Below are positions 1 to 64,000 of a stretch of 64,000 bases of DNA, piece after piece (the stretch's first letter is position 1; each line of letters opens with the position of its first letter). Source of the DNA: Balanoglossus misakiensis (taxonomy: Eukaryota; Animalia; Hemichordata). The notes under the pieces were generated by a model, which did not search any database, was not told where the DNA came from, and saw only the letters and a list, made by a program, of their open reading frames with translations. The stretch covers positions 1,116,001 through 1,180,000 of the forward strand of contig CM082592.2 in NCBI GenBank assembly GCA_040954595.2, read 5' to 3'. A program made the position numbers and the translations under genes.

Positions 1-1443
1 CTCAGACTCCTCTATTTTACCCATTTTGACTTGTTGTATTAATGCTATGATTGTTCATGGTTACCTGCCAACTGAGGCTATCAAAGTTATTTTAGTTCCA
101 ATTATTAAGGATAAAACTAAGCTTTGTAGTGATGCCAGTAACTACCGGCCGATAGCACTAGCAACTGTTTTCTCTAAAGTTTTTGAGCATATTTTACTTT
201 CTCGTTGTGAGGAGTTTCTTACCTCTCATTATTTACAATTTGGTTTCAAGCGAGAACATTCAACTGACCTGTGTTTATTTGCATTTAAAGAAATCATTAG
301 CTACTACACCAGCAAAGGAGGACCAGTGTTTACTTGTTTTCTGGATGCTTCAAAAGCTTTTGACAGAGTTAATAACTTTAAACTGGTTAACAAGCTCATC
401 GACAGGAATGTTCCCTTGTATGCTGTTCGAATTTTATATTACTGGTACAGAAATCAATTGTTTACTGTGTTGTGGGGTAATGAAACCTCAGATTTGTTTT
501 CTGTTTCTAACGGTGTAAGACAAGGGGGAGTACTCTCTCCCTATCTTTTTAATGTCTACATTGATGATCTTATCAATGCACTCTGTAAAGCCAAAGTTGG
601 CTGTACCATGTGTGGTGTCAGCGCTAACACTTTAGGTTACGCTGACGACATGACTCTACTCAGTCCAAGTGTTAAGGGTCTACGCCGTCTTCTTAGAATT
701 TGTGAAATTTATGGCAAGGATTATGATATCATTTATAATTCTAGTAAAACTGTGTGCATGCTTTTTAATGGGAAGAATTTGAGAGTTCAAAGAATTCCTT
801 CGGTTAAACTTAATGACATCACTTTGAAGTTTGTACCTGTACACACCTATCTGGGCCAGCAATATCTTGTGATGGTTGTGATAATGAAGATATTGAACGA
901 CAGAGAAGAGCATTTTGCGTTAGAGCAAACATGCTATTGAGACATTTTAAACATTGTAGTCAAGATGTGAAGAAAGTTTTATTTTTGGCATATTGTAGTA
1001 ATATTTACTGTTGCAGTTTGTGGACATCCTTTAAAGTTAAACCGATGAAAAAATTTAAAACTATGTACAATAATGTTTGGAGAAGACTTCTCGGTCTTCC
1101 GCCATTTTGCAGTGCATCGGGTATGTTTGCTACAAACCATGTATTGTCACTTGGTGAAGTTTTTAGACGCAATATGTACAGTTTTAAGCGTAGACTCGAA
1201 AATTCTTCTAATGTTTTACTTGATGCGATCTGTTCATCAGATAGAGCGACTGACAGCATATTTTTCAAACATTGGCGAAAGCAATTGTATATCATGTAAT
1301 TTTGCAGAGTTTGTTTTGTGTGTGTGTGTGTGTCTCAGTTTCAGATTTTCCAGAGTATTTTCATTAGTGTTTTTTTTTTCCTTCTCTCTTTTGGGTATAT
1401 GGACTTTTTTTTAAGTCTGAAATAAAGTATTATTATTATTATA
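1..1443 (+). mobile_element. 3' portion of a non-LTR retrotransposon (LINE); RT signature reminiscent of RTE-group/Proto2-like elements (clade tentative)
   Basis: The RT-coding frame is open from the window edge. A short 3' UTR with a (TG)n run follows, then AATAAA at 1421-1426 and a (TAT)n tail to ~1443. Confidence 0.93.
2..1299 (+). pseudogene. LINE ORF2 reverse transcriptase and C-terminal region, 5'-truncated by the window, with one apparent 1-nt frameshift at ~858-860
   Basis: Motifs NYRPIAL, QFGFK, FLDASKAFD, GVRQGGVLSPYLF, YADD and YLG are in ORF 26..940. After TAT CTG GGC CA the homologous-looking sequence continues in another frame (AISCDGCDNEDIERQRRAFCVRAN-MLLRHF...) into ORF 931..1299. 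Confidence 0.9.
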
Positions 1444-1546
1444 ACCCTGGACAGACCCTGGATCTCGGCACTACCCACCCTACCCACTCATACTACCAGT
1501 TGTAAAAGTACCAGAATCATGATTTTTGTGCACATGGGTATCACAG

Positions 1547-3085
1547 ACGCCAGGACTTGCCCCAAATATTTCGGTAATTTTAGCAATGACCTTTGACCTA
1601 CTTTTAACACATTATTTCTCTGCAAATGTAATTCTAGGCTTACCTTTATGTCTACAAGTTTGATTATTGATGCATGTGCATCAGTATGGGACTAAAATTT
1701 TATGGTGAATTTTGCGACCCCCTTGACCTCTGCTCACATCATTAAATATGTACATACTTAACCCAGTGCTTTTGCTTTAAACTTGTATCTATGGTAACCA
1801 CATTATCAGCAGTGAATGCCACAATTGTAAACCAATGACAGTTTTAATATCAAGCAATCTATGGAATTAAATGTAAACAAAGGGTATTGTGTCTTTGCTG
1901 GGTACATACATACAGACAGACACACAATTCATAAAAAACATACATACTAACTTGCACTGTACACATATTACACACATACTCAAACACAGGAGTAGAGAAC
2001 TCTTTTGTTTTCATCATCCCCACCAGGAATCGAACCTAGATCCCTTATCACAAAGTGACAAGTGTGTTAACCATTACACCATGGGGATTTTTTATGTCCA
2101 CTCACTCCCAAGACACACTCCAATTGCACATTCACTGATTCACACATTCAACTTATCTAACACACCAGTTTCTTTATTTCAAAAACAACAAAAATCATCA
2201 ATGGATGTGAGAAATAACAGTCTCACGAATTTCAAACATGATATATCTCAACATCCACAGCAGTAAGAGCCTTGGTATATGGTAGAATTGAACAACCAAT
2301 GCAGTCTTATACATTACCTCATTAATCATATACTTACCAAATTCTAGGCTAACCAATATTGCTAGAAGTCTGAATTTACTTGGACGTGAACCAATGTGAT
2401 CTACACAATTTTCTGGTAAAACTTTTCGTAACCTTGCGGTATCCTTTCAACTAATTTCATCAGTACAATATACACAACATTGTTATTTGGTGAGTATAAC
2501 AGCTGCCAGGACTTGCCCCAAATATTTCGGTAATTTTGACAATGACCTTTGACCTACTTTTGACACATTGTTTTCCTGTATATCTAATTCCTGGCTAACA
2601 CATACGGCTAGAAGTTTGATTTATGATGCATGTGGACCAGTATGGGATCAAAATTTTTTGCCCAAATGTTGGTTGACCTCTGGTGACCTTTGACCTACTT
2701 TCGCATATCTCAGCATCCAGAGCAGATACAGCCATGGCATTTTGTAGGATGGGACCAAAATGTAAAGCCACATTTTTGGGTCAACTGTGACACCTGCTGA
2801 CCTCATTAAATATGCACAAACCTAATTACAGGCGAACCAATAGAGCTACAGTTTTGGTTTTTGTTGGACATGGACCAGTATGGGTAAAAAAAAATTGCCC
2901 AAATGCTGGGTGACCTCAGATGACCTTTGACCTACTTCACCCTATTTCAGCAGCAAAAATACACACATCCTTGTTTTGTCATGAGATAATACATCCGATA
3001 GAAAATTCTGTTTCTTCTCATTCATACTGTGCATATATAATTCAAGATCAGCGCTTGGGCCCGACAATGCTGCTCGCAGCTTTAA
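1547..3085 (+). mobile_element. Headless, older/divergent copy of the Helentron-like family with unique internal filler, ending in a B-type 3' terminus
   Basis: The block GCCAGGACTTGCCCCAAATATTTCGGTAATTTT..CAATGACCTTTGACCTACTTTT occurs at both ~1548 and ~2506. Internal ~120 bp repeats run 2520-2940. The 3' end GCTTGGGCCC-GACAAT-GCTGCTCGCAGC-TTTAA is at ~3053-3085. Confidence 0.6.
2015..2088 (-). tRNA. tRNA-like sequence (tRNA-Gln-like D arm) with a non-canonical anticodon arm; pseudo-tRNA or SINE head
   Basis: The minus strand reads ATCCCCA-TG-GTGT-AATGGTTA-ACAC-A-CTTGT-CACTTTGTG-ATAAG-GGAT-CTAGG-TTCGATT-CCTGG-TGGGGAT-G. This gives a perfect 7-bp acceptor stem, D stem, T stem, A box TGGTGTAATGG and B box GGTTCGATTCC. 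The anticodon loop is 9 nt. Confidence 0.6.
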
Positions 3086-3086
3086 T

Positions 3087-3392
3087 TACGGGCCCAAGCC
3101 AAGCCAGGCTTGGGCCCGTATTGGTTTCGTTGGGGTTTTTACGGGCCCAAGCCAAGCCAGGCTTGGGCCCGTATTGGTTTCGCTGGGGTTTTTAGGGCCC
3201 AAGCGCAAGCAAGCGCTTGGGCCCTATTGGTTTCGTTGGAATTTTTCTTTCTTGCTTGCTTTCTTTCTTTCTTTCTTTCTTTCTTAGGGCCCAAGCGCAC
3301 GCAAGCGCTTGGGCCCTATTGGTTTCGTTGGAATTTTTAGGGCCCAAGCGCAAGCCAGCGCTTGGGCCCTATTGGTTTCGTTGGGGTTTTTC
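3087..3392 (+). repeat. Stack of 5 element 5' heads (34-nt hairpin plus TTGGTTTCGTTGG(GG/AA)TTTTT)
   Basis: Hairpins start at ~3087, 3140, 3193, 3285 and 3338, e.g. TAGGGCCCAAGCGC-AAGCCA-GCGCTTGGGCCCTA. Confidence 0.9.
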
Positions 3393-6300
3393 TTTCTTCT
3401 TTCTTTCTTTATTCTTGTGTCAATTCTTTGTCGCTCTAGATCTCAGACACCACTGCAGGTACACTTCTGAAACTTGCTACAGTGGTCAAGGTCAATGAGT
3501 AGTCGTGCATTGAACTCTTGAATTTTTAATTAGTCACGTGACATGGCGGCCATATTGGATTTTCTGAAAAAATGCAAATCTCAGATCTCAGAAACTACAA
3601 GTCAGATTTACTTCAGATTTGGTGTGCTGGTAGTGTACCTTCTGCCCATCATTTTTGTAATTGGATATTTTGCTGTCAATGTTGCAGTTTTTTTGCTACA
3701 GTTGTTTTTCTGAAATCTGGCTTAAATTTCAAAAATCTTCTTCTCCAGAACCGGCGATAACCGAGTCACGCGGTTTGGGGTATGTGGTCACCAAGCTGAG
3801 GTCTATCAAGTTTGCGAAGATCATTGTGATTGGTCGAAGATTTTGGCGGCCATATTGGATTTTAAAAAAACCCTAGTAAAATTTCAAAAATCTTCTTCTC
3901 AAGAACCGGCGATAACTGAGTCACAAGATTTGGTGTGTTTGGTCATTAAACAGATGTCTATCAAGTTTGCGAAGAGGAATGTGATTGGTCGAAGATTATG
4001 GCGGCCATACTGGATTTTGTGAAAAACGATTAAAAAGTAAAAATTCCCTTTCTAGCCTAAAAATTGATAGCACAAAAATTCTTTTTACGGATATGAATCA
4101 TCATATGCCAAGAATAAGCTATAAATATTTTGGTAATTTTGGCAATGACCTTTGACCTACTTTTGACACATCGTTTTTTCTGCATATCTAATTCCAGGCT
4201 AACCTATAGGGCTATCATTTTGGTTTTTGATGTATGTGGATTTGTATGTGATCAAAAAATTTCGCTACTTTTCATGACCCCTTTGACCTCTGCTGACCTC
4301 ATTAAATATGCACATACCTAATTACAGATGAACCAATAGACCTAGAGGTTTGGTTTTTGTTGGACATGGACCAGTATTGGGTCAAAATTTGTTGCCCAAA
4401 TGTTGGGTGACCTCGGGTGACCTTTGACCTACTTTTGCATATCTCGACATCCACAGCAGATACAGCCTTGGCGTTTGGAGGTATGGGGCCATAATGAAAA
4501 GCCAAAATTTTGGGTCATCTGTGACACCTGCTTAACTCATTATTTATGTGCATACCTAATTCCAGGCTAACCAAAAGGGCTAGAGGTCTGGTTTTTGTTG
4601 GACATGGACCACTATTGGTCAAAATTTTCTGCCCAAATTTTGGGTGACCTCAGATGACCTTTGACCTACTTTTGCATATCTCGGCATCCAAAGCAGGTAC
4701 AGCCTTGGCATTTGGAGATATGGGGCCATAATGAAAAGCCAAAGTTTTGGGTCACCAGTGACACCTGCTTAACTCATCATTTATGTGCATACCTAATTCC
4801 GGGCTAACCAAAAGGGCTAGAGGTCTGTTTTTGTTGGACATGGACCACTATGGGTAAAATTTTCTGCCCAAATTGTGGGTGACCTCTGGGAGACCTTTGA
4901 CCTACGTAACACTATATCAGCACCAAACATACATATAACCTTGATATTTCATGGGATAAAACACAGCATTATGTTTCTACTCATTAATTATGTGCATATC
5001 TAATAATCAGATCAGATAATAGAGCTTGGGCCCGGACAATGCTGCTTGCAGCTTTAATTCTTTCTTTCTTTCTTTCTTTATTCTTGTGTCAATTCTTTGG
5101 GCAACGAGATCTCAGACACCGCTGCAGGTACACTTCTCAAACTTGCTACAGTGGTCAAGGTCAATGAGTAGATGTGCAGTGACTTGTGAATACTTAATTA
5201 GTCACGTGACCTGGCGGCCATATTGGATTTTCTGAAAAAAATCAAATCTCAGATCTCAGAAACTACAAGTCAGATCGACTTCAAATTTGGCATGCAGGTA
5301 GACTACCTTCTACCCATCATTTGTGTAATTGGAAATTTTGCTGTCAATGTTGCAGTTTTTTTGCTACAGTTGTTTTTCTCAAATCTGGCTTAAATTTCAA
5401 AAATCTTCTTCTCCAGAACCAGTGATAACCGAGACACGGGGTTTGGGGTATGTGGTCACCTAACTGATGTCTATCAAGTTTGCGAAGATCATTGTGATTA
5501 GTTGAAGATTATGGCGGCCATATTGGATTTTCGAAAAACCATAGTAAAACTGCAAAAATCTTCTTCTCCAGAACGACCGATGACTGAGTCGCAAGATTCG
5601 GGGAGTATGGTCACTACACTGATGTCTATCAAGTTTGCAAAGAGCATTGTGATTGGTCGAAGATTATGGCGGCCATATTGGATTTTGTAAAAAGCAGTGA
5701 CAAATTGAAATTCCTTTTTCTAGTCTAAAAATTGATAGCATACAAATTCTTTTTATGGATATCAGTCGTCATGTGACTAAAATATGCTACAATTTTTTGG
5801 TGATTTTTCACATGACCTTTGACCTACTTATCATGCGTTATTATTTCTGCATATCTAATTCCAGGCTAACCTATAGGGCTAGAGGTTTGGTTTTTGATGA
5901 ATGTGGATTAGTGTGTGATCAAAATATTTTGCTACTTTTCATGACCCCTTTGACCTCTGCTGACCTCATTAATTATGTGCATAGCTAATTTCAGGCGAAC
6001 CAATAGAGCTAGAGGTTTGATTTTTGTTGGACATGGACCAGTATGGGATCAAAATTTTTGCCCAAATTTTGGGTGACCTCTGGTGACCTTTGACCTACTT
6101 TCGCATATCTCAGCATCCAGAGCAGATACAGCCATGGCATTTGGCAGGATGGGACCAAAATGTAAAGCACATTTTTTGGTCACCTGTTACACCTGCTGAC
6201 CTCATTAAATATGCACATACCTAATTACAGGCGAACCAATAGAGCTAGAGTTTTGGTTTTTGTTGGACATGGACCAGTATGGGTAAAAAAAAAATTGCCC

Positions 6301-7925
6301 AAATGTTGGGTGACCTCAGGTGACCTTTGACCTACTTCACCCTATTTCAGCAGCAAAAATACATACGTCCTTGTTTTGTCATGAGATAATACACCCGATA
6401 GAAAATTATATTTCTTCTCATTCATACTGTGCATATATAATTCGAGATCAGCGCTTGGGCCCGACAATGCTGCTTGCAGCTTTAATTCTTTCTTTCTTTC
6501 TTCTTTCTTTATTCTTGTGTCAATTCTTTGTCGCTCTAGATCTCAGACACCACTGCAGGTACACTTCTGAAACTTGCTACAGTGGTCAAGGTCAATGAGT
6601 AGTCGTGCATTGAACCCTTGAATTTCTAATTAGTCACATGACCTGGCAGCCATCTTGGATTTTCTGAAAATATGCAAATCTCAGATCTCAGAAACTACAA
6701 GTCAGATCGACTTCAAATTTGGCGTGCAGGTAGACTACCTTCTGCTTATCATTTTTGTAATTGGAAATTATGCTGAAAAAGTTGCAGTTTTTTTGCTACA
6801 ATTTTTTTTCTGAAATCTGGCTTAAATTTCAAAAATCTTCTTCTCCAGAACCGGTGATAACCGAGACACTGGGTTTGGGGTATGTGGTCACCAAACTGAG
6901 GTCTATCAAGTTTGCGAAGATCATTGTGATTGGTCGAAGATTATGGCGGCCATATTGGATTTTCGAAAAACCCTAGTAAAATTTCAAAAATCTTCTTCTC
7001 AAGAACCAGCGATAACCGAGTCACAAGATTTGGGGAGTATGGTCACTACACTGATGTCTATCAAGTTTGCGAAGATCATTGTGATTGGTCGAAGATTTTG
7101 GCGGCCATATTGGATTTTGTGAACAACGATTAAAAAGTAAAAATTCCCTTTCTAGCCTAAAAATTGATAGCACAGAAATTCTTTTTATGGATATGAATCA
7201 TCATATGCCAAGAATAAGCTGTAAATATTTTGGTAATTTTGGCAATGACCTTTGACCTACTTTTGACGCATCATTTTTCTGCATATCTAATTCCTGGCTA
7301 ACCAATAGGGCTATAAGTTTGGTTTTTGATGTATGTGGATTTGTATGTGATCAACAAATTTTGCTACTTTTCATGACCCCTTTGACCTCTGCTGACCTCA
7401 TTAAATATGCACATACCTAATTACAGATGAACCAATAGACCTAGAGGTTTTGTTTTTGTTATACATGGACCACTATGGGTCAAAATTTTCTACCCAAATT
7501 TTGGGTGACCTCAGATGACCTTTGACCTACTTTTGCATATCTCAGCATCCAAAGCAGGTACAACCTCGGCGTTTGGAGGTATGGGGCCATAATGAAAAGC
7601 CAAAGTTGTGGGGTCACCTGTGACACCTGCTTTACGCATTATTTATGTGAATACCTAATTCCGGGTTAACCAAAAGGGCTAGAGGTCTGGTTTTTGTTGG
7701 ACATTGACCACTATGGGTCAAAATATTCTGCCCAAATTGTGGGTGACCCCTGGGTGACCTTTGACCTACTTAACACTATATCAGCACCAAACATAGATAT
7801 AACCTTGATATTTCATGGGATAAAACACTGCATTATGTTTCTACTCATTAATTATGTGCATATCTAATAATCAGATCAGATAATAGAGCTTGGGCCCGGA
7901 CAATGCTGCTTGCAGCTTTAATTAT

Positions 7926-8222
7926 TAGGGCCCAAGCGCAAGCCAGCGCTTGGGCCCTATTGGTTTCGTTGGGGTTTTTAGGGCCCAAGCGCAAGCAAGC
8001 GCTTGGGCCCTATTGGTTTCGTTGGAATTTTTAGGGCCCAAGCGCAAGCCAGCGCTTGGGCCCTATTGGTTTCGTTGGGGTTTTTTAGGGCCCAAGCGCA
8101 AGCCAGCGCTTGGGCCCTATTGGTTTCGTTGGGGTTTTTCTGTCTTTCCTTCTTTCTTCTTTCTTCTTTAGGGCCCAAGCGCATACCAGCGCTTGGGCCC
8201 TATTGGTTTCGTTGGGGTTTTT
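7926..8222 (+). repeat. Stack of 5 element 5' heads
   Basis: Hairpins start at ~7926, 7979, 8032, 8086 and 8169. Confidence 0.9.
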
Positions 8223-9352
8223 CTGTCTTTCCTTCTTTCTTCTTTCTTTCTTTATTCTTGTGTCAATTCTTTGTCGCTCTAGATCTCAGACACCGCTGCA
8301 GGTACACTTCTCAAACTTGCTACAGTGGTCAAGGTCAATGAGTAGTCGTGCATTGAACCCTTGAATTTTTAATTAGTCACGTGACCTGGCGGCCATATTG
8401 GATTTTCTGAAAAAATGCAAATCTCAGATCTCAGAAACTACAAGTCAGATCGACTTCAAATTTGGTGTGTAGGTAGTCTACCTTCTACCCATCATTTTTG
8501 TAATTGGATATTTTGCTGTAAATGTTGCAGTTTTTTTGCTACAATTTTTTTTCTGAAATCTGGCTTAAATTTCAAAAATCTTCTTCTCCAGAACCTGTGA
8601 TAACTGAGTCACGCGGTTTGGAGTATGTGGTCACCTAACTGATGTCTATCAAGTTTGCGAAGATCATTGTGATTGGTCGAAGATTATGGCGGCCATATTG
8701 GATTTTCGAAAAACCATAGTAAAACTTCAAAAATCTTCTTCTCAAGAATGGGCGATAACCGAGTCACAAGATTTGGTGTGTGTGGTCATTAAACAGATGT
8801 CTATCAAGTTTGCGAAGGGGAATGTGATTGGTCAAAGATTATGGCGGCCATATTGGATTTTGTGAAAAACGATTAAAAAGTAAAAATTCCTTTTCTAGCC
8901 TAAAAATTGATAGCACAGAAATTCTTTTTATGGATATGAATCATCATATGACAAGAATAAGCTATAAATATTTTGGTAATTTTGGCAATGACCTTTGACC
9001 TACTTTTGACGCATCATTTTTCTGCATATCTAATTGCAGGCTAACCAATAGGGCTATAAGTTTGGTTTTTGATGTATGTGGATTTGTATGTGATCAAAAA
9101 ATTTTGCTACTTTTCATGACCCCTTTGACCTCTGCTGACCTCATAAAATATGCACATACCTAATTACAGATGAACCAATAGACCTAGAGGTTTTGTTTTT
9201 GTTATACATGGACCAGTATGGGGTCAAAATATTTTGCCCAAAATTTTGGGTGACCTCGGGTGACCTTTGACCTACTTAACACTATATCAGCATCAGATCA
9301 GATAATAGAGCTTGGGCCCGGACAATGCTGCTTGCAGCTTTAATTCTGTCTT

Positions 9353-9460
9353 TAGGGCCCAAGCGCAAGCCAGCGCTTGGGCCCTATTGGTTTCGTTGGG
9401 GTTTTTTAGGGCCCAAGCGCATACCAGCGCTTGGGCCCTATTGGTTTCGTTGGGGTTTTT
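9353..9460 (+). repeat. Stack of 2 element 5' heads
   Basis: Hairpins start at ~9353 and 9407. Confidence 0.9.
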
Positions 9461-12400
9461 CTGTCTTTCTTTCTTTCTTTCTTTTTTCTTGTGTCAATTC
9501 TTTGTCGCTCTAGATCTCAGACACCGCTGCAGGTACACTTCTGAAACTTGCTACAGTGGTCAAGGTCAATGAGTAGTCGTGCATTGAACCCTTGAATTTT
9601 TAATTAGTCACGTGACCTGGCGGCCATATTGGATTTTCTGGAAAAATGCAAATCTCAGATCTCAGAAACTACAAGTCATATCGACTTCAAATTTGGTGTG
9701 CAGGTAGTCTAACTTCTACCCATCATTTTTGTAATTGGATATTTTGCTGTAAATGTTGCAGTTTTTTTGCTACAATTTTTTTTCTGAAATCTGGCTTAAA
9801 TTTCAAAAATCTTCTTCTCCAGAACCGGTGATAACTGAGTCACGCGGTTTGGGGTATGCGGTCACCTAACTGATGTCTATCAAGTTTGCGAAGATCATTG
9901 TGATTGGTCGAAGATTATGGCGGCCATATTGGATTTTCGAAAAACCATAGTAAAACTTCAAAAATCTTCTTCTCAAGAACGGGCGATAACCGAGTCACAA
10001 GATTTGGTGTGTGTGGTCATTAAACAGATGTCTATCAAGTTTGCGAAGAAAAATGTGATTGGTCGAAGATTATGGCGGCCATATTGGATTTTGTGAAAAA
10101 CGATTAAAAAGTATAAATTCCTTTTCTACCCTAAAAATTGATAGCACAGAAATTCTTTTTATGGATATGAATAATCATATGCCAAGAATAAGCTATAAAT
10201 ATTTTTGTAATTTTGGCAATGACCTTTGACCTACTTTTGACGCATCATTTTTCTGCATATCTTATTCCAGGCTAACCAATAGGGCTATAAGTTTGGTTTT
10301 TGATGTAAGTGGATTAGTATGTGATCAAAATATTTTGCTACTTTTCACGACCCCTTTGACCCCTGATGACCTCATTATGTGCATAGCTAATTACAGGCGA
10401 ACCAATAGACCTAGAGGTTTTGTTTTTGTTGGGCAGGACCAGTATGGGGTCAAATGTTTTTACCCAAATGTTGGGTGACCTCTGGTGACCTTTGACCTAC
10501 TTTCGCAAATCTCAGCATCCACAGCAGATACAGCCTTGGCGTTTGGAGGTATTGGGCCATAATGAAAAGCCAAAGTTTTGGGTCACCTGTGACACCTGCT
10601 TAACTCATTATTTATGTGCATACCTAATTCCGGGCTAACCAAAAAAGCTAGAGGTCTGGTTTTTGTTGGACATGGACCACTATGGGTCAAAATTTTCTGC
10701 CAAAATTGTGGGTGACCTCTGGGTGACCTTTGACCTACTTAACACTATATCAGCACTAAACATAGATATAATCTTGATATTTCATGGGATAAAACACAAC
10801 ATTATGTTTCTACTCATTAATTATGTGCATATCTAATAATCAGATCAGATAATAGAGCTTGGGCCCGGACAATGCTGCTTGCAGCTTTAATCTTTCTTCT
10901 TTCTTTCTTTCTTTATTCTTGTGTCAATTCTTTGTCGCTCTAGATCTCAGACACCGCTGCAGGTACACTTCTGAAACTTGCTACAGTGGTCAAGGTCAAT
11001 GAGTAGTCGTGCATTGAACCCTTGAATTTTTAATTAGTCACGTGACATGGCGGCCATATTGGATTTTCTGAAAAAATGCAAATCTCAGATCTCAGAAACT
11101 ACAAGTCAGATTTACTTCAGATTTGGTGTGCTGGTAGTGTACCTTCTGCCCATCATTTTTGTAATTGGATATTTTGCTGTCAATGTTGCAGTTTTTTTGC
11201 TACAATTTTTTTTCTGAAATCTGGTCAAAATTTCAAAAATCTTCTTCTCCAGAACCGGCGATAACCGAGTCACGCGGTTTGGGGTATGTGGTCACCAAAC
11301 TGAGGTCTATCAAGTTTGCGAAGATCATTGTGATTGGTCGAAGATTATGGCGGCCATATTGGATTTTCGAAAAACCCTAGTAAAATTTCAAAAATCTTCT
11401 TCTCAAGAACCGGCGATAACTGAGTCACAAGATTTGGTGTGTGTGGTCATTAAACAGATGTCTATCAAGTTTGCGAAGATGAATGTGATTGGTCGAAGAT
11501 TATGGCGGCCATATTGGATTTTGTGAAAAACGATTAAAAAGTAAAAATTCCCTTTCCAGCCTAAAAATTGATAGATCAGAAATTCTTTTTAATGGATATG
11601 AATCATCATATGCCAAGAATAAGCTAAAAATATTTTGGTAATTTTGGCAATGACCTTTGACCTACTTTTGACGCATCATTTTCCTGCATATCTAATTCCA
11701 GGCTAACCAATAGGGCTATAAGTTTGGTTTTTGATGTATGTGGATTTGTATGTGATCAAAAAATTTTGCTACTTTTCATAACCCCTTTGACCTCTGTTGA
11801 CCTCATTAAATATGCACATACCTAATTAATGATGAACCAATAGACCTAGAGGTTTTGTTTTTGTTATACATGGACCAGTATGGGGTCAAAATATTTTGCC
11901 CAAATGTTGGTGACCTCGGGTGACCTTTGACCTACTTAACACTATATTAGCATCAGATCAGATAATAGAGCTTGGGCCCGGACAATGCTGCTTGCAGCTT
12001 TAATTCTTTCTTTCTTCTTTCTTTATTCTTCTGTCATTTCTTTGTCGCTCTAGATCTCAGACACCACTGCAGGTACAGTTCTCAAACTTGCTACAGTGGT
12101 CAAGGTCAATGAGTAGTCGTGCATTGAACCCATGAATTTTTAATTAGTCACATGACCTGGCGGCCATCTTGGATTTTCTGAAAAAATGCAAATCTCAGAT
12201 CTCAGAAACTACAAGTCAGATCGACTTCAAATTTGGCGTGCAGGTAGACTACCTTCTGTCAAACATTTTTGTAATTGGAAATTATGCTGTCAATGTTGCA
12301 GTTTTTTTGCTACAATTTTTTTTCTGAAATCTGGCTTAAATTTCAAAAATCTTCTTCTCTAGAACCGGTGATAACCGAGACACGGGGTTTGGGGTATGTG

Positions 12401-14863
12401 GTCACCTAACTGATGTCTATCAAGTTTGCGAAGAGCATTGTGATTGGTCGAAGATTATGGCGGCCATATTGGATTTTCGAAAAACCCTAGTAAAATTTCA
12501 AAAATCTTCTTCTCGAGAACCGGTGATAACCGAGTCACAAGATTTTGTGTGTGTGGTCATTCACCAGATGTCTATCAAGTTTGCGAAGAGGAATGTGATT
12601 GGTCGAAGATTATGGCGGCCATATTGGATTTTGTGAAAAACGATTAAAAAGTAAAATTTCCCTTTCTAGCCTAAAAATTGATAGCACAGAAATTCTTTTT
12701 ATGGATATGGATCATCATATGACTACAATATGCTATAAATATTTTGGTAATTTTGGCAATGACCTTTGACCTACTTTTGACGCATCATTTTTCTGCATAT
12801 CTAATTCCAGGCTAACCAATAGGGCTATAAGTTTGGTTGTTGATGTATGTGGATAAGTGTGTGATCAAAATTTTTTGCTACTTTTCACGACCCCTTTGAC
12901 CCCTGCTGACCTCATTAATTATGTGCATAGCTAATTACAGGCGAACCAATAGACCTAGAGGTTTTGTTTTTGTTGGACAGGACTAGTATGGGGTCAAAAA
13001 ATTTTACCCAAATGTTGGGTGACCTCTGGTGACCTTTGACCTACTTTTGCAAATATCAGCATCCACAGCAGATACAGCCTTGGCGTTTGGAGGTATGGGG
13101 CCATAATGAAAAGCCAAAGTTGTGGGTCACCTGTGACACCTGCTTAACTCATTATTTATGTGCATACTTAATTCCGGGCTAACCAAAAGTGCTATAGGTC
13201 TGGTTTTTGTTGGACATGGACCACTATGGGTCAAAATTTTCTGCCCAAATTATGGGTGACCTCTGGGTGACCTTTGACCTACTTAACACTTTATCAGCAC
13301 TAAACATAGATATAACCATGATATTTCATGGGATAAAACACAGCATTATGTTTCTACTCATTAATTATGTGCATATCTAATAATCAGATCAGATAATAGA
13401 GCTTGGGCCCGGACAATGCTGCTTGCAGCTTTAATTCTTTCTTCTTTCTTTATTCTTGTGTCAATTCTTTGTCGCTCTAGATCTCAGACACCGCTGCAGG
13501 TACACTTCTGAAACTTGCTACAGTGGTCAAGGTCAATGAGTAGTCGTGCATTGAACCTGTGAATTTTTAATTAGTTACGTGACCTGGCGGCCATATTGGA
13601 TTTTCTGAAAAAATGCAAATCTCAGATCTCAGAAACTACAAGTCAGATCGACTTCAAATTTGGTGTGCAGGTAGTCTACCTTCTACCCATCATTTTTGTA
13701 ATTGGATATTTTGCTGTAAATGTTGCAGTTTTTTTGCTACAATTTTTTTTCTGAAATCTGGCTTAAATTTCAAAAATCTTCTTCTCCAGAACCGGTGATA
13801 ACTGAATCACGCGGTTTGGGGTATTTGGTCACCTAACTGATGTCTATCAAGTTTGCGAAGATCATTGTGATTGGTCGAAGATTATGGCGGCCATATTGGA
13901 TTTTCGAAAAACCATAGTAAAACTTCAAAAATCTTCTTCTCAAGAACGGGCGATAACCGAGTCACAAGATTTGGTGTGTGTGGTCATTAAACAGGTGTCT
14001 ATCAAGTTTGCGAAGGGGAATGTGATTGGTCGAAGATTATGGCGGCCATATTGGATTTTGTGAAAAACGATTAAAAAGTAAAAATTCCTTTTCTAGCCTA
14101 AAAATTGATAGCACAGAAATTCTTTTTATGGATATGAATCATCATATGACAAGAATAAGCTATAAATATTTTGGTAATTTTGGCAATGACCTTTGACCTA
14201 CTTTTGACGCATCATTTTTCTGCATATCTAATTCCAGGCTTACCAATAGGGCTATAAGTTTGGTTTTTGATGTATGTGGATTTGTATGTGATCAAAAAAT
14301 GTTGCTACTTTTCATGACCCCTTTGACCTCTGGTGACCTCATTAAATATGCGCATACCTAATTAATGATGAACCAATAGACCTAGAGGTTTTGTTTTTGT
14401 TATACATGGACCAGTATGGGGTCAAAATATTTTGCCCAAATGTTGGGTGACCTCGGGTGACCTTTGACCTACTTTTGCATATCTCGACATCCACAGCAGA
14501 TACAACCTTGGCGTTTGGAGGTATGGGGCCATAATGAAAAGCCAAAGTTTTGGGTCACCTTTGACACCTGCTTAACTCATTATTTATGTGCATACCTAAT
14601 TCCTGGCTAACCAAAAGGGCTAGAGGTCTGGTTTTTGTTGGACATGGACCACTATGGATCAAAATTTTCTGCCCAAATTGTGGGTGACCTCTTGGTGACC
14701 TTTGACCTACTTAACACTATATCAACACCAAACATAGATATAACCTTGATATTTCATGGGATAAAACACAGCATTATGTTTCTACTCATTAATTATGTGC
14801 ATATCTAATAATCTGATCAGATAATAGAGCTTGGGCCCGGACAATGCTGCTTGCAGCTTTAAT

Positions 14864-15045
14864 TAGGGCCCAAGCGCACGCAAGCGCTTGGGCCCTATTG
14901 GTTTCGTTGGGGTTTTTTAGGGCCCAAGCGCATGCAGCGCTTGGGCCCTATTGTTATTATCCTGGTTTTTCTTCTACTTCTTCTTCTTCTTAGGGCCCAA
15001 GCCCAGCAGGCTTGGGCCCTATTGGTATTACTGGGGTTTTTCTTC

Positions 15046-15077
<32 letters not shown>

Positions 15078-15085
15078 CTTCTTCT
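14864..15085 (+). repeat. Stack of 3 element 5' heads followed by a (TTC)n microsatellite
   Basis: Hairpins start at ~14864, 14918 and 14991. The last is a variant, TAGGGCCCAAGCC-CAGCA-GGCTTGGGCCCTA. (TTC)n spans ~15040-15085. Confidence 0.9.
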
Positions 15086-17405
15086 TGTGTCGTGTTTTTG
15101 TCCAGCTAGATCTTGAAAACGGCTGAACCTACAAATCTCACATTTGGCACAATGGTGCAGGGCTATGAGAGCTGGTGCAGTACCCTTGTGAATGTGTAAT
15201 TAGTCATGTGACCTGATGACCATATATGGGCAAAATTTTCAATTTGGCCTAATTTGCATATGAATGGAGATATCAAAATTCTGTTAAGATACTTTGTGGG
15301 CCATATGGCCAGGGTTCTACATGCCAAATGTCAAGGCCATAGGCCATGTCAATTTTGAGAAGAAGATTTTTAAGTATTATTTTTCATATTTTTTTCGCCC
15401 AAGCCATCGGCCTATACTTCACATAGTAAAGCTATGACCACATCGTATTTTGGATAAATATGCATACATATCTCAAAATCTGTTAGGCCGACCATCTCCA
15501 ACTTTGGTGTGCAGCTAGCCTAGCATTTGTCAATAATTTTAAGCGAAAAAAAATAATATGAAAAATCGACCGATTTTTTTATATTAATTTTTTTATTAAA
15601 TTTATACCTTTAATTATACCTCTATGGTTAAGCTATGTCTATGTCTTATTGTGGAATTCAGGTCTGTGCAATAGTCCTGTACAGTGACTGTCTATTGGTC
15701 AGTGAGCACAATAGCACCAAAATAAAAGGCACAAGTTTAGGGCTAGTTATACTTTGCGAAACAACGAAACAGCGAAACGAAACAGCGAAACGACGAAACC
15801 ATTATTAAAATAGGGGCCAGTCATCAAGACGGTGGCGTATTATTTTTTTTTAAAGTTTCCAAATAAGTTCCTGGTCTGCGGCCTGGTACTAGTGGTTGCG
15901 CGCCAAAAAAGAATCCCGCCCCAAAAGGTCAATGTACGAGTATATTCACAGGGCTAGGGATTAGTTGAAACAAAGCAGTAGTGTCCGTAAGCTTTCGAGG
16001 GTCAAACACTGATGGGGGGTAAGAGTAGTAGTTATATATAGAAACACATGTAACTCACACAACACAGTATCATTGTCGAAATTTCTTTATTATCTTAATT
16101 GCAATTCATGCCTCCCCGCCTTGTGGTATTTAAGGAAATAGTGTCAGTTGCTGCCGCATTTTGAGGTTTCGATCTTTTGTGGTTTCGTTGTGCGCGCGCG
16201 TATATTCACTGTGTATATGTAGCAGTTTGGCATGAATCGTTTGCGCGCACACGACGTCGACTCTACCACTACATAGTACCAGGCCGCAGACCAGGAACTG
16301 GCGACCCGCCGTTTGTTTCCAACGCCAAATTCTAATGTTGAATTTCCGAGAAAACAATTTATCTGACCTGTAGTTTTCTTGGCTCGCTTACGTTTTAATT
16401 TGGAAACTTTTAAAAAAATCATACGCCACCGTCTTGATGACTGGCCCCTATTTTAATAATGGTTTCGTCGTTTCGCTGTTTCGTTGTTTCGCAAAGTATA
16501 ACTAGCCCAAGTTTAGTCTCACCTGTAACACCTGCTTAACTCATTAATTATGTGCATACCTAATTCTGGGCTAACTAAGAGGGCTAGAGGTTTCGTTCTT
16601 GTGAGACATGGACCAGTATAGGGTCAAAATTTCTTGCCCAAATTTTGGGTGACCTCAGGTGACCTTTGACCTACTTTCCTATATCTCGGCATCCACAGCA
16701 GGTACAGACTTGGCGTTTGGAGGGTTGGGACTAAAGTTGAAAAGCCAAAATGGGGGTCACCTGTGACACCTGCATATCTCATTAATTATGTGCATACCTA
16801 ATTACAGGCTAACCAGTAGGGTTAGAGGTTTCGTGCTTGTGGGACATGGACCAGTATGGGGTTAAAAAAAATTGCCTAAATTTTGGATGACCTCAGGTGA
16901 CCTTTGACCTACTTTCCTATATTTCCGCATCCAGAGCAGGTACAGACTTGGCGTTTGGAGGGTTGGGACTAAAATTGAAAAGCCAAAATTGGGGTCACCT
17001 GTGACACCTGCTTATCTCATTAATTATGTGCATACCTAATTCCAGGCTAACCAATAGGGCTAGAGGTTTGATTTATGCTGAACATGGACCAGTATGGGGT
17101 CAAAATTTTTTGCCCAAATTTTGGGTGACCTCAGGTGACCTTTGACCTAATTTACCATATCTCGGCATCCACAGCAGATACAGCCTTGGCATTTGGAGGG
17201 ATGGAACTCCTGATGGAGCCTTACACTTTATCTCATTAATTATGCGCATACCTAATTGTAGGCGAACCAATAGGGCTAGAGATTTTGTTCTTGTGGGACA
17301 CGGACCAGTATGGGGTCAAAATTTCTTGCCAAAATTTCGGGTGACCGCTTATGACCTTTGACCTTCGGCTTAAGCTTGGGCCCGTCATCGCTGCTTGCAG
17401 CTATA
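14991..17405 (+). mobile_element. Complete divergent-subfamily (type C) Helentron-like element interrupted by a TIR transposon
   Basis: It has its own head variant, a distinct body (15086-15740), internal repeat variants (GGAGGGTTGGGACTAAA) and a distinct tail AAGCTTGGGCCC-GTCATC-GCTGCTTGCAGC-TATA. An inverted sister copy lies at ~52700-54260. Confidence 0.8.
15741..16507. mobile_element. 767-bp non-autonomous TIR DNA transposon with a 9-bp TSD (Mutator/MULE-like; Merlin not excluded)
   Basis: TIRs of ~100-115 bp read GGCTAGTTATACTTTGCGAAACAACGAAAC... and ...GTTTCGTTGTTTCGCAAAGTATAACTAGCC. The TSD CAAGTTTAG is at 15732-15740 and 16508-16516. The sister copy at ~53581-53610 (minus strand) shows a single empty site, GGCACAATTTTAGGCTCACC. 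Confidence 0.9.
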
Positions 17406-20277
17406 TTTCTTTCTTTATTCTTGTGTCAATTCTTTGTCGCTCTAGATCTCAGACACCACTGCAGGTACACTTCTGAAACTTGCTACAGTGGTCAAGGTCA
17501 ATGAGTAGTCGTGCATTGAACCTGTGAATTTTTAATTAGTCACGTGACCTGGCGGCCATCTTGGATTTTCTGAAAAAATGCAAATCTCAGATCTCAGAAA
17601 CTACAAGTCAGATCAACTTCAAATTTGGCATGCTGGTAGACTACCTTCTGCCCATCATTTTTGTAATTGGAACTTATGCTGACAATGTTGCAGTTTTTTT
17701 GCTACAATTTTATTTCTGAAATCTGGCTTAAATTTCAAAAATCTTCTTCTCCAGAACCGGTGATAACCGAGACACGGGGTTTGGGGTATGTGGTCACCTA
17801 TCTGATGTCTATCAAGTTTGCGAAAATCATTGTGATTGGTCGAAGATTATGGCGGCCATATTGGATTTTCGAAAAACCATAGTAAAACTTCAAAAATCTT
17901 CTTCTCAAGAACCGGCGATAATTGAGTCACACGATTTGGGGAGTATGGTCACTATACTGATGTCTATCAAGTTTGCAAAGAGCATTGTGATTGGTCGAAG
18001 ATTATGGCGGCCATATTGGATTTTGCGAAAAACGATTAAAAAGTAAAAATTCCCTTTCTAGCCTAAAAATTGATAGCACAGAAATTCTTTTTATGGATAT
18101 GAATCATCATATGACTACAATGTGCTATAAATATTTTGGTAATTTTGGCAATGACCTTTGACCTACTTTTGATGCATCATTTTTCTGCATATCTTATTCC
18201 AGGCTAACCAATAGGGCTATAAGTTTGGTTTTTGAAGTATGTGGATTAGTGTGTGATCAAAATATTTTGCTACTTTTCACGACCCCTTTGACCCCTGCTG
18301 ACCTCATTAATTATGTGCATAGCTAATTACAGGCGAACGAATAGACCTAGAGGTTTTGTTTTTGTTGGAGAGGACCAGTATGGGGTCAAATGTTTTTACC
18401 CAAATGTTGGGTGACCTCTGGTGACCTTTGACCTACTTTCGCAAATCTCAGCATCCACAGCAGATACAGCCTTGGCGTTTGGAGGTATGGGGCCATAATG
18501 AAAAGCCAAAGTTTTTGGTCATCTGTGACACCTGCTTAACTCATTATTTATGTGCATACCTAATTCCGGGCTAATTAAAAGGGCTAGAGGTCTGGTTTTT
18601 GTTGGACATGGACCACTATGGGTCAAAATTTTCTGCCCAAATTGTGGGTGACCTCTGGGTGACCTTTGACCTACTTAACACTATATCAGCACTAAACATA
18701 GATATAATCTTGATATTTCATGGGATAAAACACAACATTATGTTTCTACTCATTAATTATGTGCATATCTAATAATCAGATCAGATAATAGAGCTTGGGC
18801 CCGGACAATGCTGCTTGCAGCTTTAATCTGTCTTTCCTTCTTTCTTTCTTCTTTCTTTCTTTATTCTTATGTCAATTCTTTGTCGCTCTAGATCTCAGAC
18901 ACCACTGCAGGTACAGTTTTCAAACTTGCTACAGTGATCAAGGTCAATGAGTAGACGTGCATTGAACCCATGAATTTTTAATTAGTCACGTGACCTGGCG
19001 GCCATATTGGATTTACTGAAAAAATGCAAATCTCAGATCTCAGAAACTACAAGTCAGATCGACTTCAAATTTGGCGTGCAGGTAGACTACCTTCTGTCAA
19101 TCATTTTTGTAATTGGAAATTATGCTGACAAAGTTGCAGTTTTTTTGCTACAATTTTTTTTTCTGAAATCTGGCTTAAATTTCAAAAATCTTCTTCTCCA
19201 GAACCGGTGATAACCGAGACACGGGGTTTGGGGTATGTGGTCACCTAACTGATGTCTATCAAGTTTGCGAAGATCATTGTGATTGGTCGAAGATTATGGC
19301 GGCCATATTGGATTTTCGAAAAACCCTAGTAAAATTTCAAAAATCTTCTTCTCAAGAACCGGCGATAACCGAGTCACAAAATTTGGTGTGTGTGGTCATT
19401 AAACAGATGTCTATCAAGTTTGCGAAGGGGAATGTGATTGGTCGAAGATTATGGCGGCCATATTGGATTTTGTGAAAAATGATTAAAAAGTAAAAATTCC
19501 CTTTCTAGCCTAAAAATTGATAGCACAGAAATTCTTTTTATGGATATGAATCATCATATGCCAAGAATAAGCTATAAATATTTTGGTAATTTTGGCAATG
19601 ACCTTTAACCTACTTTTGACGCATCATTTTTCTGCATATCTAATTCCAGGCTAACCAATAGGGCTATAAGTTTTGTTTTTGATGTATGTGGATTTGTATG
19701 TGATCAAAAAAATGTTGCTACTTTTCATGACCCCTTTGACCTCTGCTGACCTCATTAAATATGCACATACCTAATTTAAGATGAACCAATAGACCTAGAG
19801 GTTTGGTTTTTTTAGACATGGATCAGTATGGGGTCAAAATAATTTGCCCAAATTTTGGGTGACCTTTGACCTACTTTCGCATTTCTCGGCATCCAAAGCA
19901 GATACAGCCTTGGCATTTGGAAGTATGGGGCCATAATGAAAAGCCAAAGTTTTGGGTCACCTGTGACACCTGCTTTACTCATTATTTATGTGCATACCTG
20001 ATTCCGGGCTAACCAAAAGGGCTAGAGGTCTGGTTTTTGTTGGACATGGACCACTATGGGTCAAAATTTTCTGCCCAAATTGTGGGTGACCTCTGGGTGA
20101 CCTTTGACCTACTTAACACTATATCAGCACCAAACATAGATATAACCTTGATATTTCATGGGATAAAACACAGCATTATGTTTCTACTCATTAATTATGT
20201 GCATATCTAATAATCAGATCAGATAATAGAGCTTGGGCCCCGACAATGCTGCTTGCAGCTTTAATTCTTTCTTTCTT

Positions 20278-20392
20278 TAGGGCCCAAGCGCATACCAGCG
20301 CTTGGGCCCTATTGGTTTCGTTGGGGTTTTTCTTTCTTAGGGCCCAAGCGCATACCAGCGCTTGGGCCCTATTGGTTTCGTCTGGGTTTTTC
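20278..20392 (+). repeat. Stack of 2 element 5' heads
   Basis: Hairpins TAGGGCCCAAGCGC-ATACCA-GCGCTTGGGCCCTA at ~20278 and 20338. Confidence 0.9.
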
Positions 20393-23300
20393 TGTCTTTC
20401 CTTCTTTCTTCTTTCTTTCTTTATTCTTGTGTCAATTCTTTGTCGCTCTAGATCTCAGACACCGCTGCAGGTACACTTCTGAAACTTGCTACAGTGGTCA
20501 AGGTCAATGAGTAGTCGTGCATTGAACCTGTGAATTTTTAATTAGTCACGTGACCTGGCGGCCATCTTGGATTTTCTAAAAAAATGCAAATCTCAGATCT
20601 CAGAAACTACAAGTCAGATCAACTTCAAATTTGGCATGCTGGTAGACTACCTTTTGCCTATCATTTTTGTAATTGGAAATTATGCTGACAATGTTGCAGT
20701 TTTTTTGCTACAATTTTTTTTCTGAAATCTGGCTTAAATTTCAAAAATCTTCTTCTCCAGAACCGACGATAACCGAGTCACGCCGTTTGGGGTATGTGGT
20801 CACCTAACAGATGTCTATCAAGTTTGCGAAGATCATTGTGATTGGTCGAAGATTATGGCGGCCATATTGGATTTTCGAAAAACCATAGTAAAACTTCAAA
20901 AATCTTCTTCTCCAGAACTGGCGATAACCGAGTCACAAGATTTGGTGTGTGTGATCATTAAACAGATGTCTATCAAGTTTGCGAAGGGGAATGTGATTGG
21001 TCGAAGATTATGGCGGCCATATTGGATTTTGTGAAAAACGATTAAAAAGTAAAAATTCCTTTTCTAGCCTAAAAATTGATAGCACAGAAATTCTTTTTAT
21101 GGATATGAATCATCATATGACAAGAATAAGCTATAAATATTTTGGTAATTTTGGCAATGACCTTTGACCTACTTTTGACGAATCATTTTTCTGCATATCT
21201 AATTCCAGGCTAACCAATAGGGCTATAAGTTTGGTTTTTGATGTATGTGGATTTGTATGTGATCAAAAAATTTTGCTACTTTTCATGACCCCTTTGACCT
21301 CTGGTGACCTCATTAAATATGCGCATACCTAATTACAGATTAACCAATAGACCTAAAGGTTTGGGGTTTTTTGGACATGGATCAGTATGGGGTCAAAATA
21401 TTTTGCCCAAATGTTGGGTGACCTCCGGTGACCTTTGACCTACTTTTGCATATCTCGGCATCCAAAGCAGGTACAGCCTTGGCATTTGCAGATATGGGGC
21501 CATAATGAAAAGCCAAAGTTTTGGGTCACCTGTGACCTCTGCTGACCTCATTAATTATGTGCATAACTGATTACAGGTGAACCAATACAGCTAGAGGTCT
21601 GGTTTTTATTGGACATGGACCACTATGGGTAAACATTTTCTGCCCAAATTTTGGGTGACCTCAGATGACCTTTGACCTACTTTTGCATATCTCGGCATCC
21701 AAAGCAGGTACAGCCTTGGCATTTGGAGATATGGGGCCATAATGAAAAGCCAATGTTTTGGGTCACCTGTGACACCTGCTTAACTCATTATTTATGTACA
21801 TACCTAATTCCGGGCTAACCAAAAGGGCTAGAGGTCTGGTTTTTATTGGACATTGACCACTATGGGTCAAAATATTCTGCCCAAATTGTGGGTGACCCCT
21901 GGGTGACCTTTGACCTACTTAACACTATATCAGCACCAAACATAGATATAACCTTGATATTTCATGGGATAAAACACTGCATTATGTTTCTACTCATTAA
22001 TTATGTGCATATCTAATAATCAGATCAGATAATAGAGCTTGGGCCCGGACAATGCTGCTTGCAGCTTTAATTTCTTTCTTTATTCTTCTGTCATTTCTTT
22101 GTCGCTCTAGATCTCAGACACCGCTGCAGGTACACTTCTCAAACTTGCTACAGTGGTCAAGGTCAATGGGTAGTCGTGCATTGAACTCTTGAATTTTTAA
22201 TTAGTCACGTGACATGGCGGCCATATTGGATTTTCTGAAAAAATGCAAATCTCAGATCTCAGAAACTACAAGTCAGATTTACTTCAGATTTGGTGTGCTG
22301 GTAGTGTACCTCTTGCCCATCATTTTTGTAATTGGATATTTTGCTGTCAATGTTGCAGTTTTTTTGCTACAGTTGTTTTTCTGAAATCTGGTCAAAATTT
22401 CAAAAATCTTCTTCTCCAGAACCAGCGATAACCGAGTCACGCGGTTTGGGGTATTTGGTCACCAAGCTGAGGTCTATCAAGTTTGCGAAGATCATTGTGA
22501 TTGGTCGAAGATTATGGCGGCCATATTGGATTTTCGAAAAACCCTAGTAAAATTTCAAAAATCTTCTTCTCAAGAACCGGTGATAACCGAGTCACAAGAT
22601 TTGGTGTGTGTGGTCATTAAACAGATGTCTATCAAGTTTGCGAAGAGGAATGTGATTGGTCGAAGATTATGGCGGCCATATTGGATTTTGTGAAAAACGA
22701 TTAAAAAGTAAAAATTCCCTTTCTAGCCTAAAAATTGATAGCACAGAAATTCTTTTTACGGATATGAATCATCATATGCCAAGAATAAGCTATCAATATT
22801 TTGGTAATTTTGGCAATGACCTTTGACCTACTTTTGACGCATGATTTTTCTGCATATCTAATTCCAGGCTAACCAATAGGGCTATAAGTTTGGTTTTTGA
22901 TGTATGTGGATTTGTATGTGATTCAAAAATTTTGCTACTTTTCATGACCCCTTTGACCTCTCCTGACCTCATTAAATATGCACATACCTAATTACAGATG
23001 AACCAATAGACCTAGAGGTTTTGTTTTTGTTATACATGGACGAGTATGGGGTCAAAATATTTTGCCCAAATGTTGGGTGACCTCGGGTGACTTTGACCTA
23101 CTTTTGCATATCTCGACATCCACAGCAGATACAGCCTTGGCGTTTGGAGGTATGGGGCCATAATGAAAAGCCAAAGTTTTGGGTCACCTGTGACACCTGC
23201 TTAACTCATTAATTATGTGCATACCTAATTCTAGGCTAACCAAAAGGGCTAGAGGTCTGGTTTTTGTTGGACATGGACCACTATGGGTCAACATTTTCTG

Positions 23301-26300
23301 CCCAAATGTTGGGTGACCTCTGGGTGACCTTTGACCTACTTAACACTTTAACAGCACCAAACATAGATATAACCTTGATATTTCATGGGATAAAACAGCA
23401 TTATGTTTCTACTCATTAATTATGTGCATATCTAATATCAGATCAGATAATAGAGCTTGGGCCCGGACAATGCTGCTTGCAGCTTTAATTCTTTCTTTCT
23501 TTCTTTCTTTATTCTTGTGTCAATTCTTCGGCCAACTAAATCTCAGAAACTACTGCAGGTACACTGCTCAAACTTGCTACAGTGGTCAAGGTCAATGAGT
23601 AGATGTGCAGTGGTTTGTGAATACTTAATTAGACACGTGACCTGGCGGCCATATTGGATTTTCTGAAAAAATGCAAATCTCAGATCTCAGAAACTACAAG
23701 TCAGATCGACTTCAAATTTGGCATGCAGGTAGACTACCTTCTACCCATCATTTTTATAATTGGAAATTTTGCTGTCAATGTTACAGTTTTTTTGCTACAA
23801 TTTTTTTTCTGAAATCTGGCTTAAATTTCAAAAATCTTCTTCTCCAGAACCGATGATAACCGAGACACGCGGTTTAGGGTATGTGGTCACCTAACTGATG
23901 TCTATCAAGTTTGCGAAGATCATTGTGATTGGTCGAAGATTATGGCGGCCATATTGGATTTTCGAAAAACCATAGTTAAACTACAAAAATCTTCTTCTCC
24001 AGAACGGGCGATGACTGAGTCGCAAGATTCAGGGAGTATGGTCACTACACTGATGTCTATCAAGTTTGCAAAGAGCATTGTGATTGGTCGAAGATTATGG
24101 CGGCCATATTGGATTTTGTAAAAAGCAGTGAAAAATTTAAATTCCTTTTTCTAGTCTAAAAATTGATAGCATACAAATTCTTTTAATGGATATCAATCGT
24201 CATGTGACTGAAATATGTTACAATTTTTTGGCGATTTTTCACATGACCTTTGACCTACTTATCACGCGTTATTATTTTTGCATATCTAATTCCAGGCTAA
24301 CCTATAGGGCTGGATGTTTGGTTTTTGATGAATGTGGATTAGTGTGTGATCAAAATATTTTGCTACTTTTCATGACCACTTTGACCTCTGCCGACCTCAT
24401 TAATTATGTGCATAGCTAATTACAGGCGAACCGATAGAGCTAGAGGTTTGGTTTGTGTTGGACATAGACCAGTATGGGATCAACATTTTTTGCCCAAATG
24501 TTGGGTGACCTCTGGTGACCTTTGACCTACTTTCGCATATCTCAGCATCCAGAGCAGATACAGCCATGACATTTGGCAGGATGGGACCAAAATGTAAAGC
24601 CACATTTTTGGGTCACCTGTGACACCTGCTGACCTCATTAAATATGCACATACCTAATTACAGCTGAACCAATAGAGCTAGAGTTTTGGTTTTTGTTGGA
24701 CATGGACCAGTATGGATCAAAAAAATTTGCCCAAATCTTGGGTGACCTCAGGTGACCTTTGACCTACTTCACCCTATTTCAGCAGCAAAAATACACACAT
24801 CCTTGTTATGTCATCAGATAATACACCCGATAGAAAATTATGTTTCTTCTCATTCATACTGTTCATATATAATTCGAGATCAGCGCTTGGGCCCGACAAT
24901 GCTGCTTGCAGCTTTAATTCTGTCTTTCTTTCTTTTTTCTTGTGTCATTTCTTTGTCGCTCTAGATCTCAGACACCTCTGCAGGTACACTTCTCAAACTT
25001 GCTACAATGGTCAAGGTCAATGAGTAGTCGTGCATTGAACTCTTGAATTTTTAATTAGTCACGTGACATGGCGGCCATATTGGATTTTCTGAAAAAATGC
25101 AAATCTCAGATCTCAGAAACTACAAGTCAGATCGACTTCAGATTTGGTGTGCTGGTAGTGTACCTTCTGCCCATCATTTTTGTAATTGGATATTTTGCTG
25201 TAAATGTTGCAGTTTTTTTGCTACATTTGTTTTTCTGAAATCTGGTCAAAATTTCAAAAATCTTCTTCTCCAGAACCGGAGATAACCGAGTCACGCGGTT
25301 AGGGGTATGTGGTCACCAAACTGAGGTCTATCAAGTTTGCGAAGATCATTGTGATTGGTCGAAGATTATGGCGGCCATATTGGATTTTCGAAAAACCCTA
25401 GTAAAATTTCAAAAATCTTCTTCTAAAGAACCGGCGATAACCGAGTCACAAGATTTGGTGTGTGTGGTCATTGAACAGATGTCTATCAAGTTTGCGAAGA
25501 GGAATGTGATTGGTCGAAGATTATGGCGGCCATATTGGATTTTGTGAAAAACGATTAAAAAGTAAAAATTCCCTTTCTAGCCTAAAAATTGATAGCACAG
25601 ACATTCTTTTTATGGATATGAATCATCATATGCCAAGAATAAGCTATAAATATTTTGGTAATTTTGGCAATGACCTTTGACCTACTTTTGACGCATCATT
25701 TTTCTGCATATCTAATTCCAGGCTACCCAATAGGGCTATAAGTTTGGTTTTTGATGTATGTGGATTTGTATGTGATCAAAAATTTTTGCTACTTTTCATG
25801 ACCCCTTTGACCTTTGCTGACCTCATTAAATATGCACATACCTAATTACAAATGAACCAATAGACCTAGAGGTTTTGTTTTTGTTATACATGGACCAGTA
25901 TGGGGTCAAAATATTTTGCCCAAATGTTGGGTGACCTCGGGTGACCTTTGACCTACTTTTGCATATCTCGACATCCACAGCAGATACAGCCTTGGCGTTT
26001 GGAGGTATGGGGCCATAATGAAAAGCCAAAGTTTTGGGTCACCTGTGACACCTGCTTAACTCATTAATTATGTGCATACCTAATTCCAGGCTAACCAAAA
26101 GGGCTAGAGGTCTGGTTTTTGTTGGACATGGACCACTATGGGTCAAAATTTTCTGCCCAAATTGTGGGTGACCTCTTGGTGACCTTTGACCTACTTAACA
26201 TTATATCAACACCAAACATAGATATAACCTTGATATTTCGTGGGATAAAACACAGCATTATGTTTCTTCTCATTAATTATGTGCATATCTAATAATCAGA

Positions 26301-29195
26301 TCAGATAATAGAGCTTGGGCCCGGACAATGCTGCTTGCAGCTTTAATTTATTCTTGTGTCAATTCTTCGGCCAACTAAATCTCAGAAACTACTGCAGGTA
26401 CACTGCTCAAACTTGCTACAGTGGTCAAGGTCAATGAGTAGATGTGCAGTGATTTGTGAATACTTAATTAGTCACGTGACCTGGCGGCCATATTGGATTT
26501 TCTGAAAAAATGCAAATCTCAGATCTCAGAAACTACAAGTCAGATCGACTTCAAATTTGGCATGCAGGTAGACTACCTTCTGCCCATCATTTTTGTAATT
26601 GGAAATTTTGCTGTCAATGTTGCAGTTTTTTTGCTACAATTTTTTTTCTGAAATCTGGCTTAAATTTCAAAAATCTTCTTCTCCAGAACCGGTGATAACC
26701 GAGACACACGGTTTAGGGTATGTGGTCACCTAACTGATGTCTATCAAGTTTGCGAAGATCATTGTGATTGGTCGAAGATTATGGCGGCCATATTGGATTT
26801 TCGAAAAACCATAGTTAAACTCCAAAAATCTTCTTCTCCAGAACGGGCGATGACTGAGTCGCAAGATTCAGGGAGTATGGTCACTACACTGATGTCTATC
26901 AAGTTTGCAAAGAGCATTGTGATTGGTCGAAGATTATGGCGGCCATATTGGATTTTGTAAAAAGCAGTGAAAAATTTAAATTCCTTTTTCTAGTCTAAAA
27001 ATTGATAGCATACAAATTCTTTTTATGGATATCAATCGTCATGTGACTAAAATATGTTACAATTTTTTGGCGATTTTTCACATGACCTTTGACCTACTTA
27101 TCACGCGTTATTATTTCTGCATATCTAATTCCAGGCTAACCTATAGGGCTAGACTTTTGGTTTTTGATGAATGTGGATTAGTGTGTGATCAAAATATTTT
27201 GCTACTTTTCAAGACCATTTTGACCTCTGCTGACCTCATTAATTATGTGCATAGCTAATTACAGGCGAACCAATAGAGCTAGAGGTTTGGTTTTTGTTGG
27301 ACATGGACCAGTATGGGATCAAAATTTTTTGCCCAAATGTTGCGTGACCTCTGGTGACCTTTGACCTACTTTCGCATATCTCAGCATCCAGAGCAGATAC
27401 AGCCATGGCATTTGGTAGGATGGGACCAAAATGTAAAGCCACATTTTCGGGTCACCTGTGACACCTGCTGACCTCATTAAATATGCACATACCTAATTAC
27501 AGGCGAACCAATAGAGCTAGAGTTTTGTTTTTTGTTGGACATGGACCAGTATGGGTCAAAAAAATTGCCCAAATGTGGGGTGACCTCAGGTGACCTTTGA
27601 CCTACTTCACCCTATTTCAGCAGCAAAAATACACACATCCTTGTTATGTCATGAGATAATACATACGATAGAAAATTCTGTTTCTTCTTATTCATACTGT
27701 GCATATACAATTCAAGATCAGCGCTTGGGCCCGACAATGCTGCTTGCAGCTTTAATTCTGTCTTTCTTTCTTTCTTTCTTTCTTTATTCTTGGTTCCATT
27801 CTTTATCGCTCTAGATCTCAAACACCGCTGCAGGTACAGTTCTCAAACTTGCTACAGTGGTCAAGGTCAATGAGTAGATGTGCAGTGACTTGTGAATATT
27901 TAATTAGTCACGTGACATGGCGGCCATCTTGGATTTTCTGAAAAAATGCAAATCTCAAATCTCAGAAACTACAAGTCAGATCGACTTCAAATTTGGCATG
28001 CTGGTAGACTACCTTCTGTCCATCATTTTTGTAATTGGAATTTATGCTGACAAAGTTGCCGTTTTTTTGCTACAATTTTTTTTCTGAAATCTGGCCTAAA
28101 TTTAAAAAATCTTCTTCTCCAGAACCGGTGATAACCGAGACACGGGGTTTGGGGTATGTGGTCACCTAACTGATGTCTATCAAGTTTGCGAAGATCATAG
28201 TGATTGGTCCAAGATTATGGCGGCCATATTGGATTTTCGAAAAACCCTAGTAAAATTTGAAAAATCTTCTACTCAAGAACCGGCGATAACCGAGTCACAA
28301 GATTTGGTGTGTGTGGTCATTAAACAGATGTCTATCAAGTTTGCGAAGATGAATGTGATTGGTCGAAGATTATGGCGGCCATATTGGATTTTGTGAAAAA
28401 CGATTAAAAAGTAAAAATTCCCTTTCTAGCCTAATAATTGATAGCACAGAAATTCTTTTTATGGATATGAATCATCATATGACAAGAATAAGCTATAAAT
28501 ATTTTGGTAATTTTGGCAATGACCTTTGACCTACTTTTGACGCATCATTTTTCTGCATATCTAATTCCAGGCTAACCAATAGGGCTATAAGTTTGGTTTT
28601 TGATGTATGTGGATTTGTATGTGATCAAAAAAGTTTGCTACTTCTCATGACCCCTTTGACCTCTGCTGACCTCATTAAATATGCACATACCTAATTAATG
28701 ATGAACCAATAGACCTTGAGGTTTTGTTTTTGTTATACATGAACCAGTATGGGGTCAAAATATTTTGCCCAAATGTTGGGTGACCTTGGGTGACCTTTGA
28801 CCTACTTTTGCATATCTCGACATCCACAGCAGATACAGCCATGGCGTTTGGAGGTATGGGGCCATAATGAAAAGCCAAAGTTTTGGGTCACCTGTGACAC
28901 CTGCTTAACTCATTATTTATGTGCATACCTAATTCCGGGCTAACCAAAAGGGCTAGAGGTCTGGTTTTTGTTGGACATGGACCATTATGGGTCAAAATTT
29001 TCTGCCCAAATTGTGGGTGACCCCTGGGAGACCTTTGACCTACTTTACACTATATCAACACCAAACATAGATATAACCTTGATATTTCATGGGATAAAAC
29101 AGAGCATTATGTTTCTACTCATTAATTATGTGCATATCTACTATCAGATCAGATAATAGAGCTTGGGCCCGGACAATGCTGCTTGCAGCTTTAAT

Positions 29196-29227
<32 letters not shown>

Positions 29228-32200
29228 TATTCTTGGTTCATTTCTTTCGCGCGCTAGATCTCAGACACCGCTGCAGGTACAGTTCTCAAACTTGCTACAG
29301 TGGTCAAGGTCAATGAGTAGATGTGCAGTGACTTGTGAATACTTAATTAGTCACGTGACATGGCGGCCATATTGGATTTTCTGAAAAAATGCAAATCTCA
29401 GATCTCAGAAACTACAAGTCAGATCGACTTCAGATTTGGTGTGCTGGTAGTATACCCTCTGCCCATCATTTTTGTAATTGGATATTTTGCTGTCAATGTT
29501 GCAGTTTTTTTGCTACAGTTGTTTTTCTGAAATCTGGTCAAAATTTCAAAAATCTTCTTCTCCAGAACCGGCAATAACCGAGTCACGCCGTTTGGGGTAT
29601 GTGGTCACCTAACTGATGTCTATCAAGTTTGCGAAGATCATTGTGATTGGTCGAAGATTATGGCGGCCATATTGGATTTTCGAAAAACCATAGTAAAACT
29701 TCAAAAATCTTCTTCTCCAGAACGGGCGATGACTGAGTCACAAGATTTGGTGTGTGTGGTCATTAAACAGATGTCTATCAAGTTTGCGAAGGGGAATGTG
29801 ATTGGTCGAAGATTATGGCGGCCATATTGGATTTTGTGAAAAACGATTAAAAAGTAAAAATTCCTTTTCTAGCCTAAACATTGATAGCACAGAAATTCTT
29901 TTAATGGATATGAATCATCATATGACAAGAATAAGCTATAAATATTTTGGTAATTTTGGCAATGACCTTTGACCTACTTTTGACAAATCATTTTTCTGCA
30001 TATCTAATTCATGGCTAACCAATGGGGCTATAAGTTTGGTATTTGATGTATATGGATTTGTATGTGATCAAAAAATTTTGCTACTTTTCATGACCCTTTG
30101 ACCTCTGGTGACCTCATTAAATATGCGCATACCTAATTAATGATGAACCAATAGACCTAGAGGTTTTGTTTTTGTTATACATGGACCAGTATGGGGTCAA
30201 AATATTTTGCCCAAATGTTGGGTGACCTCGGGTGACCTTTGACCTACTTTTGCATATCTTGACATCCACACCAGATACAGCCTTGGCGTTTGGAGGTATG
30301 GGGCCATAATGAAAAGCCAAAGTTTTGAGTCACCTGTGACACCTGCTTTACTCATTATTTATGTGCATACCTAATTCCGGGCTAACCAAAAGGGCTAGAT
30401 GTCTGGTTTTTGTTTGACATGGACCACTATGGGTCAAAATTTTCTGCCCAAATTTTGGATGACCTCAGATGACCTTTGACCTACTTTTGCATATATCGGC
30501 ATCCAAAGCAGGTACAGCCTTGGCATTTGGAGGTATGGGGCCATAATGAAAAGCCAAAGTTTTGGATCACCTGTGACACCTGCTTTATGCATTATTTATG
30601 TGCATACCTAATTCCGGGCTAACCAAAAGGGCTAGAGGTCTGGTTTTTGTTGGACATGGACCACTGTTGGTCAAAATTTTCTACCCAAATTGTGGGTGAC
30701 CTCTGGGTGACCTTTGACCTACTTAACACTATATCAACAACAAACATAGATATAACCTTGATATTTCATGGGGATAAAACACAGCATTATGTTCCAACTC
30801 ATTAATTATGTGCATATCTAATAATCAGATCAGATAATAGAGCTTGGGCCCGGACAATGCTGCTTGCAGCTTTAATTCTTTCTTTATTCTTGGTTCATTT
30901 CTTTGTCGCTCTAGATCTCAGACACCGCTGCAGGTACAGTTCTCAAACTTGCTACAGTGGTCAAGGTCAATGAGTAGATGTGCAGTGACTTGTGAATACT
31001 TAATTAGTCACGTGACATGGCGGCCATATTGGATTTTCTGAAAAAATGCAAATCTCAGATCTCAGAAACTACAAGTCAGATCGACTTCAGATTTGGCGTG
31101 CTGGTAGTGTACCTTCTGCCCATCATTTTTGTTATGGATATTTTGCTGTCAATGTTGCAGTTTTTTTGCTACAGTTGTTTTTTCTGAAATCTGGTCAAAA
31201 TTTCAAAAATCTTCTTCTCCAGAACCGGCGATAACCGAGTCATACCGTTTCGAGTATGATGTCACCTAACTGATGTCTATCAAGTTTGCGAAGATCATTG
31301 TGATTGGTCGAAGATTATGGCAGCCATATTGGATTTAAAAAAAACCCTAGTAAAATTTCAAAAATCTTCTCCTCAAGAACCGGCGATAACTGAGTCACAA
31401 GATTTGGTGTGTGTGGTCATTAAACAGATGTCTATCAAGTTTGCGAAGAGGAATGTGATTGGTCGAAGATTATGGCGGCCATATTGGATTTTGTGAAAAA
31501 CGATTAAAAAGTAAAAATTCCCTTTCTAGCCTAAAAATTGATAGCAGAAGAAATTCTTTTTATGGATATGAATCATCATATGCCAAGAATAAGCTATACA
31601 TTTTTTAGTAATTTTGGCAATGACCTTTGACCTACTTTTGACGCATCATTTTTTTGCATATCTAATTCCAGGCTAACCAATAGGGCTATAAGTTTAGTTT
31701 TTGATGTATGTGGATTTGTATGTGATCAAAAAATTTTGCTACTTTTCATGACCCCTTTGACCTCTAATGACCTCATTAAATATGCACATACCTAATTACA
31801 GATGATCCAATAGACCTAGAGGTTTTGTTTTTGTTATACATGGACCATTATGGGGTCAAAATATTTTGCCCAAATGTTGGGTGACCTCGGGTGACCTTTG
31901 ACCTACTTTTGCATATCTCGACATCCACAGCAGATACAGCCTTGGCGTTTGGAGGTATGGGGCCATACTGAAAAGCCAAAGTTTTGGGTCACCTGTGACA
32001 CCAGCTTGACTCATTATTTATGTGCATACCTAATTCTGGGTTAACCAAAAGGGCCTGGGTGACCTTTGACCTACTTTAAAACTTAACACTATATCAGCAC
32101 CAAACATAGATATAACCTTGATATTTCATGGGATAAAAGACAGCATTATGTTTCTACTTATTAATTATGTGCATATCTAATAATCAGATCAGATAAAAGA

Positions 32201-32234
32201 GCTTGGGCCCGGACAATGCTGCTTGCAGCTTTAA

Positions 32235-32592
32235 TTATTATTATTATTATTATTCCGAGAAATATGTCATTGTACATCTGGAAAACCGCAGCACCTAGGG
32301 GGCTGAAACTTGGTAGGGTGGTAGGGGCCAATGAGTAGACGTGCAGTGGCTCGTGAATATTTAATTAGTCACGTGACCTGGTGGCCATATTGGATTTCCT
32401 GAAAATCGTTAAACGAGTCCTTCTCAAAAACCACTGGGCTGATCGAGTTCAAATTTGGTGTGCAGGTAGCCTACCCTCTGTCCATCATTTTAGCCCATTG
32501 AAATAATGAAGTCACACATAAAGTTTTTTTGCTACAATTGTTTTTCTGAAAAACTACTTAAAACTTTAAAAATCTTCTTCTCCAGAACCAGC
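32235..32592 (+). mobile_element. Divergent, 3'-truncated body with an (ATT)n microsatellite terminating the left nest
   Basis: (ATT)n is followed by a diverged body start that retains TAATTAGTCACGTGACCTGG..GGCCATATTGGATTT. It stops at AAAATCTTCTTCTCCAGAACCAGC. Confidence 0.7.
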
Positions 32593-32752
32593 TACCCCTC
32601 CCTCTCCCTCTAGTTCTCTCTCCCCCTTCTCCCTCACTACCACCCTCCCTCCCTCCCTCCCTGTCCCTCTCCAGCTCTCTCTACCTCCCCTCTCCCCCTC
32701 TCACTCTCCCCTCCCAGCCTCTCCCTCCCGCTCTTTTGCACACACTCTCTCT
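32593..32752. repeat. Low-complexity C/T-rich (polypyrimidine/polypurine) tract
   Basis: CCCTCCCTCTCCCTCT...-type simple repeats. Confidence 0.85.
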
Positions 32753-32847
32753 TAGTATATATATTGGGAGGTGACTACAGCAGTGCGAGAAAAGTAAAGA
32801 CCTGATGCGAGTAAGGGAAGATTCTAGCTGATTTGAGTCAGACTTAC

Positions 32848-33063
32848 CCTCAGCACAAGCTGCTACTTCACACATTGACGGACTGACATCATCACATCTT
32901 GCATGATACAATGGGTAATTATTTTCAAAGAGGTTTAACCTCACACATTGCCCAGTGGAGGCATCAGGTTCTGTGTCTGCCCATCGACCATCAAAGACAC
33001 TACCTTTCCTGCCATCTGAATAATCATATTCCACACTGCCATCTGGATTTGGTCCACTAAATC
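32848..33063 (-). CDS. Coding exon (216 nt, phase 1/phase 1): C-terminal half of a C-type lectin-like domain, Uninflatable-like
   Basis: The acceptor is TCTTTCTTTATTTCCATTTTATAG|GA and the donor is GAG G|GTAAGT. It translates (G)FSGPNPDGSVEYDYSDGRKGSVFDGRWADTEPDASTGQCVRLNLFENNYPLYHARCDDVSPSMCEVAACAE, with the CTLD pattern W...EP...CV...C......MCE. Family assignment is from remembered similarity, not a search. Confidence 0.88.
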
Positions 33064-33099
33064 CTATAAAATGGAAATAAAGAAAGAAGATGCATACAG

Positions 33100-33295
33100 C
33101 AGTGTTTCATCCAGGATGGGGGGGGGGGGGATATGTCCCCCTTTGCATGAATAGTTGCACTCTTGCAAGGAGGGGAATGAGTGACATCGCTGAGTCTGTA
33201 AGGGGCACCATTTCCCCCTTGACAAATTTCTAGGGGGGTGCCAACATGCTGACAGTGGGCGAATTCCCTCATCCCTCCATCTGGATGAAAAACTG
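33100..33295. mobile_element. 196-bp MITE in the short intron
   Basis: Imperfect TIRs CAGTGTTTCATCCAGGATGG and CCATCTGGATGAAAAACTG. The direct repeat CATACAG lies at 33093-33099 and 33296-33302. Confidence 0.75.
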
Positions 33296-33508
33296 CATAC
33301 AGAGTCACTTAATAGCAAGATTTTGTGAGGTGATTGAGATGTAAAAAATAGGCTTTTCAATTACCATCTTGAGACAATTATCATTCAAGTGTTACTATGC
33401 AGTGCTCACTTGTAAACTTTCAAATTCCAAAACCAGTTATTTTTTACACTTGATACACCCACAAATTATTTGGGAACACTGAGAAGCGCTGTTAAAAGAC
33501 ACACTCAC

Positions 33509-33627
33509 CAATCCAACCATGGTTCGCTGTTTCATTGGAAGTCTCTTCAATCTGGTTTACAATCTCTGCTCCAGCATAAAGATTTTCAGAATAACCCTCA
33601 ATTACTGTCAAGTGCCCACCATAAAAT
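33509..33627 (-). CDS. Coding exon (119 nt, phase 2/phase 1): middle of the same C-type lectin-like domain; not in the ORF track
   Basis: The acceptor is GGTTTATTTTCAG|A and the donor is TGG ATT G|GTGAGT. It translates FYGGHLTVIEGYSENLYAGAEIVNQIEETSNETANHGWI(G). Splicing to 33063 completes the canonical CTLD WIG motif in frame. Confidence 0.88.
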
Positions 33628-34107
33628 CTGAAAATAAACCAATTTATAATACATCAAACATGTTCCAAACTAATTTCGAAATTCCAGTCCGAAAATAATA
33701 CATTTCCTCTTTGAAAACATTTAATATTGGTGAATAAGAGGTTCATAAATGTATAACATTAGATTTTTGTTTGTAAAGTCTATAATTTGTGTTACACCTT
33801 TCCAATAAGTGTGTGATTAGTGTAGATTTCGGCAGAATTTCTGGGAAAAAAGAATCTGTGAAAAATTCACCTGAATTTTGGGGAGAAAAAAATCTGCTGA
33901 ACGTTTCCTTTGAATAAAAAAGTTCAGCATTATTTTTTTAGAGAAAACATGACAATTTCCAGGAAATGGCTGTTGTGTTTTTTTTTTGTGTGTGTGAATA
34001 AACTTAAAAGACAAATTCTAATACAGTTGCATCAAGGTGATGGAAGAAAATCCCAGATTAACAGGATATTTGGAAAATTTATCCAGAATTCCAAAATTAG
34101 TTCGAAA

Positions 34108-34231
34108 TGTGACATTGTGTTATCAATGATCTGTGTTGAGCAGTCGAACGATGAACGGGTAGTTGACAATTCCCACGAGCACACCCGTATCTTTCCTCGG
34201 TAGTTGCGCCGGGCCGGTCGGCAATGTCACA
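34108..34231. mobile_element. Possible 124-bp solo-LTR or MITE-like insert
   Basis: The segment has TGTGACATTG...CAATGTCACA termini (perfect 10-bp inverted repeat, TG..CA ends) and is flanked by GAAA on both sides. It is CpG-rich relative to its flanks. Confidence 0.4.
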
Positions 34232-37200
34232 GAAAAAGTGGTACGATATGCCAGCTGAGCCGGTTCTTGAAAAGAAGATGTTTTTAAATTTTTACTAGGG
34301 TTTTTCGAAAATCCAATATGGCTGCCAAAATCTTCGACCAATCACAATGATCTTCGCAAACTTGATAGACATCAGTTAGGTGACCACATACCCTAAACCG
34401 CGTGTCTCGGTTATCACCGGTTCTGGAGAAGAAGATTTTTGAAATTTAAGCCAGATTTCAGAAAAAAAAAATTGTAGCAAAAAAACTGCAACATTGACAG
34501 CAAAATATCCAATAACAAAAATGATGGGTAGAAGGTAGTCTACCTGCATGCCAATTTTGAAGTCGATCTGACTTGTAGTTTCTGAGATCTGGGATTTGCA
34601 TTTTTTCAGAAAATCCAATATGACCGCCAGGTCAGGTGACTAATTAAGTATACACAAATCACTACACATCTACTCATTGACCTTGACCACTGTAGCAAGT
34701 TTGAGCAGTGTACCTGCAGCAGTTTCTGAGATTTAGTTGGCCGAAGAATTGACAGGAGAATAAAGAAAGAAAGAAAGAAAGAAAGATTAAAGCTGCAAGC
34801 AGCATTGTCCGGGCCCAAGCTATATTATCTGATCTGATTATTAGATATGCACATAATTAATGAGTAGAAACATAATGCTGTGTTTTATCCCATGAAATAT
34901 CAAGGTTATATTTATGTTTGGTGCTGATATGGTGTTAAGTAGGTCAAAGGTCACCCAGGGGTCACCCACAATTTGGGCAGAAAATTTTGACCCATAGTGG
35001 TCCATGTCCAACAAAAACCAGACCTCTAGCCCTTTTGGTTATCCCGGAATTAGGTATGCACATAAATAATGAGTTAAGCAGGTGTCACAGGTGACCTAAA
35101 ACTTTGGCTTTTCATTATGGCCCCATACCTCCAAACGCCAAGGCTGTATCTGCTGTGGATGTCGAGATATGCAAAAGTAGGTCAAAGGTTTCCCGAGTTC
35201 ACCCAACATTTGGGCAAAATATTTTGACCCCATACTGGTGCATGTATAACAAAAACAAAACCTCTAGGTCTATTGGTTCATCTGTAATTAGATATGTGCA
35301 TATTTAATGAGGTCAGCAGAGGTCAAAGGGGTCATGAAAAGTAGCAAAATTTTTTGATCACATACAAATCCACATACATCAAAAACCAAACTTATAGCCC
35401 TATTGGTTAGCCTGGAATAAGATATGCAGAAAAATGATGCGTCAAAAGTAGGTCAAAGGTCATTGCCAAAATTACCAAAATATTTGTAGCTTATTCTTGT
35501 CATATGATGATTCATATCCATTAAAAAAAATTCTGTGCTATCAATTTTTAGGCTAGAAAGGGAATTTTTACTTTTTAATCGTTTTTCACAAAATCCAATA
35601 TGGCCGCCATAATCTTCGACCAATCACATTCTTCTTAGCAAACTTGATAGACATCTGTTTAATGACCACACACACCAAATCTTGTGACTCGGTTATCGCC
35701 GGTTCTTGAGAAGAAGATTTTTGAAATTTTACTAGGGTTTTTCGAAAATCTAATATGGCCGCCAAAATCTTCGACCAATGACAATGATCTTCGCAAACTT
35801 GATAGACATCAGTTAGGTGACCACATACACCAAGCCCTGTGTCTCGGTTATCACTGGTTCTGGAGAAGAAGATTTTTGAAATTTAAGCCAGATTTCAGAA
35901 AAACAATTGTAGCAAAAAACTGCAACTTTGTCAGCATAATTTCCAATTACAAAAATGATGGGCAGAAGGTAGTCTACTAGCATGCCAAATTTGAAGTAGA
36001 TCTGACTTGTAGTTTCTGAGATCTGAGATTTGCATTTTTTCAGAAAATCCAAGATGGCCGCCAGGTCACGTGACTAATTAAAAATTCAAGGGTTCAATGC
36101 ACGACTACTCATTGACCTTGACCACTGTAGCAAGTTTCAAAAGTGTACCTGCAGCGGTGTCTGAGATCTCGTGGGTCAAAGAATTGACACAAGAATAAAG
36201 AATGAAAGAAAGAAAGATTAAAGCTACAAGCAGCATTGTCCGGGCCCAAGCTGTATTATCTGATCAGATTATTAGCTATGCACATAATTAATGAGTAGAA
36301 ACATAATGCTGTGTTTTATCCCATGAAATATCAAGGTTATATCTATGTTTGGTGTTGATATAGTGTTAAGTAGGTCAAAGGTCACCCAGAGATCACCCAC
36401 AATTTGGGCAGAAAATTTTGACCCATAGTGGTCCATGTCCAACAAAAACCAGACCTCTATCCCTTTTGGTTAGCCCGGAATTAGGTATGCACATAAATAA
36501 TGAGTTAAGCAGGTGTCACAGGTGACCCAAAACTTTGGCTTTTCATTATGGCCCCATACCTCCAAACGCCAAGGCTGTGTCTGCTGTGGATGTCGAGATA
36601 TGCAAAAGTAGGTCAAAGGTCATTCGAGGTCACCCAACATTTGGGCAAAAAAATTTGACCCAATACTGGTTCATGTCCAACAAAAACCAAACCTCTAGGT
36701 CTATTGGTTCATCTGTAATTAGGTTTGCGCATATTTAATGAGGTCAGCAGAGGTCAAAGGGGTCATGAAAAGTAGCGAAATTTTTTGATCGCATACAAAT
36801 CCACATACATCAAAAACCAAACTTATAGCCCTATTGGTTAGCCTGGAATTAGATATGCAGAAAAATGATGCGTCAAAAGTAGGTCAATGGTCATTGCCAA
36901 AATTACCAAAATATTTATAGCTTATTCTTGGCATATGATGATTCATATCCATAAAAAGAATTTCTGTGCTATCAATTTTTAGGCTAGAAAGGGAATTTTT
37001 ACTTTTTAATCGTTTTTCACAAAATCCAATATGGCCGCCATAATCTTCGACCAATCACATTCACCTTCGCAAACTTGATAGACATCTGTTTAATGACCAC
37101 ACACACCAAATCTTGCGACTCAGTTATCGCTCGTTCTGGAGAAGAAGATTTTTGAAGTTTTACTATGGTTTTTCGAAAATCCAATATGGCCGCCATAATC

Positions 37201-40200
37201 TTCGACCAATCACAATGATCTTCGCAAACTTGATAGACATCAGTTAGGTGACCACATACCCCAAACCCTATGTCGTGGTTATCACTGGTTCTGGAGAAGA
37301 AGATTTTTGAAATTTAAGCCAGATTTCAGAAAAAAAATTGTAGCAAAAAACTGCAACTTTGTCAGCATAATTTCCAATTACAAAAATGATGGGCAGAAGG
37401 TAGTCTACCAGCATGCCAAATTTGAAGTCGATCTGACTTGTAGTTTCTGAGATCTGAGATTTGCATTTTTTCAGAAAATCCAAGATGGCCGCCAGGTCAC
37501 GTGACTAATTAAAAATTCAAGGGTTCAATGCACGACTACTCATTGACCTTGACCACTGTAGCAAGTTTCAGAAGTGTACCTGCATCGGTGTCTGAGATCT
37601 CGTGGGTCAAAGAATTGACACAAGAATAAAGAAAGAAAGAAAGAAAGAAAGATTAAAGCTGCAAGCAGCATTGTCCGGGCCCAAGCTCTATTATCTGATC
37701 TGATTATTAGATATGCACATAATTAATGAATAGAAACATAATGCTGTGTTTTATCCCAAGAAATATCAAGGTTATATCTATGTTTGGTGCTGATATAGTG
37801 TTAAGTAGGTCAAAGGTCACCCAGGGGTCACCCACAATTTGAGGAGAATATTTTGACCCATAGTGGTCCATGTCCAATAAAAACCAGACCTCTAGCCCTT
37901 TTGGTTAGCCCGGAATTAGGTATGTACATAAATAATGAGTTAAGCAGGTGTCACAGGTGACCCAAAACATTGGCTTTTCATTATGGCCCCATATCTCCAA
38001 ATGCCAAGGCTGTACCTGCTTTGGATGCCGAGATATGCAAAAGTAGGTCAAAGGTCATCTGAGGTCACCCAAAATTTGGGCAGAAAATGTTTACCCATAG
38101 TGGTCCATGTCCAATAAAAAACAGACCTCTAGCTCTATTGGTTCACCTGTAATTAGTTATGCACATAATTAATGAGGTCAGCAGAGGTCACAGGTGACCC
38201 AAAACTTTGGCTTTTCATTATGGCCCCATATCTGCAAATGCCAAGGCTGTACCTGCTTTGGATGCCGAGATATGCAAAAGTAGGTCAAAGGTCACCGGAG
38301 GTCACCCAACATTTGGGCAAAATATTTTGACCCCATACTGATCCATGTCCAAAAAACCCCAAACCTTTAGGTCTATTGGTTAATCTGTAATTAGGTATGC
38401 GCATATTTAATGAGGTCACCAGAGGTCAAAGGGGTCATGAAAAGTAGCAAAATTTTTTGATCACATACAAATCCACATACATCAAAAACCAAACTTATAG
38501 CCCTATTGGTTAGCCTGGAATTAGATATGCAGAAAAATGATTCGTCAAAAGTAGGTCAAAGGTCATTGCCAAAATTACCAAAATATTTATAGCTTATTCT
38601 TGTCATATGATGATTCACATCCATCAAAAGAATTTCTGTGCTATCAATTTTTAGGCTAGAAAAGGAATTTTTACTTTTTAATCGTTTTTCACAAAATCCA
38701 ATATGGCCGCCATAATCTTCGACCAATCACATTCCCCTTCGCAAACTTGATAGACATCTGTTTAATGATCACACACACCAAATCTTGTGACTCGTTTATC
38801 GCCAGTTCTGGAGAAGAAGATTTTTGAAGTTTTACTATGGTTTTTCGAAAATCCAATATGGCCGCCATAATCTTCGACCAATCACAATGATCTTCGCAAA
38901 CTTGATAGACATCTGTTAGGTGACCACATACCCCAAACGGCGTGACTCGGTTATCACCGGTTCTGGAGAAGAAGATTTTTGAAATTTAAGCCAGATTTCA
39001 GAAAAAAAATTGTAGCAAAAAAACTGCAACATTGTCAGCATAATTTCCAATTACAAAAATGATAGGCAGAAGGTAGTCTACCAGCATGCCAAATTTGAAG
39101 TTGATCTGACTTGTAGTTTCTGAGATCTGAGATTTGCATTTTTTTAGAAAATCCAAGATGGCCGCCAGGTCACGTGACTAATTAAAAATTCACAGGTTCA
39201 ATGCACGACTACTCATTGACCTTGACCACTGTAGCAAGTTTCAGAAGTGTACCTGCAGCGGTGTCTGAGATCTAGAGCGACAAAGAATTGACACAAGAAT
39301 AAAGAAAGAAAGAAGAAAGAAGAAAGAAGGAAAGACAGAAAAACCCCAACGAAACCAATAGGGCCCAAGCGCTGGTATGCGCTTGGGCCCTAATTAAAGC
39401 TGCAAGCAGCATTGTCCGGGCCCAAGCTCTATTATCTGATCTGATATCAGATATGCACATAATTAATGAGTAGAAACATAATGCTGTTTTATCCCATGAA
39501 ATATCAAGGTTATATGTATGTTTGGTGCTGTTAAAGTGTTAAGTAGGTCAAAGGTCACCCAGAGGTCACCCAACATTTGGGCAGAAAATTTTGACCCATA
39601 GTGGTCCATGTCCAACAAAAACCAGACCTCTAGCCCTTTTGGTTAGCCTGGAATTAGGTATGCACATAAATAATGCGTAAAGCAGGTGTCACAGGTGACC
39701 CAAAACTTTGGCTTTTCATTATGGCCCCATACCTCCAAATGCCAAGGCTGTACCTGCATTGGATGCCGAGATATGCAAAAGTACGTCAAAGGTCATCTGA
39801 GGTCATCCACAATTTGGGCAGAAAATTTTGACCCATAGTGGTCCATGTCCAACAAAAAACAGACCTCTAGCCCTTTTGGTTAGCCTAGAATTAGGTATGC
39901 ACATAATTAATGAGTTAAGCAGGTGTCACAGGTGACCCAAAACTTTGGCTTTTCATTATGGCCCCATACCTCCAAACGCCAAGGCTGTATCTGCTGTGGA
40001 TGTCAAGATATGCAAAAGTAGGTCAAAGGTCACCCGAGGTCATCCAAAATTTGTGCAGAAAATTTTGACCCATAGTGGTCCATGTCCAACAAAAAACAGA
40101 CCTCTAGCCCTTTTGGTTAGCCTAGAATTAGGTATGCACATAATTAATGAGTTAAGCAGGTGTCACAGGTGACCCAAAACTTTGGCTTTTCATTACCTCC

Positions 40201-43200
40201 AAACGCCAAGGCTGTATCTGCTGTGGATGTCAAGATATGCAAAAGTAGGTCAAAGGTCACCCGAGGTCACCCAACATTTGGGCAAAATATTTTGACCCCA
40301 TACTGGTCCATGTATAACAAAAACAAAACTTCTAGGTCTATTGGTTCATCTGTAATTAGGTATGTGCATATTTAATGAGGTCACCAGAGGTCAAAGGGGT
40401 CATGAAAAGTAGCAAAATTTTTGGATCACATACAAATCCACATACATCAAAAACCAAACTTATAGCCCTATTGGTTAGCCTGGAATTAGATATGCAGAAA
40501 AGTAGGTCAAAGGTCATTGCCAAAATTACCAAAATATTTATAGCTTATTCTTGACATATGATGATTCATATCCGTAAAAAGAATTTCTGTGCTATCAATT
40601 TTTAGGCTAGAAAGGGAATTTTTACTTTTTAATCGTTTTTCACAAAATCCAATATGGCCGCCATAATCTTCGACCAATCACATTCCTCTTCGCAAATTTG
40701 ATAGACATCTGTTTAATGACCACACACACCAAATCTTGTGACTCATTTATCGCCGGTTCTTGAGAAGAAGATTTTTGAAATTTTACTATGGTTTTTCGAA
40801 AATCCAACATGGCCGCCATAATCTTCAACCAATCACAATGATCTTCGCAAACTTGATAGACATCAGTTAGGTGACCACATACCCCAAACCGCGTGACTCG
40901 GTTATCACTGGTTCTGGAGAAGAAGATTTTTGAAATTTAAGCCAGATTTTAGAAAAAAAATTGTAGCAAAAAATTGCAACTTTGTCAGTATAATTTCCAA
41001 TTACAAAAATGATTGCCAGAAGGTAGTCTACCAGCATGCCAAATTTGAAGTCGATCTGACTTGTAGTTTCTGAGATCTGAGATTTGCATTTTTTCAGAAA
41101 ATCCAAGATGGCCGCCAGGTCATGTGACTAATTAAAAATTCAAGGGTTCGATGCACGACTACTCATTGACCTTGACCACTGTAGCAAGTTTCAGAAGAGT
41201 ACCTGCAGCGGTGTCTGAGATCTCGTGGGTCAAAGAATTGACACAAGAATAAAGAAAGAAAGAAAGAAAAATTCCAACGAAACCAATACGGGCCCAAGCC
41301 TGGCTTGGCTTGGGCCCGTAATTAAAGCTGCAAGCAGCATTGTCGGGCCCAAGCGCTGATCCACTATTATATATGCACAGTATGAATGAGAAGAAACAGA
41401 ATGCTCTATCAGGTGTTTTATCTCATGACATAACAAGGACGTATGTATTTTTCCTGCTGAAATAGAGTAAAGTAGGTCAAAGGTCACCTGAGGTCACCCA
41501 ACATTTGGGCAAAATTTATTGACCCATACTGTTCCATGTCCAACAAAAACTCTAGTTCTATTGGTTCGTCTGTAATTAGGTATGTGCATATTTAATGAGG
41601 TCAGCAGGTGTCACAGGTGACTCAAAAATGTGGCTTTACATTTTGGTCCCATCCTGCCAAATGCCAAGGCTGTATCTGCCCTGGATGCTGAGATATGCGA
41701 AAGTAGGTCAAAGGTCACCAGAGGTCACCCAATATTTCGGCAACAAATTTTGACCCCATATTGGTCCATGTCCAACAAAAACCAAACCTCTAGCTCTATT
41801 GGTTCGCCTGTAATTAGCTATGCACATAATTAATGAGGTCAGGAGAGGTCAAAGGGGTCATGAAAAGTAGCAAAATATTTTGATCACACACTACTCCACA
41901 TTCATCAAAAACCAAACGTCTAGCCTTATAGATTAGCCTGGAATTAGATATGCAGAAATAATAACGCGTGATAAGTAGGTCAAAGGTCATGTGAAAAATC
42001 GCCAAAAAATTGTAACATATTTTAGTCACATGACGATTGATATCCATAAAAAGAATTTGTATGCTATCAATTTTAAGACTAGAAAAAGGAATTTCAATTT
42101 GTCACAGCTTTTTACAAAATCCAATATGGCCGCCATAATCTTCGACCAATCACAATGCTCTTTGCAAACTTGATAGACATCAGTGTAGTGACCATACTCC
42201 CCGAATCTTGTGACTCAGTCATCGCCTGTTCTGGAGAAGAAGATTTTTGAAATTTAAGCCAGATTTCAGAAAAAAAATTGTAGCAAAAAAACTGCAACAT
42301 TGACAGCAAAATTTCCAATTACAAAAATGATGGGGAGAAGGACAACTACCTGCACACCAAATTTGAAGACGATCTGACTTGTAGTTTCTGAGATCTGAGA
42401 TTTGAATTTTTTCAGAAAATCCAAGATGGCCGCCAGGTCACGTGACTAATTAAAAATTCAAGGGTTCAATGCACGACTACTCATTGACCTTGACCACTGT
42501 AGCAAGTTTCAGAAGTGTACCTGCAGCGGTGTCTGAGATCTAGAGCGATAAAAAATGGACAGGAGAATAAAGAAAGAAAGAAAGAAAAACCCCAACGAAA
42601 CCAATAGGGCCCAAGCGCTGGTATGCGCTTGGGCCCTAAAAAATTCCAACGAAACCAATACGGGCCCAAGCCTGGCTTGGCTTGGGCCCGTAATTAAAGC
42701 TGCAAGCAGCATTGTCCGGGCCCAAGCTCTATTATCTGATCTGATTATAAGACATGCACATAATTAATGAGTAGAAACATAATGCCGTGTTTTATCCTAT
42801 GAAATATCAAGATTATATCTATGTTTAGTGCTGATATAGTGTTAAGTATGTCAAAGGTCACCCACAATTTGGGCAGAAAATTTTGACCCATAGTGGTCCA
42901 TGTCCAACAAAAACCAGACCTCTAGCCCTTTTGGTTAGCCCGGAATTAGGTATGCACATAAATAATGAGTTAAGCAGGTGTCACAGGTGACCCAAAACTT
43001 TGGCTTTTCATTATGGCCCTATACCTCCAAACGCCAAGGCTGTATCTGCTGTGGATGTCAAGATATGCCAAAGTAGGTCAAAGGTCACCCGAGGTCACCC
43101 AACATTTGGGCAAAAAATTTTGACCCAATACTGGTCCATGTATAACAAAAACAAAACCTCTAGGTCTATTGGTTCATCATTAATTAGGTATGCGCATATT

Positions 43201-46200
43201 TAATGAGGTCAGCAGGGGTCAAAGGGGTCATGAAAAGTAGCAAAATTTTTTGATCACATACAAATCCACATACATCAAAAACCAAACTTATAGCCCTATT
43301 GGTTAGCCTGGAATTAGATATGCAGAAAAATGATTCGTCAAAAGTAGGTCAAAGGTCATTGCCAAAATTACCAAAATGTTTATAGCTTATTCTTGTCATA
43401 TGATGATTCATATCCATAAAAAGAATTACTGTGCTATCAATTTTTAGGCTAGAAAAGGAATTTTTACTTTTTAATCGTTTTTCACAAAATCCAATATGGC
43501 CGCCATAATCTTCGACCAATCTAATTCCCCTTCGCAAACTTGATAGACATCTGTTTAATGACCACACACACCAAATCTTGTGACTCGGTTATCGCCCGTT
43601 CTGGAGAAGAAGATTTTTGAAGTTTTACTATGGTTTTTCGAAAATCCAATATTGCCGCCATAATCTTCGACCAATCACAATGATCTTCGCAAACTTGATA
43701 GACATCTGTTAGGTGACCACATACCCCAAACGGCGTGACTCGGTTATCGCCGGTTCTGGAGAAGAAGATTTTTGAAATTTAAGCCAGATTTCAGAAAAAA
43801 AATTGTAGCAAAAAAACTGCAACATTGTCAGCATAATTTCCAATTACAAAAATGATGGGCAGAAGGTAGTCTACCAGCATGCCAAATTTGAAGTTGATCT
43901 GACTTGTAGTTTCTGATATCTGAGATTTGCATTTTTTTACAAAATCCAAGATGGCCGCCAGGTCACGTGACTAATTAAAAATTCACAGGTTCAATGCACG
44001 ACTACTCATTGACCTTGACCACTGTAGCAAGTTTCAGAAGTGTACACGCAGCGGTGTCTGAGATCTCGTTGGTCAAAGAATTGACACAAGAATAAAGGAA
44101 GAAAGAAAGTATTAAAGCTGCAAGCAGCATTGTCCGGGCCCAAGCTCTATTATCTGATCTGATTATTAGATATGCACATAATTAATGAGTAGAAACATAA
44201 TGCTGTGTTTTACCCAATAAAATATCAAGGTTATATCTATGCTTGGTGTTGATATAGTGTTAAGTAGGTCAAAGGTCACCCAGAGGTCACCCACAATTTG
44301 GGCAGAAAATTGTGACCCATAGTGGTCCATGTCCAACAAAAACCAGATCTCTAGCCCTTTTGGTTAGCCCAGAATTAGGAATACACATAAATAATGAGTT
44401 AAGCAGGTGTCACAGGTGACCCAAAACTTTGGCTTTTCATTATGGCCCCATACCTCCAAATGCCAAGGCTGTCTCTGCTGTGGATGTCAAGATATGCAAA
44501 AGTAGGTCAAAGGTCACCTGAGGTCACCCAACATTTATACAAAATATTTTGACCCCATACTGGTCCATGTATAACAAAAACAAAACCTCTAGGTCTATTG
44601 GTTCATCATTAATTAGGTATGTGCATATTTAATGAGGTCAGCAGAGGTCAAAGGGGTCATGAAAAGTAGCAAAATTTTTGATCGCATACAAATCCACATA
44701 CATCAAAAACCAAACTTATAGCCCTATTGGTTAGCCTGGAATTAGATATGCAGAAAAATGGTGCGTCAAATGTAGGTCAAAGGTCATTGCCAAAATTACC
44801 AAAATATTTATAGCTTATTCTTGGCATATGATGATTCATATCCATAAAAAGAATTTCTGTGCTATCAATTTTTAGGCTAGAAAGGGAATTTTTACTTTTT
44901 TATCGTTTTTCACAAAATCCAATATGGCCGCCATAATCTTCGACCAATCACATTCACCTTCGCAAACTTGATAGACATCTGTTTAATGACCACACACACC
45001 CTATCTTGTGACTCAGTTATCTCCGGTTCTTGAGAAGAAGATTTTTGAAATTTTACTAGGGTTTTTCGAAAATCCAATATTGCCGCCATAATCTTCGACC
45101 AATCACATTCACCTTCGCAAACTTGATAGACCTCAGTTTGGTGACCACATACCCCAAAGGGCGTGACTCGGTTATCGCCGGTTCTGGAGAAGAAGATTTT
45201 TGAAATTTTGACCAGATTCAGAAAAACAACTGTAGCAAAAAAACTGCAACATTGACAGCAAAATATCCAATTACAAAAATGATGGGCAGAAGGTACACTA
45301 CCAGCACACCAAATCTGAAATAAATCTGACTTGTAGTTTCTGAGATCTGAGATTTGCATTTTTTCAGAAAATCCAATATGGCCGCCATGTCACGTGGCTA
45401 ATTAAAAATTCAAGAGTTCAATGCACAACTACCCATTGACCTTGACCACTGTAGCAAGTTTGAGAAGTGTACCTGCAGCGGTGTCTGAGATCTAGAGCGA
45501 CAAAGAAATGACAGAAGAATAAAGAAAGAAGAAAGACAGAATTAAAGCTGCAAGCAGCATTGTCGGGCCCAAGCGCTGATCTTGAATTACATATGCACAG
45601 TATGAATGAGAAGAAACAGAATGCTCTATCATGTTTTTTATCTCATGACATAACAAGGACGTATGTATTTTTGCTGCAGAAATAGAGTAAAGTAGGTAAA
45701 AGGGCACCTGAGGTCATCTAAATTTTGGGAAATTTTTTTGACCCATATTTGTCCATGTCCAACAAAAACCAAAACTCTAGCTCTATTGGTTCGTCTGCAA
45801 TTAGGTATGTGCATATTTAATGAGGTCAGCAGGTGTCACAGGTGACCCAAAAATGTGGCTTTACATTTTGGTCCCATCCTGCCAAATGCCAAGGCTGTAT
45901 CTGCTCTGGATGCTAAGATATGCGAAAGTAGGTCAAAGGTCACCAGAGGTCATGCAACATTTGAGCAAAAAAATTTGACCCCATTCTGGTCCATTTCCAA
46001 CAAAAACCAAACCACTAGCTTTATTGGTTCGCCTGTAATTAGCGATGCACATAATTAATGAGGTCAACAGAGGTCAAAGGGGTCATGAAAAGTAGCAAAA
46101 TATTTTGATCACACACTAATCCACATGCATCAAAAACCAAACGTCTAGCCCTATAGGTTAGCCAGGAAATAGATATGCAGAAATAATAACGTGTGAAAAG

Positions 46201-47504
46201 TAGGTCAAAGGTCATGTGAAAAATCGCCAAAAATTTGTAACATATTTTAGTCATATGACGATTGATATCCATGAAAAAAATTTGTATGCTATCAATTTTT
46301 AGACTAGGAAAAGGAATTTCAAGTTTTCACTGCTTTTTACAAAATCCAATATGGCCGCCATAATCTTCACAATGCTCTTTGCAAACTGGATAGACATCAG
46401 TGTAGTGACCATACTCCCCGAATCTTGCGACTCAGTTATTGCCCGTTCTGGAGAAGAAGATTTTTGCAGTTTTACTATGGTTTTTCGAAAATCCAATATG
46501 GCCGCCATAATCTTCGACCAATCACAATGCTTCTTATCAAACTTGATAGACATCAGTTAGGTGACCACATACCCCAAATCCCGCGACTCGGTTATCGCCG
46601 GTTCTTGAGAAGAAGATTTTTGAAGTTTTAGTTGGATTTTTCGAAAATCCAATATGGCGGCCAAAGTCACGTGACCGCTCGAGATTTTATTATCAAACTT
46701 TGTTGGGCAGAGGCCATGTGTACTATGTACCAAATTTGAACTTGATTTGCCTTGTAGTTTTTGAGAAGAAGTCATTTACATTTTTTCAGAAAATCCAATA
46801 TGGCCGCCAGGTCACGTGACTAATTAAATATTCACGAGCCACTGCACATCTACTCATTGACCTTGACCACTGTAGTAAGTTTGAGCGGTGTACCTGCAGT
46901 AGTTTCAGAGATTTAGTTGGCCGAAGAATTGACAGGAGAATAAAGAAAGAAAAATTCCAACGAAACCAATAGGGCCCAAGCGCTTGCGCGCGCTTGGGCC
47001 CTAATTAAAGCTGCAAGCAGCATTGTCGGGCCCAAGCGCTGATCTCGAATTATATATGCACAGTATGAATGAGAAGAAATAGAATTTTCTATCGGGTGTA
47101 TTATCTCATGACATAACAAGGACGTATGTATTTTTGCTGCTGAAATAGGGTGAAGTAGGTCAAAGGTCACCTGAGGTCACCCAACATTTGGGCAATTTTT
47201 TTTTTTACCCATACTGGTCCATGTCCAACAAAAACCAAAACTCTAGCTCTATTGGTTCGCCTGTAATTAGGTATGTGCATATTTAATGAGGTCAGCAGGT
47301 ATAACAGGTGACCAAAAAATGTGGCTTTACATTTTGGTCCCATCCTGCCAAATGCCATGGCTGTATCTGCTCTGGATGCTGAGATATGCGAAAGTAGGTC
47401 AAAGGTCACCAGAGGTCACCCAAAATTTGGGCAAAAATTTTGATCCCATACTGGTCCATGTCCAACAAAAATCAAACCTCTAGCTCTATTGGTTCGCCAG
47501 AAAT

Positions 47505-50362
47505 TAGCTATGCACATAATTAATGAGGTCAGCAGAGGTCAAAGGGGTCATGAAAAGTAGCAAAATATTTTGATCACACACTAATCCACATTCATCAAAA
47601 ACCAAACCTCTAGCCCTATAGGTTAGCCTGGAATTAGATATGCAGAAATAATAACGCATGATAAGTAGGTCAAAGGTCATGTGAAAAATCACCAAAAAAT
47701 TGTAGCATATTTTAGTCACATGACGACTGATATCCATAAAAAGAATTTGTATGCTATCAATTTTTAGACTAGAAAAAGGAATTTTAATTTTTCACTGCTT
47801 TTTACAAAATCCAATATGGCCGCCATAATCTTCGACCAATCACAATGCTCTTTGCAAACTTGATAGACATCAGTGTAGTGACCATACTCCCCGAATCTTG
47901 CGACTCAGTCATCGGTCGTTCTGGAGAAGAAGATTTTTGCAGTTTTACTATGGTTTTTCGAAAATCCAATATGGCCGCCATAATCTTCGACCAATCACAA
48001 TGATCTTCGCAAACTTGATAGACATCAGTTAGGTGACCACATACCCCAAACCCCGTGTCTCGGTTATCACCGGTTCTGGAGAAGAAGATTTTTGAAATTT
48101 AAGCCAGATTTGAGAAAAACAACTGTAGCAAAAAAACTGCAACATTGACAGCAAAATTTCCAATTACACAAATGATGGGTAGAAGGTAGTCTACCTGCAT
48201 GCCAAATTTGAAGTCGATCTGACTTGTAGTTTCTGAGATCTGAGATTTGATTTTTTTCAGAAAATCCAATATGGCCGCCAGGTCACGTGACTAATTAAGT
48301 ATTCACAAGTCACTGCACATCTACTCATTGACCTTGACCACTGTAGCAAGTTTGAGAAGTGTACCTGCAGCGGTGTCTGAGATCTCGTTGCCCAAAGAAT
48401 TGACACAAGAATAAAGAAAGACGGAAAGAAAGAATTAAAGCTGCGAGCAGCATTGTCGGGCCCAAGCGCTGATCTTGAATTATATATGCACAGTATGAAT
48501 GAGAAGAAACAGAATTTTCTATCGGATGTATTATCTCATGACATAACAAGGACGTGTGTATTTTTGCTGCTTAAATAGGGTGAAGTAGGTCAAAGGTCAC
48601 CTGAGGTCACCCAACATTTGGGCAATTTTTTTTTGACCCATACTGGTCCATGTCCTACAAAAACCAAAACTCTAGCTCTATTTGTTCGCCTGTAATTAGG
48701 TATGTGCATATTTAATGAGGTCAGCAGGTGTCACAGGTGACCCAAAAATGTGGCTTTACATTTTGGTCCCATCCTACCAAATGCCATGGCTGTATCTGCT
48801 CTGGATGCTGAGATATGCGAAAGTAGGTCAAAGGTCACCAGAGGTCACGCAACATTTGGGCAAAAATTTTGATCCCATACTGGTCTGTGTCCAACAAAAA
48901 CCAAACCTCTACCTCTATTGGTTCGCCTGTAATTAGCTATGCACATAATTAATGAGGTCAGCAGAGGTCAAAGGGGTCATGAAAAGTAGCAAAATATTTT
49001 GATCACACACTAATCCACATTCATCAAAAACCAAACCTCTAGCCCTATAGGTTAGCCTGGAATTAGATATGCAGAAATAATAACGCATGATAAGTAGGTC
49101 AAAGGTCATGTGAAAAATCACCAAAAAATTGTAGCATATTTTAGTCACATGACGACTGATATCCATAAAAAGAATTTGTATGCTATCAATTTTTAGACTA
49201 GAAAAAGGAATTTTAATTTTTCACTGCTTTTTACAAAATCCAATATGGCCGCCATAATCTTCGACCAATCACAATGCTCTTTGCAAACTTGATAGACATC
49301 AGTGTAGTGACCATACTCCCCGAATCTTGCGACTCAGTCATCGGTCGTTCTGGAGAAGAAGATTTTTGCAGTTTTACTATGGTTTTTCGAAAATCCAATA
49401 TGGCCGCCATAATCTTCGACCAATCACAATGACCTTCGCAAACTTGATAGACATCAGTTAGGTGACCACATACCCCAAACCCCGTGTCTCGGTTATCACC
49501 GGTTCTGGAGAAGAAGATTTTTGAAATTTAAGCCAGATTTGAGAAAAACAACTGTAGCAAAAAAACTGCAACATTGACAGCAAAATTTCCAATTACACAA
49601 ATGATGGGTAGAAGGTAGTCTACCTGCATGCCAAATTTGAAGTCGATCTGACTTGTAGTTTCTGAGATCTGAGATTTGATTTTTTTCAGAAAATCCAATA
49701 TGGCCGCCAGGTCACGTGACTAATTAAGTATTCACAAGTCACTGCACATCTACTCATTGACCTTGACCACTGTAGCAAGTTTGAGAAGTGTACCTGCAGC
49801 GGTGTCTGAGATCTCGTTGCCCAAAGAATTGACACAAGAATAAAGAAAGACGGAAAGAAAGAATTAAAGCTGCGAGCAGCATTGTCGGGCCCAAGCGCTG
49901 ATCTTGAATTATATATGCACAGTATGAATGAGAAGAAACAGAATTTTCTATCGGATGTATTATCTCATGACATAACAAGGACGTGTGTATTTTTGCTGCT
50001 TAAATAGGGTGAAGTAGGTCAAAGGTCACCTGAGGTCACCCAACATTTGGGCAATTTTTTTTTTACCCATACTGGTCCATGTCCTACAAAAACCAAAACT
50101 CTAGCTCTATTGGTTCGCCTGTAATTAGGTATGTGCATATTTAATGAGGTCAGCAGGTGTCACAGGTGACCCAAAAATGTGGCTTTACATTTTGGTCCCA
50201 TCCTACCAAATGCCATGGCTGTATCTGCTCTGGATGCTGAGATATGCGAAAGTAGGTCAAAGGTCACCAGAGGTCACGCAACATTTGGGCAAAAAATTTT
50301 GATCCCATACTGGTCTGTGTCCAACAAAAACCAAACCTCTACCTCCATTGGTTCGCCTGTAA
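47505..50362. repeat. Recent near-identical tandem duplication, period 1429 bp
   Basis: ORF-track translations are identical at 47504/48933 and 48325/49754. Both copies share the private junction AAAGACGGAAAGAAAGAATTAAAGCTGCGAGCAGC. Confidence 0.85.
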
Positions 50363-52699
50363 TTAGCTATGCACATAATTAATGAGGTCAGCAGAGGTCA
50401 AAGGGGTCATGAAAAGTAGCAAAATATTTTGATCACACACTAATCCACATGCATCAAAAACCAAAAGTCTAGCCTAACAGGTTAGCCTGGAATTAGATAT
50501 GCTGAAATAATAACGTGTGATATGTAGGTCAAAGGTCATGTGAAAAATCGCCAAAAAATTGTAACATATTTTAGTCACATGACGATTGATATCCATAAAA
50601 AGAATTTGCATGCTATCAATTTTTAGACTAGAAAAAGGAATTTCAATTTTTCACTGCTTTTTACAAAATCCAATATGGCCGCCATAATCTTCGACCAATC
50701 ACAATGCTCTTTGCAAACTTGATAGACATCAGTGTAGTGACCATACTCCCCGAATCTTGCGACTCAGTCATCGCCCGTTCTGGAGAAGAAGATTTTTGGA
50801 GTTTAACTATGGTTTTTCGAAAATCCAATATGGCCGCCATAATCTTCGACCAATCACAATGATCTTCGCAAACTTGATAGACATCAGTTAGGTGACCACA
50901 TACCCCAAACCCCGTGTCTCGGTTATCACCGGTTCTGGAGAAGAAGATTTTTGAAATTTAAGCCAGATTTCAGAAAAAAAATTGTAGCAAAAAAACTGCA
51001 ACATTTACAGCAAAATATCCAATTACAAAAATGATGGGTAGAAGGTAGTCTACCTGCATGCCAAATTTGAAGTCAATCTGACTTGTAGTTTCTGAGATCT
51101 GAGATTTGCATTTTTTCAGAAAATCCAATATGGCCGCCAGGTCACGTGACTAATTAAGTATTCACAAGTCACTGCACATCTACTCATAGACCTTGACCAC
51201 TGTAGCAAGTTTGAGCAGTGTACCTGCAGTAGTTTCAGAGATTTAGTTGGCCGAAGAATTGACACAAGAATAAATTAAAGCTGCAAGCAGCATTGTCCGG
51301 GCCCAAGCTCTATTATCTGATCTGATTATTAGATATGCACATAATTAATGAGTAGAAACATAATGCTGTGTTTTATCCCATGAAATATCAAGATTATATC
51401 TATGTTTAGTGCTGATATAGTGTTAAGTAGGTCAGAGGTCACCCACAGTTTGTGCAGAAAATTTTGACCCATAGTGGTCCATGTCCAACAAAAACCAGAC
51501 CTCTAACCCTTTTGGTTAGCCCGGAATTAGGTATGCACATAAATAATGAGTTAAGCAGGTGTCACAGGTGACCCAAAACTTTGGCTTTTCATAATGGCCC
51601 CATACCTCCAAACGCCAAGGCTGTATCTGCTGTGGATGCTGAGATTTGCGAAATTAGGTCAAAGGTCACCAGAGGTCACCCAAAATTTGGGTAAAAAATT
51701 TTGACCCTATACTTGTCCTGTCCAACAAAAACAAAACCTCTAGGTCTATTGGTTCACCTGTAATTAGGTATGCGCATATTTAATGAGGTCAGCAGAGGTC
51801 AAAGGGGTCATGAAAAGTACCAAAATTTTTTGATCACATACAAATCCACAAACATCAAAAACCAAACTTATAGCCCTATTGGTTAGCCTGGAATTAGATA
51901 TGCAGAAAATTGATGCGTCAAAAGTAGGTCAAAGGTCATTGCCAAAATTACCAAAATATTTATAGCTTATTCTTGTTATATGATGATTCATATCAATAAA
52001 AAGAATTTCTGTGCTATCAATTTTTAGGCTAGAAAGGGAATTTTTACTTTTTAATCGTTTTTAAGAAAATCCAATATGGCCGCCATAATCTTCGACCAAT
52101 CACATTCCTCTTCGCAAACTTGATAGACATCTGTTGAATGACCACACACACAAAATCTTGTGACTCGGTTATCGCCGGTTCTTGAGAAGAAGATTTTTGA
52201 AATTTTACTAGGGTTTTTCGAAAATCCAATATGGCCGCCATAATCTTCGACCAATGACAATGATCTTCGCAAACTTGATAGACATCAGTTAGGTGACCAC
52301 ATACCCCAAATCCCATGTCTCGGTTATCACCGGTTCTGGAGAAGAAGATTTTTGAAATTCAAGCCAGATTTCAGAAAAAAAATTGTAGCAAAAAAACTGC
52401 AACATTGACAGCATAATTTCCAATTACAAAAATGTTTGACAGAAGGTAGTCTACCTGCACGCCAAATTTGAAGTCGATCTGACTTGTAGTTTCTGAGATC
52501 TGAGATTTGCATTTTTTCAGAAAATCCAAGATGGCCGCCAGATCATGTGACTAATTAAAAATTCATGGGTTCAATGCACGACTACTCATTGACCTTGACC
52601 ACTGTAGCAAGTTTGAGAACTGTACCTGCAGTGGTGTCTGAGATCTAGAGCGACAAAGAAATGACAGAAGAATAAAGAAAGAAAGAAAGAAAGAAAGAA

Positions 52700-55488
52700 T
52701 ATAGCTGCAAGCAGCGATGACGGGCCCAAGCTTAAGCCGAAGGTCAAAGGTCATAAGAGGTCACCCGAAATTTGGGCAAGAAATTTTGACCCCCATACTG
52801 GTCCGTGTCCCACAAGAACAAAATCTCTAGCCCTATTGGTTCGCCTACAATTAGGTATGCGCATAATTAATGAGATAAAGTGTAAGGCTCCATCAGGAGT
52901 TCCATCCCTCCAAATGCCAAGGCTGTATCTGCTGTGGATGCCGAGATATGGTAAAGTAGGTCAAAGGTCACCTGAGGTCACCCAAAATTTGGGCAAAAAA
53001 TTTTGACCCCATACTGGTCCATGGTCAGCATAAATCAAACCTCTAGCCCTATTGCTTAGCCTGGAATTAGGTATGCACATAATTAATGAGATAAGCAGGT
53101 GTCACAGGTGACCCCAATTTTGGCTTTTCAATTTTAGTCCCAACCCTCCAAACGCCAAGTCTGTACCTGCTCTGGATGCGGAGATATAGGAAAGTAGGTC
53201 AAAGGTCACCTGAGGTCACCCAAAATTTGGGCAAGAAATTTTGACCCTATACTGGTCCATGTCCCACAAGAACGAAACCTCTAGCCCTCTTAGTTAACCC
53301 AGAATTAGGTATGCACATAATTAATGAGTTAAGCAGGTGTCACAGGTGACCCCCAGTGTTGCCTTTTCAATTTTAGTCCCAACCCTCCAAACGCCAAGTC
53401 TGTACCTGCTCTGGATGCCAAGATATAGGAAAGTAGGTCAAAGGTCACCTGAGGTCACCCAAAATTTGGGCAAGAAATTTTGACCCTATACTGGTCCATG
53501 TCCCACAAGAACGAAACCTCTAGCCCTCTTATTTAGCCCAGAATTAGGTATGCACATAATTAATGAGTTAAGCAGGTGTTACAGGTGAGCCTAAAATTGT
53601 GCCTTTTATTTTGGTGCCATTGTGCTCACCGACCAATAGACAGTCACTGTACAGGACTATTGCACAGACCAGAATTCCACAATAAGACATGGACATAGCT
53701 TATCCATAGAGGTATAAGTAAAGGTATTATTTAATAAAAAAATTAATATAAAAAAATCGGTCGATTTTTCATACTATTTTTTTTCGCTTAAAATTATTGA
53801 CAAATGCTAGGCTAGCTGCATACCAAAGTTGAAGAAGATTGGCCTGACAGATTTTGAGATATGTATGCATATTTATCCAAAATAATATGTGGTCATGGCT
53901 TTACTATGGAAAGTATAGGCCCATGGCTTGGTAAAAAATATGAAAAATAATACTTAAAAATCTTCTTCTCAAAATTGGAATGGCCAATGGCCTTGACATT
54001 TGGCATGTAGAACCCTGGCCACATGGTCCGCAAAAGTTGCTAAAAGAATTTTGATATCTCCATTCATATGCAAATTAGGTCGATTTGAAAACTTTGCCCA
54101 TATATGGTCATCAGGTCACGTGACTAATTTAACATTCACAAGGGTACTGCACTAGCTCTCATTGGCCTGCACCATTGTGCCAAATGTGAGATTTGTAGGT
54201 TCAGCCGTTTTCAAGATCTAGCTGGACAAAAAAATGACACAAGAAGAAGAAGAAGTAGAAGAAATATAGCTGCAAGCAGCAATAGCGGGCCCAAGCCAAC
54301 ATGCACATAGCAACATAGCAATAAGCATATCTGCTCTTGATGCCAAGATATGGTAAAGTAGGTCAAAGGTCAACTGAGGTCATGTTATATTTGGGCAAGA
54401 CATTTTTACCGTATACTGGTCCATGTTCAACAAAAACCAAACCTATAGCCCTATTGGTTAGCCTGGAATTAGGTATGCACATAATTAATGAGGTAGGCAG
54501 GTGTCACAGGTGACCCCCAATTTTGGCTTTTCACTTTCAGTCCTAACCCTCCAAACGCCAAGTTTGTACCTGCTCTTGATGCCAAGATATGGTAAAGTAG
54601 GTCAAAGGTCACCTGAGGTCATGCAAAATGTGGGCAAGAAATTTTGACCCTATACTGGTCCATCTTCAACAAAAACCAAACCTATAGCCCTATTGGTTAG
54701 CCTGGAATTAGGTATGCACATAATTAATGAGGTAGGCAGGTGTCACAGGTGACCCCCAATTTTAGCTTTTCAATTTTAGTCCCAACCCTCCAAACGCCAA
54801 GTCTGTACCTGCTCTGGATGCCAAGATCTGGTAAAGTAGGTCAAAGGTCACCTGAGGTCATGCAAAATGTGGACAAGAAATTTTGACCCTATACTGGTCC
54901 ATCTTCAACAAAAACCAAACCTATAGCCATATTGGTTAGCCTGGAATTAGGTATGCACATAATTAATCAGATATGCAGGTGTCACAGGTGACCTCCATTT
55001 TGGCTTTTCAATTTTAGTCCCAACTCTCCAAACGCCAAGTGTGTACCTTCTCTGGATGCCGAGATATAGGAAAGTAGGTCAAAGGTCACCTGAGGTCACC
55101 CAAAATTTGGCCCTGACATTTGGCATGTAGAACCCTGGCCATATGGTCTGTAAAACTTGCTAAAAGAATTTTGATATGTCCATTCATATGCAAATAAGGC
55201 CAATTTGAAAATTTTGTCCTTATATGGTCATCAGGTCACGTGACTAATTAAACATTCACAAGGGTACTGCACTAGCTCTCATTGGCCTGCACCATTGTGC
55301 CAGGTTTGAATTTGGTAGGTTTAGCCGTTTTCCAGATCTACCTGGCCGAAAAAACGACAGAAGAAGAAGAAGAAGAAGAAGAAAAAGAAAAACTCCAGTA
55401 AAAACAATAGGGCCCAAGCCTGCTGGGCTTGGGCCCTAAAAACCCCAGTAATACCAATAGGGCCCAAGCCTGCTGGGCTTGGGCCCTA
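52700..55488 (-). mobile_element. Two nested divergent-subfamily elements (type C at 52700-54263; internally deleted type D at 54264-55370) preceded by two matching variant heads
   Basis: The heads at 55408-55438 and 55458-55488 carry the CAGCA-loop variant also seen at 14991. Both bodies start with the type C sequence (..TAGATCT(T/G)GAAAACGGCT..). Confidence 0.8.
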
Positions 55489-55761
55489 AAAAACCCCAAC
55501 GAAACCAATAGGGCCCAAGCGCTGGTATGCGCTTGGGCCCTAAGAATTAAAAATTCCAACGAAACCAATAGGGCCCAAGCGCAAGCAAGCGCTTGGGCCC
55601 TAAAAATTCCAACGAAACCAATAGGGCCCAAGCGCTTGCGTGCGCTTGGGCCCTAAAAACCCCAACGAAACCAATAGGGCCCAAGCGCTGGTATGCGCTT
55701 GGGCCCTAAAAACCCCAACGAAACCAATAGGGCCCAAGCGCTGGTATGCGCTTGGGCCCTA
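55390..55761 (-). repeat. Stack of 7 element 5' heads
   Basis: Hairpins at ~55408, 55458, 55509, 55569, 55622, 55675 and 55728. Confidence 0.9.
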
Positions 55762-58700
55762 ATTAAAGCTGCAAGCAGCATTGTCGGGCCCAAGCGCTGA
55801 TCTTGAATTATATATGCACAGTGTGAATGAGAAGAAACAGAATTTTCTATCGGATGTATTATCTCATGACATAACAAGGATGTGTGTATTTTTGCTGCTG
55901 AAATAGGGTGAAGTAGGTCAAAGGTCACCTGAGGTCACCCAACATTTGGGTAATTTTTTTTTACCCATACTGGTCCATGTCCAACAAAAACCAAACCTCT
56001 AGGTCTATTGGTTCGCCTGTAATTAGCTATGCACATAATTAATGAGGTCAGCAGAGGTCAAAGGGGTCATGAAAAGTAGCAAAATATTTTGATCACACAC
56101 TAATCCACATTCATCAAAAACCAAACGTCTAGCCCTACAGGTTAGCCTGGAATTAGATATGCAGAAATAATAACGCGTGATAAGTAGGTCAAAGGTCATG
56201 TGAAAAATCGCCAAAAAATTGTAACATATTTTAGTCACATGACGATTGATATCAATAAAAAGAATTTGTATGCTATCAATTTTTAGACTAGAAAAAGGAA
56301 TTTCAATTTTTCACTGCTTTTTACGAAATCCAATATGGCCGCCATAATCTTCGACCAATCACAATGTTCTATGCAAACTTGATAGACATCAGTGTAGTGA
56401 CCATACTCCCCGAATCTTGCGACTCAGTCATCGCCCGTTCTGGAGAAGAAGATTTTTGGAGTTTAACTATGGTTTTTCGAAAATCCAATATGGCCGCCAT
56501 AATCTTCAGCCAATCACAATGATCTTCGCAAACTTGATAGACATCAGTTAGGTGACCACATACCCCAAACCCCGTGTCTCGGTTATCACCGGTTCTGGAG
56601 AAGAAGATTTTTGAAATTTAAGCCAGATTTCAGAAAAAAAATTGTAGCAAAAAAACTGCAACACTGTAGCAAAATTTCCAATTACAAAAATGATGGGTAG
56701 AAGGTAGTCTACCTGCATGCCAAATTTGAAGTCGATCTGACTTGTAGTTTCTGAGATCTGAGATTTGATTTTTTTCAGAAAATCCAATATGGCCGCCAGG
56801 TCACGTGACTAATTAAGTATTCACAAGTCACTGCACATCTACTCATAGACCTTGACCACTGTAGCAAGTTTGAGCAGTGTACCTGCAGTAGTTTCAGAGA
56901 TTTAGTTGGCCGAAGAATTGACACAAGAATAAAGAAAGAATTAAAGCTGCAAGCAGCATTGTCCGGGCCCAAGCTCTATTATCTGATCTGATTATTAGAT
57001 ATGCACATAATTAATGAATAGAAACATAATGCTGTGTTTTATCCCAAGATCTATCAAGGTTATATCTATGTTTGGTGCTGATATAGTGTTAAGTAGGTCA
57101 AAGGCACCCAGGGGTCACCCACAATTTGAGGAGAATATTTTGACCCATAGTGGTCCATGTCCAATAAAAACCAGACCTCTAGCCCTTTTGGTTAGCCCGG
57201 AATTAGGTATGTACATAAATAATGAGTTAAGCAGGTGTCACAGGTGACCCAAAACATTGGCTTTTCATTATGGCCCCATATCTCCAAATGCCAAGGCTGT
57301 ACCTGCTTTGGATGCCGAGATATGCAAAAGTAGGTCAAAGGTCATCTGAGGTCACCCAAAATTTGGGCAGAAAATGTTTACCCATAGTGGTCCATGTCCA
57401 ATAAAAACCAGACCTCTAGCTGTATTGGTTCACCTGTAATCAGTTATGCACATAATTAATGAGGTCAGCAGAGGTCACAGGTGACCCAAAACTTTGGCTT
57501 TTCATTATGGCCCCATATCTGCAAATGCCAAGGCTGTACCTGCTTTGGATGCCGAGATATGCAAAAGTAGGTCAAAGGTCACCGGAGGTCACCCAACATT
57601 TGGGCAAAATATTTTGACCCCATACTGATCCATGTCCAAAAAACCCCAAACCTTTAGGTCTATTGGTTAATCTGTAATTAGGTATGCGCATATTTAATGA
57701 GGTCACCAGAGGTCAAAGGGGTCATGAAAAGTAGCAAAATTTTTTGATCACGTACAAATCCACATACATCAAAAACCAAACTTATAGCCCTATTGGTTAG
57801 CCTGGAATTAGATATGCAGAAAAATGATTTGTCAAAAGTAGGTCAAAGGTCATTGCCAAAATTACCAAAATATTTATAGCTTATTCTTGTCATATGATGA
57901 TTCATATCCATAAAAAGAATTTCTGTGCTATCAATTTTTGGGCTAGAAAAGGAATTTTTACTTTTTAATCGTTTTTCACAAAATCCAATATGGCCGCCAT
58001 AATCTTCGACCAATCACATTCCCCTTCGCAAACTTGATAGACATCTGTTTAATGATCACACACACCAAATCTTGTGACTCGGTTATCGCCAGTTCTGGAG
58101 AAGAAGATTTTTGAAGTTTTACTATGGTTTTTCGAAAATCCAATATGGCCGCCATAATCTTCGACCAATCACAATGATCTTCGCAAACTTGATAGACATC
58201 TGTTAGGTGACCACATACCCCAAACGGCGTGACTCGGTTATCGTCGGTTCTGGAGAAGAAGATTTTTGAAATTTAAGCCAGATTTCAGAAAAAAAATTGT
58301 AGCAAAAAAACTGCAACATTGTCAGCATAATTTCCAATTACAAAAATGATAGGCAAAAGGTAGTCTACCAGCATGCCAAATTTGAAGTTGATCTGACTTG
58401 TAGTTTCTGAGATCTGAGATTTGCATTTTTTTAGAAAATCCAAGATGGCCGCCAGGTCACGTGACTAATTAAAAATTCACAGGTTCAATGCACGACTACT
58501 CATTGACCTTGACCACTGTAGCAAGTTTCAGAAGTGTACCTGCAGCGGTGTCTGAGATCTAGAGCGACAAAGAATTGACACAAGAATAAAGAAAGAAAGA
58601 AGAAAGAAGGAAAGACAGATTAAAGCTGCAAGCAGCATTGTCCGGGCCCAAGCTCTATTATCTGATCTGATTATTAGAAATGCACATAATTAATGAGTAG

Positions 58701-61700
58701 AAACATCAAAGGTCACCCAGGGGTCATCCACAATTTGGGCAGAACATTTTGACCCATAGTGGTCCATGTCCAACAAAAACCAGACCTCTAGCCATTTTGG
58801 TTAGCCCGTAATTAGGTATGCACATAAATAATGAGTAAAGCAGGTGTCACAGGTGACCCAAAACTTTGGCTTTTCATTATGGCCCCATACCTCCAAATGC
58901 CAAGGCTGTATCTGCTGTGGATGTCGAGATATGCAAAAGTAGGTCAAAGGTCACCCGAGGTCACCCAACATTTTGGCAAAATATTTTGACCCCATACTGG
59001 TCCATGTATAACAAAAACAAAATCTCTAGGTCTATCGGTTCATCTGTAATTAGTTATGTGCATATTTAATGAGGTCAGCAGAGGTCAAAGGGGTCATGAA
59101 AAGTAGCAAAATTTTTTGATCACATACAAATCCACATACATCAAAAACCAAACTTATAGCCCTATTGGTTAGCCTGGAATTAGATATGCAGAAAAATGAT
59201 TCGTCAAAAGTAGGTCAAAGGTCATTGCCAAAATTACCAAAATATTTATAGCTTATTCTTGTCATATGATGATTCATATCCATAAAAAGAATTTCTGTGC
59301 TATCAATTTTTAGGCTAGAAACGGAATTTTTACTTTTTAATCGTTGTTCACAAAATCCAATATGGCCGCCAAAATCTTCGACCAATCACAATGATCTTCG
59401 CAAACTTGATAGACATCAGTGTAGTGACCATACTCCCCAAATCTTGTGACTCGGTTATCGCTGGTTCTTGAGAAGAAGATTTTTGAAATTTTACTAGGGT
59501 TTTTCGAAAATCCAATATGGCCGCCATAATCTTCCACCAATCACAATGATCTTCGCAAACTTGATAGACCTCAGTTTGGTGACCACATACCCCAAACCGC
59601 GTGACTCGGTTATCGCCGGTTCTGGAGAAGAAGATTTTTGAAATTTTGACCAGATTTCAGAAAAACAACTGTAGCAAAAAAACTGCAACATTGACAGCAA
59701 AATATCCAATTACAAAAATGATGGGTAGAAGGTAGACTACCTGCACACCAAGTTTGAAGTCGATCTGACTTGTAGTTTCTGAGATCTGAGATTTGCATTT
59801 TTTCAGAAAATCTAATATGGCCGCCAGGTCACGTGACTAATTAAAAATTCAAGGGTTCAATGCACATCTACTCATTGACCTTGACCACTGTAGCAAGTTT
59901 GAGAAGTGTACCTGCAGTGGTGTCTGAGATCTAGAGCGACAAAGAATTGACACAAGAATAAAGAAAGATTAAAGCTGCAAGCAGCATTGTCCGGGCCCAA
60001 GCTCTATTATCTGATCTGATTATTAGATATGCACGTAATTAATGAGTAGAAACATAATGCTGTGTTTTATCCCATGAAATATCAAGGTTATATCTATGTT
60101 TGGTGCTGATACAGTGTTAAGTAGGTCAAAGGTCATCCAGGGGTCACCCACAATTTGGGCAGAATATTTTGACCTATAGTGGTCCATGTCCAACAAAAAC
60201 CACACCTCTAGCCCTTTTGTTTAGCCTGGAATTAGGTATGCACATAATTAATGAATTAAGCAGGTGTCACAGGTGACCCAAAACTTTGGCTTTTCATTAT
60301 GGCCCCATACCTCCAAACGCCAAGGCTGTATCTGCTGTGGATGCTGAGATATGCGAAAGTAGGTCAAAGGTCACCAGAGGTCACCCAACATTTGGGTAAA
60401 AAATTTTGACCCCATTCTTGTCCTGTCCAACAAAAACAAAACATCTAGGTCTATTGGTTCACCTGTAATTAGCTATGCACATAATTAATGAGGTCAGCAG
60501 AGGTCAAAGGGGTCATGAAAAGTAGCAAAATTTTTTGATCACATACAAATCCACATACATCAAAAACCAAACTTATAGCCCTATTGGTTAGCCTGGAATT
60601 AGATATGCAGAAAAATGATGCATCAAAAGTAGGTCAAAGGTCATTGCCAAAATTACCAAAAAATTTATAGCTTATTCTTGTCATATGATGATTCATATCC
60701 ATAAAAAGAATTTCTCTGCTATCAATTTTTAGGCTAGAAAGGGAATTTTTACTTTTTAAACATTTTTCACAAAATCCAATATGGCCGCCATAATCTTCGA
60801 CCAATCACATTCCTCTTCGCAAACTTGCAAGACATCTGTTTAATGACCACACACACTAAATCTTGTGACTCGGTTATCGCCGGTTCTTGAGAAGAAGATT
60901 TTTGAAATTTTACTAGGGTTTTTCGAAAATCCAATATGGCCGCCATAATCTTCGACCAATCACAATGATCTTCGCAAACTTGATAGACATTAGATAGGTG
61001 ACCACATACCCGAAACCCCGTGTCTCGGTTATCACCGGTTCTGGAGAAGAAGATTTTTGAAATTTCAGCCGGATTTCAGAAAAAAAATTGTAGCAAAAAA
61101 ACTGCAACATTGACGGCAAAATATCCAATTACAAAAATGATGGGTAGAAGGTAGACTACCTGCACACCAAATTTGAAGTCGATCTGACTTGTAGTTTCTG
61201 AGATCTGAGATTTGCATTTTTTCAGAAAATCCAATATGGCCGCCAGGTCACGTGACTAATTAAAAATTCAAGGGTTCAATGCACGACTACTCATTGACCT
61301 TGACCACTGTAGCAAGTTTGAGAACTGTACCTGCAGTGGTGTCTGAGATCTAGAGCGACAAAGAATTGACACAAGAATAAAGAAAGAATTAAAGCTGCAA
61401 GCAGCATTGTCCGGGCCCAAGCTCTATTATCTGATCTGATGCTGATATAGTGTTAAGTAGATCAAAGGTCACCCGAGGTCACCCAACATTTAGGCAAAAT
61501 ATTTTGACCCCATACTGGTCCATGTATAACAAAAACAAAACCTCTAGGTCTACTGGTTCATCATTAATTAGGTATGTGCATATTTAATGAGGTCAGCAGG
61601 GGTCAAAGGGGTCACAAAAAGTAGCAAAATATTTTGATCACACACTAATCCACATACATCAAAAACCAAACTTATAGCCCTATTGGTTAGCCTGGAATTA

Positions 61701-64000
61701 GATATGCAGAAAAATGATGTGTCAAAAGTAGGTCAAAGGTCATTGCCAAAATTACCAAAATATTTATAGCATATTCTTGTCATATGATGATTCATATCCA
61801 TAAAAAGAATTTCTGTGCTATCAATTTTTAGGCTAGAAAGGGAATTTTTACTTTTTAATCGTTTTTCACAAAATCCAATATGGCCGCCATAATCTTCGAC
61901 CAATCACATTCCTCTTCGCAAACTTGATAGACATCTGTTTAATGACCACACACACCAAATCTTGTGACTCGGTTATCGCCGGTTCTTGAGAAGAAGATTT
62001 TTGAAATTTTACTAAGGTTTTACGAAAATCCAATATGGCCGCCATAATCTTCGACCAATCACAAAGATCTTCGCAAACTTGATAGACATCAGATAGGTGA
62101 CTACATACCCTAAACCCCGTGTCTCGGTTATCACCAGTTCTAGAGAAGAAGATTTTTGAAATTTAAGCCGGATTTCAGAAAAAAAATTGTAGCAAAAAAA
62201 CTGCAACATTGACAGCAAAATATCCAATTACAAAAATGATGGGTAGAAGGTAGACTACCTGCACACCAAATTTGAAGTCGATCTGACTTGTAGTTTCTGA
62301 GATCTAAGATTTGCATTTTTTCAGAAAATCCAATATGGCCGCCAGGTCACGTGACCAATTAAAAATTCAAGGGTTCAATGCACATCTACTCATTGACCTT
62401 GACCACTGTAGCAAGTTTCAGAAGTGTACCTGCAGCGGTGTCTGAGATCTAGAGCGACAAAGAATTGACACAAGAAAAAAGAAAGAAAGAAAGAAAGAAA
62501 GACAGAAAAACCCCAACGAAACCAATAGGGCCCAAGCGCTGGCTTGCGCTTGGGCCTTAATTAAAGCTGCAAGCAGCATTGTCCGGGCCCAAGCTCTATT
62601 ATCTGATCAGATTATTAGATATGCACATAATTAATGAGTAGAAACATAATGCTGTGTTTTATCCCATGAAATATCAAGGTTATATCTATGTTTGGTGCTG
62701 ATATAGTGTTAAGTAGGTCAAAGGTCATCTGAGGTCACCCAAAATTTGTGCAGAAAATTTTGACCCATAGTGGTCCATGTCCAACAAAAACCAGACCTCT
62801 AGCCCTTTTGGTTAGCCCGGAATTAGGTATGCACATAAATAGTGAGTAAAGCAGGCGTCACAGGTGACCCAAAACTTTGGCTTTTCATTATGGCCCCATA
62901 CCTCCAAATGCCAAGGCTGTGCCTGCTTTGGATGCTGAGATATGCAAAAGTAGGTCAAAGGTCATCTGAGGTCATCCAAAATTTGGGCAAAAAATTTTGA
63001 CCCCATACTGGTCCATGTCCAACAAAAACCAAACCTCTAGCTCAATTGGTTCGCCTGTAATTAGCTATGCACATAATTAATGAGGTCAGCAGAGGTCAAA
63101 GGGGTCATGAAAAGTAGCAAAATATTTTGATCACACACTAATCCACATGCATCAAAAACAAAACGTCTAGCCCTATAGGTTAGCCTGGAAATAGATATGC
63201 AGAAATAATAATGTGTGAAAAGTAGGTCAAAGGTCATGTGAAAAATCGCCAAAAATTTGTAACATATTGTAGTCATATGACGATTGATATCCATAAAAAG
63301 AATTTGTATGCTATTAATTTTTATACTAGAAAAAGGAATTTTAATTTTTCACTGCTTTTTACAAAATCCAATATGGCCGCCATAATCTTCGACCAATCAC
63401 ATTCCTCTTCCCAAACTTGATAGACATCTGTTTAATGAACACACACACCAAATCTTGCGACTCGGTTATCGCCGGTTCTTGAGAAGAAGATTTTTGAAAT
63501 TTTACTAGGGTTTTTCGAAAATCCAATATGGCCGCCATAATCTTCGACCAATCACAATGATCTTCGCAAACTTGATAGACATCAGTTAGGTGACCACATA
63601 CCCCAAACCCCGTGTCTCGGTTATCACCGGTTCTGGAGAAGAAGATTTTTGAAATTTAAGCCAGATTTCAGAAAAAAAATTGTAGCAAAAAAACTGCAAC
63701 TTTGTCAGCATAATTTCCAATTACAAAAATGATTGACAGAAGGTAGTCTACCTGCACGCCAAATTTGAAGTTGATCTGACTTGTAGTTTCTGAGATCTGA
63801 GATTTGCATTTTTTCAGAAAATCCAAGATGGCCGCCAGGTCATGTGACTAATTAAAAATTCATGGGTTCAATGCACGACTACTCATTGACCTTGACCACT
63901 GTAGCAAGTTTGAGAACTGTACCTGCAGTGGTGTCTGAGATCTAGAGCGACAAAGAATTGACAGAAGAATAAAGAAAGAAGAAAGAAAGAAAGAATTAAA

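Follow-up and report, generated by a model that had tools for sequence, protein, structure and literature searches.

How a long array of Helitron-type elements is built is the question raised by this locus, since such arrays are usually ascribed to rolling-circle concatemers or unequal crossover. The window, i.e. the whole 64-kb stretch of DNA that was analysed, consists to 93% (~60 kb) of nested HINE-like material in two converging arms, and all elements within one arm share the same strand. An earlier note on this DNA had proposed that each copy was inserted in the same orientation into the T-rich tract inside an earlier copy. The observed offsets of 50-92 bp, the order of the families, the complementarity of T counts and the match between head class and body clade all agree with this proposal. 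Repeated nested self-insertion is therefore well supported as the process that built both arms.

Element anatomy and layout of the two arms

The elements are 1.1-1.9 kb long and consist, from 5' to 3', of TT, a subterminal repeat, a 13-14-bp hairpin, a run of five T, a (CTTT)n or (CTT)n tract, the body, a second subterminal repeat and a small stem-loop. The 5' subterminal repeat starts 2 nt from the end (30 heads), and its complement of 10-13 bp, depending on the clade, ends ~24 nt before the 3' end (40 tails), corresponding to the 11-15-bp subterminal inverted repeats near both ends of HINEs. As in DINE-1, a 5' inverted repeat pairs with the 5' subterminal repeat, giving a 13-14-bp stem with a 5-6-nt loop (folding of two heads gave -16.8 and -18.9 kcal/mol). 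The T-run and microsatellite tract near the 5' end span 16-47 nt in 11 intact elements, and the bodies contain central tandem repeats of 155 bp and 237-239 bp; both features are typical of HINEs. The 3' stem-loop of HINEs is represented by a GCTGC/GCAGC palindrome 4-5 nt from the end in 40 of 40 tails (pattern with 1-2 changes allowed), with a weak fold of -3.0 and -3.8 kcal/mol. Two further HINE features are insertion between T and T in T-rich sequence without target-site duplication and the non-coding nature of the elements, as no stop-to-stop frame longer than 159 aa occurs in either arm.

Judged by this anatomy, which fits HINE/DINE-1, the elements are likely non-autonomous Helentrons (HINEs). 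Kolobok and piggyBac are cut-and-paste elements that duplicate TTAA on both sides of the insertion; an element of this type was rejected because the sequence before a stacked head is a T-run or CTT and because families B and C end in ATAT. The head pattern had no match in metagenomes, and the tail pattern had none in viral contigs. Two tail-only matches in metagenomes are distant relatives, and no Rep/Helicase gene was found on their inspection.

The arrays contain four or more related families (A, which has clades A1 and A2, as well as B, C and E) and one odd head type (D). Family A bodies range from 1,086 to 1,854 bp, some with internal deletions. The CTGTC motif, which had been attributed to intact heads in general, occurs in five of nine intact family A elements and is missing from the rest.

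Pattern scans of the window detected 30 hairpin heads and 40 tails, and confirmed the head stacks of 5, 5, 2, 3 and 2 in the left arm and of up to 7 in the right arm. The left arm (2510-32,592, + strand) holds 17 heads (H) and 20 tails (T) in the order T HHHHH TTT HHHHH T HH TTTT HHH TTT HH TTTTTTTT, with up to eight levels open at once and both outer ends truncated. The earlier note let it start at 3087; the real start lies at ~2510, with a 5'-truncated clade A2 body and its tail (2510-3085; 90% to the body at 5058 over 570 bp), whose own head and any outer heads are missing. The reported 17 heads versus 19 complete bodies thus hold as counts of heads and tails after 3087, whereas one further tail lies earlier (3053-3085) and some bodies are internally deleted. 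The stacks comprise five heads with pieces of T-run and (CTTT)n tract (3086-3411), five heads (7922-8254), a right-half tract piece followed by two heads (9344-9485), three heads of types A, D and B (14,863-15,086), and again a right-half tract piece followed by two heads (20,265-20,423). Intact heads at ~8214 and ~9454, as well as TCTGTC halves after tails at ~9346, 18,827, 24,918 and 27,756, were found as claimed. At its other end lies a family E body that has a (TTA)n tract but neither a head nor an intact 3' end (32,235-32,592; ~77% to family A over 290 bp), which we infer to be the outermost host of this arm. The sole foreign insertion found in any body is an unrelated inverted-repeat element inside a B body (15,741-16,507); it is bounded by a 9-bp duplication and absent from the corresponding site of the B body at 54,263-52,699.

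A non-HINE spacer (32,593-34,260) separates the arms. The right arm (34,261-64,000, - strand) contains 13 heads and 20 tails in the order T H TTTTT HHHHHHH TTTTTT H TTT HH T H T H TTT, leaves the window at a tail/tract junction and ends with a body that is 3'-truncated at 34,261. A possible exon at ~2339-2450 was dropped, as it overlaps decayed HINE fragments and has stops, and an exon-like frame at 32,849-33,064 had no Pfam match and no significant PDB match.

Bracket order and complementary junctions

With heads as opening and tails as closing brackets, the running count of the left arm stays non-negative, as previously noted, until it reaches 0 at 29,194, and then becomes negative with the tails at 30,875 and 32,234. 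In 200,000 shuffles, heads proved clustered beyond chance (10 runs, p=0.002), and a count remaining non-negative for so long was rare (p=0.015). Two unmatched tails and the two truncated end bodies are left over in this arm.

The family order is that of last-in-first-out nesting. In the right arm, a stack of seven heads (55,361-55,762, - strand; five of family A, then B, then C innermost) is followed by bodies in the order C, B, A. An intact family C element (54,264-55,439) sits within a split family B element, whose head (55,489-55,440) and body (52,699-54,263) lie on opposite sides of it, and this B element itself lies within family A. The B head, and the tract and body that follow the C element, match the intact B element at 14,990-17,406 in the left arm, which served as the reference. 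Under strict pairing, head class equals body clade in 15 of 19 split elements (null expectation 9.5, p=0.004), or in 16 of 19 once a proven duplicate is collapsed; this test was devised post hoc, though it is anchored on intact copies. Last-in-first-out pairing scores 26/30 compared to 15/30 for first-in-first-out. Rare head types agree as well: the bodies at 5058 and 48,434, which lie in opposite arms and are 0.6% apart, both receive a head type seen in only two of 30 heads, and the body at 37,652 receives the same AC-start head as the intact element at 41,283 (heads at 42,691, split, and 41,319, intact; 41,284-42,693, - strand), and both pair with the same body clade.

The junctions carry a further record of the insertions in their T counts. 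Paired junction halves add up in 13 of 14 cases (Fisher p=0.005, within-arm permutation p=0.0075): left halves with six T meet right halves with one T in 4/5, and left halves with five T meet right halves with two T in 9/9. In-silico excision of the inner elements together with two T restored the T5 run in 13 of 14 cases. TT precedes all 30 heads, T follows all 40 tails, and TT follows 31 of the 40. Each insertion thus adds two T, which may belong to either end, without a target duplication, and some sites must be C|T or T|C. Given these observations, it is very probable that every new copy entered either the run of five T or the microsatellite that directly follows the 5' hairpin in a copy already present, and that heads and bodies pair last-in-first-out.

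Not every test agrees equally well. Four of the 19 strict pairs misfit by class (heads 3194, 3141, 14,919 and 55,707), and two heads of the stack at 7922-8254 are strict-pairing misfits of another kind: the tract rebuilt with head 8087 has two copies of the CTGTC motif, and head 8033 violates the T-count rule. The rank correlation of head and body distances was not significant by permutation over all families (rho 0.40 vs 0.30, p=0.13) or in family A only (0.05 vs 0.06, p=0.52), where first-in-first-out scored higher (0.36). This distance-matrix test became significant (p=0.016) only when one body was skipped post hoc, and remained non-significant after collapsing the proven duplicate. The expectation that inner elements lie nearer to their consensus held in clade A1 (innermost bodies 2.8%, split bodies 3.6%; 7 vs 12, p=0.017), but nearest-relative distance did not differ between inner and outer elements (p=0.72) and the trend of divergence with depth was not significant (rho -0.47, p=0.11, n=13). 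The evidence for an age gradient across the nest is therefore weak.

The head-to-head junction near 14,913 could also be followed in public data. A five-T variant of it was present in 4 and 10 contigs of two public runs of one sample and made up ~7-8% of the summed contig depth there, a depth that is no copy number. Because this variant was found in contigs of public runs, stacked heads seem to be present in the raw data as well as outside this locus. Neither arm had an empty allele in contigs over 32,120-34,420, where absence proves nothing.

Target choice, competing explanations and later editing

Of the 30 heads, 14 lie in the T-run, seven in the tract and eight at a tail-TT-head junction; the remaining one is at such a junction in a 3-base variant form. 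Among stacked heads, which had all been described as ending in the T-run, 14 of 19 do so and five continue into the microsatellite. None of the 30 heads lies within the 49,318 bp of body and none on the other strand, and the runs of at least five T that each body offers (~9.6 on the same strand, 8.7 on the other) were unused.

A probable mechanism is that the transposase, a Rep/Helicase protein with its gene elsewhere, links the new copy as a single strand into the T-rich strand; this would fix the orientation. Each insertion would bring a fresh target and leave the old one usable, so that the array would grow from the inside and subfamilies would pile up over time. With less certainty, the position ~53 bp inside may reflect an enzyme that binds the resident head and cuts the first T-run behind it. 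Whether this fixed position is due to head binding, and not only to a taste for long T/C tracts, is about an even call. The more specific version, in which the Helentron transposase uses the resident hairpin with its 5' subterminal repeat as a docking site and inserts the copy into the first T-run, ~53 bp inside, is tentative and somewhat short of an even chance. If true, non-autonomous Helentrons would be position-specific self-targeting elements, the opposite of target immunity, with a built-in safe harbour and one landing pad shared by several families. They would form satellite-like arrays of tens of kilobases whose bracket order records the history of family activity.

The strongest competitor concerns target choice only and leaves nesting as such untouched. 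Here, the transposase would favour long T/C tracts genome-wide without recognizing the resident head, and we rate this only just below an even chance. HINEs are described as favouring T-rich targets (PMC4067079; PMC7492417), a lepidopteran helitron-like family is reported, going by the title of a reference, to disrupt (GAAA)n microsatellites, and Paramecium Helitrons are proposed to enter one strand of telomeric repeats, fixing their orientation (PMC13085455). Within the window, seven of 30 sites farther along the tract and the use of the family E (TTA)n tract as a target fit such a preference. However, 14 of the 21 non-sibling sites crowd into the first T-run, though this run accounts for only 26% of all TT steps in run and tract together (p=1e-4), and the longer T7-T8 runs in the bodies were never used as insertion sites. 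The idea that the target mimics a circle joint was a poor fit, since by eye it has only T's in common with the tail-head joint.

Blocks of several heads with one body, or of one head with several bodies, could also have been cut from nests elsewhere and inserted as composites. Such elements could account for the D head at 14,919, the odd head at 8087 and an extra body at 6486, and FoHelis with multiple 5' termini are known from different loci (PMC5148889). Composites with many heads predict a surplus of heads, whereas the left arm has a surplus of bodies, and no pair of adjacent bodies is found a second time in the window as a block with an identical junction. Moreover, the two-T rule holds for the D head and the tract behind it, and D must retain its own body for the adjacent outer pair (14,865) to fit. 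As the rule this explanation is improbable, though single cases (14,919; 8087) may be of this kind.

Least probable is that bodies multiplied as rolling-circle concatemers or by unequal crossover, while heads multiplied separately by slippage of a 53-bp unit. Rolling-circle arrays are the textbook route (PMC12628747), bodies outnumber heads, and heads do form 53-54-bp tandem units; yet stacked heads are identical to their neighbour in only 2/19 cases compared to 10% of all pairs, which speaks against local slippage, and complementary T counts across up to 25 kb are impossible by independent slippage. Neighbouring bodies are no more alike than random ones (8.0% vs 8.2% over all 595 pairs, p=0.35), the nearest relative is non-adjacent for 28 of 35 bodies and lies in the opposite arm for 15 of 35, the bracket order mixes different families, and elements joined by tail-TT-head junctions belong to different subfamilies wherever both are comparable. 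Instead of whole units head to tail, heads and bodies are separated, with one local duplication only, and this route is largely refuted as the main builder. Circle integration by homologous recombination was rejected on logic, as it would give head-body-head-body and not stacked heads.

Unequal exchange nevertheless took part, and the claim that the arrays arose without it was overstated. A 1,429-bp tandem duplication in the right arm (48,732-50,300, - strand) is proven by informative sites: the body that starts at 49,863 is chimeric between the bodies on either side, with the first 38/38 sites following the body at 48,434 and the last 20/22 following that at 51,274. Secondary events are also required for two odd heads and for one or more additional bodies. 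Further duplications were suspected for 29,195/30,876, for 37,652/36,217 and for the block 22,071+23,489 vs 24,918+26,347, but were not borne out, as the 5' parts are similar without a matching 3' switch or junction. Besides the proven case, unequal exchange and slippage would have edited the nested pile later through the loss or gain of single heads.

Significance and comparison with known systems

The locus shows a third route to long arrays, with a nested-bracket signature of heads and bodies that can be tested statistically. The apparent satellite DNA consists of piled-up small non-coding transposons and was most likely built by repeated jumping and not by local copying. Two questions become testable, namely the target choice of the HLE2 transposase and the order of subfamily activity, which can be read because an inner element must be younger than its host. 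For annotation, the locus is a warning that headless 1.4-kb "satellite monomers" and 53-bp "minisatellites" are halves of one element.

Self-insertion near the 5' end is already proposed for Fusarium Helitron2-type elements (PMC5148889). New in the literature searched are the depth of eight levels, the scale relative to the window and the fixed hot spot ~53 bp inside. Bracket-matched HINE nests were not found in that search, which covered few subscription papers, and the supplements of PMC5148889 (Table S6, Figure S11) may show deeper nests.

HINE/DINE-1 elements (Thomas et al. 2014, PMC4067079) and the oyster Cg_HINE (PMC7492417) resemble the elements described here in their subterminal inverted repeats, 5' inverted repeat, microsatellite, central tandem repeats, 3' stem-loop, T-rich target, lack of target duplication and non-coding nature. 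The available text of these accounts describes HINEs as dispersed single copies and clusters and ascribes tandem Helitron arrays to terminator bypass; it mentions neither nests with matching brackets nor a preferred insertion site behind an element's own head. In addition, the 3' flank here is a single T in 9/40 cases and not always TT.

The closest parallel is FoHeli of Fusarium oxysporum, a Helitron2-like element of the same class, in which multiple short 5' ends (31-85 nt) are ascribed to self-insertion near the 5' end (PMC5148889). According to the main text there, the nest was deduced from products with several heads and one tail and from one nested example, whereas here the closing bodies remain in place, up to eight levels deep, and can be matched. 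Maize Helitrons with multiple termini (PMC3288121) likewise show stacked termini of different subfamilies with nesting proposed, but these are canonical Helitrons with multiple 3' ends. Xenopus HelenXT233 also has stacked termini, with two left ends on one autonomous element and, in the text available, no nesting claim (PMC11417382).

Long co-oriented arrays resulting from a target preference are shared with tandem transposon arrays formed by rolling-circle amplification or repeated same-site insertion (PMC12628747), and a strand-specific repeat target is shared with the telomere-targeting Helitrons of Paramecium (PMC13085455). As described, these systems consist of whole or truncated units arranged head to tail or use a host repeat as target. 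Here, in contrast, the target is carried inside the element, and the arrays therefore grow as nests in which heads and bodies come to lie apart.

Array layout and element anatomy

The analysis was based on tests internal to the window, complemented by pattern scans and contigs from public runs of one sample. Two arrays, the left arm (about 2510-32,592, + strand) and the right arm (34,261-64,000, - strand), together make up 93% of the window and are separated by a 1.7 kb spacer. The window starts with a LINE remnant, the 3' part of a non-LTR retrotransposon (1-1441, +), which ends in an (ATT)n tail. Its frame at 2-940 (+) encodes a reverse transcriptase (PF00078, E 7e-29), and a second frame at 817-1299 (+) suggests a frameshift. 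Decayed repeat fragments lie between this remnant and the left arm. Directly left of the array, older fragments at 1550-1760 and 2245-2460 are 70-76% alike to the element bodies, and their presence would mean that the site had drawn such elements earlier.

An intact element begins with a head consisting of TT, an 11-bp subterminal repeat, a 13-14-bp hairpin with a folding energy of -16.8 to -18.9 kcal/mol, and a short spacer ending in GGGG or GGAA. This is followed by a run of five T and a (CTTT)n or (CTT)n tract, which together span 16-47 nt. The body contains two repeats of 155 bp and two to four of 237-239 bp, and the tail carries the complement of the subterminal repeat, followed by a GCTGC/GCAGC stem-loop that lies 4-5 nt before the element ends. 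No frame longer than 159 aa was found in either arm. This anatomy follows the DINE-1/HINE plan in the parts of PMC4067079 and PMC7492417 that were consulted, and insertion between T and T is described for HLE2 in the consulted part of PMC11417382. By anatomy, the elements are HINE-like and likely non-autonomous Helentrons (HLE2). Family A splits into two clades in the tree, A1 and A2, about 12% apart; in shared blocks, the similarity of families B, C and E to A is 70-85%.

The two arms point towards each other, and in both the outermost body is 3'-truncated next to the spacer (32,592 and 34,261). Contigs on 32,120-34,420 differ by 1-3% and mostly have summed depths of 1,500-7,000, and past 34,262 run contigs carry sequence that the window lacks; the spacer therefore seems to belong to another repeat. 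It holds an exon-like frame of 72 codons (32,849-33,064, -) with AG before and GTAAGT after it, for which no Pfam or PDB support was found. The spacing of its W and C residues resembles that at the end of a C-type lectin domain, and the surrounding spacer appears multicopy in the run contigs.

Insertion sites and junctions

TT precedes all 30 heads and T follows all 40 tails. The heads are located in the T-run of the preceding head (14), in tracts (7), at tail-TT-head junctions (8) and at a tail-head junction with three extra bases (1). For sibling junctions, the simplest reading would be re-use of the same outer T-run. The distance from the host 5' end is 50-54 bp in 14 of the 19 stacked cases and 60-92 bp in the other 5. 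The T-run accounts for 26% of the TT steps in run and tract, yet contains 14 of the 21 non-sibling sites (p=1e-4). No head was found within 49,318 bp of body sequence, where T5+ runs number about 9.6 per body on the same strand and 8.7 on the opposite strand. The only foreign insertion in any body is an unrelated 767-bp inverted-repeat element inside a family B body (15,741-16,507), which looks Mutator-like. Its terminal inverted repeats measure about 100 bp, it is flanked by a target duplication of 9 bp, and the site is empty in the other B body.

If each insertion adds two T to the five of an intact run, the left and right halves of a split T-run must total seven. This total was observed in 13 of 14 heads split within the T-run; one of these 13 (head 3141) was counted on a segment later read as a sibling junction. 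Six-T halves were paired with one-T halves in 4/5 cases and five-T with two-T halves in 9/9. This complementarity is significant (Fisher p=0.005; permutation p=0.0075) in a test that is independent of subfamily labels, and the complementary junction halves reported in the earlier note are present as described. In the tract of head 55,601, the four extra bases AATT stand behind five T (55,553-55,542, -). They are possibly a footprint of the loss or excision of an inserted copy, because AATT would be left by a deletion between the TTTA where such a copy is joined at its start and the TTTA at the other end.

Of three public runs from one sample, possibly the assembled one, two were compared with 14,760-15,400. 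The five-T version of the head-to-head junction occurs in 4 and 10 contigs, with summed depths of 20,886/310,579 and 45,071/555,997, where contig depth does not equal copy number. This is no more than a sign that head stacks exist in the raw data and are probably common in the genome. Two metagenome contigs hold distant relatives that share the tail motif. In L001 (71-300), a related tail runs straight into a TTA tract, behind which lies a repeat-like body that lacks a hairpin head; this arrangement would fit the same habit in a distant family. L002 (2921-2520) has tail-like remnants near a TA run.

Nesting order and local copying

Pattern scans detected 17 heads and 20 tails in the left arm and 13 heads and 20 tails in the right arm, and a relaxed search of either strand revealed no further heads. 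The scans reproduced the stack sizes claimed previously, and the running count of heads over bodies stays at or above zero, as claimed, up to 29,194. Heads cluster more than expected by chance, both by the number of runs (p=0.002) and by the bracket condition (p=0.015). The stack of seven heads at 55,762-55,361 has the order A,A,A,A,A,B,C and is followed by C, then B, then A bodies, which requires a last-in-first-out order. Its B head has exactly the sequence of the head at 14,990, which belongs to an intact B element, and the tail of the C element is followed by the B tract.

Under strict last-in-first-out pairing, the head class, anchored on 11 intact elements and chosen after data inspection, fits the body of 15 of the 19 split elements, against a null of 9.5 (p=0.004). 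Under strict pairing, a label-free nearest-relative test gave p=0.024 with all families included and 0.13 with family A alone, or 0.003 and 0.015 after collapsing a proven duplicate. A rank-correlation test was not significant (p=0.13 with all families, 0.52 with family A), and on family A it gave 0.36 for first-in-first-out versus 0.05 for strict pairing. Two rare AC-start heads strongly affect this test, and the place of one of them is shifted by just one additional body. That body, 6486, has no head; skipping it post hoc yields 18/19 class fits and assigns head 3194 to body 26,347, with a junction that completes the long tract of this head. The D-type head at 14,919 is paired with an A body, and since the T counts uphold this pairing, the element is likely a chimera. 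Heads 8033 and 8087 fit poorly, which could be explained by the loss of one head and the gain of another via slippage of a 53-bp unit.

Bodies outnumber heads in the window as a whole. Two outer bodies without a partner, 30,876 and that of family E, would have had heads in the stretch lost before 2510. More speculatively, one-head multi-body blocks could move as units if copying started from the tail and ran only up to the first head hairpin. Such tail-start copying, if true, would explain body 6486 and show which HLE2 end is the origin.

Among 35 complete family A bodies, the 33 adjacent pairs differ by 8.0% versus 8.2% over all 595 pairs (p=0.35). For 7/35 bodies the nearest relative is a neighbour, and for 15/35 it is in the other arm. 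Of the non-adjacent pairs, the most similar ones differ by 0.24% and 0.6% over 820 nt, each with one member per arm. Neighbouring stacked heads are identical in 2/19 cases versus 10% of all pairs, and are on average somewhat closer (4.4 versus 6.1 differences). One local duplication with a period of 1,429 bp is proven: body 49,863 starts out like 48,434, which it matches at the first 38 informative sites, and ends like 51,274, with a match at 20 of the final 22. As neighbours are no closer than random pairs and one duplication is proven, unequal exchange is an editor of the array, not its builder. The assertion that the array arose without unequal crossover is overstated. Three bodies of about 1,086 bp (8206-9343 and 10,891-12,003, +; 62,522-61,389, -) have different 5' parts and a common 3' deletion, a pattern suggestive of mosaic subfamilies or of gene conversion between copies.

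The expectation that inner elements are nearer to their subfamily consensus was borne out in clade A1, where innermost bodies are 2.8% and split bodies 3.6% distant (7 versus 12 bodies, p=0.017) and unpaired outer bodies about 4.1%. It was not borne out by the correlation of nesting depth with divergence (p=0.11) or by the nearest-relative distance of inner versus outer copies (p=0.72). Distance to consensus thus hints that inner copies are younger than outer ones.

Proposed mechanism and earlier proposals of self-insertion

The position and orientation of insertion, the two added T, the absence of a duplication and the bracket order are directly observed. Rolling-circle transposases join a single strand into a nicked target, which accounts for strand bias and the lack of duplication. 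An incoming copy would accordingly be joined as a single strand into a nicked target, and the array would grow from inside because each copy supplies a new target. The target could be chosen by an enzyme guided by the resident head, or a long T/C tract could be sufficient. Guidance by the head may be favoured, with some uncertainty, because T7-T8 runs in bodies are unused and sites crowd at the first T-run. Overall, the deep self-nesting of HINE-like elements in this window is real and well supported.

The literature searched yielded no account of HINE nests with matched brackets. In the portions of these sources that were consulted, a 2025 review names rolling-circle arrays, same-site double insertion and general nesting (PMC12628747), Xenopus Helitron arrays are treated as rolling-circle products (PMC12001565), and one Xenopus HLE2 has two left ends (PMC11417382). 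Nesting is proposed for maize multi-terminus Helitrons in the part of PMC3288121 consulted. Self-insertion near the 5' end was already proposed for Fusarium elements with duplicated 5' ends of 31-85 nt, according to the consulted part of PMC5148889.

Follow-up and report, generated by a model that had tools for sequence, protein, structure and literature searches.

In the window, by which we mean the whole 64,000-nucleotide (64-kb) stretch of DNA analysed, two exons lie on an island of 1,666 bp (32593-34258) between two stacks of what appear to be about 40 non-autonomous Helentrons (HINEs), with all elements left of the island pointing one way and all elements right of it pointing the other (Table 1). 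On balance, we favor the explanation that the island is a young duplicate piece of an Uninflatable-like (Uif-like) gene, which has lost selection and was joined between separately grown HINE stacks by break repair or deletion.

Table 1. Positions of the exons, the island features and the HINE stacks in the window
Feature	Position	Strand	Description
Left HINE stack	1441-32592	+	20 tails, 17 heads, up to 8 deep (bracket parsing); starts with an old interrupted copy
Last left body	32230-32592	+	Divergent subfamily (about 77% to others) with TTA microsatellite; cut in first 155-bp repeat, reference position 347
CT-rich low-complexity tract	32593-32750	none	Left end of island
Exon B	33063-32848	-	216 nt; acceptor TTATAG, donor GTAAGT; phase 1 at both ends; final exon of the domain
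Intron between exons A and B	33064-33508	-	445 nt, GT-AG
Small intronic MITE	33100-33295	none	Short terminal inverted repeats, 7-bp flanking direct repeat; raised contig depth
Exon A	33627-33509	-	119 nt; acceptor TTTCAG, donor GTGAGT; phase 2 to phase 1; middle exon of N-terminal lectin-like domain
Right end of island	33850-34262	none	Repeated elsewhere, by run X2 depth
Last right body	34259-34763	-	Cut in second 155-bp repeat, reference position 502 (347 + 155)
Right HINE stack	34259-64000	-	Same family; 20 tails, 13 heads, up to 7 deep; continues beyond window

Two exons of a probable lectin-like domain

Joined, exons A and B form a single stop-free frame of 335 nt (111 aa; phases 2-1-1), and this frame is lost across the exon junction if the donor is moved by one base in either direction. 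The exact coordinates, the AG and GT sites and the open frame bear out two claims of an earlier, sequence-only reading of this DNA, namely, that the splice sites are canonical and that the exons join in frame. Its claim that the window holds no neighboring exon also stands: tblastn and phmmer gave no further part of the protein in the window, including any upstream, LDLa-like or CUB piece of a Uif-like protein. The island has no self-match inside the 64-kb window, but about 33850-34262 and the intronic MITE are repeats.

The exons appear to encode the last two-thirds of the N-terminal lectin-like domain of a 3000- to 4800-aa Uninflatable-like cell-surface protein. Together they are identical to P0013 of Ptychodera flava at 81 of 111 residues (73%); exon A as it stands in the window was matched by tblastn to P0013 residues 74-117 (E = 1.4e-11), and exon B is 64% identical to P0001 residues 90-161 and P0002 residues 120-191 (Saccoglossus LOC100378937). 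All three homologues carry an N-terminal lectin-like domain, three CUB domains, 7-9 Sushi domains, HYR domains and many EGF repeats. The domains listed for Drosophila Uninflatable are lectin-like, three CUB, eight CCP, HYR, EGF and two FA58C (PMC3340373), and the acorn-worm homologues match the lectin-like/three CUB/CCP (Sushi)/HYR/EGF layout; unlike the fly protein as it is described (PMC3340373; PMC13178913), they are longer and have two HYR domains rather than three, with no FA58C domain reported by Pfam. A search with the CUB region, in which 1441 candidates were scored, returned only cubilin-like or unnamed sequences beside the three acorn-worm proteins, and none named Uif. The name "Uninflatable-like" is a provisional label based on domain layout and on homology to the acorn-worm proteins.

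The earlier assignment to the C-type lectin-like class is favored by a phmmer match to P0008, a protein with Pfam Lectin_C (E = 5.7e-5), and by the Atlas, where exon B lies near a Lectin_C cluster (0.91; rank 4, beneath three unnamed clusters), but Pfam matched neither exon alone (0 of 2). Likewise, Pfam gave no match for the corresponding domain in P0001, P0002 and P0013. The GGHL and WIG motifs and the cysteine spacing in the exons presumably fit a C-type lectin-like fold, and a Trp five residues ahead of the third Cys occupies what we take to be the WND motif position in the core of that fold. In exon B of the window this Trp is replaced by Leu (codon covering 32910), whereas P0002, P0013, P0008 and a contig from sequencing run X2 have Trp. 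A word search with exon B against longer proteins yielded none of 33 candidates, and a PDB sequence search yielded chance matches only (best E = 0.055). Nine further proteins (P0003-P0007 and P0009-P0012) were taken as low-complexity matches; the two of these that were scanned, P0003 and P0007, lack a lectin domain. The one metagenome stretch of 177 that passed (L001) had no blastn match to the window and no tblastn match from P0013, and was regarded as chance.

Opposed stacks of nested HINEs

Left of the island, 20 of 20 element 3' ends lie on the + strand; right of it, 20 of 20 lie on the - strand. The unit copies measure 1.1-1.9 kb, are 79-99.9% alike (34 compared) and consist of a 5' hairpin head, a T-rich tract and a body with central tandem repeats of 155 and 237 bp. 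Their assignment as HINEs draws on four features. The subterminal inverted repeats are perfect over 10 bp in the main subfamily (copy 9409-10885), slightly below the published range of about 11-15 bp but counted here as HINE-like, and span 12 bp in a second subfamily; 30 hairpin heads are each followed by a T, TTTC or TTC tract, corresponding to the 5' inverted repeat and microsatellite of HINEs; 40 tails have a 5-bp stem, corresponding to the 3' stem-loop; and TT precedes all 30 heads, as in T-rich insertion. No ORF for an autonomous Rep/helicase/endonuclease partner was found in the window. The same set of features, including the T-rich target, is described for HINE/DINE-1 (PMC4067079) and oyster Cg_HINE elements (PMC7492417), and the paired central arrays resemble those of Cg_HINE_10_13 (PMC7492417). 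Unlike the elements described in those sources, the window copies have perfect subterminal inverted repeats of 10-12 bp and lie in 30-kb single-orientation nests.

Within the stacks the heads pile up and the bodies come in reverse order. When the stacks were parsed last in, first out, head and tail types agreed in 13 of the 15 non-adjacent pairs that were scored (p 0.002; mean of the permutations, 7.1), compared with 12 of 25 pairs when they were parsed first in, first out; types were assigned by eye, and four nested pairs and one adjacent pair of unassigned type were left out. Ten of the 40 tails have no head inside the window. We rejected a plain rolling-circle concatemer, since the heads stand apart from the bodies and pair with them in reverse order. 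Local tandem duplication is also present in the stacks. It can be envisioned that each new HINE copy lands in the T tract just behind a resident head and in the same direction, so that HINEs inserting into one another's T-rich heads would give each stack a single direction; two founders of opposite direction would then produce two opposed stacks without selection for pairing. The orientation of a stack would need no function, because self-insertion locks it to the direction of its founder. Stacked 5' termini of non-canonical Helitrons in Fusarium have been explained by new copies that insert into a resident element's 5' part (PMC5148889); unlike those, the stacks in the window are far deeper, with 7-8 levels and about 40 copies, and can be tested by head-tail types. 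Nested and shuffled Helitron loci are also reported from the oyster (review, PMC12628747).

The flanks had been taken to be mutually reverse-complementary. Inverted cross-matches cover 29,799 of the 32,592 left bases and all 29,742 right bases, but the flanks are arrays of separate copies and not one inverted duplication. The copies on each side are complementary to the opposite side, with no element inverted within a side, where inverted matches are limited to MITE arms or head hairpins. An inverted duplication or fold-back with mirror arms was rejected: the order is not mirrored, unit identity is unrelated to mirror position (rho 0.06), and no exact inverted match is longer than 679 bp. The nearest neighbor lies on the opposite side for 15 of 34 units.

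Exon variation, junctions and the origin of the island

The window was compared with mosaic contigs from runs X1 and X2 of one other DNA sample; run X3 of the same sample gave coverage limited to repeat bins. Differences from the X1 and X2 contigs were found at 6 of 335 exon bases (1.8%) and at 10 of 576 unique non-coding island bases (1.7%), and four of the six exon differences alter an amino acid. The joint likelihood of the exon differences was 0.054 under neutrality, 0.0048 at an omega of 0.2 and 0.0005 at an omega of 0.1, while an omega of 0.3 was just 4 times less likely than neutrality, six differences being the basis. The exons appear to vary as if unconstrained, and such neutral-like variation favors a displaced gene fragment. 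All four amino acid differences fall within the 65 of 111 columns common to both acorn worms (chance, 0.12 taken alone); the window retains 58 of these 65 columns, with one radical change only, as would also be expected of a working gene.

Neither island junction coincides with an element end; both cut through element bodies, and at the right junction the body overlaps the island by 4 bp (34259-34262) and X1 and X2 contigs proceed into other DNA. Under our favored explanation, the exons would have been copied recently from a working gene, at under about 2% divergence, and the junctions would have arisen by microhomology-guided template switching or deletion rather than by rolling-circle capture. 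It predicts that the complete, working gene lies at another place in the genome and that no spliced mRNA joins the island to neighbors beyond the stacks. In flies, DINE-1/HINE copies are reported at the breakpoints of gene duplicates (PMC4067079). The island is like these Drosophila duplicates and gap-filling Pack-TIRs (PMC8277862) in that host exons are joined to the interior of a transposon at short microhomology; unlike the cases described there, its flanks are two different, opposed elements and not the halves of one, and a parent copy is predicted. A non-exhaustive literature search found no published case of exons flanked by HINE nests in opposed orientation.

A second explanation, which we consider possible, is that these are working Uif-like exons, that self-nesting HINEs enlarged both introns to more than 30 kb while small deletions trimmed the intron ends, and that dsRNA in the pre-mRNA, back-splicing, frameshifting exon skipping and A-to-I editing are side effects. 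The intact frame, splice sites and phases and the 73% identity to the Ptychodera protein agree with this explanation; the missing core Trp, the neutral-like exon variation and the fact that both junctions are breakpoints do not. The variable sites themselves point in both directions. At one of the four the window carries the derived state (Trp to Leu, shared with an X1 contig), whereas at the other three the sample contigs are derived and the window is ancestral; since the sample contigs, and not the window, carry three of the four damaging states, the working locus could be the one in the window, and the decayed duplicates could lie elsewhere. Furthermore, the X1 and X2 contigs differ from each other at 32880 and 32910, and parallel X1 contigs have depths of 290 and 1642, and of 1800 out of 2082, which are not 1:1, contig depth being no copy number. 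These uneven depths, a weak point against working exons, hint faintly at several copies; pooled animals would yield such ratios too.

The case for working exons also draws on the pairing predicted between the two sides. For the nearest full copies, the predicted pairing spans 636 of 700 nt at -1031 kcal/mol, compared with about -200 kcal/mol for three shuffles. Flanking complementary sequences promote circularization in human cells (PMC5052039), and A-to-I editing of dsRNA from young repeats is described as a general feature of animals in a survey that included P. flava (PMC9989829). Like the inverted Alu pairs around back-spliced exons (PMC5052039), the window has internal exons flanked on either side by complementary repeats; unlike the pairs described there, its flanks are complementary throughout, have no competitor within a side and are known here from DNA alone. 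The pairing would be relevant only if one transcript crosses both stacks. Of the earlier proposal that long dsRNA loops out the exons, the complementary anatomy was found, with strong predicted pairing, but the exon variation favors a displaced fragment over working exons.

It is very unlikely that the island is Helentron cargo, taken up by end bypass and moved within one element. Helentrons can carry gene fragments (PMC4067079), and the hints of several copies would suit cargo; however, cargo is expected to have a 5' head on one side and a 3' stem-loop on the other, both in one orientation, whereas the actual neighbors are 5' body parts of different subfamilies in opposite directions, and no + strand tail lies right of the island. 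Capture inside one element, which the sequence-only reading had offered as its alternative in the manner of Helitrons, finds no support, because two opposed, internally cut bodies bound the island and not a 5' and a 3' end; what survives of that alternative is the displaced fragment, which the exon variation favors.

Least probable of all is an assembly error in the opposed arrangement or at the island junctions, for which it can be said that no contig bridges either junction among the 24 of 2316 pieces listed and that X1 and X2 contigs run beyond 34262 into non-HINE DNA, which may derive from another copy of that repeat, but a fold-back would give near-identical mirror arms, and the arms are not mirrored, with the longest inverted match at 97% or more being one unit (1466 bp) far from its mirror position. 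The copies differ sufficiently from one another to be ordered with long accurate reads.

Significance of the locus

The locus is mostly a vivid case of known processes. We consider it unlikely that it is more than this: that working exons of a conserved developmental gene sit between introns that form one hairpin with 30-kb arms and no inner competitor, so that the gene either splices against this structure or regularly gives rise to a 335-nt circle and to dsRNA with heavy editing, that self-targeting is a general engine for polarized intron pairs, and that the shared cut point in the 155-bp repeat is a sequence-specific fragile site. If the exons do work, the locus would be an extreme natural test of an invertebrate spliceosome against tens of kilobases of cross-exon complementarity. 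Under either reading, self-insertion alone would explain single-orientation arrays, so that opposed arrays need no adaptive story. If the displaced-duplicate explanation that we favor is true, the window would provide a clear example of how broken host-gene fragments gather in HINE stacks, and annotators would be cautioned that perfect splice sites and a conserved frame are no proof of a working exon.

Identity of the two exons

The coordinates that the sequence-only reading gave for two exons on the island proved correct when splice sites, length and open frame were re-derived: joined, exons A and B form 335 nt, or 111 stop-free codons, entered in phase 2 and left in phase 1. Scanned singly against Pfam, neither exon gave a match; a complete HMMER search of 1.84 billion proteins with exon B gave 12 matches (E up to 0.001), the top two of which (E about 3e-24, 64% identity) were the N-termini of the Saccoglossus kowalevskii LOC100378937 forms (3097 and 4825 aa). 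The Ptychodera flava homologue, P0013, is closer, with 81 of 111 residues identical to exons A and B, and these matches make an acorn worm the likely host. These acorn-worm homologues carry three CUB, 7-9 Sushi, two HYR and seven Ephrin_rec_like domains, a laminin-G/pentaxin domain and many EGF repeats, a list similar to that of fly Uninflatable (Uif) in PMC3340373; the likeness is one of domains and does not imply orthology. Missing from the island are the signal peptide and the opening third of the lectin-like domain, and no other piece of the Uif-like protein was found anywhere in the 64-kb window, as the earlier remark that it holds no neighboring exon had it. The alternatives are an orphaned island or neighboring exons at a distance of more than 30 kb in each direction.

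Coordinates of exons and other features in the window
Feature	Position	Strand	Description
Exon A	33627-33509	minus	consensus acceptor and donor
Exon B	33063-32848	minus	consensus acceptor and donor
Non-LTR retrotransposon, 3' part	1-1440	plus	reverse transcriptase (Pfam RVT_1, E 7e-29) in ORF 2-940; continues in another frame at 817-1299; TAT-repeat tail at end
tRNA-Lys-like sequence	2015-2088	minus	within old HINE copy; likely SINE head or pseudogene
MITE, 769 bp	15740-16508		in HINE body; 125-bp inverted ends, 7-bp flanking direct repeat; empty site visible in related body at 52704-54248
Short HINE variant, 1086-1087 bp	8252-9338, 10913-11998, 61394-62479		without about 320 bp of 3' repeats
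Heads apparently duplicated or bodiless	8088-8254, 55540-55600		83-bp head repeat (96%); tail-like remnant between two heads

Nested HINEs and the opposed stacks

The window consists almost entirely of one repeat family, the nonautonomous Helentrons (HINEs), and the sign of its AT skew flips at the island; the only long stretches without a self-BLAST match are 1-1562, 1762-2242, 15226-16491, 32593-34258 and 53621-54101. In the unit, of about 1.4 kb, a hairpin head and a T-rich microsatellite are followed by two 155-bp repeats and then by 237-bp repeats, with a 3' subterminal repeat and a small stem-loop at the far end, the same anatomy as in the HINEs described in PMC4067079 and PMC7492417. 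There are 40 tails (3' ends) and 30 heads; as many as seven heads are piled together, and each of the 30 is directly preceded by TT. Bracket parsing paired 30 tails and left 10 without a head in the window. Types were assigned by visual inspection, and five pairs that received no type were left out. On this basis, head and tail agreed in 9 of the 10 adjacent pairs scored (11 in all) and in 13 of the 15 nonadjacent pairs scored (19 in all; permutation mean, 7.1; p 0.002), one of them across 17 kb; first-in-first-out pairing gave agreement in 12 of 25. We infer repeated insertion of new copies into the T tract that follows the head of a resident copy, self-insertion having been proposed for fungal relatives (PMC5148889). 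Some local duplication probably contributed, since the units at 47010-49843 are 99.9% alike. The short variant occurs on both sides and therefore likely moves as its own subfamily; some heads look as if slippage or body loss went along with nesting.

Since each resident copy would offer its insertion target on a single strand, a stack should retain its founder's direction, and two founders of opposite direction suffice for the opposed stacks. Left and right copies are intermingled in the tree, with mean identities of 92.4% within the left, 90.3% within the right and 91.3% across. Among the 34 of 42 units compared, the nearest relative was on the opposite side in 15, and identity did not track mirror position. 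Exact inverted matches reach 679 bp at most. Inverted duplication and a fold-back read artifact are both rejected on these grounds.

Island junctions

Both island ends abut HINE bodies that are cut internally, the two being of different subfamilies; neither is an element end, an anatomy that rules out capture inside one element. Of the earlier alternative, a gene fragment captured between elements, the orphaned fragment is likely but not its capture within a single element. The left body ends at unit position 347 and the right body at 502, positions that share a phase of the 155-bp repeat (rough chance, 0.013, for a coincidence noticed post hoc); this phase, common to junctions 32592 and 34259, recurs at none of the other internal breaks across the 42 mapped units. 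At the right end, contigs from X1 and X2, two DNA sequencing runs of one sample, track the island to 34262 and then enter other DNA, although this end is a repeat by X2 depth and the continuation may stem from another copy. The element match starts at 34259, and the 4-bp overlap (34259-34262) would be as in microhomology-guided repair (compare PMC8277862). Over 33850-34262, depth is about 14,000-122,000 in X2 versus about 1,750-5,300 in X1 under the same sample record, a gap that may reflect assembly, filter, library or different DNA.

Status of the exons and possible consequences for a transcript

Compared with the window, contigs of the one DNA sample carry differences at 6 of 335 exon bases (1.8%), 23 of 1331 other island bases (1.7%) and 10 of 576 unique noncoding bases (1.7%). 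Four of the six exon differences change residues, all in columns on which the two acorn worms agree; at one of them (core Trp to Leu) the derived state is in the window, at the other three it is in the sample contigs. Compared with neutrality, an omega of 0.2 is about 11 times less likely and one of 0.1 is 100 times less likely, but for 0.3 the factor is only 4. Alternative paths in X1 have depths of about 290 versus 1640-1800 and about 500 versus 1700-1760, ratios that do not fit a single diploid locus, although depth is not copy number and pooling would mimic the pattern; at two sites, X1 and X2 conflict. Unconstrained copies of the exons likely exist. That the window is instead the working locus, with its exons inside giant introns, agrees with the intact frame and splice sites and with the 58 of 65 conserved columns retained, but differences as frequent in exons as in noncoding DNA and the altered tryptophan make it the less probable reading. 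Weighing exon variation, depths and intact frame together, we lean toward the window copy being one of the unconstrained copies.

In conclusion, the structure is real and its parts are of known kinds: HINEs nested in one another, with the two stacks opposed through chance in their founders, surround a likely orphaned fragment of a Uif-like gene. The repeats begin 631 nt ahead of exon A and 255 nt past exon B, with no inverted elements inside either side. For the two cut bodies the predicted pairing energy is -328 kcal/mol, and between the next copies 636/700 nt are predicted to pair, so that pairing across the exons would be strong and close if one transcript crossed both stacks. Pairs of inverted repeats promote circle formation in human cells (PMC5052039), and across animals they are edited (PMC9989829); if the exons were skipped, the loss of 335 nt would shift the frame.
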